Of a stretch of DNA of 64,000 nt, positions 1 through 64,000 are shown piece after piece. The notes beneath the pieces were generated by a model, which worked only from the letters and a program-made list of their open reading frames with translations, was not told where the DNA came from and did not search any database. This DNA is from Phoronis australis. Its lineage: Eukaryota > Animalia > Phoronida. Position numbers and translations under genes: made by a program. Positions within the stretch are counted from its first letter, which is position 1, and every line of letters starts with the position of its first letter. The stretch is from contig NMRA01000160.1 in the NCBI GenBank assembly GCA_002633005.1, positions 375,217 through 439,216 of the forward strand, read 5' to 3'.

Positions 1-924
1 GTGACGGACATCAGCGAACGTTAAATTTGACAGCGAGTATAAAAAATTATTTTTTGCAAGGCGTAAATCGGTCAACGTCGGTGTAGATTTCAAGGCAGAC
101 ACATGTATTTTCGTCATCCTATTTCCTTCGAGACTGAGTAGTTTTAAAACACCAAGACCCACCAGACCGCTTTCTTCTAATTCCTCTATTTGATTCCGAT
201 CCAGGTGAAGAATATCTAAAGAGAGGCACCTAAGGAATGGTGACCCTTGCAGTGATCGTATCTTGTTTTCAGTCAGATCTAATCTACGGAGATTCGGTAA
301 ATTACGACAGAAGTCAGGCATAATTAAAACTAAATCATTGTAGGACAGATCCAGCACAGAAAGAGTCTCCAAATTTTCAAAAGCGCCCTGTTCAATGTAA
401 GATACGTCATTATTAGCTAGGAACAAGCTATGCAGATCCCTCAATCCTTCAAACTGTGCACGGCGTAGAGTTTTTAACTTGTTTTGCTCAAAATGAAGGG
501 ATTTTAGAGATGACATTGGAAAAAACACACGATCTGGAAGAAAGCTTACTTTGTTGTTGCTGAGATCCAGACTGAGTAGAGAAACAAGTCCTTCGAACGA
601 TCTTTCCGAGATATGGGTGATGGCGTTTGCGGCCAATCGGAAAAATATCAGGTTGGTTAACTGCTCAAAAGATTCATCGACAAGAGATGTCAAGTTGTTC
701 ATTGAAATAGTTAGGCTTGTCACATAGTCTCGTACAGGTGAAAACGCATTTCCTTCAATTTCCTGAATTCGACAGTCTTCTAAAGCGATGAAACGAGCAC
801 CCCAATACTGTTCCATAAACGTTTTGGTCAATACCGGAACAGGTTCCTCGCATCCTGATGAAGAGACGACGATCACTAGCACGTTCGTACAGCTCAAAAA
901 GAGAAGCAAACCAATTAACTGCAT
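1..924 (-). CDS. LRR receptor paralog (5' part, runs off window start)
   Basis: Manual translation from ATG at 924 (MQLIGLLLFLSCTNVLVIVVSSSGCEEPVPVLTKTFMEQYWGARFIALEDCRIQEIEGNAFSPVRDYVTSL...) is open for 308 codons to base 1. It is colinear with the 5909-8716 gene, with one extra codon. The ORF track missed it because no stop lies in the window. Confidence 0.9.
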   Translation of the reverse strand, partial: MQLIGLLLFLSCTNVLVIVVSSSGCEEPVPVLTKTFMEQYWGARFIALEDCRIQEIEGNAFSPVRDYVTSLTISMNNLTSLVDESFEQLTNLIFFRLAANAITHISERSFEGLVSLLSLDLSNNKVSFLPDRVFFPMSSLKSLHFEQNKLKTLRRAQFEGLRDLHSLFLANNDVSYIEQGAFENLETLSVLDLSYNDLVLIMPDFCRNLPNLRRLDLTENKIRSLQGSPFLRCLSLDILHLDRNQIEELEESGLVGLGVLKLLSLEGNRMTKIHVSALKSTPTLTDLRLAKNNFLYSLSNLTFADVRH

Positions 925-3329
925 TATCACAGGTCGACATGTGCATGCATTCCATGCGATGCTATCGTATGAGAGAATCAGTGCTCTTGAAGGCTGTTTT
1001 ATACTTTTGCCTACTCAGTTCACGAAACGATACGATGATTGAACTCGCACTTACTATGATGAGATAGCGACATCTGGTGACAGCATCCAAACATGAATCT
1101 AATGGATGAACCCTTCAACACAGCGGGGTCATACACTTTAATCTCATATTAACTAATCAAACGTGTGAGATTAACATAGGCCGATTTATGATATATTTGA
1201 CCTAAAAGAAACTATTTGGTAAAAATTATGATTAAGAGAAACTCAAATAAATTAAACGATAACCATGACACCGAGAATTTCATTTTTAAGGAAATGCACT
1301 GGTGCAAATACGGAGATAACAAATGTAAAGTAAATAGCAATACCTGCATTGTAACAACAATAGTGCCATTATCCACACTGACAATTTCTTTTATATCATT
1401 TTCCAACACGATATTTGCATAAAAAAGAGTTTCCACTCATCTGAGCAACAAGAATTATACTGGCAGTAGCCATAATTTTGGTTTCCGTTAATGGAGCTTT
1501 GTCCGCCAGCCTGAGGTGTAGATGGGCAACCCCAGGTGCCAGTGGATTAGGAGACCTTGATATAATTTTCAAGGTGACAGCTAGAAAATGAAGTTTTGAC
1601 GTTGTTCGCATTCTCTAGTTGCCAATATTGTGTTTATCTTTTTCCGAAACATATGGCCACATCTTTCGCAATTTTCATATCCTTTGGAAAAGTAGCTGTG
1701 CCTTAACATCGATTGATGATACTAACAAGTTCTTTTATAATCACTGGTTTAATCAATTTCATGAGTTTGGTGATAATGTTGTCAAAACGTCGATTTGTAT
1801 TTATTTTCAATAACTGCATGAAATTTAAATTTTGTTTCCGCAGTGTCCAATGACACTACTCCTCTGCTTTCATACACCGTTTTGTATTTTCACATGCGCT
1901 GTTGAAGATCTTGATTAATTTCGGCATGACGTTTGTTAATAGTGGGAGTGGACCTTTTCAAGCGCAGATCCAGGATTTTGTCCAGGGCGTCTGAAAATGG
2001 ACCGGCGTAGACTGCTGGCCGTGCGTCGGATTCTTATTCCATTACGGTGTTCGAAAACTGACCAAGCAGAGGGGGGGGGGTTGGGCTCCCCTTTAGAACA
2101 AAAGCTGCTTCTCTGAAGTATGAGATGGTGATGGGGGTTGTATTATTAACTCATCAGTTCATTGCATATAATCCTAGATTTTCATAGATCTTCATTGTTT
2201 CATCCATAGAACTGAAAGTCCGTGAAGAAAAAAATCATGGTCTCCTTCGTCGCTGATGTGGTATTTGATTGTTCGGCATCTTGCTCGATAGATAGTTTCA
2301 CAGCCTAGTGACGTCATCTAGAGTCTTTTCATCAAATTGACAGTGACTGATTGACAGAAAATTGTGTAAGTGGGTTATGTAAAAAACTGACTACACAACA
2401 ACTGTGAAAGAGACAAGATTTTTTCATTCTTGCGTTGGGCTCAATAAAAATGGCAGTAAAAATGAAGGTTAGCTCATGATCCAAAAATTTGCGATACAGA
2501 TCGGGAGAGCGATGAAAGTGAATACAAATGGCCTGAAAATGACCAGTGAAAATGATATTTTGTATTCTAAAATGGGATAACATTAACAAATCAATTACTC
2601 TATTCAAACTAGTTTTTTGTATTTTATTTTTTCTATTTCTTGCCACTTCGTTATTTCTGTTTTAGTATGAAGCCATGAGGAGTAGATGCTGACGAAAGTC
2701 ACCCACTTCCCAGTACTTTTATTTTGCGATTTTTAAGAAAATTACAAACTGGTTGTAGATATAGTTAAAAAACTTATATAATGTCAGGCTCAGGTTTCTT
2801 TTATCAAGGCCAGCTGATATGCTAAGTTTCAAAAGGATCGGTGATTTTGCATATATAGCCCACTATCTGGTTTTTATGTAGAATCGGTCTTAAATTTTGA
2901 GATTATCATTTTTGCATTCAAATCCGTTTTTGAGCATTTTAAATAAGGACAAAAATCACAGAGTTGTCTTACGTTTGATCGCTCCGACTTGGTACGAAAT
3001 CTACGCCTCACTATTAAAGAAATGACGTCCACCCGCATCCTTCTTTGGCAAGCCCTCCAGCTTTTTTAAAAGCCCCCACCTGCATCAATGAAACTGGTTT
3101 GTGATGAAAAAGAAAACCTAGAACTTTTGCTGATATCTAGAGTTTTTCTGTGGAACGTAACAAATACCCCAACTCTGGTGGCCATAGGCAATTACTAGAC
3201 TTAGTCTGTTCAAAAATAGTTCGACAAACGTACAATTCATGAGAACTGGAAATAGCAAAAACATCAAAAGCAGAAATGGACGCTTGCCAATGGATTTGAG
3301 GACAGTATTAGAGATAATGTCATGTTTTT

Positions 3330-4050
3330 TCGTGTCAGCTACAATAATGGTTACATGTTGAGCCAATATGACCGGATCAAAGATTAGATAATACACGCTA
3401 GTGTCAGGAAGCTGTCGCAGTTTGCATTTCGATGTGAACACCTGCCAACCTGTATAGTGATCGGATGGATATTGCAAACCACGAAGTTGTTCCGCATTAG
3501 GTGATGTAACACTAAAGAATCACACGGAAACTCTGTGCATTTTGCGTGACATGTAGACACAAATTAAAGTACTTCCATAAACACTGAGTAATTGATAAAA
3601 CGTTTTCTGCCTGCATTTATTGACATCAAAAACATGTTTGTGAATCAGAATTACACTTAGGATTTCTAAATTTAGCAACAACAACATACAACAATCATGC
3701 ATACATTTACATACATAATTAAAATCAGCCCCAGTTTCAAGAACCAGATGGGATGCAAATGTCCCCTCTTAGCGCCACCTGTAGAGTCACATATGATTCC
3801 GGTCGTTGCTTGTATTGGTTGAGTTACGTAGCGCAAGACACTCTTAAAACATTTGGAGTCACAAATCTTCGCTCATGGAACGGAAAAGTGAAATTATTGT
3901 GACAATTCAATATCCAAGCTTCGGTGATCAAACACGTCAGTGGCGGCCATTTTGCTAGTCTGCACCAGTAAGGTCTTGACCATCTACACATGGTAATTAA
4001 CAGGTCCTTGGCAATAACCCCTGGAGTGATTTCTCCTAGCTTCTCTAGTC
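3330..4050 (-). pseudogene. possible decayed discoidin (FA58C) domain fragments
   Basis: Fragments LGEITPGVIAKDLLIT...RLAKWPP...EAWIL and LQYPSDHYTGWQ...DTSVYYLIFDPVILAQHVTI loosely resemble the N- and C-terminal halves of F5/8 type C domains. No intact gene model. Confidence 0.25.
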
Positions 4051-4768
4051 TGGAGTAATGTGCTCCCACCAAGGCGAGAAATGACACACTGCGAATACTG
4101 TTTGATATACGCTGTGCATGCAAGCACATTTTTTGCCTTTTTATGATCAGGTTTAAGATTGGCAATTTTAGTAATTTGGGCTAATTCGTTTTAATGGTAC
4201 TTTTGTCGCGGTAGTTGTACAATCTGCATCTATTGCGAATACCAGAAACGTGTTTTTCTGTTTGTTGTTTACAGCGACCTGATCTACTCACCATCTTTAA
4301 CAGTTTCTTCCATATCAACCCCCTTTTCTCCAGAAATGTGCAACTTAGAAGGGGAGAACTTTTGAAATGTTGTATTAGAAATACTTTATTTAGTAGTACG
4401 CGAAAATAGTGAACTGTATATTAAAAGTATTCACAAAATGTACTTTTACAGCGCAGAACCCGCTGACTTTTTTCTAGTAGGTAGTCTCATACAAGTTTAT
4501 GCATTTGCGCCGAGCACAATGTGCAATGATTGTGTTTACCTAAATTTCAATTAATAACCTAATCAAGTGGTCATTTCCTCGTGTAAAGTTGTTGTGAGCA
4601 ATGAGCATTCTGTATGTTGGCTTTACGCGTATTACGCACAATTTCTTCTGAACAGTTACGACTGAAGGGCGTGAAATAAAATGGACGCGACACCTGGGAG
4701 GAAAATCGTTTGTTTTTGCAGGTTCCGATTGATGTCTAGCATAGTTGTTAGAAGAAATCATGGAATAC

Positions 4769-5663
4769 TGTCAGAATAATTATTGATTAAGTAATTAGTA
4801 AGAATATCCATTTTAAGTTGTCTAAAATTTGTGCATATGTACTTTTAAATCATGGGATCAGACTTGTTGACATGTACTTTAACGTCAAAATCTATTCTTA
4901 GATGGTGTTTACAACTTTGGGTTCTGGGTTCAAAGTACTGTAGAGATTCTAGAAAATTCTGAGAAAAAATTGTAACAGCCAATAATGTGAGTGGATATGA
5001 TCATGTGGTTTTTATTAGCCAATCACTAAATAAGTAAAATATTATATTATGGGCTGAAATCAACAAGATATTCAGATGCGCTATAGTAGTTGAAGCATAA
5101 AGACTTGCTACAGTGTACAGAGGCAATTGTACAACAGAGCCATCTCGTGGAAGATTCTAGAAAGGATCTTAGCAAGGGCAAGGGTTAACGAACAGGAAGT
5201 TAACTAAGACCTTGCCACTTGCATTGTGGGTAGTAAGGTACTACCTGAAGTGTTGCGTCATCAGCCAGAGACTGTGACCAGCAAGAAGAATCGCGGGTAG
5301 AAGAAATTGCCTGCAAGTGTTTGCATCACCAGAGACGGTGACCAACAAGTACACTGTCGTTATACAGTGTGTGTAGTTCGAAGATTCACCAACAGGAGAG
5401 ACATCCAACAAGTGGAGAGTCCTAGCTTGGATAGCAGATAAGACATTTGATTGTTTTGGTTGTTTGATTAAAGTAATCTTTAAAGAGGGCGCTAGCGTAG
5501 TTACTCTTTGTAGTCGATAACTTAATTAACAATAGGTTTCATTTGTCTAATTAGGGGTTATCATATAATAAATTAATTACTGAATTTGGTTATTCATTCT
5601 CCATCTACACACAATCTCAAAGCATAGCTAACTTTTAAACAAACCCACAGTCAATCTCTGACA
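4769..5663. mobile_element. solo LTR (895 bp)
   Basis: Ends TGTCAGA...TCTGACA (TG..CA with short inverted ends), flanked by a perfect 5-bp duplication AATAC (4764-4768 and 5664-5668). AATAAA near 5567. Confidence 0.8.
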
Positions 5664-5786
5664 AATACACCAACGTTTTGTGCATTTTATGAACACAGGA
5701 CTCCTGTGTTATCAGTTTCATTTCGAGTGAACTCTGTCAGTCGGTCTTTGAATTGACTGATCCGTGAAACGTCAATCCAAATACAC

Positions 5787-5850
5787 TGGCGGCGCACCGT
5801 TGGAGGGAGGGGGGCTATAGCCTCCAACTTATATCTGTGCTGCGCCGCCA
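5787..5850. mobile_element. tiny hairpin MITE
   Basis: TGGCGGCGCA...TGCGCCGCCA inverted ends around GGGGGCTATAGCC. Related copy at 26361-26429. Confidence 0.55.
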
Positions 5851-5908
5851 AGAAAGTAGTTGTAAGCCTACTGTATCTAGTTCGTCCGTATCATCATGTA
5901 GAACTCTT

Positions 5909-8716
5909 TTATACCTCACGCCTCATTATAAACCGCTTAATATGATAACCAACAGCCAGAATGAGCCCAACGGAGGAAACTACAAAACCAGTTGCGCAGA
6001 CGATTAGTGCAATTTCAACTCCTTTGGCAAAGCTTTCTGCCTTTTTATTAACCGATTGAGGACATTTTCCAAAATTGAAAACGACATGGCCCACCATATT
6101 CTTTGCCGCACACGAATACTCGTTAACGCAACGTAGTTGCATATCACGTGCTCTGACTTTGACTTTTCTCGAGCTATTTGTGTAGAAATATTGACTGGAC
6201 TCATTTAGGATCAATGTTCTGGGCAAGTTTTGTATCTGAATTTTGGGTGCAGGGTCCCCTGAAAACACACACTCGACAGTAGCAACCTTGGAATCCGTTA
6301 TTATTTCAAATCTGATCAAAACTGGTTTCTTACATGTCAGGTTGAAAGAAAAGAAATCACGCATTGTTACAGTGACGGGCGTGGAACAAATTGGACGGCT
6401 GCTTGGTGAAAACTTCAGCGAGCCGTTCAATAGAAGTTGCTGAAGAGGACGCAGTAGACAATTACAGTGGAGAGGGTTTCCTTCAAACAAAAACTGGGTA
6501 TTCATTGATTTCGTGCCGGCCACTTTCCGGAAACTGGCTATCGAGAAAGATCGCAGTTTGTTGTGTGATATATCTATTAGGCTCGCGTGCGGTAAAACGT
6601 TTTCTTCTATATGTTCAATTCTATTATGGGCAAGTAGAATTGAATGAATGTGCTTAAAGTTGCCAAGCAGGTTGGACTGGAGAGTTACTAATCGGTTGTT
6701 TGTAAGCGACAAATGCCAGAGATTCGCGAGATTATTGAACGCACCGGGTTCTATTTGTGTAATCCCATTGTTTTCCAGATTGAGGTAGCGAAGTGAACGT
6801 GGTGCTTTTTTAAACATTGTTACGGAAACGTTTTGTAGTCGATTGCCATACAAGTCTAAATTCTCCAAGCTAAGTAACCTTTGAAAACCATCATCACCAA
6901 CATGTTCGATCAAGTTTGACGAAAACTTGGCTATTCTAATAGACCTAGAGGCCAGTATAGTTTGGTCTAGAATTCTTAGATTATTATGACTTAAAATCAG
7001 TGTTGTAAGGTTAGGAAGAGCATCCAGTGTACCAGGCTCGATCAGATGTATGTTGTTGTAGGAAAGGTCGATTCTGTCTAGGTTTTTAAGTCCAAACAAC
7101 ATCGTTGCAGAAACGATAGTTAGTTTGTTTGAATTTAGATTGAGAGATGACGTTCTAGTTTGGTAAGAAAACGCGTAACTTTCTATCCACCGAAGCTTCA
7201 TCTTTAAGCTAATGTCCAGACTTTGAATATTTTGAAGAAATGCGTGACCAATAGTTACGTCTTTTTTTCCATCGTGGTTGATTCGAATAATCGGTCCTAA
7301 AATTGGCCTAATAAATGTGCTGTTTTCATTCACTGTTCGAAGAAAGATATTCAGGGACATGCGCACATTTATGGAGGGGAGATCCTCAGACCTTGTCACC
7401 TCTATACTTAAAGTATTCAAATGTTGACTTGAAAATACATCGTGAGGGAATATAGTCAAGGGATTGCCATGAACAAACAATGATTTTAAGCTTCTTGGAA
7501 AGTAGAACATTGTTCTAATGTTGTTATTATCAATCCGTAGAACCTGGAGGTTTTTGGTTTCTTGAAAAGTGTTTGGTTCCACGTATGATATGTCATTATA
7601 GCTGACATCTAACTCGATTAAAGTCAATAGTCCTCTTAATATGCCTCCATTCAAGGACGTCAAGTTATTGTCCACAAGAAAAAGACCTTTTAGAGATCCA
7701 AGATTTTCAAACACCCCTTCTGGTAATTCGGAAATGCTGCTTGAGTACAAGAACAATTCTTCAATTTGACGGACATCAGCGAATGTTGATTTTGACAACG
7801 AGTATAAAAAATTATTTTCGACGCGTAAAATGATCAACATAGGTGCAGATTTTAAGGCAGAATCATGTATTTTCGTCATGCTATTTCCTTCAAGACTGAG
7901 TAGTTTTAAAACACCAAGACCCACCAAACTGTCTTCTTCTAATTCATCTAGCTGATTCCGATTCAGAAGAAGAATATCTAGTGAAAAGCAGCTCAGGAAT
8001 GGTGACCCTTGGAGAGACAGTATCTTGTTTGCAGTCAGATCTAGTCCACGGAGATTTGGTAAATCGCGACAGACGTCAGGCAGAATTGAATTTAAAACAT
8101 TGTGAGATAGATCCAGCTCAGCAAGATTCTCCAAATTCTCGAAAGCACCATGTTCGATGTAAGACACGTTATTATGAGCTAGCGTTAAGCTACCGAGCTC
8201 CCTTAACCCTTTAAATTGTCCAGTACGTAGTCTTTTTAACTTGTTTTTCCCTAAATTAAGGTAATTTAGAGACGGCATTGGAGAAAACACACGATCAGGA
8301 ATGAAGCTTACTTTGTTGTAGCTGAGATCCAGACTGAGTAGAGAAACAAGTCCTTCGAACGATCTTTCTGAGATGTGGGAGATGTTGTTTGTGTCCAGTC
8401 GGAGAAAAATCAGGTTGATTAACTGGTCGAAAGATTCATCGGCAAGGGATGATAAGTTGTTTTTTGAAATAGTTAGGCTTGTCACGTAGTCTCGAACAGG
8501 TGAGAACGCATTTGCCTCAATTTCTTGAATTCCACAGTCGTTTAAAACGATGAAACGTGCACCCCAATACTGTTCCATAAACGTTTTGGTCAATACGGAA
8601 ATAGGTTCCTCACATTCTGAAGAAGAAATGCTCCTCACTCGCCCTCCCATCCAGCTCAAAATCAGAAGCAAAGTAATTAATTGCATTATTAGAGGCCGAC
8701 AATACATGCAATCCAT
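5909..8716 (-). CDS. intronless leucine-rich-repeat / Ig / transmembrane receptor (LIG-type), 935 aa (925 aa from probable true start at 8686)
   Basis: Signal-peptide-like N-terminus, more than 20 LxxLxLxxNxL repeats, LRRCT (GNPLHCNCLLRPL...PICSTP), Ig-like segment (VECVFSGDPAPKI...YSCAAKNMVG), TM helix (IALIVCATGFVVSSVGLILAVGY) and 10-aa tail with no TIR domain. Confidence 0.93.
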   Translation of the reverse strand: MDCMYCRPLIMQLITLLLILSWMGGRVRSISSSECEEPISVLTKTFMEQYWGARFIVLNDCGIQEIEANAFSPVRDYVTSLTISKNNLSSLADESFDQLINLIFLRLDTNNISHISERSFEGLVSLLSLDLSYNKVSFIPDRVFSPMPSLNYLNLGKNKLKRLRTGQFKGLRELGSLTLAHNNVSYIEHGAFENLENLAELDLSHNVLNSILPDVCRDLPNLRGLDLTANKILSLQGSPFLSCFSLDILLLNRNQLDELEEDSLVGLGVLKLLSLEGNSMTKIHDSALKSAPMLIILRVENNFLYSLSKSTFADVRQIEELFLYSSSISELPEGVFENLGSLKGLFLVDNNLTSLNGGILRGLLTLIELDVSYNDISYVEPNTFQETKNLQVLRIDNNNIRTMFYFPRSLKSLFVHGNPLTIFPHDVFSSQHLNTLSIEVTRSEDLPSINVRMSLNIFLRTVNENSTFIRPILGPIIRINHDGKKDVTIGHAFLQNIQSLDISLKMKLRWIESYAFSYQTRTSSLNLNSNKLTIVSATMLFGLKNLDRIDLSYNNIHLIEPGTLDALPNLTTLILSHNNLRILDQTILASRSIRIAKFSSNLIEHVGDDGFQRLLSLENLDLYGNRLQNVSVTMFKKAPRSLRYLNLENNGITQIEPGAFNNLANLWHLSLTNNRLVTLQSNLLGNFKHIHSILLAHNRIEHIEENVLPHASLIDISHNKLRSFSIASFRKVAGTKSMNTQFLFEGNPLHCNCLLRPLQQLLLNGSLKFSPSSRPICSTPVTVTMRDFFSFNLTCKKPVLIRFEIITDSKVATVECVFSGDPAPKIQIQNLPRTLILNESSQYFYTNSSRKVKVRARDMQLRCVNEYSCAAKNMVGHVVFNFGKCPQSVNKKAESFAKGVEIALIVCATGFVVSSVGLILAVGYHIKRFIMRREV

Positions 8717-9046
8717 GCAATGCTACCGTGTGACAGAATCAAAGTTATTGATTGCCGTTATATAGCTTTGCCGACTCAGTGCAACAAATAATATGGACTC
8801 GTATATGCTACGATTACACCACGATGTCTGGTGACATCATCTAAACCTGAAGCTATTGGATAGCGTTATGTGCACGAGACAGTCCTAGCTGCCTGACATA
8901 CCGGTAATCTTTTCTGTAAATTAACCAAAAGTCATATAGTGGCATGCGTCGATTTCCACTATATTTGACCTACAAGAAAGTACTTGATGAGAAGTATAAT
9001 TTAGAGAAACCCGAATGAAACCGTGAAACCGAATATTTCATTTTAA

Positions 9047-12000
9047 GTACTAGTCCACGGGAGCACCAGCCATCCAGCGGCAAGGTGGGGGTCAGCCGAT
9101 TTTCACCAAATTTGGCACATAAGTAGTCCTATGGTATCTATAAACATCGGTAAAATATTTCCTCAAAATATTGCGTTTTTCTAAAGTTATAGTCTCAAAC
9201 ACATTTTACGGCTTCGCAGCCATGTTTTCACGGTATAAAAACTGTCCAGTTTTAACTGTTTATATTTTTCCTTGAATGAATGCTATTGATTTATTATTGA
9301 CTTGGCATTGTTTAGTGGTGCCTATAGATTGTTACACAGATGCCTTGAAACAAGATTCCGATTTACCACCCTCATTTAGTAGTTTTACTAAAATCAGCCC
9401 CCCGTCATGCCATTTTGAGGTTGTGCTCAGTACACTGCTGTACCAAATCTGCCCCCACTGCTATGAGAATGAAACTTAGCCAAAATGTTGAAAAAACGTG
9501 TTACTTTCATTGCATAAAATAAAAACTTTGTCAGCCAGTTTATTAGTTATACATTTTGGCACCTCAAATGTACTAAAATGAGAAATTTTCATATATCTGA
9601 GATCGATGCGTGAGCACCGTAAAATCCGATTGTCCTTCATGTTTTTCGATATTTTGCAACAAGTTAGTTCCTCCTGAATGTTTTGAACGTTTTACTACTT
9701 ACCACTTAGGGCTATAGTACCCCTAAATACCATACATAGCTCCATTTTGTAAAAAGCCGATTATGTCCTCCACAGTGAACAGGGTTAGACATGAACTCGA
9801 CAAATGTAGGTTATTTTGATTTACAGTTGTTATACCTTGCAATTTCTTCATGGGTATTTCTTCACACGTATTCAAGTCAGATTTTCTGTTGATCAAGTGT
9901 TCATGCAATGCATTTTAATATCAAATGAATGATAAGTTTGGTGGCATGACCGCAATTTTTCCCACGACTTAAAACAAAAGACCGCAGAAATTTTCCTGAC
10001 GAAATACCGGGTTTGCAAGTCTCTAAAAACATTCGAATGACAAGACAAACTCCGCCACTGTCTGTGGCAACTCGTCGCATGTTTTTCGCCCATCGGTCCT
10101 ATCATGGTTTTCCTTTGTTGTGTCATTGTTGGATATAACAACACAGGTCGCATGGATTTAGAACCTTGCGTACATCAGACCGTTGCCGATAAGTGCTCGT
10201 CATTATATCTTTATTATAACAACGGGAACATTGAAGATGCTAACCTATTGTTTTCTATGCGACCAGATTTGAAGTGGATGACCACAGAAGAGGAATCCCA
10301 AAGTATCCATAAACAATGACCACGCACGTTAGTAACTATTACCGCGCACACGAATCCTTTCCGTGGAACCTAAACCAAATTTTTATATCCGTGTATTGTG
10401 TTGTATTGCTCATGGTACGGGTTCAGACTCCGTTGTATTAAGATTCCACTCCCAAACCCTGTAATATGTAGTTTGAATAAAATTTGTAGACAATGCAGGT
10501 TTATGGATTTATTTTCCTTTAAATGAAGAGTAAAAATCAAATTTTGCACAGGTTTTTTAAAAGTAATCACTTATTGGAAGATCACACATCTAAAAAATAA
10601 AACAATGTTTGACAATTTTATTCATTACCTTATTTGAAAATTGCCTGCCTCACAGACAACTCATCTAAGTTGAAAATATTCCTTGTGAAAAAAAAAAATA
10701 AAATACCAACCACAGACTTGTGTACTACAAAATATGTTTTCGTAATACAATGCAAAGATAACTGTGCAGTCAAAAGTGCAACTGTTATGACTCTAATAAA
10801 AAATTGCCTTCTAGATCTTTTCAACACTCCAATTGCTACAGGACAAAGTCAACCACACAAAGCTCATTAAGTCAGGGAATTACATTTAAGGTGATGTAGT
10901 CTCACTGCGAAAAAGTGATTTCGCAATGTCGCTGACAACACTGGAAATCTCTTCTTCACAAAATTGAGGTAGCTGTATTTACCACATCAATGTTCTTATC
11001 AAAACTAACCACCACAAAATGAAAAATTGGCTTGTCGGTTCCAATTAGGCAGCATTTTACGATAAAATGGTCATGAAAAAAAACTTTTGCAACATGGTTT
11101 GCATTACAATAGCCCTACGATTACAGTTGTACATACATACTAGACCAGTAACAAAATTACCCATGGGAACCATAAAATGGTCAATTCGCCAAAAAAACAA
11201 GAGCCACCAGAGCTAATGTGCCAATACTTTTCACGTACTGCAACAGAAAATCATTTGAAGTGGACATAAACTCGCCTAAAATCAACTAAAACAACTTTTG
11301 ATTTAGACATTTTACCATCATGAAATAGGTATTACTTCCAGGTCACTTTTGAGCAATTTCAGAGCTTTGAAAGATCTGGCAATATGCAATTGCTAAAGAC
11401 CAGCCTAATAGTGTGTGATTTTATACACACAGCATGGTCTCAAGGAATAGCAAACTGTCAATTCGCTACAATTCCAGAAATCACTTCACATATGGATAAG
11501 GAACAAACTGAGCAAAGTTTATAGAGGTAAATGGTCTAAATCAAAACTTATTACCTCATGGACAGAAGGTTTACAACCCAGGCAGAAAGATAACTAAAAA
11601 AAAACAGCCTAACTGCAACAGGGGCTCAAATTTCAGCAATATACATTTACAAACAAAAATCTATAATGGTAAATAAAATGCGGAAACATAAATTCATATC
11701 AATTACGCATCTTCAAGGAAAAGTACAGTGGTCAGAAATCATATAAATATGATGGCCACACTGAGAAATCCTGTCAGACCAAAAAATCCAGTGGCTAAAC
11801 AAAATGAACAATGTACCATTACCATGTGGCCAAGGATCATGATCAGTGCCTGGACAAAAATTCAGTCTAGGTAAATTTTAGATTTGTGCTGTTCACACAA
11901 GCAGTTCTGGTGCAAACAAAGCTTGCGACAACACACAAGCCTACTTTTCTACACAGCTGTGCTGACACAATAATGCCCCCAATGGATTTAGCAGATCAGC

Positions 12001-14038
12001 CAGAGTATTTACAGGTCCAGCCACTGTACTGTTTCCTCCCTTTGAATTTTTACAATGCTACATCCTTGACAATCGCAGATTGCCTATTTCAATGCATACT
12101 CCACTTCCTCTGTCCCAGTTTCCCCACATTTGCTGAGAGTGGCCTATCTCAACAAATTACTTTGGACCTGTTGTGGTATAAGCCAGTTAATCTTTGGCAA
12201 ATACTTTTTCCCCGACTCGTTCCTCAACCTACAAATTATCTTTGAAATATCTTCTGGGAGTAGACTTTTCGGCCTCTCTCTAGCCCCCTCACCTTAGTTG
12301 TCCAGAAAGGTACCTTGTTGCTGGTTGTGAACTTTTCCATACCCAACCTTTACCAATAATCGGCAGGTCTCCAACTTCAGCAGAAGCCACTTCTTCAACA
12401 TAAGCCTTTCCTGGTTCCTAAAATTGTATTAATGAAAAAATTAAACATATTAAATTCAATGTGGCCATTTCGGTTCAGAAAATATGAATGCCAAGCTAAA
12501 GTGAAGAGGCACCAATATTTTTGACGGCTTTAGCATGTTTAATTAACTTCATAATCGCAGAATTTCATTGGCAGACATAACATACTCCCTACTCTCTACA
12601 AGTAGTTCATGGGCAGAAGTCATGTTCCACATTTGGTGGTTGTTATGAAAAGTTATGATGACTACCTAGTTTCTGTGCCAATGTACAGTAGTTGCATAAA
12701 CATCAACACATTTGAATAAGATATGATTAAGCAATAAGGCCCAAGTTATAAGCAATCAGGGTGTGTCAATAAAAGTATTTTTGCGTGAATGACGTGCTTC
12801 TAAATATTCCTCGGAGTCAGACCCTGGAGTTTAGTGATTCCTACCTGAGCTCACATGAAGCAGAACGTTGAACCTTGACTTAACGTCTTTGGTCATTTTT
12901 CAGACCTCTTATCAGATTTCTCCTCTAGTGTGCAGTGGATGTACTCAGTGTCTTTGGCGACGCCAATATATCTCGAGTGTTGTAACGATGTTTAGGGCAA
13001 GTGAATCTAATACGGTATCCTGCTGCACAGCTGCCTCCGAGGCAGACACTGAGACAGACTACTTCTCAGGAGGACACGTTCCACCTCCACATTAGCTCCA
13101 CTTACACTTATAAGGTGCTCAAATGTCTCGCTCTTTTCCTTATGCATTTCCCAAGAGTTTCCAAAGTTGTTTCTCTCCGCAATTTGTAGAAATACCACAT
13201 TCGATGCGACTGGCAGTGCCAGATAAATAGATAAATTCGCAAACCCGCATTTTAGGTCAGCCATCATTCAACTAACGCATTGTAAGCTTTAGTTTGGTAT
13301 TCAGACGAGTTGGATGAACAAATTTAGTATAATTTCATATTTTAGTGGGAAATGCTTGTGTGCTTAAAATTAATTAAAAACATTAAAGCAAACCATTTTT
13401 TTTAATTCTTGTATTACACCACGGCATATTGATGCGTAGAAACGGCGCACAACTAGTGACTGGTTTAACATGACAAATACATATACGCGGTCTGAAATTA
13501 GTGAAATTCAGACACCTATTACCAAGCCTGCCTGAAGGGCTGACAAAGTTTTTATTGTATTAATTTCAAGGGCACGGAGTCTTCTACATGTCCATGTTAT
13601 TATTTTTAGTTTTCTCGCGGGGGCAGCTTCGCTATAAGGGTACAACTTACTGCTGGTTTTTCACAAGAAGGAAATGTACCTCCACGGAAACAGTTCCAGT
13701 GTTACCATGGTAACCGATATTTCAGTGTCGGTGCCGTTTTTACTGACATTGGTCATGAACCTATCATGTGATATCAAAATTGTTCAGAAACAATTCTGTT
13801 TGAAGTAGAAACTGGAGTAGAAAATTTGACTCATTCCACATCAAGAAATTGCCTCATTTTGCCCCCCCAGAACACTTCCCTTGTATCTCCTAAACCACCA
13901 AACTTTGAGGTGTCATACTTCACCCAATTTCTCTCATCCGTAATGTGATTTATCAGACTAAACATGGATCTGAATGGCTGACCCCCCACCTTGCCGCTTG
14001 TTGGCTGTACAGTGGTCGGTGGATTCGTGGACTGATAC
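9047..14038 (-). mobile_element. internally deleted TTAA-inserting DNA transposon, Sola3-like (copy 1, 4,992 bp)
   Basis: TTAA on both sides (9043-9046, 14039-14042). Imperfect TIRs GTA(CT/TC)AGTCCACG...GCGGCAAGGTGGGGG(G)TCAGCC, plus a subterminal inverted AAAACTTTGTCAGCC about 480 bp inside each end. Frameshifted coding remnants (TCPKHRY..IYWRR near 12950-13000; GWVWKSS..TRY and LPEDISKIICRLRNESGKKY..WLIPQQVQS near 12150-12420) recall Sola3-type proteins from memory, not searched. The paralogous empty site is at ~1280-1300. Confidence 0.75.
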
Positions 14039-14042
14039 TTAA

Positions 14043-14390
14043 GTAAACACGCTTTTGCAAATTCAAAGACACCAAATGCAAAGTAAAAAGAAAATACCTC
14101 TGTTTTAATAACAATTGTGTAATTATCCATATTCATATTTTTTTTTCATTGAGCACAATCTCATTTGTATGAAAGAGGTCCGCCACTCATCTGAGCCACG
14201 AGAATTCTACAGGCAGTAGCCATAACTGTGGTTTGCATTAACGGACCGTTCTCCACCAACGAGAGAGGTAGTTGTGTCAACCCCAGGTGCCAGTGGTTTT
14301 GGTGACCTTGACGTCATTTTCAAGATCACATCTAGAAAATGAAGTTTTGTCGTTGTTCACATTATGTAGTTTTTGTCAATATTGTGTTTA
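14043..14390. repeat. paralogous upstream block of the LRR duplication
   Basis: Aligns with 1290-1640, e.g. ccactcatctgagc..ggcagtagccataa..ccccaggtgccagtgg..gaccttga..ctagaaaatgaagttttg. Confidence 0.85.
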
Positions 14391-15023
14391 ACACTGCCCG
14401 GTGTATATAGCTACAATTATTTCAATTTCAAATAGAAATTTTTGAGAGCGCCTACCAGTGGTTCTACATCTACCGTAACAGATTTTCCTGAAACTTAGGT
14501 ACGCACTAAGTCACCTTTTATTTTTCTGAAACGAGTCTCATTTTTGTCTCATGCTGATCTTGCAAAATGGATTTTTGGACACTTATTTCAATAAAAAGCT
14601 GCCAACTTTTCACCTCTATTAAGACTTCTTAAAAGTTAGGAATAACTATGTTTTTTCTGCGAATGTATCTGAGCTTAGGATCGCGTTTCATATTTAAAAT
14701 ATAGACATTTTAGTATTAAAGTACTGGTAGGACACTGTTGGCATCTTCAGAATCAGTTATTCTGTTCTTAAGAATCCTCGTTGTCATACCAGAGACAGCA
14801 GAAAGGGAAACAAATCTCTTAGCGAAATCCCATTGGACGGCCACTGGCGGACATTGTTGTTTCATGGACCGCACGGACGTTTAGCGGGCGCGGGTGCAAT
14901 AAACAAATATAACAACATATGACGGCTCCGATCGGTAAAAAATCAACGGTGTTTTTTGCACTGCCTACAGCTTCAGCAACAGTTAATCGAAAATTACATA
15001 ATTTTTTCGTCATAATAGGTTTA

Positions 15024-15098
15024 AAAACGGACAATCGCCGCACAAATAAAAAAGTTCATCTTGATTCGACGTTTCGTCTATTCATTAGACATCAACAG
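15024..15098 (-). repeat. hammerhead-ribozyme-bearing repeat fragment (core mutated to CTGTTGA)
   Basis: Reverse complement of the 28982-29058 repeat. Confidence 0.6.
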
Positions 15099-15202
15099 CT
15101 TATAAAGATCAAAACAACAAGTGTCGACCTACCAGTCAGGTTACATCCATGTGGTGATATGAGTGTAGCAAGAAATACAGGGAATAGTAGATAGGTCATT
15201 AC

Positions 15203-15725
15203 TGTAGAAAATTAATTTCAGTCTCTCGGGTTGGACCTGAACCCCAGTAGCACGAGCGACAGTCTAGCGTCTAAACCATTCGGCCAAGAGGCAATTGCCA
15301 CTTGGCAAGCGGCTTAGAGAGGGTTTATCTGACTACATGTCGTCACAACCGCAAGTCACGCTTCACAACACTACTCCCCCTTCAGCCGAACAGGCGCGCT
15401 CCCTGGCTTTTAGATCTCAGCAATACCCTAGCGTCGTGGAATTTGACCTCAGCAATGCTCTCTTTGTGTTCTGAATCCACCAGTACCAGGTCGCCCACTC
15501 TCCATCCGCGGCCTTACATCTTAGGGTTAATCGTGGATTTTCCCTTAGTTGGGCGCCAATGTAGAAAATTTCAGTATTTCCGGTGAGACTTGAACCGCGG
15601 TAGCACGAGCGACGGTCAAGCGTCTAAGCCATTCTGTCAAGAGGCAATGGCCACTTGGCAAGCGGCTTAGAGAGGCTTTATCTGACTGTACGTGTCGTCA
15701 CAACCGGAAGTCACGCTTCACAACA
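15203..15725 (-). mobile_element. TRIM (miniature LTR retrotransposon) with tRNA-like sequence in its LTRs, Helenus-like
   Basis: Two TG..CA direct repeats (15203-15370, 15560-15725). On the minus strand: PBS TGGCGCCCAAC (15548-15558, tRNA-Lys-like) after the 5' LTR and PPT AGGGGGAGTAG (15371-15381) before the 3' LTR. LTR A box TGGCCGAATGG and B box GGTTCAGGTCC/GGTTCAAGTCT. Flanks TTAC/TCAC. Confidence 0.85.
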
Positions 15726-15811
15726 TCACCAAAGCTGTAGGGTCACTGAGCTCTGCATGTTATTCAGAGAACCAGCAGCATACTGGTCCTGAATGGCCAA
15801 TGATTATTTAA

Positions 15812-18051
15812 GTATCAGTCCACGGATCCACCGACCACTGTACAGCCAACAGGCGGCAAGGTGGGGGGTCAGCCATTCAGATCCATGTTTAGTCTGATGA
15901 ATCACATTAGGGATGAGAGAAATTGGGTGAAGTATGACACCACAAAGTTTGGTGGTTTAGGAGATACAAGGGAAGTGTTCTTGGGGGCCAAAATGAGGCA
16001 ATTTCTTGGTGTGGAATGAGTCATTTTTGACCAAATTTTCTATTCCAGTTTCTACTTCAAACAGAATCGTTTCTGAACAATTTTGATATCACATGATAGG
16101 TTCATGACCAATGTCAGTAAAAACGGCACCGACACTGCAATATCGGTTACCATGGTAACACTGGAACTGTTTCCGTGGAGGTACATTTCCTTCTTGTGAA
16201 AAACCAGCAGTAAGTTGTACCCTTATAGCGAAGCTGCCCCCGCGAGAAAACTAAAAATAATAACATGGACATGTAGAAGACTCCATGCCCTTGAAATTAA
16301 TACAATAAAAACTTTGTCAGCCCTTCAGGCAGGCTTGGTAATAGGTGTCTGAATTTCACTATTTTCAGACCGCGTATGTGTATTTGTCATGTTAAACCAG
16401 TCACTAGTTGTGCGCCGTTTCTACGCATTAATATGCCGTGGTATAATACAACAATTAAAAGAATTGGTTTGCTTAAATGTTTTTAATTAATTNNNNNNNN
16501 NNNNNNNNNNNNNNNNNNNNNNNNNNNNNNNNNNNNNNNNNNNNNNNNNNNNNNNNNNNNNNNNNNNNNNNNNNNNNNNNNNNNNNNNNNNNNNNNNNNN
16601 NNNNNNNNNNNNNNNNNNNNNNNNNNNNNNNNNNNNNNNNNNNNNNNNNNNNNNNNNNNNNNNNNNNNNNNNNNNNNNNNNNNNNNNNNNNNNNNNNNNN
16701 NNNNNNNNNNNNNNNNNNNNNNNNNNNNNNNNNNNNNNNNNNNNNNNNNNNNNNNNNNNNNNNNNNNNNNNNNNNNNNNNNNNNNNNNNNNNNNNNNNNN
16801 NNNNNNNNNNNNNNNNNNNNNNNNNNNNNNNNNNNNNNNNNNNNNNNNNNNNNNNNNNNNNNNNNNNNNNNNNNNNNNNNNNNNNNNNNNNNNNNNNNNN
16901 NNNNNNNNNNNNNNNNNNNNNNNNNNNNNNNNNNNNNNNNNNNNNNNNNNNNNNNNNNNNNNNNNNNNNNNNNNNNNNNNNNNNNNNNNNNNNNNNNNNN
17001 NNNNNNNNNNNNNNNNNNNNNNNNNNNNNNNNNNNNNNNNNNNNNNNNNNNNNNNNNNNNNNNNNNNNNNNNNNNNNNNNNNNNNNNNNNNNNNNNNNNN
17101 NNNNNNNNNNNNNNNNNNNNNNNNNNNNNNNNNNNNNNNNNNNNNNNNNNNNNNNNNNNNNNNNNNNNNNNNNNNNNNNNNNNNNNNNNNNNNNNNNNNN
17201 NNNNNNNNNNNNNNNNNNNNNNNNNNNNNNNNNNNNNNNNNNNNNNNNNNNNNNNNNNNNNNNNNNNNNNNNNNNNNNNNNNNNNNNNNNNNNNNNNNNN
17301 NNNNNNNNNNNNNNNNNNNNNNNNNNNNNNNNNNNNNNNNNNNNNNNNNNNNNNNNNNNNNNNNNTGTATGGTATTTAGGGGTACTATAGCCCAAAGTGA
17401 TAAGTAGTAAAACGTTCAAAACATTCAGGAGGAACTAACTTGTTGCAAAATATCGAAAAATATGAAGGACAATCGGATTTTACGGTGCTCACGCATCGAT
17501 CTCAGATATATGACAATTTCTCATTTTAGTACATTTGAGGTGCCAAAATGTATAACTAATAAACTGGCTGACAAAGTTTTTATTTTATGCAATGAAAGTA
17601 ACATGTTTTGTCAACATTTTGGCTAAGTTTCATTCTCATAACAGTGGGGGCAGATTTGGTACAGCAGTGTACTGAACACAACCTCAAAATGGCATAACGG
17701 GGGGCAGTGTAGTAAAACTACTAAATGAGGGTGATAAATCGGAATCTTGTTTCAAGACATCTGTGTAACAATCTATAGGCACCACTAAACAATGCCAAGT
17801 GAATAATAAATCAATAGCTTTCATTCAAGGAAAAATATGAACAGTTAAAACTGGACAGTTTTTATACCGTGAAAACATGGCTGCGAAACCGTAAAATGTG
17901 TTTGACCTATAACTTTAGAAAAACAAAATATTTTGAGGAAATATTTTACCGCTGTTTATAGATCCCATAGGACTACATATGTGCCAAATTTGGTGAAAAT
18001 CGGCTGACCCCCACCTTGCCGCTCATGGTTGGTGCTCTCGTGGACTAGTAC
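15812..18051 (+). mobile_element. Sola3-like TTAA DNA transposon (copy 2, inverted, spans assembly gap)
   Basis: 15812-16492 is the reverse complement of ~13360-14038 and 17366-18051 is the reverse complement of ~9047-9735, both with scattered substitutions. It has its own TTAA flanks (15808-15811, 18052-18055). Confidence 0.8.
16493..17365. other. assembly gap (873 N)
   Basis: Run of N. Confidence 1.
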
Positions 18052-18059
18052 TTAATGTA

Positions 18060-18405
18060 CAGTAATTCTTTTATACGTCCTTTACATACTGATAAAACTT
18101 ACTGAATTGGCTTGGAGATTGTTGCTAACTCAATGCCTATAGACGTTGCTTTTGTCTGAGGTGTGATATTCTCTCCTTCTGTCACAGACGCGTCTGTGTG
18201 TGAGTCCTATGTAGAATTCTTTACAGTTATCACATTCAACTTTATAAACAACATTGCTTTTATTTAATAAAGGAATAGGTGACTTCAGTTTACACAGCAC
18301 ATTGTTAAGTGTACGACGAGGTTTGAAAACAACTATCATCTTAACGGCTGGGTCAATGCAATGTAAAAGACGAGATAACTGGCGTTTCAGCTTCAGACTA
18401 CTAGG
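18060..18405 (-). mobile_element. Penelope-like GIY-YIG endonuclease fragment
   Basis: IVVFKPRRTLNNVLCKLKSPIPLLNKSNVVYKVECDNCKEFYIGLTHRRVCDRRREY matches the PLE VVY..C..C...YIG.T motif. Confidence 0.8.
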
Positions 18406-18409
18406 CCCA

Positions 18410-21180
18410 AGACTCACTCTCAACCGATTCTCGAACCAACACCCCACTCTGCGACCTGTAAAATGCTAAATCCTTCAAGAGCTTCCGCAATTGTCCTACC
18501 GATAACCTCCTTATCAACACGTCCACCCCTTTCCAAGACAGCAAAACCACCTGACACTCCCTCAAACACCTACCCCTAGGTGCCGCCTGTCCTAACTCCC
18601 TACATACCCTCACCACCTCCCCCAACTCCCCAAAAATTTCCCCCACTTTCCAACAACCACGCTATAATCACTGCTAAATCCCCACTCCCCACTGAAACTT
18701 CACCTACAAAACAACATCCCGCCCAATTACATTGCTCCGTCCACACTAACCTCTTCCCCGTAAACCACTCATCGTCCATGAGCAACCCCGCCAACCCCTC
18801 TGCCTTAACCTCCCGCTCATTACTCCCCATTCTCCAAGCTAACTTCCTGAACCTCAACACAAGACTCTTCGCCATCTCCCTTCCTGGGTCCGCTTCTACC
18901 AGACTCGAAATAACCTTGAAAGGCTCCATCAGCTCTTCCCCTCTCAAAGCTGCCACCAATTCTTCGAAAACCCGTTGAGCCATCCTACAAACAATCTTAA
19001 CAATTAATAAGGCATATAGGACAAATATACTCTTCCATATCACTGAACTTCTGCTCATTAGCTCCCACACACAGCACAAGAAACCACTCTAAACACCCAT
19101 CACACTGAACCATTAAAGTCCCATCGTTGGGTTCTCTACAAATGCAATGACATTTACTTTTAACACTTCCCACCTCGCCATAACCTCTGAATCATCCCTT
19201 ACCTTTTTCACCCACCAAGGCAACTTATATTCTGCTCATTTACATCTTTTCATTCTATCATAATTTACCACTGTCAGCCGATCTCTTGTCTTAACCTGAA
19301 ACACATAATCCGACAATTTAGCAACAATAATTGCCGGCTCCTCCCAACATGGCATCAACTTTTTATATAACATCGGATCTTTACAAACCCGTTCCTCCAC
19401 CAACATCACCACTTCCCTTACCTGATAACCCAGCCGGTCAACACTAAGGCCATAGTATCCCTTCACAATCCTCTGAATATGTTTGGGGGGCATTCCTACC
19501 AATCTGATGTATATCACAAAGAACAGTCTCCAACTTTTTATCATAATCCTCCTCAATCGTGCATTCCTCCTCTTCTAACAAGGACAATTCCGGGGACACC
19601 AGATCAGCTGGGGAACTTACCTCACGTCCCAATATAAAAAATTCGGAATAAACCCTGTGCTCCGATTAACAGACGCTCTCATCGCACCAGCCAACTGAGA
19701 TAAAAATAAATCCCAAACCTGTTGATGTTATCAACATAACATCAAAGTACATCCATTAATGTTCTGTTAAACCGCTCCACTTGACCATTGCAAGACAACC
19801 CATTGGCGGTCGTCCGACTCTTATGACTATGTAACAATTTGCATATCAACTTGAACAATTTACTCTCAAAATCAGCTCCCAGGTTACTAATAATGTTCAA
19901 AGGAAATCCAGTACGAATAAAGAACTCGTTAACTGCTGCCCTAGCTGTCACCTCAGCGGACTGAAATGGCAACGGCTCACATTCAACCCATTTCGTAATC
20001 CGATCAACCAACATTAGCACATACTCAATTCCTCTCTCAGTCCAACTCAAAGGCCCTAAAAATCGACATGAACCCTCTCCATAGGAACTCCGGAATAAAA
20101 CTGAGTCATAGGAGCCCTAGCCTTTCTGCTCGCCTTCTTCCCCATTCTACACTGAACACCTGACTCAACATGCCTCCGAACATCATTACTCATACCATTC
20201 CACGTACACTCCCTCAACCTTGGCCAACGTCCTCACAACGTACCATTGATGACCTGCTAATGCAACATCATAATATATATCAACACCTGATCCTTGAACG
20301 ACTCAGGAACTAAAATCACCATTTCACCCCCTTTACTCCGCTTCATTAACAAGCCTCGTATTATCTGATATATTTCCTTATCGACAAAAAACTTCTTTTC
20401 GCCCCTAATCAGCAGAAACATATCCCCTGTGGTAAACACTGTACCCCGTAATAAATACTCCCTCATATTCCTAAGTCCAACGTCTTTCTCTTGTTTTACA
20501 TCTAAACAACCATCCTCAATCTTATCAACCACAGAAATATTTACCTGAACATTCTGTCTCGCCACAGCATACTCATCACCTTCATCTCCCACACGAAAAC
20601 CTACATAATCGTCAATACAATCAATTAATAATCCAGACCACCCGTCTTCAGCCTCTCCAACTCCCCGACTCTTAGTAGATCCGGACATACTAGCCAATGG
20701 CACAACATCATTAACTCGTGAATCAAAGTTAGCCCATTTCTGACTCTCTCTAACACACTATTTACATTACAACCTCCACATAGACTAACAAGGCAAATCC
20801 TTGACATTAACATTCACCTGATAATTCGCCCGCTTACCGTCCCTCTTCCATAAATCTAGACAAAACATCTGCGTTCACATGAGCTTTACCTGACCGATAT
20901 ACAATCTCACAAAGTCACATTGGCTTAATTCTTCTAACCAACGTACCAACTGATCCCCCGGATTCTTAAAATTCAAAAGTAACACCAAACTATTATGACC
21001 AGTCCGAACCGTAACACGTTTTCCCAATAAGTAATGCCGAAATTGTCTCCAAAACTTAAGAACAGCCACGAACTCCTTCCGTGTAGTACAATACCTTTTC
21101 TTCTCCTTGGTTAACGCCGCACTTCTATAAGCAATTTGTCACTCAACTCCTCCTTGAACATGAATCAACTCGCCTCCCAC
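18410..21180 (-). mobile_element. decayed Ty3/Gypsy pol (RNase H, integrase, GPY/F) plus G-rich downstream region
   Basis: RNase H: YCTTRKE..AVLKFWRQFRHYLLGKRVTVRT.HNSL. Integrase: YVLMLVDRITKWVE..P..Q.AEVTA..NGQVERFNRTL. C-terminus: KKLMPCWEEP..VVNYDRMKRC. Many stops and frameshifts. Confidence 0.88.
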
Positions 21181-21184
21181 ACAC

Positions 21185-22770
21185 AAAATGATGTTCCAAT
21201 GAGGCCGATAATATCCAAAATCCTGACGCTAACGTACAAGACAGCTAAGCACCTTGATAATATCATTAAAAACCGTACATTCAGAGTCGTTACTCTATTA
21301 AATCTCGTACAGAGTTCATTGATAATTTGTGCACACAAGTACAATCCCCTCGTTACCAACCTATGTCGCTTGAAGGCCGAGTCTTTGTTCATCAACGCGC
21401 CTGTTCATCACTGCTATCATTTTGAATAGTGTATACCATCACCCACATCTAAAGGCACCCGAGATTTCGAAAACCGGATGAGAGCGTTGCTGACCGTCTG
21501 GACTACCAAAGTACCATTTAGCAATATCAATAGCAAATTGTTTCCACAAAAAAGATGTTGTGAGCATGGGCTCTCCTCTGGGTTCCACTTTTTTGGATTT
21601 TTATGTCTGAGTGGAAGAAGGGCTAGCAATGTGATTGGTGGTATTCTTATCTTTGTACGATATTTAAATAGTGTTTTTGTTTGTTATGCTTTTGATGAAT
21701 TGTTATCAGCGCGTGATGAACTTGAGCGTCACTCTGTATGGAAGTTTACCCACGAGCTTCCTGTAAATGACAAGATTCCGTTTCTGGACGTTCTTGTGAA
21801 CCATTCTCCATTTGAATTGTCTAACTCAGTTTATCAGAAGCCTACTGACAAAGGTTTCTGTCTTCACGCCAAAAGTTAGTGCCCTGAGAGGTATAAGGTC
21901 GCCGTTGTGGTCAACTTTCTAAAGAGGGCGTATTTGGTGTCGTCTAACTGGCTATTGATCTATCGCAAGCTCCGCCTCCTTGTGTAATGTCGACAAACAA
22001 ACCATAAGTTTCACCGGCGTAAAATGGCGGCTTGGAAACGAAGGTGTGTCAAGAATGCTGAGTTATGATTGATCAGTTAAGCCGTCACTCAAAATCTTGG
22101 CAATAGGTCAATTGTTCAATCAAGAGGTTGATCGTATAAGACTAATCCTGTTGAATAATGGGTACACCCATGCTTTGGTAGACTTCCATATTAGTCGATT
22201 CATGCCCAAAATTAATTGTGAAGACCCGGCACGTCGGCCTGGTGTGACCAAAAGATATTTTACAAAATGTTATGTCCAATAATTACCTCCAGGACGAACA
22301 CGCCATTTAGAAAACCGTTAAGGATAATGTTAAAGTTTGTAAGCCTGATGATTACCTCAATGTTATTACTTGTTATCGGAATAGGAAGTCCTCCATCTTA
22401 GTCATGAAAAATGACATTTCTAAAGCCAAAGTCCGCCCTGTTGCCCAGTGTAGTGTTGTCTATGAGTTTGTATGTCTTATGAACGAATATCTTCGTTTAA
22501 ATGTCAAGCAATGTTACATTGGTCAAACGGTTTGTAGTCTTTCAAGTCTGTTATCTATGCATCTTCAAAATTGCGACATCAAAGAACATTTTCTGTAATG
22601 TCACGAACGTAAAATCGCCCGTCAAGAAATTGCGGAAAATACGTCATTTCTGTATGTAGAGCACGATGTGCTGCGATTGAAAGTATTAGAGTCCCTTTTT
22701 ATTGCATTTGAGAGGCTCGTTTTGAATGAGCAGCAAACAGGGTCGCGCCGCACGTTAAACTTGTTTGCGT
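21185..22770 (+). mobile_element. decayed Penelope-like retroelement (RT + GIY-YIG)
   Basis: VPMRPIISKI.T.TY..AKHL, ESLFINAPV, SMGSPLG, FVRYLNSVF (degenerate YVDD), KIPFLDVLV, VYQKPTD, LLNNGY, SVVYEFVC...YIGQT, LESLFI. Interrupted by stops and a MITE. Confidence 0.85.
21954..22112. mobile_element. MITE inserted into the Penelope-like ORF
   Basis: Inverted ends ATTGATCTATCGCAAG / CTTGGCAATAGGTCAAT. Removing it rejoins ...SSNW-LFNQEVDRI. Confidence 0.65.
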
Positions 22771-24192
22771 GACTTTCCTGTTACCCCCCCCCCGTCATTC
22801 TTTGCAGTATTTGGCACTTGCCGTGTCCCACTGTGTTTGTTTGCAGCGTATGCTATGTGCTGGTATATCTGCGTCGTTTTATTTCCACTTGAGAATGGGA
22901 AAAGTATGTTTAGAGATATCGTGTGTCTTTTAATCATTTCTCATGTCAGTTGCTTTAATAATGTTCTGTCCAGTGTCGAGCTTTGTTCCGAGGAAACGAA
23001 CGGAACTGAATAAAGATTGTTAACAACGACAAGTCTCGTGTATTTAATCAATTTTACATAGTGTAGATATATTGTATGTATCCAAAAATGTTTTTGATTT
23101 ACTTGAATTAGATTTTTGTCTGATTTTGGTGAAGACGCTACAGGTAAGTACAAGAAAAATGGCCGATTTATGATGACCCAGTTTCAAACTAGCAAGGCCT
23201 AAAATAACCGCTTGATCACCGTGCGCCAGAATTTTCATGGGTAACGGTAAATGTTTGCTGAAAGTTAATAACTTTTAGGGCAATAAAACCGCTTTATCAA
23301 GAACGATGCTGCCTTTGATCGATGTTTTAGGCAACCCAAGTTAACGAATCCTGTCAAAATTGCCGTCGAACATTCGAATTCTCTCTACCAGGAGACTGTA
23401 CACCAACCGTGAAATACGGCCTCAAAGCTGTATACGGTTGGGTCTACAGTATATTCCCGTATTTTACGACGTGCACTGTATTTCAAGGTGTATTGAATGC
23501 CCGTATTATTAACACATGCGTGGTATACTTTACCGTATATGTGCGCACCCAGGGGGGCTCGGGGGGATCGAACGAGCCTCCCATTTGGCAAAGTGGGCAA
23601 AAAGGTCCGCTTCAGAGAAACAAAAAGCCCAAGAAAACGAGACAAAAATCCACTAAAAAGGTAGGATTTTGGAGAATGCACAGTTCGCAACTCTGAACGA
23701 ATCCAGTTTTCCAATTTTTTTAGTACACCGTTTCATGGCGTATCTTATTGCCACACACATTTGTGACGTAAGTGTAACAAAGACAATTAGATAGAAAAAT
23801 GTATTCCTTACCGTAACACCCGAAAACATATACGTTGTCGTTTTCCGTTAGGATAGAATGTGTAAAATCGCTACATTCGAAATGACGAAGGGTGTCCAAA
23901 CTGGATTTTGCCGATATTCAGTTGTGAAAACAATTTAGGGGAATTGATCTCCAAACTCGAAAATATATAGTTTGTCTTGCTTGGAGTTGATTTGAGACGA
24001 AATACTAAAAAGATGATTTTGGGTAAATTGACGTGGCGGCCATACTGATTTTTCGACACCAGCGGCCAGGTGCCTGCGTTTTCAGAAAAGCTTATTTTGT
24101 AGTTTTTAAATAATTGCGTCCAAAAAGGAATTCCGCGTTTCATGTTGGCGACACTTTCATCTAAGTGGGTAAGTGGAATCTATATACAGAGC

Positions 24193-24394
24193 CTGGGGCC
24201 CGATGCAAGAAAACTGACTTAGCCAAGACAAATCTTAATTTCAGTCAATTTTAAGATAACATTTAAAAGTGAATCAAATTCTCTTCACGAATTGACTGAA
24301 GTTTTGTTTTAATTTTAGTTATCTTACCGGATATGTAAGTTTCAACGTTTAGAAGTTGAATAAACTTAAGTCAGTTTCTTGGAACGGGCCCCAG
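24193..24394. mobile_element. PIF/Harbinger-like MITE
   Basis: CTGGGGCCCG.TGCAAGAAAACTGACTTA ... TAAGTCAGTTTCTTGGAACGGGCCCCAG terminal inverted repeats. Confidence 0.65.
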
Positions 24395-25158
24395 ATTGAG
24401 AGTGCTTTCTCACATCAAAACACAAGTGAAATTGTTAGATATGAATTCTTATATTTTACTACGTCAATGTCTGAATACACTATAGAGTATCGAAGAGCAC
24501 ACAATAACTCACCAGTGGACTGTTGAAACGTCTATATTTTCGTAACATCTCACTCGAAAACATGGGCCTGAATTTACTCGCGGTAACTATACATCAAAAT
24601 GTAAGTGTAGAAACCAAAATGTAGAAAACTAACAAACACATACACTTGTACTCCATGCCCCAATTACCACCCTTTACAACCAGCACAAGTGAACCTGAAA
24701 GGCTTTCTAACGTTAACCCCCAATTTATTCAGTAGCATAGCACTGGTGTAGATATTCTAACGACATGTTCCTAATTTAGACGAGGACTTTCTATATTTCA
24801 AGCCGCATAACAGTGACGAGCAGGATACGAAATATCCTTCCGAGCTGATGAAAGGTTGAGTAGCAATCAAAAATCACCGTCATGGTTACGTACCAGGACA
24901 CGAAAGATAGCCAAAGGACGAGTATTTCTATTTACTAAGGTGATTGTCGACTTTTTATTGATTGTTTAGCAGCTCCAATGATCAGAAGAGCCTTAAATAA
25001 GTCATTTTCAACATTTATCTACAAGAATACTCCAATACGTAACTGTAATACAAAATATGAAGTAATTTTATGTCACAATGAAATGAAATGACATTTTATC
25101 ATTTACTAAGTTTCAACTCGTTATCTATGTAGGTTCAAAATATAATACGCAGAGACAT

Positions 25159-25544
25159 TTAGTACAAAGTATCAACCTCAACAGCCATTTCAGTCGAAGC
25201 ATCATTAGCCTCTCCTGTGACTTCTCGTAATCTATTCGTTAGTTCAGCAGGCTGAATTGTCACGTGACTTCGGTTATCGAATGCCTCGTTGAAATCCCCA
25301 ATAACAGACGAAGATGGTGATATTTGGTTGGAACTCTCGGCGTCGTCTTGATTGCTTCGTCGTCGCTTCGTGCGCCAGTACACAAAAAGTCCAGCAACAA
25401 AGACAACGAATAGAACGCTTACAATCGCAGCCCATACCGTTAAGCTGGTCACGGCATTGCTGAACGTGGCCGAATCGACAGCATCAATATTAGCAACAAT
25501 GTCATTGCCGTTGGGGTCATCCGCCACTAATGGCCCAGAAGCGG
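25159..25544 (-). CDS. last exon: stalk, transmembrane helix, cytoplasmic tail, stop
   Basis: Acceptor ctatttgcag. [23 protein letters not shown] followed by RTKRRR (stop-transfer), ending EVDTLY*. Confidence 0.85.
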
Positions 25545-28500
25545 CTGCAAATAGGAGGAAGTTCATGGGAGTTACAAAACATGACCAAACTCGATGAAAA
25601 GGAAGACTTTTGTGTTTCAGTATCCTATATTCTTTAACAACGTTACCTAGTATCTTCTCAGTCCATCGAAATGACGCAAGACTTCACCACGTTTTTCTAG
25701 CAGAACAACTGATCTTCCTAATCGAGGCTGATTCTGAAGGGATAAATTTCACTTCCACGCAATCTACTGTACGTTGACTGACACAGCATACGAACAATTA
25801 GGTCTGCGCTGCGTAGACCCAACGCGCAAAACTTCGCAAGATATCGCCATGCATGATAAGCGAAGCTTGTGATCAAACTCAAGCCCTATGCGTGAAATGC
25901 TTGTCTCTATTAAATGCTACTCAGGTCTAATGAAAACGATAACGACCAACTTAGGGTACGAACCTGATCCGCCTCCATTAAGGGTCAGACAGTGATATCC
26001 GCCATGATAGTTGAGGCATACTTTTGGTGCCGGACACGTTGATGCAATGAAGGCAGGATCATCGCATTCGTTCACGTCTGTAAATGTAAAATCACGCTTA
26101 CTGTTAAGAATAGTTGAGTTGAACACACAATCGTACCTTCCATGTTATTGTTTTAGTTGCTTTTAGAATGCGCTCACTGTCCATGCATTCAAAAGTTTCG
26201 CCATGGAGGCCACTATAAGTTGTCCTGATAAATTGTAAACTCGTAAAACACACACGCACGCACACGCACACAAGTGAGCCAAGTTGATACCCAACCAATC
26301 ACTTCTGATTCATGTTTCGTCATAAAAATGACGTCAAGTAAGTCAGCAACGAAGGCAGTACATGGGCGGCGCACCACAGGGGGGCTGGGGAGCTATAGCC
26401 CCCACTTTTGCGGTGCTGCGCCGCCCATGTAGTAGGCCTACTTCTCAATGAGGTCACCTCAGCCATAAAATTTTCCGTAGCATTTTAACTTGATCTCCTC
26501 TATAACATGCACGCACCCAGCCTCCAATATGGGAGGCTCGAATTCCTGACGTTGTGGACCTTTTGGTAACAAAAAAGCGGGTGGACTAAAAAAAATACAG
26601 GGGCGCCACTGTGAATTGCGCGTTTCTGCTTATTTAGTGGACTTTTGTCTCATTTCCTCGGACTTTTTCTCGGAGGCGGACCTTTTTGCCCACTTCGCCA
26701 AATAAGAAGGCTCCTTCGAGCCCCCCGAGCCCCCCCCCCTGGGTGTGCGCATGTATGACACACTCCTTGTACAGTAGTTTTCAAAATAAACTGAGCAAAC
26801 TTCGATAGAACTTGCCGAACTTGCACAAATATCGTGCCAGGAATATTTACCAGTTTAGACGAACTTTAGTCGCAACAGGAAGAGTTTTTGTCGAACTTGC
26901 GTCGTCGGAGTTTAAAGTGACTTTACTTAGCCCCGAATTATCCAGTAGTGAAAGGACTTGTTCAGTAGCTTGTTAAGATTTCGAAAACGTGCATGAAGTA
27001 AGATGTGTCAGGATTTTCGTCAAGATTTAGCCAGAATTGGAGCCGGTCTCTAATTAAAAACAATGAATAATTTGTCGCTGTTTTGAGCGGCAAAACCTTA
27101 TCGTTGACGTAGTCCGGTTTATTTTGACACTATAATCCACACTGCGCTCGTGAGTGATAGTTGATAGTAAATTCGTGGCACTGGCGCAAGTCTTACCTCG
27201 CAGGTTGTAAATTTGTTTTCATGTTGTACTTTTAGAGCACCAAGAGTAGTTCAACATTGACTGTGTACAGAATAATAACAAAATAACAAGCACGTGGAGA
27301 TTTTTGTGAATGCTGACAGAAAAATGAAATTGTTTTAGATTACTGAAGCCTACTGCTAATGGCGGCGAGAAATGAGGCAAAACGAATGGTGTCGAGCCAC
27401 TACTGTCTATGCAACAACGAATCACGCTCTTGATATTGTTTCTAGACCCAACAGAGGATAAATAAAACATAACTAAAATGATGTTTAAAATTTGAATACT
27501 CTTTCAATCGTTACCATTTGCTACCACTTTCACCTATAAAACTCTCCCGATCTGAACTACTCTCCCTCGGAGGTTGAGAAACGCTTTGTATGACCGACTT
27601 AGTGTCATCACTTGCGCATTTAGACAGAAATATATGTGCATTCAAACAGCACTGAAATTGCTTTTTCGTCATCTTGGGGTCAATACTATCCCGCCCCACG
27701 AGGCCAGTTCCCCACGTTGCTACTTGAAAGTCTCCCATAAGAAACGCCTTTTCGAAACACCCGGCATAGAGTACCACAGGCCTTACCAACACACGAATGT
27801 TTGTCAGAAGCAAGGGTAAATCCATCGAAGCAGGAGCAGCCGTATGACTGCGTCGTTTCTACACATGTGTGCATGCAGCCGCCGTTGTCGATCGCACATT
27901 GGTTCTTTGCTGGAAAATAAAGATTGACCGGAGTCGTGTAATTCGCAACCATTACAACCATCCTCGTTCCAACTTGATGTTTGAATACCCTGGTGATTTA
28001 AACAAGTTGAACTATGGGTGCGACCATCAAATTTTAATCGGAAATTGACCAATCGCACAGCGTGAAATCGGAAATTGACCAATCGCACAGCGTGAAATCG
28101 GAAAAGCTATGTACTGGAAACGTGCCACGTAGTTCCTCAATTTGCGAGATGAGTCTCCAATAAAATTTGTTGGTTGGAAGTGAATCAGCGAAAATTTGGG
28201 ATGGACTGGCTAACCCTCAGATTTACTTAAGTTTTTTTGATTTGTAAATGGCAGTGAAGTTCTTCACGGTGACGGCCCGAAATGAAGTACAAAGCAACAA
28301 TGGGAATGATTTTGTTGGGCCACTTCGAAATTCTTACATATGACAACTGGCTGAATGAAATAAAATAAAGTGGCATCCATTTTGCTTATACGGGACGAAC
28401 TTACACTAGGATGCAAACGATTCCCATGTGATGTATAGGGAATCGAACAACAAGATTGCTAATTCACCAACATTAGGGTCAACAGTCCTTGGTTTAAAAT

Positions 28501-31500
28501 TCACGTTAACACAGGATTCCATGTCAAGGAAATTACAAAACATGGTTCCTGCATGGTAAATATCAATAATCAGAATAAAAATACAAATCATAATGTTTCC
28601 TGTATTACTGTAATTTCAATCGTTTAGTTATTACTCACCTTTGCATTTAGTTCCATTCACCGGAAGCCAGTTGCCATTAATTGCACAGTCACAGTAGGTG
28701 TAACCAAGATAGTCGTTGAAGCATTTGAGATTTGACGCTACAAAAACGTGCATAAAGTAAAATGAGCTGTAACTAAAAGATCTACATCACCACACTGACT
28801 AACTTATTTAAAATGATATCTCAGCAAGATGAGGGATTTCGATTGTCGATTTGAAAGGTTTGTGTATAAGAACGGAACAAAATGAACTGTTAATTACATC
28901 AGTTTTTGATCATAATAAGATCAAAAAACGGACATGTAATCTGATTGGTATGTCGACACTTGATGTCTTATTGTATATAGCCTGATGATGTCTAATGAAT
29001 AGACGAAACGTCGAATCAGTATGAACTTTTTCATTTGTGCGGCGATTGTCCGTTCTTTGAAAATGAATTGTGAAAGTGATCTAGGGTGGCATCATTTTCA
29101 GTCAAGTGGAGTTTGAATAGGCGGCGTGATTCGAACCCTGTGTTACGAGCAAGCATTTCAAAATAGGATCATCACTTGATAGGCAATATGACACCTACCC
29201 AAGCAATAGGATCCAGTCTCTTTCACTGGCCACGTGTTTCCGTTAACGGTGCAGGTACAGTAAGCACCAGAATCCTCCGAGTCGCATTGCAGTGAACCTG
29301 GAACGGGAAACATGAACAAAACGCGTCTATTTGACCGGTAGCTTGTGTATGACTTGCAATAATTTTTACGAGCATGTGCATGCTTTCGCTTGAAATCGCA
29401 ACATTCACAAAAGTGCAACCAAAGTTCAACTGCAATCGATTAGTTTGCACATTGCAATCATCCAGAAAAAGGCAAACGTTGGTAATGTTTCACTGTACGT
29501 CTCCTCTGTCAAATCCCATTTAAACCACCTAACTACCTTACGGACAAATGGTGATTCAGTGGTTACAGCCAATTGTTTACTGAATGGTGCTAATCAATCG
29601 ACGAAGAACATAAGGTTACGTGGCAGCATTGACGTGCTCCGTTTGTAATCTCGTCAGCCTCTAGTGATCTCAGTCAACTAAAAACCTTAATTTTCACTTA
29701 CTTTGACACTGTGATGCATCCACCTCAAATGCCCATAAAGTGAGTTTAGGATTTAGCTCGAAAAACTCGGGACACGCGCAATAGTAACCGCCGTTTGTGT
29801 TGACGCATTCTTTTTCACAGCCGCCATTGCCAGTGGCGCATTCGTCAATATCTGGAACAAGAGACAATGTAAAATTTCCAGACTTACTGGAAAACTGTCG
29901 CAGAAGACGGGCCCAGGGCTGAGCGCACCACCTACGTGTATTTGAAAGTCAACGAGCGAGCCTTTCGAGTAATCACGAAATGCCCGTATGTTGCATTCAA
30001 ATGCATGTACATACAGGCGAATACTTAGGTCAGGGAACAGTGGGCAGTTGCTTAAAAAACAGTGCTCAAAATGAACTCCACCACGTTCCTGAAAACTTCT
30101 ATGTTATATGTTTCAGACACTTTACGCTTAATGAGCCTCTCTTTCAACTGACAAATTGAAAGTATTTGTCTGAAAACTTGAGTCCTTGTTTTAATGAAAA
30201 TACAGGACGAGCACCTAAATAGGTGCTTTGCAGTTCATGCTTTCTTTACACTGGTGCAAGAACTAAGCCCAACGACTCACCGTAACAGTCTCTCTGGTCT
30301 AAATGCAGTCTGTAACCTGTGTTACACACGCAGTAGTAACTTCCCTCAGTGTTGATGCAGATGTTGTCACATCCACCGTTATTAACGAGACATTCGTTGG
30401 AATCTGAAATTCAACGGTCAGTCAAGTTGCAGTGAGCACCAGGCCAAATGACCAACATCGATAGCAGAATTACACGACTTATCATCAAAGTAAGGTGCAA
30501 CTGGATATTGCAGTATTGATAGACACTTGAGAAGTGAAGGTACACTCCACAAGAGGTTTGTAGGTTTCTGTGTATTGGCAGACAGAGAGACTGACGTCAA
30601 CAAACAGACCTGATAAAAGTGTAACCAGAGGACCGGACTAAGCAAGTTAGATATCTGCAATTAAAATTCACATCTGCCACGTTTCATTAAGAACCCTTGA
30701 CGTATGTAAAATATTTAGACGTTAATTAAATCAGTTTTTGGCCACAGTAAGATTAAAAAGTGATCCTGATGATGTCTAATGAAAAGAAGAAACGTTGAAT
30801 TGAACATGAACTTTTTTATTTGTGCGGCGATCGTCCGGTTTTTATTATTTAGACGATATCTTGTATTGCAAAATTGCCTCTACGTGGCACAGCAGTAGTC
30901 ATATACATCCGAATAATGAAATCGCGTAAAGATAACGTGAAAAATGAACCATTTAGAAGTTGCTACTGTCAGAAAATATTGGTTTCCCAAATGTGAGTTA
31001 TCGGCACAGATGCACGGAAATTTTGATCAAAATGCTATCAAAATTACCGTAACAAGAGCAGTGGTGAGCTTAAATCCAGAAGAACACCATGAGAGGACGT
31101 TCACCAACACCACGCCATAATACAATCCGTCTCAAGACAGCCGTATACAAGCGAAAGAAACGTTGACACCGCAAAGCATGCTAGGTAAAAAAGACTAATT
31201 CATTTGGTAATGCCTATTTCTATCATAAATAGGACCGTCCCGGGTTACACAGCGACACTTGAATCTCGCTGTATTTACCCACAATGCCGCAATATCCGTC
31301 GAGCACTTATAAAGTCTTGGCGTTTTCGCGCCATTGGAGTTACACGTGTTCTTTGTTGTTGGTTGTTCTCGGCTTCATTACTTAATCTGTCGGTCTGGTA
31401 TGCCAATAAAGCACTACTGCTGCACTGTGGGCTCCAACTCTGGCTGGAGGAAGTTGGATAAATTTGACAGATATCTGTGGACAAGTTCGCCACCTTCCAG

Positions 31501-34500
31501 ATATCAACCAAAGAGAAGAAAATTCTGAGATAGTGGAGAAGGCACTGTTCGTCGGGTTAAAATTGAACCAAAGCGAATCGAATTTCTTGAAGATATCGTC
31601 CAATTCCGGCTCTTTCAGACGGTTGGCATCAGAATATTTTCACGGCCATACACTTCGATGGTTTTCGACATGACCTGTGAAAATGTGCCTCACTTTTCAA
31701 AACTAGGTCAATGAGAACATCGACCTTTCTTACCTCTGGGACAAGGGAATCCTTCTATTGCCTTGTAATCCAAGACGGCTTTATTGTAATGTATACGGAA
31801 TTCACAGGATGCTTGTAATCATAAAATCTTAGGGATTTTTGGAAATATTCTGTTCAGGACACTACCACAACGATAGCGCTGCGTGACCATGCCAAACTCG
31901 CAAGAAACTAGCCGTAAGGCGAAATAAGCCTCCATGTCTCTTTAGAGTAATTTTCATAAGGGAACCTACCCTGGCACTGAGTTCCATTCAGTGGAATGAC
32001 CTTGCCGTTTTCTTTACAAGAACATAACTCTCCATACATGCTTTTAAACTCTTCGGTGCATACTGTTGAGTTCTCTAAAACGAATCGAAATAACATAAGT
32101 GAATGAGTTCACCACAAGTGTCAATGTTATTTTTTACCAAGTGGCATATATCTCTTAACTTTTTAGAACATTCCTCTCCTACACTATATATGACATAAAG
32201 GCTATGCAAGTGTCTTCTATTCATTGCGAATGTAATATGCTGCTAGTCCCGTGGTGCCACTGCCTGACGATAGCCACAGTGTTGCCTGACCTTCGACTGG
32301 GATAATTCGTTGATTGCAATATTTGACCAAAGAATAACCCCATTCGAAGAATTCACGAGCAATGAGTTGATGGAGCACCAATTAAGTCAACTTGAAATTG
32401 TTACTTCAATCTGGAATAAATCATGTTTTTGGCAGTGAAACTTTCCGTTTGGACAATCTATGGACTGTATTCAATCGATGGTTCTGCGATACGCAATTAT
32501 GAACGTCAACTCACCGTTTTAATACAGAGCTACGCAAAGTGTTGATGTGTGCCCGTCGTGTACATCGCACGCAGCGCAGATAAAAAAGGTGCACGTGATC
32601 GTTATTTTAAGCACTCCCACTAAACTGCAATGCCAGTATACTTAATAGTACTCTAGGGGATGCAAAGCAAGTCATTGCACTATGTTGTGACCATCAATGA
32701 ATTTGATTGCTACATGTTTTCAACTAGTTGTGCTCAACATCTTGAAACGTGTTTTCTGTTAATATTTCTGTGAATTCAATCAAAACGCTGTAATGAACAG
32801 CTATGCTCGTACAGGTTGATTATTTCTGTTTTCATCCACTCACCATCGCAAGTAACGTTTCCCGCACCACCTGACAATTCACTTCCTGCGCCACAAGCAC
32901 AATAATATCCGCCTATCGTGTTGATGCATATATCCTGACAGCCACCGTTATTTGTCAAACACTCATTGACGTCTGCAAAAGAATGTGAGAGCATAATGCA
33001 GTGAATACATTTGCCATTATGATATTACTATGTGAACAGCCGATGCAGAAAACAGGGCAACCAGGTAGCAATTGTTCGTCTTTAATCTTATTCCAAAAAT
33101 AGTAATTTGAGCGGGCAAGAGCATTTGACACGGCAATCCGTAGCGTTATGAGAGTAAAAACGATTTCTGCTCGTTCCACTTTCAATTTCTGGTGAGCTAG
33201 ACGGAATGAGTTAACGAAGACGATTCGCAATTTATGTCTAACAAAAATGTGTGGCGTTAGGTCTGAATCATTTGAGTACGTACCCCAAAGGGCAACCGAG
33301 GTGATTGTATGACGTGATGCAGAGGCGAGTCCAGGAATTTAAGTTGAGGGGTAATTAATGGTCAGACAGCCATGTTAAACCACCCACACCTTGGTGAAAA
33401 CTCAGAGACTTGAGAGATTAGATGTAACACTCGTGTGGCTTTGTCATGGTAGTCGCGCTCGAGATGTCAGTGGAAGTACTTTTGGTTGAATTAGTGACAA
33501 GAATTGATCAGAATTCTGATACTCTCTGGAATATCGACCACGAAACAGGTGAGTACGCACACGAAAAAAACTTGTGAATCAAATTAACTAACCTGTAGCT
33601 TAATCAGAGCTCTGAATAAATTAGGGATCCCAACTTGAAGCTGGAGGTACAATTTTAAAGTTGGGGTGGGCTCTGTTAAAGTTCGGAAAGTTTGGCGCCC
33701 ATCAGCCTGACAGGCCAAGACCGTGGGATTAAGGCAATCAGACGGCCTAGCAGAGAAGGGAACGGTTGGAAAATTGTGAACCAGTATAGCACAAATATCG
33801 AACGGGTATAGTCTAAGGATAAAATCGAACATGCAAATAACATAGAGTGCTCAAACTGTAAGGCACTTAATTACCGTCCAGTGTATCACGCGTTGTGCAA
33901 GTATCACACTTCAACTGCTTCCGGTGCTTCGTCAAACATGACGCAGTTGAACTACTTTGCGATCTTACCGGAGACAAACAATAGTCAGTTGGTTGCTTGT
34001 CACAGCGACGGCTGAGGTGGAACTGCATGTACTCACGATCCAGTCATATTTTCAAACCCATGACTTCATGAGTACCGTTTTGGCACTTTCAGGAAGGACC
34101 CAGTGTCGGGTGTCTGAATTTTTGGGATTCAGGCGGGCTCCCAAGTTCATTTCAATTTTCAAATCCACTCGAGGTTCGGAATGACAGTGCTTCTGCTGGT
34201 GTCTGGATGGACGACGGAAATTTTTTGAAGTATCGGATGATGTTTTTAGTTTGGGAACCCAGAGAGAAACACGAGGGCTTATATTAAGTTTCCAGAACAA
34301 CCTAAGAATGCATGGTGTACACTATTAGTATATTCTAAAAGCAAGAAATTGTCTCCAATGGATAGGCACGGGTCTGTTGCCGAATAGACATCGGCAGTAG
34401 TTCAGAGCCGCGGCATAAGCATGGATGCTGATAGACTGAAATTTTATTTCAGCACTGACGAAACTCCTGCTTAAAACCCGACGGATTTAGAAAAGCAGTA

Positions 34501-37500
34501 CGATGTCCCATTTGGACCCCTCTAAAGACGTTACTGTTGATGGGAGGATTTTAGTGAAAACGCTGTGAATCACCTCTACGCTGAATCTACCAGTCGCAAA
34601 CAAGCCCCACATATGCAGGCGCGGTGTAAATCTTCGCCCAGATCACATGTGAGCTGCGGGTGGTACTAATACAAAGTAGAACTAACGACAGATCAAAATC
34701 CAGTATGTTGCCGGTAAATCGGAAAATGGTTATTATCTAACTCTTCTTGATTCTTTAAGATGACTTACCGGAGTTCCCGGGAATACCCGGCAGGCCGCGT
34801 TCACCTGAAAAGGTAAATACAGAATGTGGTGAGTCATCGTAAATTATTGCCGCAACAATTTTGCCTAAGGTTACCAAAATATCAGCTTGAACAGCTCTGA
34901 ATCAAAATTGATTTTTTTTTCTCGAAAAGCGTGTCGTCTATATTAAATGCAGGCATGTGAACTCTGGATGCAACGACGGTATCCAGTGACACTCTGCTTA
35001 AAATAAAATTGGGGTGTTCAACTTGAAGAAGCTATTTGATATGCAAATTTTTAATGAAAAATATATAAACGTTATTTTTTATTCAGACCCCATTTTTGTA
35101 ATAAGTACAACACCATGTTGTTATGCTCGTACGGCGATTGGTTTTTGCAAACATAGTCAGTGTATCCAAGAAAAGAAGTCTTACCTTGAATGCCTTGTGG
35201 CCCTTGGTTTCCTTGTGAACCAGGTAAACCCTGCTGGCCGCGTGCACCGGACAATCCAGGAGCACCGGTGGCTCCCACACTTCCTGGCGCACCAGTTGCC
35301 CCAACAGCTCCAGGCATTCCTTCAGGTCCAACGGGTCCAGCAGCACCACTGGATCCGGGAGCACCCGTGGCTCCAACAGCACCTGGGGGTCCCGCTGAAC
35401 CTTGTGCGCCCGTGGCTCCTACAGCTCCGGAAACACCAATCGATCCTTTAGCTCCAACTTCACCTTTGGCACCTTGACTACCCCTCTGACCCTGAGCTCC
35501 AGGTAAACCAGTGGCTCCGACTGCTCCTGACACCCCAGGAACACCATTCGTCCCCGCAGGTCCCCGTGCTCCTGATGAACCTTTTGCACCAATACTACCC
35601 TTTGCACCAGGAGATCCAGTGGCCCCAACTAGTCCAGGCTCACCCTTTTGGCCATTTGTTCCGTCAGCACCCCTTGATCCTGGAAGGCCAGTTGCGCCTC
35701 TTACCCCAGATGATCCTTTTACACCAGCTTCTCCCTTAGAACCTGGTGCACCAGTTGCTCCAACAGCACCTGATACTCCAGGAGCTCCAGTAGCACCAAC
35801 CGCTCCTGCGGCACCTCTTGCACCTGATAAACCAGTAGCTCCAACCTGGCCAGGGGCACCAGTTGCACCGACGGCACCTTTTGATCCAGCCAAGCCTTTC
35901 AAACCTTGATCACCTTTCTGTCCAGGTGAACCTGTAGCCCCTACAGGTCCATTATTACCAGGATTTCCACTAGGACCTCTTGCACCAGATTCACCTTTGG
36001 CACCTTTGGCTCCAGAATTTCCTACCGCACCCTGCGAACCTGTGGCACCTACAACACCAGGCAAGCCACGTTGGCCTTGTGCGCCGACTTCACCCTTAGC
36101 ACCAGGTGCGCCAGTCGCACCAACCTGTCCCTTTGGTCCCTGCGATCCAGGTAACCCTGTTGCTCCAATAGCTCCAGAAACACCACGATCTCCTTGAGAA
36201 CCTTTTGCACCGGACTGTCCGATTGAACCAGGTAAGCCAGTGGCCCCCACAACTCCTGGATTTCCTTTTGCCCCAGGAAGGCCAGTTGGTCCAACTGCCC
36301 CAACTGCTCCAGATGCTCCCTTTGCACCAGCTATTCCTTGCAATCCCCTGTCACCCTTCGGACCTTGCGCACCTGCTCCACCAGGTAAACCAGTTGCACC
36401 GACGGCACCGGAAACACCAGGAACGCCACGTTCACCAGTGGCACCTTTAGGGCCTGGTTGTCCCACATTACCTTGAGCCCCTGAAACACCACGTACACCA
36501 GGCTCACCCTTGGAGCCTGCGAGACCAGTTGCTCCCACTGCTCCGCTGATGCCTTGTATTCCAGAATTTCCTTTGGATCCTGGGAGACCGGTTGCCCCTA
36601 CAGATCCAGCTACACCAGGCGACCCCTTGGAGCCTTTAGAACCAGGTAATCCTGTTGATCCTACTGCGCCTGGTTGTCCAGTATTTCCTTTAGGACCCAC
36701 AGCACCGCTTACACCAGAGGCACCCTTGGAACCAGGTGAACCTGTCGCCCCCTGCAAACCAGTCGCGCCAACTGGACCTCGCACTCCAGACGAACCTTTG
36801 CTTCCAACAGATCCTTTTGAACCCTGAATACCGGGTAATCCTCTTGCTCCGACATCGCCTTTATCACCTCTAGAACCTTTCGCACCGGCTACACCAGCCA
36901 CACCAGACACTCCAGGTGCACCTTTGGAACCCTTGATACCTTGTAGTCCAGTTGATCCTACTGCACCAGAGACCCCGCGGTTACCAGGGGCACCAGTGGC
37001 ACCAACTTCACCCCGTTGACCTGGTAAACCACGTAAACCAGTATCCCCCTTTGACCCCTTGTTTCCGGTGTTCCCTTGTACTCCTGAGTCTCCTTTAGCA
37101 CCCTTTGCCCCATTTATTCCTGGTAAACCAGTGGCACCAATTGCCCCTGACGGCCCTTGCACACCTGGTAGTCCGGTTGCGCCGGCTGCTCCTTGTGCTC
37201 CAGTAGCACCGACTCGTCCTTGAGAGCCTTGTGCTCCTGTAGCCCCGACTGGACCAGATACTCCAGGAGCACCAGTTGATCCTTGTTCGCCCTTGCTGCC
37301 AACCGAGCCTTTACTGCCAGGTAGGCCTGTAGCTCCCTGTGGGCCGCTGCCTCCTTGAAGTCCTGTTTCACCTTTCTGTCCAGTATTCCCTTTAGCACCA
37401 GCAACTCCTTGAGAACCTTTAGGTCCAGAGACTCCTTGCGAACCTTTACTACCCTTTGATCCTTGGTTACCTTTCGGTCCGGATGGTCCCTGTGTACCTG

Positions 37501-40500
37501 GTAACCCAGTTGCTCCCACAGGACCAGACACGCCAGGCACACCCACATTACCTTTCTGGCCAGGATTTCCCTGGGCTCCAGTAGCACCAACACCCCCTGG
37601 ATTTCCAGGGTTACCTCGAGCGCCGGACGCTCCTTTAACACCAGGCAAACCAGTAGCGCCAACTGCTCCAGAACGTCCAGTAGAACCCGTTGCTCCAACA
37701 CTCCCTTGCGCGCCTGGCAATCCCGTGGCACCAACAGGGCCAGAAATTCCAGGATTTCCTTTTTGACCAACACTTCCAGTAGCTCCAACAGCACCAGATG
37801 CACCCTTTTCACCTTTATTGCCAGTATTTCCTTGAGCGCCTTTGATACCGGGAAGTCCAGTGCTACCTTGTGAACCTGTGGCACCGACCGATCCTTTCGA
37901 GCCTTTGGCACCAGCGGAACCAGTAGCTCCGACTGATCCACTGGGTCCACTAGGCCCGCGTGAGCCCTTGACACCCTGCAAGCCAGTGGATCCAACAGCA
38001 CCAGAAACACCACGTGCACCCTTAGCTCCTTTTTGCCCCGTGGCCCCTTTAGCGCCAGTGATTCCTATTCCAGATGCACCCGGTGCCCCGGTTGCACCTA
38101 CAGGTCCAGAAACGCCAGGCGCACCTTTTCCCCCGACTTCACCTTTGGCACCGGATGTGCCTGTGGCTCCGACAGATCCTTTCGATCCCTTAGTACCCGG
38201 GTTTCCGATGGTTCCAGGGAGACCAGTTGCACCTGCGGCGCCAACTGCACCCTTTGCTCCAGAAAAGCCGGTCGCACCAACGACACCTTTCTCGCCTGTA
38301 GAACCTTTCTGACCTTTTACACCTTGTGCACCAGTTGCGCCGACAGCACCTGAGGGACCTTGGTTACCCTGAGATCCTTTAACACCAGGCACTCCTGTTG
38401 CCCCAACTGCACCACTTGACCCTTTAGAACCTTTCTGTCCCTCATCCCCACGAATACCTTGCAAGCCCGTTGAACCAACTTGACCTGTAGAACCTTTGGC
38501 ACCAGACGCACCTACAGATCCCTTTGGTCCTGGACTTCCGGTGGCTCCCACCTGACCAGGTGCTCCGGTAGAACCAAATTCTCCTTTCGACCCTACAGGA
38601 CCTTGTATACCTGGAACACCTACTGAACCTTTCTCTCCTGTGTCACCTTTAGCACCTTGAGTTCCAGGAATGCCAGTACTACCAAACGAACCTTTATCAC
38701 CTTTTGCACCCGATACACCGGAGACGCCTTTTACACCAGGTGAGCCTGTAGCACCCACCTGTCCCTTTAATCCAGGTAAGCCCGTCGCTCCCACCACACC
38801 AGACTGTCCTTTAGAGCCTTTGGGACCAACCACACCTGATACACCTTTTGAACCCGTGTCTCCTTTAGTACCTTTGAGTCCGACTTCACCCTTTGATCCA
38901 GGTGCACCATTGTTACCTTTTGGTCCCTCGGGGCCTGTAGCTCCTATGCTTCCTTTGGTGCCCGTTGCTCCCTTCGCCCCTGAAACACCACGTTGTCCAG
39001 TCTCGCCTTTCAAACCTGGAAATCCGGCGGTGCCTACCGAACCGGTAATTCCAGGGGCCCCTGTTGCACCCACAGGTCCTCGATCACCGGTATTCCCCTT
39101 GGACCCTGTTGAGCCAGTTGCACCAACTACCCCTGGGACACCCTTAACACCAACATCACCTTTGGAACCTTTGGAACCTTTGGAACCTTGCACTCCTGAA
39201 TTGCCTTTGGCTCCTTTAGGACCAACATTACCTTGACCACCAGGTAACCCCGTTGCACCAGTCTGTCCAGTTTGTCCTTTGGAACCCTTCGGGCCCTCAT
39301 TCCCACTTGATCCTTTTGCTCCAGCAAAACCAGGTAATCCAGTGGCCCCAGTCGATCCATCTGAACCCCGTGAACCTGGGTTTCCAGTGGCACCAATTGC
39401 TCCGGATTCACCTTTTGACCCTTTCGTGCCGGTATTACCCAATTCACCTTTCGTGCCTTTTTCACCTTGGTTTCCTTTCACTCCAGGTAAACCTGTGGCA
39501 CCCGTACGTCCAGCCACTCCAGATGACCCTTTAGATCCTTTACTACCAGTAATGCCTTGGTTTCCTTGGTCACCTTTGTTACCCTTCAATCCAGAAAAAC
39601 CAGTGCTACCCACCTCTCCTTTTGGCCCAGTAGCACCAGGTGCACCCTTACTTCCAACAGCTCCTTTTTGACCTTGGGCACCAGTCAATCCACGATTACC
39701 TTTCTGACCAACAGCGCCTACTGTTCCTTTCTCTCCTTTTTGTCCTGTGTTTCCTTGAGACCCAGTAGGACCCACTTGTCCGGTCTGGCCTTTCTCGCCT
39801 TGTGTTCCTGTTTGCCCCACTGAACCTTTTTCACCCTTGCTACCTGTAGTACCTTGGGATCCTTTTGAGCCAGCCGCACCTGTTTGTCCTGTCAACCCAG
39901 GATTACCTCGATCCCCTTTTGTACCCTTAACACCTTGCTGACCAGTTGGCCCCACAGCGCCAGTAGGTCCTTCCGCACCGCGGTCACCTTTGTTGCCCGT
40001 GTTTCCTTTTGACCCGGTGATGCCTTGGGTGCCCTTATTGCCTTTAGCACCAGAAAAACCTGTGGCGCCCACAGCTCCTGTATTGCCAGTTGCACCTACA
40101 TTTCCCTTTGGTCCCTGGACACCAGTTCGTCCTGTGGCACCAACTTGCCCAGTTTCTCCTTTTTGTCCCTGTCTACCCTCGGCACCAGTTTGTCCCTGAA
40201 TACCCTTTGCCCCTTTTGATCCTGGTAGACCAGTTGCACCAGTTAATCCTGATGACCCCTTGGCTCCAACTGAACCTTTTTGACCCGTTGCACCTTTAGT
40301 ACCCGTTTGTCCCGGATTTCCTTGAGCTCCAGGCAAACCTCTATCACCAGTTGCACCTTTTTGGCCAGGTGAGCCAATTGAGCCTTTTGCACCTGTTTGA
40401 CCGGTGGACCCTTGGTTTCCTTTAGCTCCTGGGAGTCCAGTGGCACCTGTTCTTCCAACAGCCCCAGTTGCGCCAGGCACACCAATAGGCCCCTGGACAC

Positions 40501-43500
40501 CAGTTTGTCCCGTGACACCGCGTTCGCCTTTGGTACCTTTTTGACCAGTTGTTCCGGCGTTTCCTTTGGCACCAGGCAAGCCGGTAGCTCCAGTATTACC
40601 GGTTTGTCCTCTCGATCCCGGATTGCCTGCTTGACCAGGTAGTCCTGTGGCACCAACTGTTCCAGTTGATCCTTGTGAACCCTTGGGACCTTGTTGACCG
40701 ATTTCACCTTTAGAGCCTTTACTTCCTTGTGCCCCAGTGTTACCGTTGCTACCTTTAGTGCCTTTAGGCCCTGCTTCACCAGGTATACCTGAAGAACCCT
40801 TTGCTCCGGTATTGCCAGGAGCACCAATGCTACCCTTGATGCCAGCTTTGCCTTTTACACCAGGGAGTCCAGTGGCGCCAGTTGCTCCAACGTTGCCTGT
40901 ATTCCCAGTATTTCCTTTAGGCCCTGTTGCCCCTTGTTGTCCAGTGGCACCCTTTTGGCCAGTTTCACCTCCTGCTCCTTTCTGCCCCTGTGCTCCAGTT
41001 GCACCCTGGTTACCAGGAGTTCCACGCTCACCCTTTGCACCATTGTTGCCCTTTGGTCCAGTCTGCCCTTGGGAGCCGGCTGAACCAGGTAAACCAGTAT
41101 CACCCCGTGAGCCTTTTTGACCAGAAGATCCTTTAGGACCTTGACTACCTGTGTTACCTGGCACTCCCGTTGAGCCAACGCTACCTTTTGCACCTGGTGT
41201 ACCTGTTGATCCTTTGTCACCCTTGACACCATCACTGCCAGATTGGCCAGTAGCACCCTTTATTCCAGGCTCTCCTTTTTGACCAGATTCGCCCTTGCTA
41301 CCTTGTACACCTGTGTTGCCTCTAGCTCCAGTGTTTCCAGGTTGCCCAGCTGAGCCCTTGACTCCTGGTGCACCAACTGAACCTTTGTTTCCGTCTACAC
41401 CTGGTGCACCTTGGACACCTTTAGACCCTGTCTGGCCGGGGGTACCAGATGCTCCCTTAGCTCCTTTCTCCCCTTGCGAACCAGCCTCTCCCCTAGCACC
41501 AGTGCTTCCTTGAGACCCTTTAGGACCAGGTGGTCCAGAAACACCAGTCGAACCTTGGGAACCAGGGGGCCCTGCATTTCCTGGCGTGCCCTGAGGTCCT
41601 TGTGCTCCAGGACTTCCACGTACACCCGTAGCGCCGATTTGTCCAGGTACTCCTGCTATACCTTTCGCGCCTGTGGACCCCGTGTTACCCTGGTTGCCCT
41701 TTAAACCTTGTACCCCCGGTGGTCCAGGAAGTCCTATGGAACCTCCGTCACCTTTGGGACCTGGGGGTCCCTGAACACCAGTATTGCCTTGTATCCCCGG
41801 ATTTCCAGTTTGGCCAGGGTTTCCATTAGTGCCAGGTTCACCTTTCGCACCCTTTGGTCCTGTTGCACCTCTTGCACCACCAGTCCCGGTTCCACTTCCA
41901 GGTGGACCTGCTGCACCAGGCTCACCCTTCTGACCTTGAGCACCACCTTGCCCAGGAGGACCATTTTGACCAGGTGGCCCAGGTGGACCAGCGGAACCTT
42001 TAGCTCCAGTTTGACCAGGTGGACCTGGGGGACCCGTACTTCCACCGCTTGACCCTCCACCTGATCCGCCGCCGCTGATATCTATAAATCAAAAACAGTC
42101 TTTGTACCAATATAGTTGCAAGAAATAAAATGTAGTGTTGAGACGGACACACCACCTTCTGTAGAGAATGAAAATTTCATGACATGTAGGTAAAGAGTCA
42201 ATAAAACCGCAGTTTTTGTCAAAAATAAACTTTGGGTTTGTCTACTTTCTGGTTACATACATGTATTGTTCTGAAGATTACAAATGATTTCATAGCTTCA
42301 GATGAAATGAGCATCGTTATCGCTTTAGAACAGGCCCATGGCGGGTTAGTGTCAGTTGCCAAGGTGTTGGAGCGGTCAGGGAAATTTATTTATTGTAACC
42401 ACGGTTTATTAAAACTAAGGATGAATCCATCTGGAAATGAATACGTTATGTCGTCTCCTTGATAGAAATTTATTGGCCAAACTTTGTGACAAGAGCAAAG
42501 CGGAGCGTTGAAATGCGCCCACGAATGGTGTGCTTTTAGGTATTTATTTGTATCATAAAAATGACCACTAGATGGTGCAAAAACATACAATCCATCCACA
42601 GTGTCCGTTGGATCCGTCTGAAAGTCATCGTCGTCTGTTGTTATCTTCATATCAATACACTTACTAAATTTAGTAAAGATCCTGCAAGGGGTTTAGGAGA
42701 TACAACTGCGGGCGCAAAACAAAACTACCACAAGGAGGCGCCACAGTAGTCAGTCACAATCGTCAAAAGTTGTCTTCACACTGAGAACATATATGCCAAT
42801 TTTCAAATGATTTGGTTGATACAGGGGTGGACACCAAAAACAAGATTTGAAAACAGCAAAAATGGCCACTAGGTAGTGCAAAATACCTCAATTCCATCTA
42901 AAAAACAGGAAGATAGCGTCATCACACCAATAGATGCCTATATTCAAAATTTTATGAAAATCTGTTGAGGACCTTTGAAGATACTGAGTCAAACGTAAAA
43001 AAATAAAATTGCCACAAGGGGGCACAGCAGTAGTCAGATCTATCCGAAAGTCGTCGTCATCCGTAGTCAACATCATTTAAATAAACTTGCTAAATTAAGT
43101 AAATATCCTACGAACGGTTTAGGAGATACATTCATAGACGCAACAAAAACAAAACTGCCACTAGGAGGCGTCACAGTGGTCGAAATCGTCGGAAAATCAT
43201 CGTCAACCGTCCTCTTCATAGTAAACACAAACATGCCAATTTTCACAATCATCCCTTGAGCAGTTAGGTTGATAGAGGGGTGAACGCAAAAAATAGACAC
43301 GAAAACAGTAAAAAAGGCCACTAATTGGCGCAAACTACGTCGAGTCCATCCAAAACGGGAGGACAGCGTCATCTTACTAATAGGTGCCTACAGACCAAAT
43401 TTTTTCATGAAAATTCGTTCAAGACTTTTGAAGATAGAAAAGTAAGCGTAAAAAACTGAAATTGCCACTAGGGGGCACACCGGTAGTCGGATCCGTCCGA

Positions 43501-46500
43501 AAGTTCGCTCGTGCCGTTCCATTTATGAAATGAATATATATGCCAAATTCCATGAACGTATGTCAAAGGGTTTTGAAGATGGAGCAGCGGACGCCGGACG
43601 CCGGACGGACGCCGGACGGACGCCGGACGGACGCCGGACGGACGCCGCCCGGACGGACGGACGGAGATGACGGCATAATGCGTCCACATATAAATATGTG
43701 GGCGCATAAAAACTAAAATTGCCACTAGGGGGCACAGCGGTATTTGAGTCTGTCGGAAACTCGTTGCCCTCTGTCGTCAACCCATAGGAACACACCTGCC
43801 AACTTTCAATAAGATCATGCAAGGGGTTTAGGAGATACAGCCGCGGGGGCAGTATGCGACCACAAATAAATATGTGGGCGCATAAAAATGAAATTGCCAC
43901 TAGGGGGCACAGTGTTTGTCAGATCCGTCTAAAGGTTGTCGTCTTCTCTTGTTAACGTCATATAAATACACATGCCAAATTTAATAAAGATCCTGCAGAG
44001 GGCTTAGTAGATACTGGTATGGGTGCAAAAAAACAAAACTGCCACTAGGATGCGCCACAGTAGTCGAAGTCATCAGAAATTAAGAGCATGTTCGCGAATG
44101 GACCAGGCAGAGGGTGATAAACGCTATGTCACAGATTCTCTTTATATTTTGTCTGTGAGATGACACTGGCCCCACTGACTCCAGACCACCTTTATTTTTT
44201 TTCAAAACGCCCCCTTTTGGTTTCCATGGATACTATTTGTTTCCGACAGGTTTTCAGCCTGGCGGCAGTTAAGTTTTAGTAAAATTCCAACAGTTACGTT
44301 ACGCAGTGGAAGTAACGTTGAAATATTGAACCTGTATTATTGATCAGGTGTGACCTTCGACTACTTTATTCATGAAAATTTAAAAGATTTCGATAATTGT
44401 TTGCCTGTTTTTAGAGCCGCATAAGATGAGTACTTTTAGTGATTTTTGAAACTGTCAAAATTGGCTAAATTCGTATCCCGATATCTCAGCTGGCACAGGT
44501 TTCAGAACATTTTAGTGCCAACCAGTGTGTTGAGCTATTTCAGGTCTACAAAATAAGACAAAAAAATTTCCTGGCGCGAACGGATTTCATGTCATTTGAA
44601 GTCAAAAATGANTCCCTAGAGTGCTTTGGTTGACAGAGGGACAGACGCCAAAAAACAGACTCGAAAACAACAAAATGGCCACTAGGTGGCACAAAATACC
44701 TTGAATCGATCCCAAGATGAATGGCTAGCGTCACCACACTAATAGATGTCTATGTGCCAAATTTTATGGAAATCTGTTGAGGACCTTTGAAGATACGGAG
44801 GTAAACGTAAAAAAACTATAATTGCCACTAGGGGGCATACCGATACACCGATCTGTCCGAAAGTCACCGTCATCCGTTGTCAACTTCATATAAATACAAT
44901 TGCTTAATCTAATAAAGATCCTGTAGAGCGTTTAGGAGATACAGACATAGGCGCAAACACAAACAAAACTGCCACTAGGAGGCGCCACAGCAGTCAAGGT
45001 CGTCGGAAAATCATCGTCAACTGTCTTCTTCATAGTAAAAACATGTATGCCAATTTTCACACTCATCCTTCGAGTGGTGTGGTTGTTAGAGGGGCAGACG
45101 CCAAAAAAACGACTCGAAAATAGTAAAAAATGGCCACTAGATGGCGCAAAATGCCTCAAATCCATCCGAAAACGGGAGGCTAGCGTCAACTCATTAATAG
45201 ATGCCTATGTGCTAAATTTTATGAAAATCGGTTAAGGACCTTTGAAAATACAGAGGTAAACGTAAAAAACTAAAATTTCCACTAGGGGGCACCGTGGTAT
45301 TCGGGTCGGTCCGAAACTCGTCGCCCTTTGTTGTGAACTCCATAGGAAGACACCTGCCAAATTTCAATAGGATCCTGCGAGGGGTTTAGGAGATACAGTC
45401 GCAGACGCCGGACGCCATACGCAGGACGCCCGGACGCCAAGACAGAGTCGACGGCAATATGCGCCCACAAATTTATATGTGGTCGACCACATATAAATAT
45501 GTGGGCGCATAAAAATCCACTAAATGGCACAGTGGTTGTTCACTCTGTCCGGAAATCCTTCTCCCGTTCAGAAATGCTAGGACCTCGCTAAAAAGCAAGA
45601 CTTCGCGATATTACGTGAGATATTGCCGTGCATTGCAAAGGAGAACACGTGACTTTGGCTCGATTTTAGCTAGGTCCTAGCGTAGGTCCTAGCGATACTG
45701 AACGCACGCCTGCTCTGCCTGCCCCATCTGTGATACTACTAAGTGTCTAAGTGACATGCCCTGTGTAACTTTGTATAGGAGTACTCGCCAAGTATTCCCC
45801 CAAGCAAGCTGGCACAGAAATGTGACGCTTACGCCATCAAGCATTGCAAGTAGGCCTACAACGGATTATGGAGCAGGGAACATCAAAGTCATTTAGCACA
45901 AAATGAAAATATCTTACCCATGTCGACACCTACAGAAAACTGAAATCGTATAGGTGTCCCGTCAGTAGGAGTGGTTCTGGTCTCGCCAACGTTGGCATAT
46001 TGGTTGTTGGGAACATCGAAGTAAGACGCTCTATGAGTAGAATTAAATGCCGCTGTCAACGGAATGATTCCTGCAGGAAAGCTCCAACCCAGTCGAGAGC
46101 CGTCCGTCACGGTTGGGCGCTCAGCAATATCAAACTAGAAAGAAGAGTTATACCATAGTTACTAAGTTACATAAAAACATTCTCGTTCTTCAATGGTTTA
46201 ACTACCGAACAACAATGCCTTAGTATGCCTGTGAGCTAAGAAAGTAGTATCAAACACCGATGGGCATTTCATTTTCTGTACTAGGTCATATTTCATTTTT
46301 CATCTTCAAAGCACAATTTTATTTTCCAGGTAAGCTCTCAACGCATTCACATCATATCCACTTGTGGTCATGGACTCAAGCTGAGTCAAACAGTGGTGGA
46401 TCTGTGGCAGAGGGCACACAGGGTTGATGTTAAGCTCTATTGTAAATATTGGTGTAACATACAAAGATTTGAAGGGACCCGCGGTCCTCTTTGGGATATA

Positions 46501-49500
46501 ACAACAAAAACTTCACCAGCATGTCACTTTAGGGTCGTCACAAACGTTGAAAATTGCGTTTAGGCCTCCTCGCGACATCCCATGTCCGCCATTCACTGAA
46601 CACATGAAACAGTTTGTAAATCACTCATTGTCGGCCAGTCAACATAGGTCTCCAACCTGGGCGTTACAAAGTTAAGAGTCCGCAGTTTAAACCTCTGCGC
46701 TATAATGCCCTCTGCATATTACGGGTTGTCTGCAAAACTTATCACAAAGCACACATTGGGGATTATGTTTCAAGCTTACCGTCTGTTTGCCAGCGTTTGG
46801 TGAAAGAGTAATGCCTCCTGTCCAGTACAGGCGCCACTGATTGGGTTGTCCGCTAACTGGTGACCACAAGCCAACAACCATTGGTAGGCTACCGGAATTG
46901 TTAGAGTATTTCCTGAGTGAAACCTATAAACAACGTAAGTTATCAACTCATTTCAATACATTCGGATTTCATAATACCCTGTTTTTCAAGGTTGGGGAAG
47001 CGCAAGAATGTTTTTGAACTTGTAATCACTAGGTAATTCGATGCGACTATGATGGCCTGTCCATCATTTGCATACATAGAAACAGAGCCAGCGATGACCA
47101 GTGTGGGTTGTGGTAGTGCCGTAGTGAAACGGATGATCAACAACAGCGCGACCAGTCTTGGTCGCTTTCACTTCACGAACTGTGGTTCACAATTAGAGGT
47201 CAGTCGGAAAACAAAAATATGTGCGTACTGAAACAAAAACGTGAGTGCCTCTGGCTAGATGGAGACGGTATTAAGAATCAAATAAGCTGGCCTAGATAGC
47301 AAAGCATTGTGCATTATTTGACAATAATTTGAAAAATTTATTAATACATTACTACATCCACCTATCACAATTCGGTGATTATTTTACAAAATAACTTAAT
47401 CATCAAAGAAATAGTAGTCCAGTGGTTCGACCACAGCGGTTGACCAGGTGCGTTCACTTGGAAATGTGGTGACCACACTTCGAACTACGGTTCTAGCAGA
47501 AAATCACAAAACAAATGATCAGTACAGACTGAGCATCGTTGAAAACAAAAGCATAACTTACGCTGTTAAACTTTCCACTGGGTAAGTCTGTGGCATCGAT
47601 GTGATATGTGGCTGAGCTCCCTAAGGCTAGATCTCCTAATACTCCGTTTTTTATGTCTGTGCCATAAAAGACTGTGCCTGTAAAAGACGAGCATTGTTGA
47701 AAGTAGCCACTCCACAGTATTCAGGTCCTGTGAGCTGTCACCAAGAGCAAAAACTACACCGACTTCCGTACGGGAGTGCTTCGCTATATAGATATCCAGG
47801 CCGCAGCCAAAATATTCAATGTTACTTCTTCGAGGTTTTATCCACTCTTCCCACTGGGGCCTATTCAACTTCTATAATGCGACGGTTATCTAGCAAGATG
47901 TTGTTTTGATCTATGTTTTCCAATGGTAGTTTTTCACAATATTTCAGTACTTTTAACACTGAATTTATATAAAAAAGAGAAATGGATTATAACCATTGAT
48001 ATTGCCAGCACATGAGATACTGCATCTAGTAAAAAGGATAGCATAACCGGGTTTTGTAACCATTTTATTGTACAGGATTTTAAAGATTTGTGTCAGAATC
48101 ATGATTGCAAAAAGTAATAATTCTATTTCCCAAATTACGGAGGCAAATAGAATATGTAAATCTGTCAAGGAACTCTCAAGATGCAGGTATTAATACAGGT
48201 GCAATAGTATATTTAATTGGTGGCGTGCTGACCACACTTCAAAATGTTTTTGATTCATTGTTCTTTTTTCTCAACTTTTTTTTCAATAATTATATTAAGT
48301 ACGGTACAGATCACACAATTACAGTGTTCTCACGACAGTTAATACATTACCGTGTTTGTTTAGTCAAGGATCAGTTAAGATCATATCAAGGTAATATAAG
48401 CAATAAGCAAGTAGAGGTCATGGTTCATTCATAATAAACAACAAAGGTCAAGGCCGTGCCAGAGTTCTAAAAATTCATCATATTTCATTTTGTTTCTGTA
48501 TGTGTACCTTCCAGTGGAAATGTACATTGCAAACTCATTTTGAAAGAATGCAATGCTGGGAGTTTTGCTCTTCGATCGTTGCTTATAGATATGTTACATG
48601 ACAAGACTAAGAAATGTGTGTAAAATCGTTTCCACTTGAACACGAAACTGATTGTAAGGACAGTTTTAAACTATGTCCAACAGCATCTGCGAGCCAGTTA
48701 TTTACATTACTTCAAAACTGTTGAGCAACGTTACAAGACCAGTACACATGGACAATAGATTCACTTTTGTCTAAGCAAAATGTGAACAATGATATATCAA
48801 TTACGCAAATCTTGTGTAAAATTTCATTGCAGCTTATAATCCTGTGAACCAGCCTAAATTAGAACCATGTCACAGAAACATCTTCATTGAATAAACAGAT
48901 GTAGGAAAAACATTTTACCACCATTCTGTAGCATCCGGGAGACTTCATTTTTCACTCCACTTCATTTGACATTTTGCTTTTTCGTTATTTACCCCTATAA
49001 CGTGTCCCAAAATAACTTCCGAATCGATGTTTCATGGACGAAGAGGTAAACTTACTTGATTCTTTCCCTTTATGAGATGGCTCCAGTTAGCGTACAATGA
49101 ACTTCGTAGACCATAAAATAATGTTACTTGAGGGGTGAAGTGAAATTTCTGTATAAACTCTTCATAATTAAGGAAAAAACCATCAGAATTCACGAAGTCG
49201 TATACATGAGTTATGCCTTTTAGAAACCACTGTTTATAGAAAACAGGCTTGTTATATCTTATTTATAACCATAAAGGCTGATGAATACCAGCGTTTTCGG
49301 GAACTAACAATCTGAATTTATGTACATGTACCAATTGCAAGCCCTCTTTCCAAAACACAGTAGGAGTCATTTGAGACATTTTTGTAAAATAGAAATCTCC
49401 GAACCTCGAGTAATTATTTGAAACTCTCGATAACAGACCGTTTGCGAAAACTGCCCACGGACTTGTAGTACTTTGACAAAGTAGTCTACAAGTTAAAGGA

Positions 49501-52500
49501 GAATGCCACCCAAAAACAATCTATTTTGTATCAATTTAGATCGAGTAGCTCTACTCGATAACGGCAGGTTCGGTTGCGTTACCTGACACCTAACGGAAGA
49601 CGGAGGTGTTGAAATTATCTAATGACGTAATTGATTTCACACGCAGTCTGTTCACGCAGTTCACAACACGGGTTTGTGGTGTCAGCTTATCGCTTGAATA
49701 CATAGTTTAACACCAATAGATCATGAAACTTCGCTGTAAAACCCTTAAAAATACAGCGAGTTCTTATAAAAACTTGTTGTTTTATTTCGCTGTTACGGAT
49801 TTACTGGTATTTGGACACACCGTAGCCTACAAAGTTCGGCAGGCCAATTTACCAAGGGTAATGCCGTAGCAGGAGATTGGGGTCTGTTCGGAGATAAATT
49901 CGAAGTATTCTTCCGTGAAATACAGATAGGAGTACCTAGATCTGTGTTCCTTATACTTGTGATTTTTGAGTTCTAAACACACAAAAGGCTTTTTATCCCG
50001 GCCAGTGGCTCGGAATCTGATCAGGCCCGTCGCGGCTCGCGGACTGACTCGTTATCTCGGCCAGTGGCTCGAACCCGATCAGGCCAATCGCAGCCGCCGG
50101 GACTGGCACGAACATTACCAGCTGGAGTTGGAAACTAAATCTCCAGTCACGAAAAGACTATAATAGTGAACCAAAGAAATAATGTGCACGTAATTATTTA
50201 TGTGAATTAGCCACGAAACTGAAAATCTACTTACTTGTCGGCGGCCGCGAAGTCGGGTTCCCCTTCCGCAGACCGTCAGAGCAAAGGTTGTACAGTAACA
50301 ATGATTTGAATAATGTATTAATTTGTTTTTCTAAATAAAAATTCCCCTAACATGTGACCATAGCATATAAAATCGAGTATATTGTTTTACAACCGCTTTC
50401 TGTCAGCAAACACTGAATTAGGATGCACTCACAGGGCCTCGGTGTCCGGTCAATTACCTTTGTTGCCGGCATCAAAAGCCGGTAACGCAGTGGTTTATTC
50501 ATTGCTGGCTTCTCACAACATTTGCACTCACGCACCCAAAGGCATTACAAATTGTATCTAATGAGACAGACTTTGTTTCAGCACTGATTAGGATAAGAAT
50601 AATTCATTTTGAAACAGAACGCATAATAATAAACGTCTACATTGGAACTCGCCGGCACCAATCCCGACTTAGTCAAGATCTCATCCGACTTCACCGGTCA
50701 GATCGTTAGGTTTCACAGGCTATCAGTTTAATCGAACCGGAATACACTGATCAAGAAATACTAGAGAGGCGCCTTGAACATGCACACGCAACGGAACGTA
50801 TGGATAGTTCTTTGGGAAGCCGGAATTCGTCAGATAAATCCCTGTCGACGAAATGTCGGTCACAAACTCGGAGATGTTTCACGGCCTCATACTTGCTATT
50901 AACAGCGTACATTTCATTCTTCACTACTGCGAGCCACTTCCTAAGCATTTCTGGCTCTCGAGGAAGACGAAAAAACGATATATCCGCTTTCTTCGCAGCT
51001 TCATAGTTCGGACAAGCGGGAACGATGCACCGTAATATAGCGGCATTCACTCTGCAGACAAACCACTGGCGTCGCTGCGTCGTTTCTCACCTTCCTGACA
51101 AGTTAACGCAACACCTCTCGACAAGGTGAGGTCGACCGTATAAGAGGCGATGTGGATATAGACCGATTAAGACGGTAAAAAAGACTAATTAAATCGGGTG
51201 GCATTCTCCTTTAATTTAATGGCTTTCATAACAGAAACGACGCCAATCACTCTGGCTCCACCAACAACTCTTAAGCCATAGTAACATTTTGTTCAGCTGC
51301 TTCAGGAAGGCTTATGAAGAGACGGAAAACTCATAAAAAGATGTATATTTTTGGCATAATTATGCATTTCACAGCTGTTATTCTTCCAAAAAGTGTCAAC
51401 TTTTTCTCCACCTGTCTATAGCCTTCGTTATTTCACCAAGCTTACGGTTAAAATTGATGTTGGGATTTTATTTAAATCACTGGAGCATTGAATACCCATT
51501 AAAATGAATTCTGATGTTACTCATTTCAGTTTTACGTCACAACACATTTTTTGATAGCTTAATTTGATATAACCTATCCAAAAACAAATCCCTGTTCAGT
51601 CTTATCACACGGTAGGTAACGACGTTGAGAGTGCTGAATTGGAAGCCGGTAAAGTTTTCTTTTCAAAATTTGTAGAGTACGCACGACGTGTCATCTATCG
51701 GGTAATATCAATACTGACACTGGCACTGCTAAATCTCTCGTCATTTTGTTTACTCACGCAAAGAACTTTTAACTAAGCAATACTGTAGTAGAATTGGTTA
51801 TCAATATTAATTCTGTTCTTCGAGAATGTGTTACTTTGAGGGTGCTTCCGCGTTGAAATAAAGAAAAGTGAGATCAGGTTATCAGTATTTCCTTCAATGA
51901 ACTATTTCAATACATAACGCGAAGCCTGCCAGGTAGCAAGCTAGAAAATGAGAAACCTTACCTTTCTTATACACAAAAATATTAACGGTGGATGGAGTGT
52001 TATTGTTAACAAATTACTAATTGGATTTAAGAGCTGATCACGTGTGTGAAAATTACCTTGGTGGATGTGTTGATTTGCGACATCGTTCGACTCTAAGAAA
52101 TATCTTCGACCGTTGTGGTCAGCTGGGCCACTTATCAGTAGACTATTTGCCAAGTCAATACATAAATGATACATACCTGCCTATAAATCCTAACCAGCGG
52201 GTACGACAACAAATTTCAAGTTGTCCAATCATTATAGTATGGTAGCAATGTAGAAGTTTGAATTGAAAGACGTGCACTTCTTATACTAGTTTCTTTGTCG
52301 TCTTATTGTTAGGTTACATACCCTGTAGTGTGCACGAGTTGGTACTGCACGTCTGGGTTTTCGAGGTACTTCCGGTACAGGGAGCGCCGCCATTTTCTGG
52401 TGCAGGATTATTACATGACCTTGTAGACGTCTGTGATCCACCTCCACATGTTTTAGAACAAGATGACCAGCCAGTCCATTGAGACAAGCCGCCGTTCACT

Positions 52501-55127
52501 GAAAGATATTCACATAATTTTACCGTAGCTGTACAAGTGGGAGGACGGCACCTAGCGACTATATTTCCATGTATTTTCGAGCTCTGGTAAATTACCACAG
52601 ATTTCGTGATAAATAGACGTCATAGTGATCCTTGATAGCTGTGGATCAGAAGGGAACGCACCGAAGAGTCTGAATTGTAAAAATACAAAAACCTGTAGAA
52701 AAAAGAGTTACTTTGAGAAATTTTCATGTGACAGAATTCTGTGTCCTAAACTGTGTCGCCACTGACCAATCAAGACTATTACGCAATGCAGTGAATAGAA
52801 GTCGTGACTAAGCCTAAGGAACTTTATAAAAGAACACCCAACACCACAGCCCATACACCTGCTCGCAATCGAGGTATTTATAGTTACATGTCTCAGCCGG
52901 TCGAGTCTAGTACCTCATACATCACTTACCGAGTACTCTTTAGAGAAATTGTGGGAAAATTAGGAAAACTTGAAAAGCTACAAGACGACTTGTCAAATGA
53001 AATAAAGAGACCTTTTAACTAAAAGTCTCCAAAATAAAACAAGAAAACGAAAGACTGAGGAACTAAAGAGTAAAACTAGAAAGGAAAGTAGATGACGTTG
53101 AAAATAAGTCACGACGAGAAAATGATATTTTTCACGCAATACCAGAGAAAACACATCATGAACTTGAGAAGAAACAGAGAATGCCCTCAAAGAAACTCTA
53201 ACCATCTCAACCTTAACGACGTAAAAATCGACCAAACGGTCAAATTTGGAAACAAATAACCTATTAAAATGCACCTTCTTGTATTATAAACAAGATGAAC
53301 TTCAAAGATAATAAAATCTTCAGGTCTAAAGAAAGCTGAAAGAAGAAACAACTTTCTCTTTATCAGAGCACTTCTTCACGAAAGTTCGGACCGTAGATCG
53401 AAATTTGGCAATTTTCCAAAGACGAATGAACCATTTAAACGAGACCCCTATAAAGTACGTCAAATTGTATTACAATAGAAAAGTATACTTCTTTGATGAA
53501 AGAGTGAATGCAGTTCTCTCCAATTCTGGTGAAAACTCTTGCATAGAATGGCAGGCAAGGCTATGTGTCACTAAATTTTACTGTTAGAATATCGGTGGAA
53601 ACACTTTTAAGCGCTTTTAAACTCGAAACCTGCGTCGCTGTCGTCCATGGCTCTCCCAACAAAAAGTGGATATAAGAAGTGCGCAAACGTTCCGCACACT
53701 TTGAGACTAAATATTTAAGTCTCATTTGAAAAAAAAATCGAATTGAAAACTTTTGAAGGCACCGTGCAAATTTGACATTTTTTTCATTTTTGTATTTCAC
53801 ACATTGTCTTTAAAGGCGTTGATCGTTACGAGTGTTGACACCAGCCAATGTCACCACCAGTGCCTGCAGCGACCCACAGACGCCCAGACAGAGAAGATAA
53901 CAATATGCACCCACATATAAGTATGGTTTGGCGCATAAAAAGACAAGTACCAAAGTACAGTACACGTATGGTCGTTTGCCTTTGTAATCCTTTGAATGTC
54001 ATTGAATTCACTTACCCGGGCATCCGTTGGTATTGCATAGCCGAGATCTAGAGGTACTTCCTGAACAGGGGCTGCCGCCGTTAGATGGTTCAGGATTGTT
54101 GCAAAGTCTAGTCGACACCTGTGATCCACCACCACATGTCTGAGAACAAGGTCCGTAGGCAGACCACTGCGACAAACCACCGTTCACTGAAACAAATGAA
54201 CAGCAGAATTTGCCACCGCAAACACCACATGCTTGTAACTATTTACATGTATATGATGTGCTGGTGAGTAATCATGGCGAATTGCAAATGAACGTGGTGT
54301 AGCCATGTAACACGAAAAGGGGCAAAGGCTTTCCTGTGTCATTGCAAAAACACATCGCCGATTGACACTAGTTTGAACTAATTTTACACTTAAAATTTAA
54401 GTTGTGTACATATAAACAAGGACAGCCTTAAGGTCTCGAGGTCAAAATCATCAACTTTGTTCGTTGGGGGATTTGACCCTCCAAGGCATCGTCATATTCT
54501 GGAATTCCTGATTTGGCAACTAGCCTGCCGGGACATGCAAATTAAAGGGTCAAGTCGGAAGCAATAATGACCTTTCAATTCTTCTCGATCCTTCAATTAA
54601 TGGTCTAATCTTAATGAGCAGCAAGACTATATTGATTGTATAACAGTTACTACAGGTACATGTAGCTTACTGCACACCGAAAGTCAACTTTTGACAGAAG
54701 ATGTGGATTTGTTGCCGCTTAAAAAGACGACATTGACTCAGCTATAGAGTGCTACTGGCAACCGAACAGTCCAGATTCAAATCCCACCGTATACCAGGAA
54801 ATTTAGAGCCTTAAGCACCCACCCACCATGACTACTGCATACGCGTACACGTTCCACGCAGACTTATTGGTCAGCTTGAAAGGAAAATTGTGAAAAATTA
54901 AAATTCACAACGAATATAAATAAACCAAAAACAACAGCTTTTAAAAATGGTAGCGGCATCTGTTTTTACGCGTTGTGCTCAACTGGCTATGAGATTGTGC
55001 ATATTAATCAAGGAGTAGCTGGCGGGGAGATTTTTGTAAATGAATTCAGAAGTAGATGTAAAGATATGGAATGCGAACATTGGAATGGAGAATTGCTGTC
55101 TTGAAGGTTACTAAAATAAATGATTAC

Positions 55128-55159
<32 letters not shown>

Positions 55160-58100
55160 GTATATGCGCGCATGCACTTCTGCTTGAAAATCGCCATTTG
55201 TTTTTTACATTAAAGGCCAAAGGTCACATTTTTGACAAAACGGAAATGTTCTACGTCTATGTCTTGCCATACCAAATGAAGAGAGGTGCTTTGCCCTGTG
55301 GGAGAAAAACTGAAAAAGTGACGAGCGGCTGACATCAACAGAAATTTAAAGTCTGAACATCGCCTGGTGAACAATGTGATATATGTTTTAAAACTTTTAG
55401 AGGCAGAAAACGATATCGAAGAATTTAATTTTGTCTGGTGTCACGCTCCATGTCTCTTTAAGACACCGTAGGTGGATATTTACCTGGTTCACTGGAGCCG
55501 CCACCACCACCACCGCCGCCACCATCTGTTGCTGAAATAAAGATGACTTTTTTCATAAAGTTGAAGTGGAATGCTGTTGATTGCGAATGGTAACAACAGT
55601 ATTACATCTCCAAGTAAGTCAACGCGATGTCATCAAAATCATAATGCGCCCAACGATAGCATCGCAAACGGCGTGCTTCTGTGGGTGTTTTTAGTATCAT
55701 AAAATGACCGTAAAGTGGCGTAAAATGCGTCAAATCCATCGAAATTGAAAAAGTGGCGTCGTCTTTGTAAAAAACAACTAAATGCCAAATTTCATGAAAA
55801 TAAGCCAAGGAACTCCTAAGATATAAAGGCAAACGTAAAAAACAATTGGCTTCAGGGAGTGCAGGTATAGTCCCATTGATCGGAGTCTTATAGTACTCTG
55901 TTGCCATCTCTATAACAGCCCTGGTACAAAATAACGCCGAAGATGCAAAAAGTAAAACTGCACCTAAGGGGCGCCAGAATAGTCAAAAACATCTAAAAAA
56001 TCAACATCAGATAGAGTCTTTGCATCTGAAAAACAAGTCAATTTTTAGAATCGTCCTTTGAGTGGTTTGGCAGATAGAGAGAAAGACAACAAGAATACGC
56101 GAAAATTTTTAAACGGCCACCAGGTGGCAAAGAAAACACCAAATCTGAATATGGGAAGGTGTTGTCGTGTGCTAAATAGAAATCTATTTGCCGAATTTCA
56201 CGAAAATACCTTACTGAAATCCGAAGACACAGCCCACCGTAAAAACAAGAGCAACGCAAAGCTTTAAAATGCGCCCAAGAATGCACTGCAAACGGTGTGC
56301 TTTTAGGGGTGTTTATTTGTATCACAAAAATGGGAACTAGATGGTGCAAAATACTTAAAATCCATCAAAAAATGGAAAATGTCACCGTGTATAACACAAA
56401 GCTATTAAACACATTTCATGAAAATCTGTCAAGAAACTTTAGAGAAACAGAGGCAAACGGAAAAAAATGAAATTGCCACTTGGGAGCACAGCGTTCGCCG
56501 GATCCGTCTGAAAGTTGTCTTCCGTTGCCACCTTCAAACAAATACACTTGCTAAATTTAATAAAAATCCTGTAGAGGGCTTAGGAGATACAGCTGAGGGC
56601 GCAAAAAACTTCCACCAGGAGGGACCACAATAATTGAAGTAGGAAAATCATCGTCAACCGTCCTCTTCACGCTAAGAACATATAAGCCTATTTTCATAAT
56701 CACCCTAAGAGTGGTTTGGTTGACAGAGGGTGGACGCCAAAAACAGACTAGAAAACACTAAAAAATGGCCACTAGATGGCGCAAAACACGTGAAATCCGT
56801 CTGAAAACCGAAGAAAGTTATCCTTTTTTAAAAGAAAGCTATTTACCAAATTTCATGAAAATTCGTCGAGGAACTTCAGAGAAACAGAGGAAAACGAAAA
56901 ATCATCCGTCTGAAAGTCATTGTCTGCCGTTGATAACTTCATATAAATACACGAGTTAAATCTAATAAAGGTCCTGCAGAAGGCTTAAGAGATACAGACA
57001 TTGGCGCAAGAAAACTGCCACTAGGAGGCGCCACAGTAGTCGAAGTCTTCTGAAAATCATCGTCAACCGTCCTCTTCATAGTAAGAAAATGCATGCCAAT
57101 TTTCACAATCATCCTTAGAGTGGTTTGGTTGATAAAGTGGCAGACACCAAAAAAGAGACGCGAAAATAGTAAAAATGTCCACCAGATGGCACAAGATGCC
57201 TCGAATCCGTCTGAGAAAAAAGATGGCATCACCTCATTAATAGATGCCTATGTGCCAAATTTCATGAAAATCGGTTGAGAACCTTTGAACATACAGAGGT
57301 AAACGTAAAAAATTAAAATTGCCACTAGGGGGCATAGCAGTATTTGAGTCGGTCCGAAACTCGTCAGCCTATGTCGTCAACCCCATACGAACACAATAAG
57401 ATCCTGCAAGGGGTTTACAGCTGCGGAAGCCGGACGCCCGGACACCCAGACACAGGTGACGGCAATATGCACACACAAATAAATATGTGGGCGTATAAAA
57501 ACGTTACGCCCCAGGGGGCACAGTGGTATTTGGGTCAGTTCGGCACTCGCTACTGTTTGTCGACTGCTCCACAGGAATACGTCTTTCAACTTTTACAAAA
57601 CTCCTTCAAAGGGTTAAGTAGGTTCGGCCCCAGACGGAAAAAACAAATCAAAATCTCTAGTAGGGGACGACATGGTGGTCGCCCACGTTCAAACGTCGAC
57701 TTCAGCCATGGCCTTCACATCAGGAACACATCTGTTAATTCTCAAAATGATCCTTTAAGTGGTATGACATTATAGGGAAACAGATGCTAGAAAACGGACG
57801 CAAAAATAACAAAAAGGCCAACAGGTGGCACAGAAAACATCAAATATGTCCAAAACTCAGATGGAGTTGTCGCTCCCCCTAATAGGAACCTATTTGCCGA
57901 ATTTCATGAAAATGAATTACTGAAATACTACGATACAGAGGCAAACGTAAAAAGAAATATTTTGCCATTAAAGGGCATAGTGGTAGTTGAATCAGACACT
58001 CGTTGCCGTTTGTCGACTGCTCCATAGGAATGTATCTTTCAAATTTCGCACAAAGCTCCTTCATAAGGTTAAGGAGATTCGGCCTCAGACGCAAAGAAAC

Positions 58101-61100
58101 AAAATCGCCACTAGGAGGCAACACAGCAGTAGGACCAGTCTGAAACTCAACGTCAGTCATCACCTCATCAATAACACATCAGTAAATTTCTATAATGATC
58201 CTTTGAGCGGGATGGAAGATAGAGAGTTGGACGCTAGAAATAAAAAATATCCACAAGGTGGCGTAATAGTCGTCGAATCCGTCCAAAAATCGAATGGCAT
58301 CATAGCCGCCGTATTAAAACCCTATTTATCGAAGTTCATGAACATCCGTAAATGAACTCCAAATATACAGAGGCAAACGTAAAAAAACTAAAATTGCCAC
58401 TAGGGTAGCGGTTTTCGGGTGGGTCCGAAACTCATTGTCATCTGTTGTCAGCCACATAGGAATACACTTGCCAAATTTCAATGGGTTTAGGATATACAGC
58501 CGCGGATGCTGGACGCCCGGACGCCCACAAAGAAATGACAACATGCACCCACATATAAATACGTGGGCGCATGATTAAAGAGTCAAATCATGAAAGGCAA
58601 GAAACGTCACTTTACCTATGAAGACACCGATGGAATGCTGATAATTGAACTGTCCTCCATCAGGGGTCCTACTCTCGCCCACGGTGGGATATTGGTTGTT
58701 GTTAATGACGAAATAAGGTATCGTGTAGCCACCATCTGCGCGGTAGGTGAACGATATCGGCACGACGCTACTGCCGAAAAAGCCCCATCCTAGTCGAGAG
58801 CCGCTAGTTACATCTGGGCGCTCAGCAATATCAAACTACAACGAGAGGTTATGCAATAGTATTACAGCAAGAATTGATGTGTTTGCGTTATGCTTCTCGT
58901 CTTTTTTATTCGGCGGAGTTTATATAAACTAGTAAAAACAACGCTTGGCGTTAAGTGCGCACACTGCGTATTTCGCGAACAGCAAAAATACCAGGGTAAT
59001 GGCGCAACAGTATTTATGTCCACCCTAAACGACATAATCCTCAAAATGAGACGACCTTTAAAGCTCTTTGGCAAATGCACACATAGACGTAAAAACAGTC
59101 AATACTAAAATTTTACCTAGAAGAAGCCGGCAGGATTAGTCGGAACATGTTGCCGTGCTCAATTATCACCAGAGTCTGGTGAACAGAGGCATCTGGTTCT
59201 GCATTGGTCAACCAAGGATGAGGACAACCGGTGTTTTTCAACCAGCTCAACACAAAAAGCATGGTTTTGCAACTTTTACTGGCTGATGCTTTTCGCCCTG
59301 GTTGTCTGGGTAAAAGCCATGATGTCTTTGCCTCTAATTGAGCCGGTAATATTCCTTATCGTAATAAGGTTCTATTTCCGTTACCAACAAGAACACTGAA
59401 ATCATCGGCGACACAAGAAAACGCTTCAGAGTCTATTGGGGTTGGTAAAAATCCTAAAATTGGGAATTCGAAAGTGGCGCATGCGCGACTGCCAGTGGCT
59501 TGAATAGGCAACAGAAATGGATTCCCACCACGGTAGGACACCAATTTCGTAAAAATCCTAAGTTAAATTTCGTTTTGAACGATGTTAGTAGGGCGAAAAG
59601 AAGGTTAATGTCATAGAGCAGACGACACACTCGGGCTGAGGTCACCATGCCCACCACTCGGTCTCGCCATCTGGTGCGAACTGGCAGTTCGCACCAGATG
59701 GCGAGACCGGCTCGATCACAAGTCTCGCATCCATCATCTATTAACACTACAGTTTGCTTAACATATCTGACTTCTGGTTTGTCATTTGCCACACACAAAT
59801 GAGGCCAAGTAGTGGGTATACAACTCGGCTAAGCAAAATCTAATTATAACTACAGTCATTTCAGTAAACGCTGGTTGTGATCCAAGTCGTCACTGCTCAT
59901 AATGTCACTCCAGCAGAACACTTTAATTGTAGGCTTACAGTACAGGTATGCTTCCATTTCCGTATCTCATCAGGATTGCCCACGACATCACAGCGTGCAA
60001 TGGAAATCATTGCCCACCATTTAGTCTCGTTTCCGAGATGTTCACCGGACTCTAAATGCTAATGCAGGCTGCGTGCATTACGATCGAGGCCCGATATTAC
60101 AAGATAAGGTAATGCTTTTTCTGTCTGAATATATAATGTGTAGGTTTACGAGGCACTAAATCCCGTGCTGCCCAATGCTCACAATGTCGCTCGAGCAGAA
60201 CACTTTAGTCAAGTATTCAACAAATGTATGCTTTTATTTTCGTATCTCGTAAAGGTTACCAGTACCCGTACTAGAAAGTATGTAACTGAAGTATCCGAGC
60301 ACCAAATGAGTAAGTTTTTGTTTCAAAAACACTCAAAAATGTGAGTGGTGCTGAAATACCCATACAAATCAGATTGGTGCTTACCAAAAATTTCACTCGC
60401 TTTCGAGCAGTTTGTCAGACTGCAATGCTACTCGAAGCTGGAATGCGAGAGAAGAGAGTTACCTCGCAGTGGTAGGAAAACACCTACTAAATTTTATGAA
60501 GATCCGCCAAAGAACTTAAAGTGGAAAGTGAGGCAGAAGAAATACAAAAGTTCAAAAGACTACAATCATGCCGCTAGAGGGCACGACAGCGGTCAAATCA
60601 GTCCGAAAATTAGCAACTGTTCTACAACGCACACGAGTTGTCGAATTCTGTGCAAAGCAATTAAGATATGCTCTCATAAACAGGAACACGCTTGCCACCT
60701 TTCATAGTGATTCTGCAAGAGGTTTGGAGGATAGTGTGGCAGACGACAAAGGACACGAAGACAATAGGCATGCTGCTGGGGGATAAAACTTAGGTCAAAT
60801 CCACTTGAAACAATGCCGGTGTGGTTTTCTAGGTTAAAAACGTATTTGCCAAATTTCATAAACACCCACAAACGAACTTGGTTGATATCAACGCAAACGC
60901 AAGGAACTGTCACTGGGTGACGGATTTGCCCGCTTATCCACACCAGATGTATCCTGCTCACTAGAAACGCATGTCAAATTTCGGAAAGAACCATCAAGGA
61001 AATGGTATTGAGCCAGACAAAAATAAAACTCCTACAACAAGGCTCCACAACAGTCGAACTGGTTAAAGAATAAGTGACACCCAGGCACACCCTAGTACAA

Positions 61101-63402
61101 AAATATATGCCTATATTTTACAGCTGTGAACTGGGACAGTTGTGACGGTGGTACTGTCTTAGTGTCATTATGATCCTTAAGAGCGATATGACCGCTAGAA
61201 AGGTAGGTGGCAAGAACTAGACTGAAAATAAATAATTACAACAAGAGGCCACTAGGTGGATTACAACACTTCGAATCGAATTTAAAATGATAAGATGTCA
61301 ACTTCTCACTAATAAAAACGTATTTGCCATGTTTCATGTACATTCGTCAAGGATCTCCGAAGATTCCGAACAAAACAAAAGTCCCAGTTTTAAATGTAAA
61401 AAATAAACTTGTCACTACAAGAGGCACAGCAGTAGTCCGATACGCCGGAAAGACGTCATTTGTTTGTCGCATTTATCGGAAAAGAGATGCCAAATTCAAC
61501 AACGATCCTGCAGGGGTTAAACAGATACAGTCATGGCTGCAAAAAAACGAAAGTCCTGCTTAGGATGCCTCAGTAGTCAGGTTTCTCTGAAAAATGAACG
61601 TTAGCCACAGTCATCTCAACAGGAGGTCGTCTGCTAATTTTTACTGTTCCTTCCAGCAGTTTGGCTACCGGAATTCCTCACCTGTAAATTGTATCAAACA
61701 GGGCGCTGTGTTTCAATCTTACCGTCTGTTTGCCAGCGTCTGGCTTAAGAGTGACGTCTCCGGACCAGTATAAGCGCCAAGTATTGGACTGTCCACTCAC
61801 AGGTGACCACAGGCCAACACGCAGCTGCAAGCCAGTTGACCCAGAAGTTTGCTTCCAAAGGGAAACCTAGAAACAAGATAAGTTCTCAGCTTGCATCTTC
61901 GCTTGCAATGCACTATTCCCTTTCACTGACTTTATATGAAACAAATGACTTGCTGTTTATAGAGAAAAAGTGAATAACTTCTCATTTCGCGTAATTGAAA
62001 ATCGTAATGTTTGAGCTGTATTTCCGGGGAAAATCTTCGCTTAAGGTGGCACTCAATATTTTTGAGTCGCGGTGGAATTCGCATCCTCCAATTTCACATT
62101 TCATTAAAACTTGGTGTCTTTTGGTACGGTGGGGCATCTTGAGTTTTGCGCTGCATGCAACGGCTACGAATGTCATTTGCTTGATATTTTTAGTGCGTTC
62201 TAAATTAAAGATTGTCAATTAATCACCCACTGCTTGCAAGCGGAAGCTGAAATTTAGCAAAAAGTTCTTGTACTCTCCGGACTTTCTGTCTCAAAATTTT
62301 CACCTGCCTTCTGTAATCTGCAAAGGTTTGACACAACATAACTTATTGTTTTATTAGCAAATGATGTCGCCGTGTTCAGTAAAGGGCCATCTGGGATTAC
62401 TCAGCGACACTCGAATGTCGTTGTATTTACCCACGATGCCGTATACATCCGTCAAGCATGTTTGCTGCCTCGTTTTCGTGCCACTGCAGTTTCACATGTT
62501 ACTTGCTGTTGTCTCTTTACAAGTTTTTACTCAATTCGTGTTATCAGTGCTGTGCTGTGTGCTGGCATGTTTATACAGGATTTTAGTTAATCCTTCTGAT
62601 TAACTTTCTACCAACGTCATATCTTCGAGATTACATATTGGATTCTAATGTAACTTTTTACTGTGCACTGTTTTCCAAATGTTGTTAAGACAATGTTTTG
62701 CTTCGTCATGATGGTGCTACAAAAATGGGGGCCATTAAAATAGCTCAAAAAGTTACATAAAACGAAATGGAGAATATGATTAAGAAAACTGTAACAGTGT
62801 GTTTGAGACCTCATCTTGAATATTTATATCAAAAGATATTTGTTCATGTTTTTGATAGCGTTGGTTTTCCATTCGTCGTGAATGTATTTTTCACACGGGT
62901 TTTGCTTTTTCTCTTGAGGCTACATATTGCTTAAATCACCGACGAAGTTTTATCCATTTGGCAGTACTACAAATTTTCCGAATCTTGCTAACAATTAATA
63001 AGTCGTCTGACACCAAACATACATTTAGGCAAACCTCTCCCTCTCCAGTGTATTTTTAGCCCTGGTTGTACGGTAAAACATACTACGAACAGAACAGCAA
63101 AAGTGGGAAATAATATTGTAAACAGCTTTCAATGGTTGAAGTGAAAGCTTCCGCATGCTAAACTAGTGCAAAGCTGTAACATTACATCTGCCACGATTGT
63201 AGAGTACGTTTTGCCTATATTGACGCTTTGTAGCTTCGACAATTTTCGTACAGCAAACAGCAACAAATGTTGTGAACAAAATCATGACTTACACTTTGTA
63301 GTTTTCCATTCGGTAAATCTGTGTTGTCGATGAAGTATACAGGGTTGGCATTATAACCTATATTTCCATATTGTCTTGCTTTTATTTCTTCTCCATAGAA
63401 AG
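25159..63402 (-). CDS. giant type I transmembrane collagen-like protein (novel domain, 2x TSP1, novel domain, ~2,290-aa collagen, cbEGF/4-Cys array, TM, tail); 20 exons, 5'-incomplete
   Basis: Exons 63402-63293, 61866-61723, 58835-58616, 55531-55484, 54186-54016, 52498-52322, 47677-47562, 46923-46780, 46134-45918, 42081-35185, 34804-34769, 32972-32844, 32074-31970, 30403-30281, 29851-29702, 29297-29199, 28737-28639, 27909-27787, 26077-25964 and 25544-25159. All GT-AG and phase-compatible, totalling 9,608 nt of open frame. Confidence 0.82.
25964..26077 (-). CDS. exon: truncated cbEGF (4 Cys)
   Basis: [38 protein letters not shown]. Phase 1-1; donor gttcgt is weak. Confidence 0.8.
26361..26429. 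mobile_element. tiny hairpin MITE
   Basis: CATGGGCGGCGCA...TGCGCCGCCCATG. Same family as 5787-5850. Confidence 0.55.
26507..26753. mobile_element. MITE
   Basis: CATGCACGCACCCAG...CTGGGTGTGCGCATG inverted ends. The right arm matches 23540-23610 in reverse complement. Confidence 0.55.
27787..27909 (-). CDS. exon: EGF-like
   Basis: [40 protein letters not shown]. Phase 1-1. Confidence 0.9.
28036..28104. repeat. 30-bp tandem repeat (~2.3 copies)
   Basis: AATCGGAAATTGACCAATCGCACAGCGTGA repeated. Confidence 0.8.
28639..28737 (-). CDS. exon: 4-Cys module
   Basis: [32 protein letters not shown]. 99 bp, phase 1-1. Confidence 0.85.
28982..29058 (+). ncRNA. minimal hammerhead ribozyme core in a dispersed repeat (Penelope-type)
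   Basis: CTGATGA-T-GTCTA-ATGAA-TAGAC-GAAA-C-GTC: intact CUGAUGA/GAAA core, 5-bp stem II, and loopless stem III ending in a GUC cleavage triplet. Stem I partner not evident. Confidence 0.6.
29199..29297 (-). CDS. exon: 4-Cys module
   Basis: [32 protein letters not shown]. 99 bp, phase 1-1. Confidence 0.85.
29702..29851 (-). CDS. exon: calcium-binding EGF
   Basis: [50 protein letters not shown]. Confidence 0.9.
30281..30403 (-). CDS. exon: calcium-binding EGF
   Basis: [41 protein letters not shown]. Confidence 0.9.
30766..30845 (+). repeat. hammerhead-bearing repeat fragment (degenerate copy)
   Basis: CTGATGATGTCTAATGAAAAGAAGAAACGTTGAATT...TTTGTGCGGCGATCGTCCG, homologous to 28982-29058. Confidence 0.6.
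31970..32074 (-). CDS. exon: 4-Cys module
   Basis: [35 protein letters not shown]. Phase 1-1. Confidence 0.85.
32844..32972 (-). CDS. exon: calcium-binding EGF
   Basis: [43 protein letters not shown]. Confidence 0.9.
34769..34804 (-). CDS. 36-bp exon: last collagen triplets
   Basis: ttttcag|[12 protein letters not shown]|gtaagt, with a split Gly codon at the 5' junction. Confidence 0.85.
35185..42081 (-). CDS. 6,897-bp collagen exon (~760 Gly-X-Y triplets)
   Basis: Acceptor gatttatag at 42082, linker [13 protein letters not shown], then GST-GPP-GPP... in the same frame as ORF 35072..41164, ending at donor CAAG|gtaaga. Two interruptions seen (GSGTGTG near 41880-41900; GI-GIT near 38060-38072). 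Confidence 0.93.
42489..45515 (+). repeat. pearl/Helentron-associated-like composite repeat array (~150-bp monomers, ~453-bp higher-order unit)
   Basis: Starts ACAAGAGC..ATGCGCCCAC, then tandem ~147-160-bp cores each with CCACTAG(G/A)(G/T)GGC, a (GGAC/GCCGGAC)n microsatellite at 43587-43665, and terminal hairpin ATGCG.CCACATATAAATATGTGGGCGCATAAAAA (43678, 43854, 45490). Confidence 0.75.
44084..44611. mobile_element. one end of a TTAA-GAG (Sola3-type) element inserted in the array, cut at a contig join
   Basis: The array is interrupted at TTAA|GAGCATGTTCGCG. Unrelated sequence runs to the single N at 44612, after which the array resumes. Confidence 0.45.
45564..45704. mobile_element. MITE
   Basis: CGTTCAGAAATGCTAGGACCTCGCTA ... 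TAGCGTAGGTCCTAGCGATACTGAACG inverted ends. Confidence 0.55.
45918..46134 (-). CDS. exon: novel domain copy 2, part c
   Basis: [26 protein letters not shown]...[12 protein letters not shown]...FQFSVGVDM. Homologous to 58616-58835. Confidence 0.88.
46780..46923 (-). CDS. exon: novel domain copy 2, part b
   Basis: [48 protein letters not shown]. 144 bp, same size as 61723-61866. Confidence 0.88.
47562..47677 (-). CDS. exon: novel domain copy 2, part a
   Basis: [38 protein letters not shown]. Homologous to 63293-63402. Confidence 0.85.
49497..51210 (-). mobile_element. non-autonomous Kolobok DNA transposon with THAP domain and KolX/P2RX7-C-like remnant
   Basis: TTAA|AGGAGAATGCCACCC...GGGTGGCATTCTCCT|TTAA (15-bp perfect TIR, TTAA TSD). 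THAP zinc finger CIVPAC...FFRLP...KWL...RVCDRHF (50751-51050). [11 protein letters not shown] motif near 50510-50550. Confidence 0.85.
52322..52498 (-). CDS. exon: thrombospondin type 1 repeat
   Basis: [56 protein letters not shown]. Confidence 0.93.
54016..54186 (-). CDS. exon: thrombospondin type 1 repeat
   Basis: [57 protein letters not shown]. Not shown in this frame in the ORF track. Confidence 0.93.
55128..55158. repeat. (GATT)n microsatellite
   Basis: tgattgattgattgattgattggttgattga. Confidence 0.8.
55484..55531 (-). CDS. 48-bp exon: poly-Gly linker
   Basis: ttatttcag|[15 protein letters not shown]|gtaaat. Phase 1-1. Confidence 0.75.
55640..58575 (+). repeat. second pearl/Helentron-like composite array (same family as 42489-45515)
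   Basis: ACAAGAGCAACGC..ATGCGCCC at ~56245, ~150-bp cores with CCACYAGRKGGC, GGACGCC motifs, and hairpins at ~57465-57500 and ~58543-58572. Confidence 0.75.
58616..58835 (-). CDS. exon: novel domain copy 1, part c
   Basis: [31 protein letters not shown]...[29 protein letters not shown]. Confidence 0.88.
60480..61600 (+). repeat. older, more degenerate copies of the ~150-bp core repeat
   Basis: GCCGCTAGAGGGCAC (60570), GGCCACTAGGTGG (61247) and ccaaatttca motifs. Confidence 0.5.
61723..61866 (-). CDS. exon: novel domain copy 1, part b
   Basis: [48 protein letters not shown]. Confidence 0.88.
63293..63402 (-). CDS. exon: novel domain copy 1, part a (most 5' exon found)
   Basis: [36 protein letters not shown]. 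Phase 1-0. Confidence 0.85.
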
Positions 63403-63625
63403 CTACAATTGATAAAAATGATTAATTACACAGGCTATTTGTTATCCATTTGGTAGCATTGGGCACAAACGTTTTCAAGAATGTCGGTGTCCGAACAAAT
63501 TTCTCATAATCAAAATGCAACTCTTGCTGAGCAGGGTCTTCTGTCACCTGAGAAATAGGGGTCTGCATCTTTTCAGAGGGGAATTTTTCGAAGAGAGAAG
63601 TGTCCCTCACGATCGCCAATCCTCA

Positions 63626-63870
63626 TCAACAAGAGCAACGTGGAGCGTTAAAATGCGCCCACGATAGCACCGCAAACGATGTGCTTCTATGGATGTTTTA
63701 GTATAATAACAAGAGCAACGCGGAGCGTTGAAATGCGCCCACAATTGCACCGCATACGGTATCCTTCTAGGGTTGTTTATTGGTACCATAAAGTGGCCAG
63801 TAGAGGGCATACTTTGCAAAATGGAAAGGCATGGTCATTGTCTCCTCAATGGGCTAGGGGCAAAATGTGA
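63626..63870 (+). repeat. 5' ends of the pearl/Helentron-like family (tandem duplicated head)
   Basis: AACAAGAGCAACG.GGAGCGTT.AAATGCGCCCAC occurs twice (63627, 63708). Confidence 0.65.
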
Positions 63871-64000
63871 GTAATCTTCATAATACAAGCACATCCTATA
63901 CCTCAGTTGCTTAAAACACCACAGAAACATAGAATTAAAAACAAATTTACCAACATACGAGATTAGCACAGCATTAGAATGCCAGAAACAAATTTCTACT

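Follow-up and report, generated by a model that had tools for sequence, protein, structure and literature searches.

The window, the 64,000-nucleotide stretch of Phoronis australis DNA analysed here, carries one long gene on its minus strand (25159..63402; all features below lie on this strand). Its 20 exons splice into a single open frame of 3,201 aa, with AG acceptors at all 20 exons, GT donors at all 19 introns, and a sole stop at 25161–25159. From N- to C-terminus the protein comprises head domain 1, a Gly linker, two TSP1 repeats, head domain 2, 765 Gly-X-Y triplets, a stalk of five EGF and three 4-Cys modules, a predicted transmembrane (TM) helix, and a 72-aa tail. These values agree closely with the first-pass annotation, which had described 20 GT-AG exons in one frame of ~3,200 aa and ~760 triplets; the domain order it gave, ending in a predicted C-terminal TM helix, RTKRRR and a ~70-aa tail, was borne out by the frame, Pfam and Kyte-Doolittle hydropathy together. 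Pfam was run on 17 of the 20 exons, the remaining three being Gly-X-Y or Gly linker.

Head domain 1 is encoded by exon 1 (63293..63402, aa 1–36, first third), exon 2 (61723..61866, aa 37–84, middle) and exon 3 (58616..58835, aa 85–158, end). Exon 1 was placed by the spliced frame; because it begins in phase 1, at least one further exon must lie beyond 64000, and no signal peptide was found within the window, the exon 1 frame closing just upstream of the exon. Exon 2 is joined to exon 3 by 9 and 10 RNA reads, and exon 3, which is supported by frame and RNA, stays open up to its phase-1 donor. A 48-bp Gly-rich linker exon of phase 1-1 follows (exon 4, 55484..55531), and then the two TSP1 repeats, exon 5 (54016..54186; Pfam TSP_1, E 8.7e-12; 14 and 7 reads to exon 6) and exon 6 (52322..52498; E 1.1e-12; 12 and 8 reads to exon 7). 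Head domain 2 occupies exon 7 (47562..47677, first third; 25 and 8 reads to exon 8), exon 8 (46780..46923, middle; 14 and 4 reads to exon 9) and exon 9 (45918..46134, end; 13 and 6 reads to the collagen exon). The two head domains mirror one another exon for exon in identical phases, exon 2 being 65% identical to exon 8 and exon 3 49% identical to exon 9.

Searches with the head domain returned little. Pfam gave no meaningful match for the six head exons, and a search of 1.84 billion representatives gave six matches. Five of these were repeat or unrelated proteins; the sixth, P0124 (78 aa, E 1e-4, from a metagenome contig), was alone in aligning along the entire exon. An additional ‘longer’ search and a search of prokaryote genomes found no match, and PDB sequences yielded nothing below E 0.5. 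Atlas leads were lectin-like, PHR and DUF4082, all below 0.9 (0.83–0.89). Scores against the DUF4082 profile were 2.2 and 2.1 bits; of 924 scored shuffles, 41 and 42 did as well, and the hhalign score was equalled by 9–11 of 100 shuffles. An AlphaFold model of a single head exon (pLDDT 44) was too poor for a fold search.

The helix lies almost entirely in exon 10 (35185..42081; 6,897 bp, aa 450–2748, supported by frame and RNA depth), which encodes a Gly/Ser linker and nearly all of the Gly-X-Y sequence; exon 11 (34769..34804, 36 bp) adds the final triplets and is joined on its two sides by 25/12 and 30/17 reads. The triplets run as 17 + 425 + 323, with two breaks of 1 and 2 residues, and each of the 120 matches listed of 3,176 has a shorter helix. 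Exon 10 has 7% Pro, a net charge of +145 and no Cys; the Y position is 22% Lys, 20% Thr and 14% Pro, and 40 triplets are KGE/KGD. We rejected the idea that the helix is a repeat expanded during assembly: every exact 30-mer of the 6,897-bp exon is unique within it, reads span all ten bins, and no skip or indel was listed by reads across it. As the first-pass annotation had stated, no COLFI or C1q domain was present; neither these nor C4 gave a Pfam match in the 17 of 20 exons scanned within the window.

Immediately past the helix, exon 12 (32844..32972) encodes a calcium-binding-type EGF (EGF 1), followed by 4-Cys module 1 (exon 13, 31970..32074), EGF 2 (exon 14, 30281..30403), EGF 3, which has a long last loop with a Trp (exon 15, 29702..29851), 4-Cys modules 2 (exon 16, 29199..29297) and 3 (exon 17, 28639..28737), EGF 4 (exon 18, 27787..27909), and EGF 5, shortened to four Cys and followed by a Gly linker (exon 19, 25964..26077). 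All five EGF exons matched Pfam EGF_CA or FXa_inhibition and are supported by RNA, with a Lingula comparison in addition for exon 15 and the frame for exon 19; Pfam gave no meaningful match for the three 4-Cys exons, which rest on frame, a 4-Cys profile and RNA. The coding part of exon 20 (25159..25544), joined by 27 and 22 reads, contains a juxtamembrane segment, the predicted TM helix, RTKRRR, the tail and the stop. The 3′ UTR (24600..25158; depth 35x and 37x) extends at least to 24600, the limit of the mapped region, with AATAAA/ATTAAA motifs at 24959 and 24729. The sole strong hydrophobic segment of the protein is aa 3110–3128 (Kyte-Doolittle 2.8). On its N-terminal side are the TSP1 and EGF_CA domains together with six N-glycan sequons, and on its C-terminal side is the basic RTKRRR. 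Type I topology is thus very probable; because the N-terminus lies beyond the window, this judgement rests on domain order, charge and a Lingula homolog. The ectodomain contains no RxxR, so release by furin is not expected.

RNA data showed that the gene is real, that is, expressed and spliced in one frame. Stranded reads with CT..AC ends covered 16 of the 19 junctions (9–46 reads in run X1, 4–34 in X2). These included all ten from the collagen exon through the TM exon (12–46 reads each, two runs), confirming that the helix is spliced to the EGF/TM stalk as had been proposed, and the three that the first-pass annotation had singled out for checking (35185/34804, 34769/32972 and 25964/25544). 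The three junctions without listed reads were 63293/61866, which is outside the mapped regions, and the two flanking the 48-bp Gly exon, for which none was among the matches listed; a join of head domain 1 to TSP1 was likewise absent among the junctions listed. Implied depth at the Gly exon was only ~4x against 8–15x in its neighbours, and this exon may be skipped or under-mapped. Depth was 30–49x in the stalk, 24x/18x in the helix and 8–29x in the head, a smooth fall as expected for a single 3′-biased transcript. Transcription is sample-restricted: mean depth of the collagen exon was ~24x (range 17–32x) in X1 and ~18x (13–25x) in X2, and only 0.15x (<0.5x throughout) in X3. Exon pieces were absent among the matches listed for X4 contigs, a result without evidential weight. 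Two alternatives raised at first pass, that the collagen exon ends at an intronic stop (35072) and that the EGF/TM exons form a separate gene, are both contradicted as the main transcript, the first by junction reads and depth and the second by reads joining helix to stalk. Counting exon bases only, the bin with the stop had an implied depth of 26x and 25x, the same as the next bin; a minor isoform ending at 35072 may exist. We hold this architecture of head, helix, stalk and TM helix to be highly probable; the reads behind it are short, and none spans a single molecule from head to tail.

The Lingula anatina model LOC106170605 (XP_013406006.1) begins with a signal-peptide-like segment; it has a Thr-rich helix, a matching stalk of 4-Cys and EGF modules and, at the C-terminal end, a hydrophobic helix. 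Its hydrophobic segments, at residues 7 and 2783, enclose the head, 309 triplets and the stalk. A profile of the window’s three 4-Cys modules gave three matches in it (E 3e-8 to 2e-5) and none in 125 other proteins. In both proteins the collagen leads directly into a cbEGF without COLFI, tandem 4-Cys modules are followed by EGF, an EGF has a long Trp loop (exon 15 here, two EGFs in Lingula), Thr is abundant at Y (42% in Lingula, 20% here), a globular head is N-terminal, and a hydrophobic helix with a short tail is C-terminal. They differ in triplet number (765 here, 309 in Lingula), in the head, which is a duplicated novel domain plus TSP1 here whereas Lingula has IgGFc-binding domains, and in the stalk, which here lacks globular domains and furin sites. 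The Lingula stalk has two furin-type sites, RRKR and RKKR, and one of them lies just past the post-helix EGF, which favours release of the collagen at that point and speaks against a lasting tether. LOC106170605 is an unverified gene model that could fuse neighbouring genes, and it is the one homolog with the layout of the window collagen among the 120 matches listed of 3,176. No candidate was found for the Lingula 4-Cys pair among proteins of 30–1572 aa, and an AlphaFold model of the Lingula 4-Cys/EGF stretch (pLDDT 40) was too poor for a fold search. With the same layout and a homologous stalk in Lingula, the window collagen is not an orphan.

Lingula collagen+EGF proteins without COLFI are a published group, which Luo et al. 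(2015, PMC4595640) regard as fibrillar collagens of the shell matrix; a membrane anchor for them is mentioned neither in that text nor in the literature searched. The window collagen has the traits of this group, namely a helix with EGF, no COLFI in the window, and homology beyond generic EGF through the 4-Cys profile, and by its stalk it probably belongs there, LOC106170605 itself not being matched to the 17 genes of PMC4595640. In contrast, the MACITs (XIII, XXIII, XXV, COL-99), collagen XVII and nematode TM cuticle collagens are described in PMC4678570 and PMC11304992 as type II proteins with an N-terminal anchor, a juxtamembrane coiled coil, a furin site, short interrupted COL domains and N to C folding. 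One TM helix tethers a triple helix in both cases, but here the order is reversed, the only anchor predicted within the 3,201 aa sitting at the C-terminal end, opposite to known membrane collagens. Neither a juxtamembrane furin site nor the C-terminal collagen/NC4 ending with two Cys occurs here; the helix, without Cys, passes into the EGF stalk and TM. Fibrillar collagens differ in having a C-terminal COLFI propeptide and one helix of ~338 triplets (337–342 in the fibrillar matches), versus runs of 425 and 323 here.

The 765 triplets, EGF repeats and predicted C-terminal anchor together suggest a triple-helical filament, likely ~650 nm long and tethered at the cell surface. Our best explanation, to which we give a probability of about 0.55, is a type I membrane EGF-collagen that tethers epithelium to outer matrix; the tether function itself we hold to be slightly favoured. 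A signal peptide upstream of the window would send everything N-terminal of the TM helix into the lumen. In the ER membrane, the TM helices of three chains would bring their C-terminal triplets together, so that the helix could zip from C to N without COLFI, NC1 or C1q. PMC11304992 states that triple helices can be nucleated by TM domains, citing Bulleid 1997; according to the title of that study, the procollagen C-propeptide can be substituted by a TM domain. Stability of the Pro-poor helix might come from hydroxylation of the Pro at Y (14%), from modification of the Thr at Y (20%) and from the 40 KGE/KGD triplets acting as salt bridges; Thr at Y is glycosylated in Riftia cuticle collagen and linked to its stability (PMC11766948), and KGE/KGD salt bridges are linked to chain registration (PMC11923368). 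The Ca-binding EGF stalk would space the rod from the membrane, and the TSP1 repeats, two head domains and basic rod would bind glycans or matrix. The trimer would then sit in the epithelial-cell membrane with its heads likely bound to cuticle, tube or shell.

The anchor might instead serve folding and delivery only, a sheddase cutting the stalk and the trimer being released as a long cuticle, tube or shell fibre. Supplement table 25 of PMC4595640 places four Lingula collagen+EGF proteins in the shell proteome, and these are basic and Gly/Ala-rich like the window helix. The stalk of the Lingula homolog contains the RRKR and RKKR sites noted above, very long helices occur in annelid cuticle collagens (PMC11766948), and furin sites could free the nematode TM cuticle collagens (PMC11304992). 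However, the ectodomain here is without RxxR, an eight-module stalk and 72-aa tail would seem to exceed what nucleation needs, and for a collagen made in bulk as structural material the mean depth, ~20x from one fifth of a run, looks modest. We regard release as a serious but rather unlikely alternative.

It is improbable, in our estimate, that the protein is a recognition or scavenger receptor whose polycationic rod and heads catch polyanions, particles or microbes at a long distance from the cell, in the manner of class A scavenger receptors. The +145 charge of the helix, the TSP1 repeats and the weak Atlas leads would suit such a role, but the DUF4082 similarity is not significant, and a 650-nm rod would far exceed the needs of capture. 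The collagen domains of scavenger receptors are, moreover, short and type II. An error at the 5′ end of the model, such that an N-terminal signal anchor gives the protein a second anchor or head domain 1 comes from a different transcript, we judge very unlikely. The missing signal peptide, the three 5′ junctions without reads among the matches listed and the low depth of the Gly exon point that way; against it, head domain 1 repeats head domain 2 with equal phases, exon 3 runs without a stop to its phase-1 donor, and the Lingula homolog opens with a signal-peptide-like segment.

If the membrane-tether reading is correct, replacement of a C-propeptide by a TM helix would be a natural version of the engineered swap. 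Of the first-pass reading, the architecture, the splicing of helix to stalk and the C-terminal anchor held up; its claim of novelty was weakened by the Lingula model of the same layout and by the published collagen+EGF group without COLFI. A type I collagen with RNA support here and a second case in Lingula would add a topology to the collagen family, and it suggests that some published Lingula shell EGF-collagens may begin membrane-bound. We lean, by a small degree, towards a previously undescribed lophotrochozoan class of type I membrane collagens, in which TM replaces the trimerisation propeptide, a sub-micron helix with exchangeable heads acts as a cell-to-cuticle, tube or shell tether, and which may be a source of long Thr-rich cuticle collagens. 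The protein would allow one to ask, in a natural setting, whether tethering to the membrane is enough to register three chains. It would also be a model for ER export of very long rods and, with a nearly unbroken helix at 7% proline, for the stability of Pro-poor, Thr/Lys-rich helices.

Streptococcal Scl1 and Scl2 also have a distal globular head, a collagen stalk and a C-terminal cell anchor. The resemblance is one of layout only, with no homology implied; these proteins are bacterial, short and wall-anchored, and their head nucleates folding. Annelid cuticle collagens (Riftia, Alvinella, Nereis) resemble the window collagen in part, with a very long helix and many Thr at Y; their reported lengths of 1.5–2.4 micrometres exceed the ~650 nm rod predicted here. 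They are known from protein chemistry and EM, with no membrane anchor described in the available part of PMC11766948. Collagen VII of anchoring fibrils supplied the top matches of the helix search and likewise has a long helix linking epithelium to matrix, but the likeness is one of Gly-X-Y composition only, and collagen VII is secreted, with at most 499 triplets in runs of ~106 or fewer among the matches listed. Four collagen VII models among the 120 matches listed had a late-chain hydrophobic stretch, the strongest being that of P0088 (3.15).

The minus strand of the window contained a stop-free stretch of 2,338 codons (42088–35075), one third of which encode glycine. Reading the flanking DNA, we joined 20 exons with AG/GT ends into a single frame of 3,201 aa that ends at position 25159, in agreement with the ~3,200 aa and 20 exons claimed by the first-pass annotation; nearly all domain borders were in phase 1. 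The domain order proposed there also held in the spliced frame. The N-terminal part comprised head domain 1 (three exons), a Gly linker, two TSP1 domains, head domain 2 (three exons), and a Gly/Ser linker. These were followed by Gly-X-Y runs of 17, 425, and 323 triplets, a stalk (EGF, 4-Cys, EGF, EGF, 4-Cys, 4-Cys, EGF, shortened EGF), a hydrophobic helix (aa 3110–3128), RTKRRR, and a 72-aa tail.

RNA carrying the same species label was available as three raw runs (X1, X2, X3), about a fifth of each being used, and one contig set; X1 and X2 came from one study. First mates in X1 and X2 mapped to the plus strand, as expected for minus-strand RNA. Every one of the ten junctions from the collagen exon (35185–42081) to the TM exon was listed, with 12–46 reads each across both runs (19–46 in X1, 12–34 in X2). 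Six more were listed in the head region (9–25 reads in X1, 4–10 in X2), giving 16 of 19 in total; one other fell outside both read-mapped stretches. Because the two junctions flanking the 48-bp Gly exon were absent among the rows listed for X1 and X2, and because its implied depth was ~4x versus 8–15x nearby, this exon may be left out in frame, or reads may map to it poorly. Collagen exon depth was 0.15x in X3 versus 24x and 18x in the other two runs; expression is therefore sample-restricted. We concluded that the gene is confirmed and RNA-supported.

The helix is unusually long and nearly unbroken. At the collagen rise of 0.286 nm per residue, the computed rod length was ~656 nm, within the ~650–700 nm estimated previously. 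Among 120 matches listed of 3,176 (proteins of 1,263–4,022 aa), totals reached at most 499 triplets and single runs at most 377; most of these matches were collagen VII, matched by composition. We rejected assembly expansion of the helix, and regard it as old sequence, because no exact 30-mer occurred twice in the collagen exon and internal matches reached only 69–91% over 33–150 bases. The helix had 7.3% Pro, no Cys, and a net charge of +145, with Lys (22%), Thr (20%), and Pro (14%) at Y and GAT as the commonest triplet (n = 73). Proline was highest at the ends (17.8% in the first 45 triplets, 10.4% in the last 45, 3.7–9.6% between), and 40 KGE/KGD triplets were spread along its length. Three RGD motifs (aa 774, 1659, 2186) lay within the triple-helical region and would be cryptic if helical.

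The head domain has been duplicated: two of its exon pairs are 49% and 65% identical. The domain, ~158 aa and Cys-free, had no Pfam or PDB match; one 78-aa metagenome fragment (E 1e-4, 32% identity) is a plausible relative. Against a DUF4082 profile made from 23 bacterial domains, the two copies scored at about the 95th percentile of shuffled sequences, and 9–11 of 100 shuffles reached the profile-profile scores.

One listed helix match, the Lingula anatina predicted model LOC106170605 (2,861 aa), had a hydrophobic N-terminus, an IgGFc-binding head, and 309 triplets in which Thr fills 42% of Y positions. Directly after its triple helix came an EGF, then two 4-Cys pairs and more EGF and IgGFc domains, and a hydrophobic helix at 2783 preceded a short tail. 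Of its four 4-Cys modules, three were matched (E 3e-8, 1e-6, 2e-5) by a profile of the three Phoronis modules, which matched nothing further among 126 proteins; when shorter proteins were searched for the 4-Cys pair, no candidate emerged. Both proteins have a long-loop EGF. This single homolog indicates a lophotrochozoan host, probably a lophophorate-like one. The 4-Cys module probably derives from EGF by truncation, given its alignment with the final four EGF cysteines. In the supplement of PMC4595640, rows 1071 and 1085 are Lingula genes with IgGFc-binding best matches, which may or may not include LOC106170605; both show mantle enrichment (values of 304 and 206 there, 0–11 elsewhere).

Type I topology is likely, because the extracellular modules are N-terminal and the basic residues C-terminal of a single TM, and because the homolog's start is signal-peptide-like. 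Triple helices of type I collagen zip up starting at the C-terminus, and a TM domain can serve as a nucleation site (PMC11304992, citing Bulleid 1997), so a C-terminal TM would provide chain registration in the absence of COLFI, NC1, or C1q. The chains may be kept in register partly by salt bridges (PMC11923368). The Thr-rich Y position recalls Riftia cuticle collagen, which carries glycosylated Thr there (PMC11766948).

The resulting protein would carry adhesive heads at the distal end of a rod that stands on an EGF stalk; we infer each functional step. We favor a retained tether (probability roughly 0.55) over three other readings. A shed matrix fibre is possible but doubtful: LOC106170605 has two furin-type stalk sites (RRKR at 1467 and RKKR at 2090, each after a long-loop EGF), which suggests cutting into modules, whereas the Phoronis ectodomain has no RxxR. 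Two polyadenylation-like hexamers, including an AATAAA, lie beside the in-frame intronic stop downstream of the collagen exon (35055–35083, minus strand), and a minor secreted isoform could end there; depth in that bin was fully accounted for by exon bases and lends it no support. Atlas leads for the head were lectin-like, PHR, and DUF4082 (all below 0.9), and a capture receptor seems unlikely. An incorrect 5′ gene model is quite improbable. Exon 1 requires an upstream partner beyond the window. Short reads link adjacent exons, a single head-to-tail molecule being beyond their reach; the junction from head domain 2 to the collagen exon had 13 reads in X1 and 6 in X2.

Published work on Lingula (PMC4595640) reports 17 genes that combine EGF with collagen domains and treats them as a new group lacking COLFI; four are in the shell proteome. 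The word 'transmembrane' is absent from that paper's main text and appears five times in its supplement, never in connection with collagens. Passages of PMC13425148 and PMC9290575 make the same point about EGF-collagens and mention no membrane anchor, and MACITs (membrane collagens) are defined as type II (PMC4678570). No C-terminally anchored animal collagen was found in titles and abstract openings from an open-access library or in passages of PMC12549020 and PMC3018142; subscription journals, and with them the first reports on annelid cuticle collagens, lie outside that scope. We read the Phoronis gene as an EGF-collagen variant whose membrane topology was not found described for animal collagens in that literature.

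Elsewhere in the window, an assembly gap (~16491–17364, 874 N) lies outside the collagen gene. A diverged repeat family (~400-bp unit; 42400–45500 and 55600–58600) fills the introns adjoining both head domains and attracts many reads from other loci. A THAP domain inside intron 6 (50754–51086, minus strand, Pfam E 8e-13) is likely a transposon remnant, and this region had reads on both strands. Decayed mobile-element fragments (18133–22595) included a weak integrase core match (19745–20116, E 0.002); the other ORF pieces there had no Pfam match. Two similar, single-exon LRR genes lie in tandem (5912–8722 and 1–1014, both minus strand), and the complete one, ~925 aa long, combines a weak Ig-like match with a C-terminal hydrophobic segment and almost no tail.
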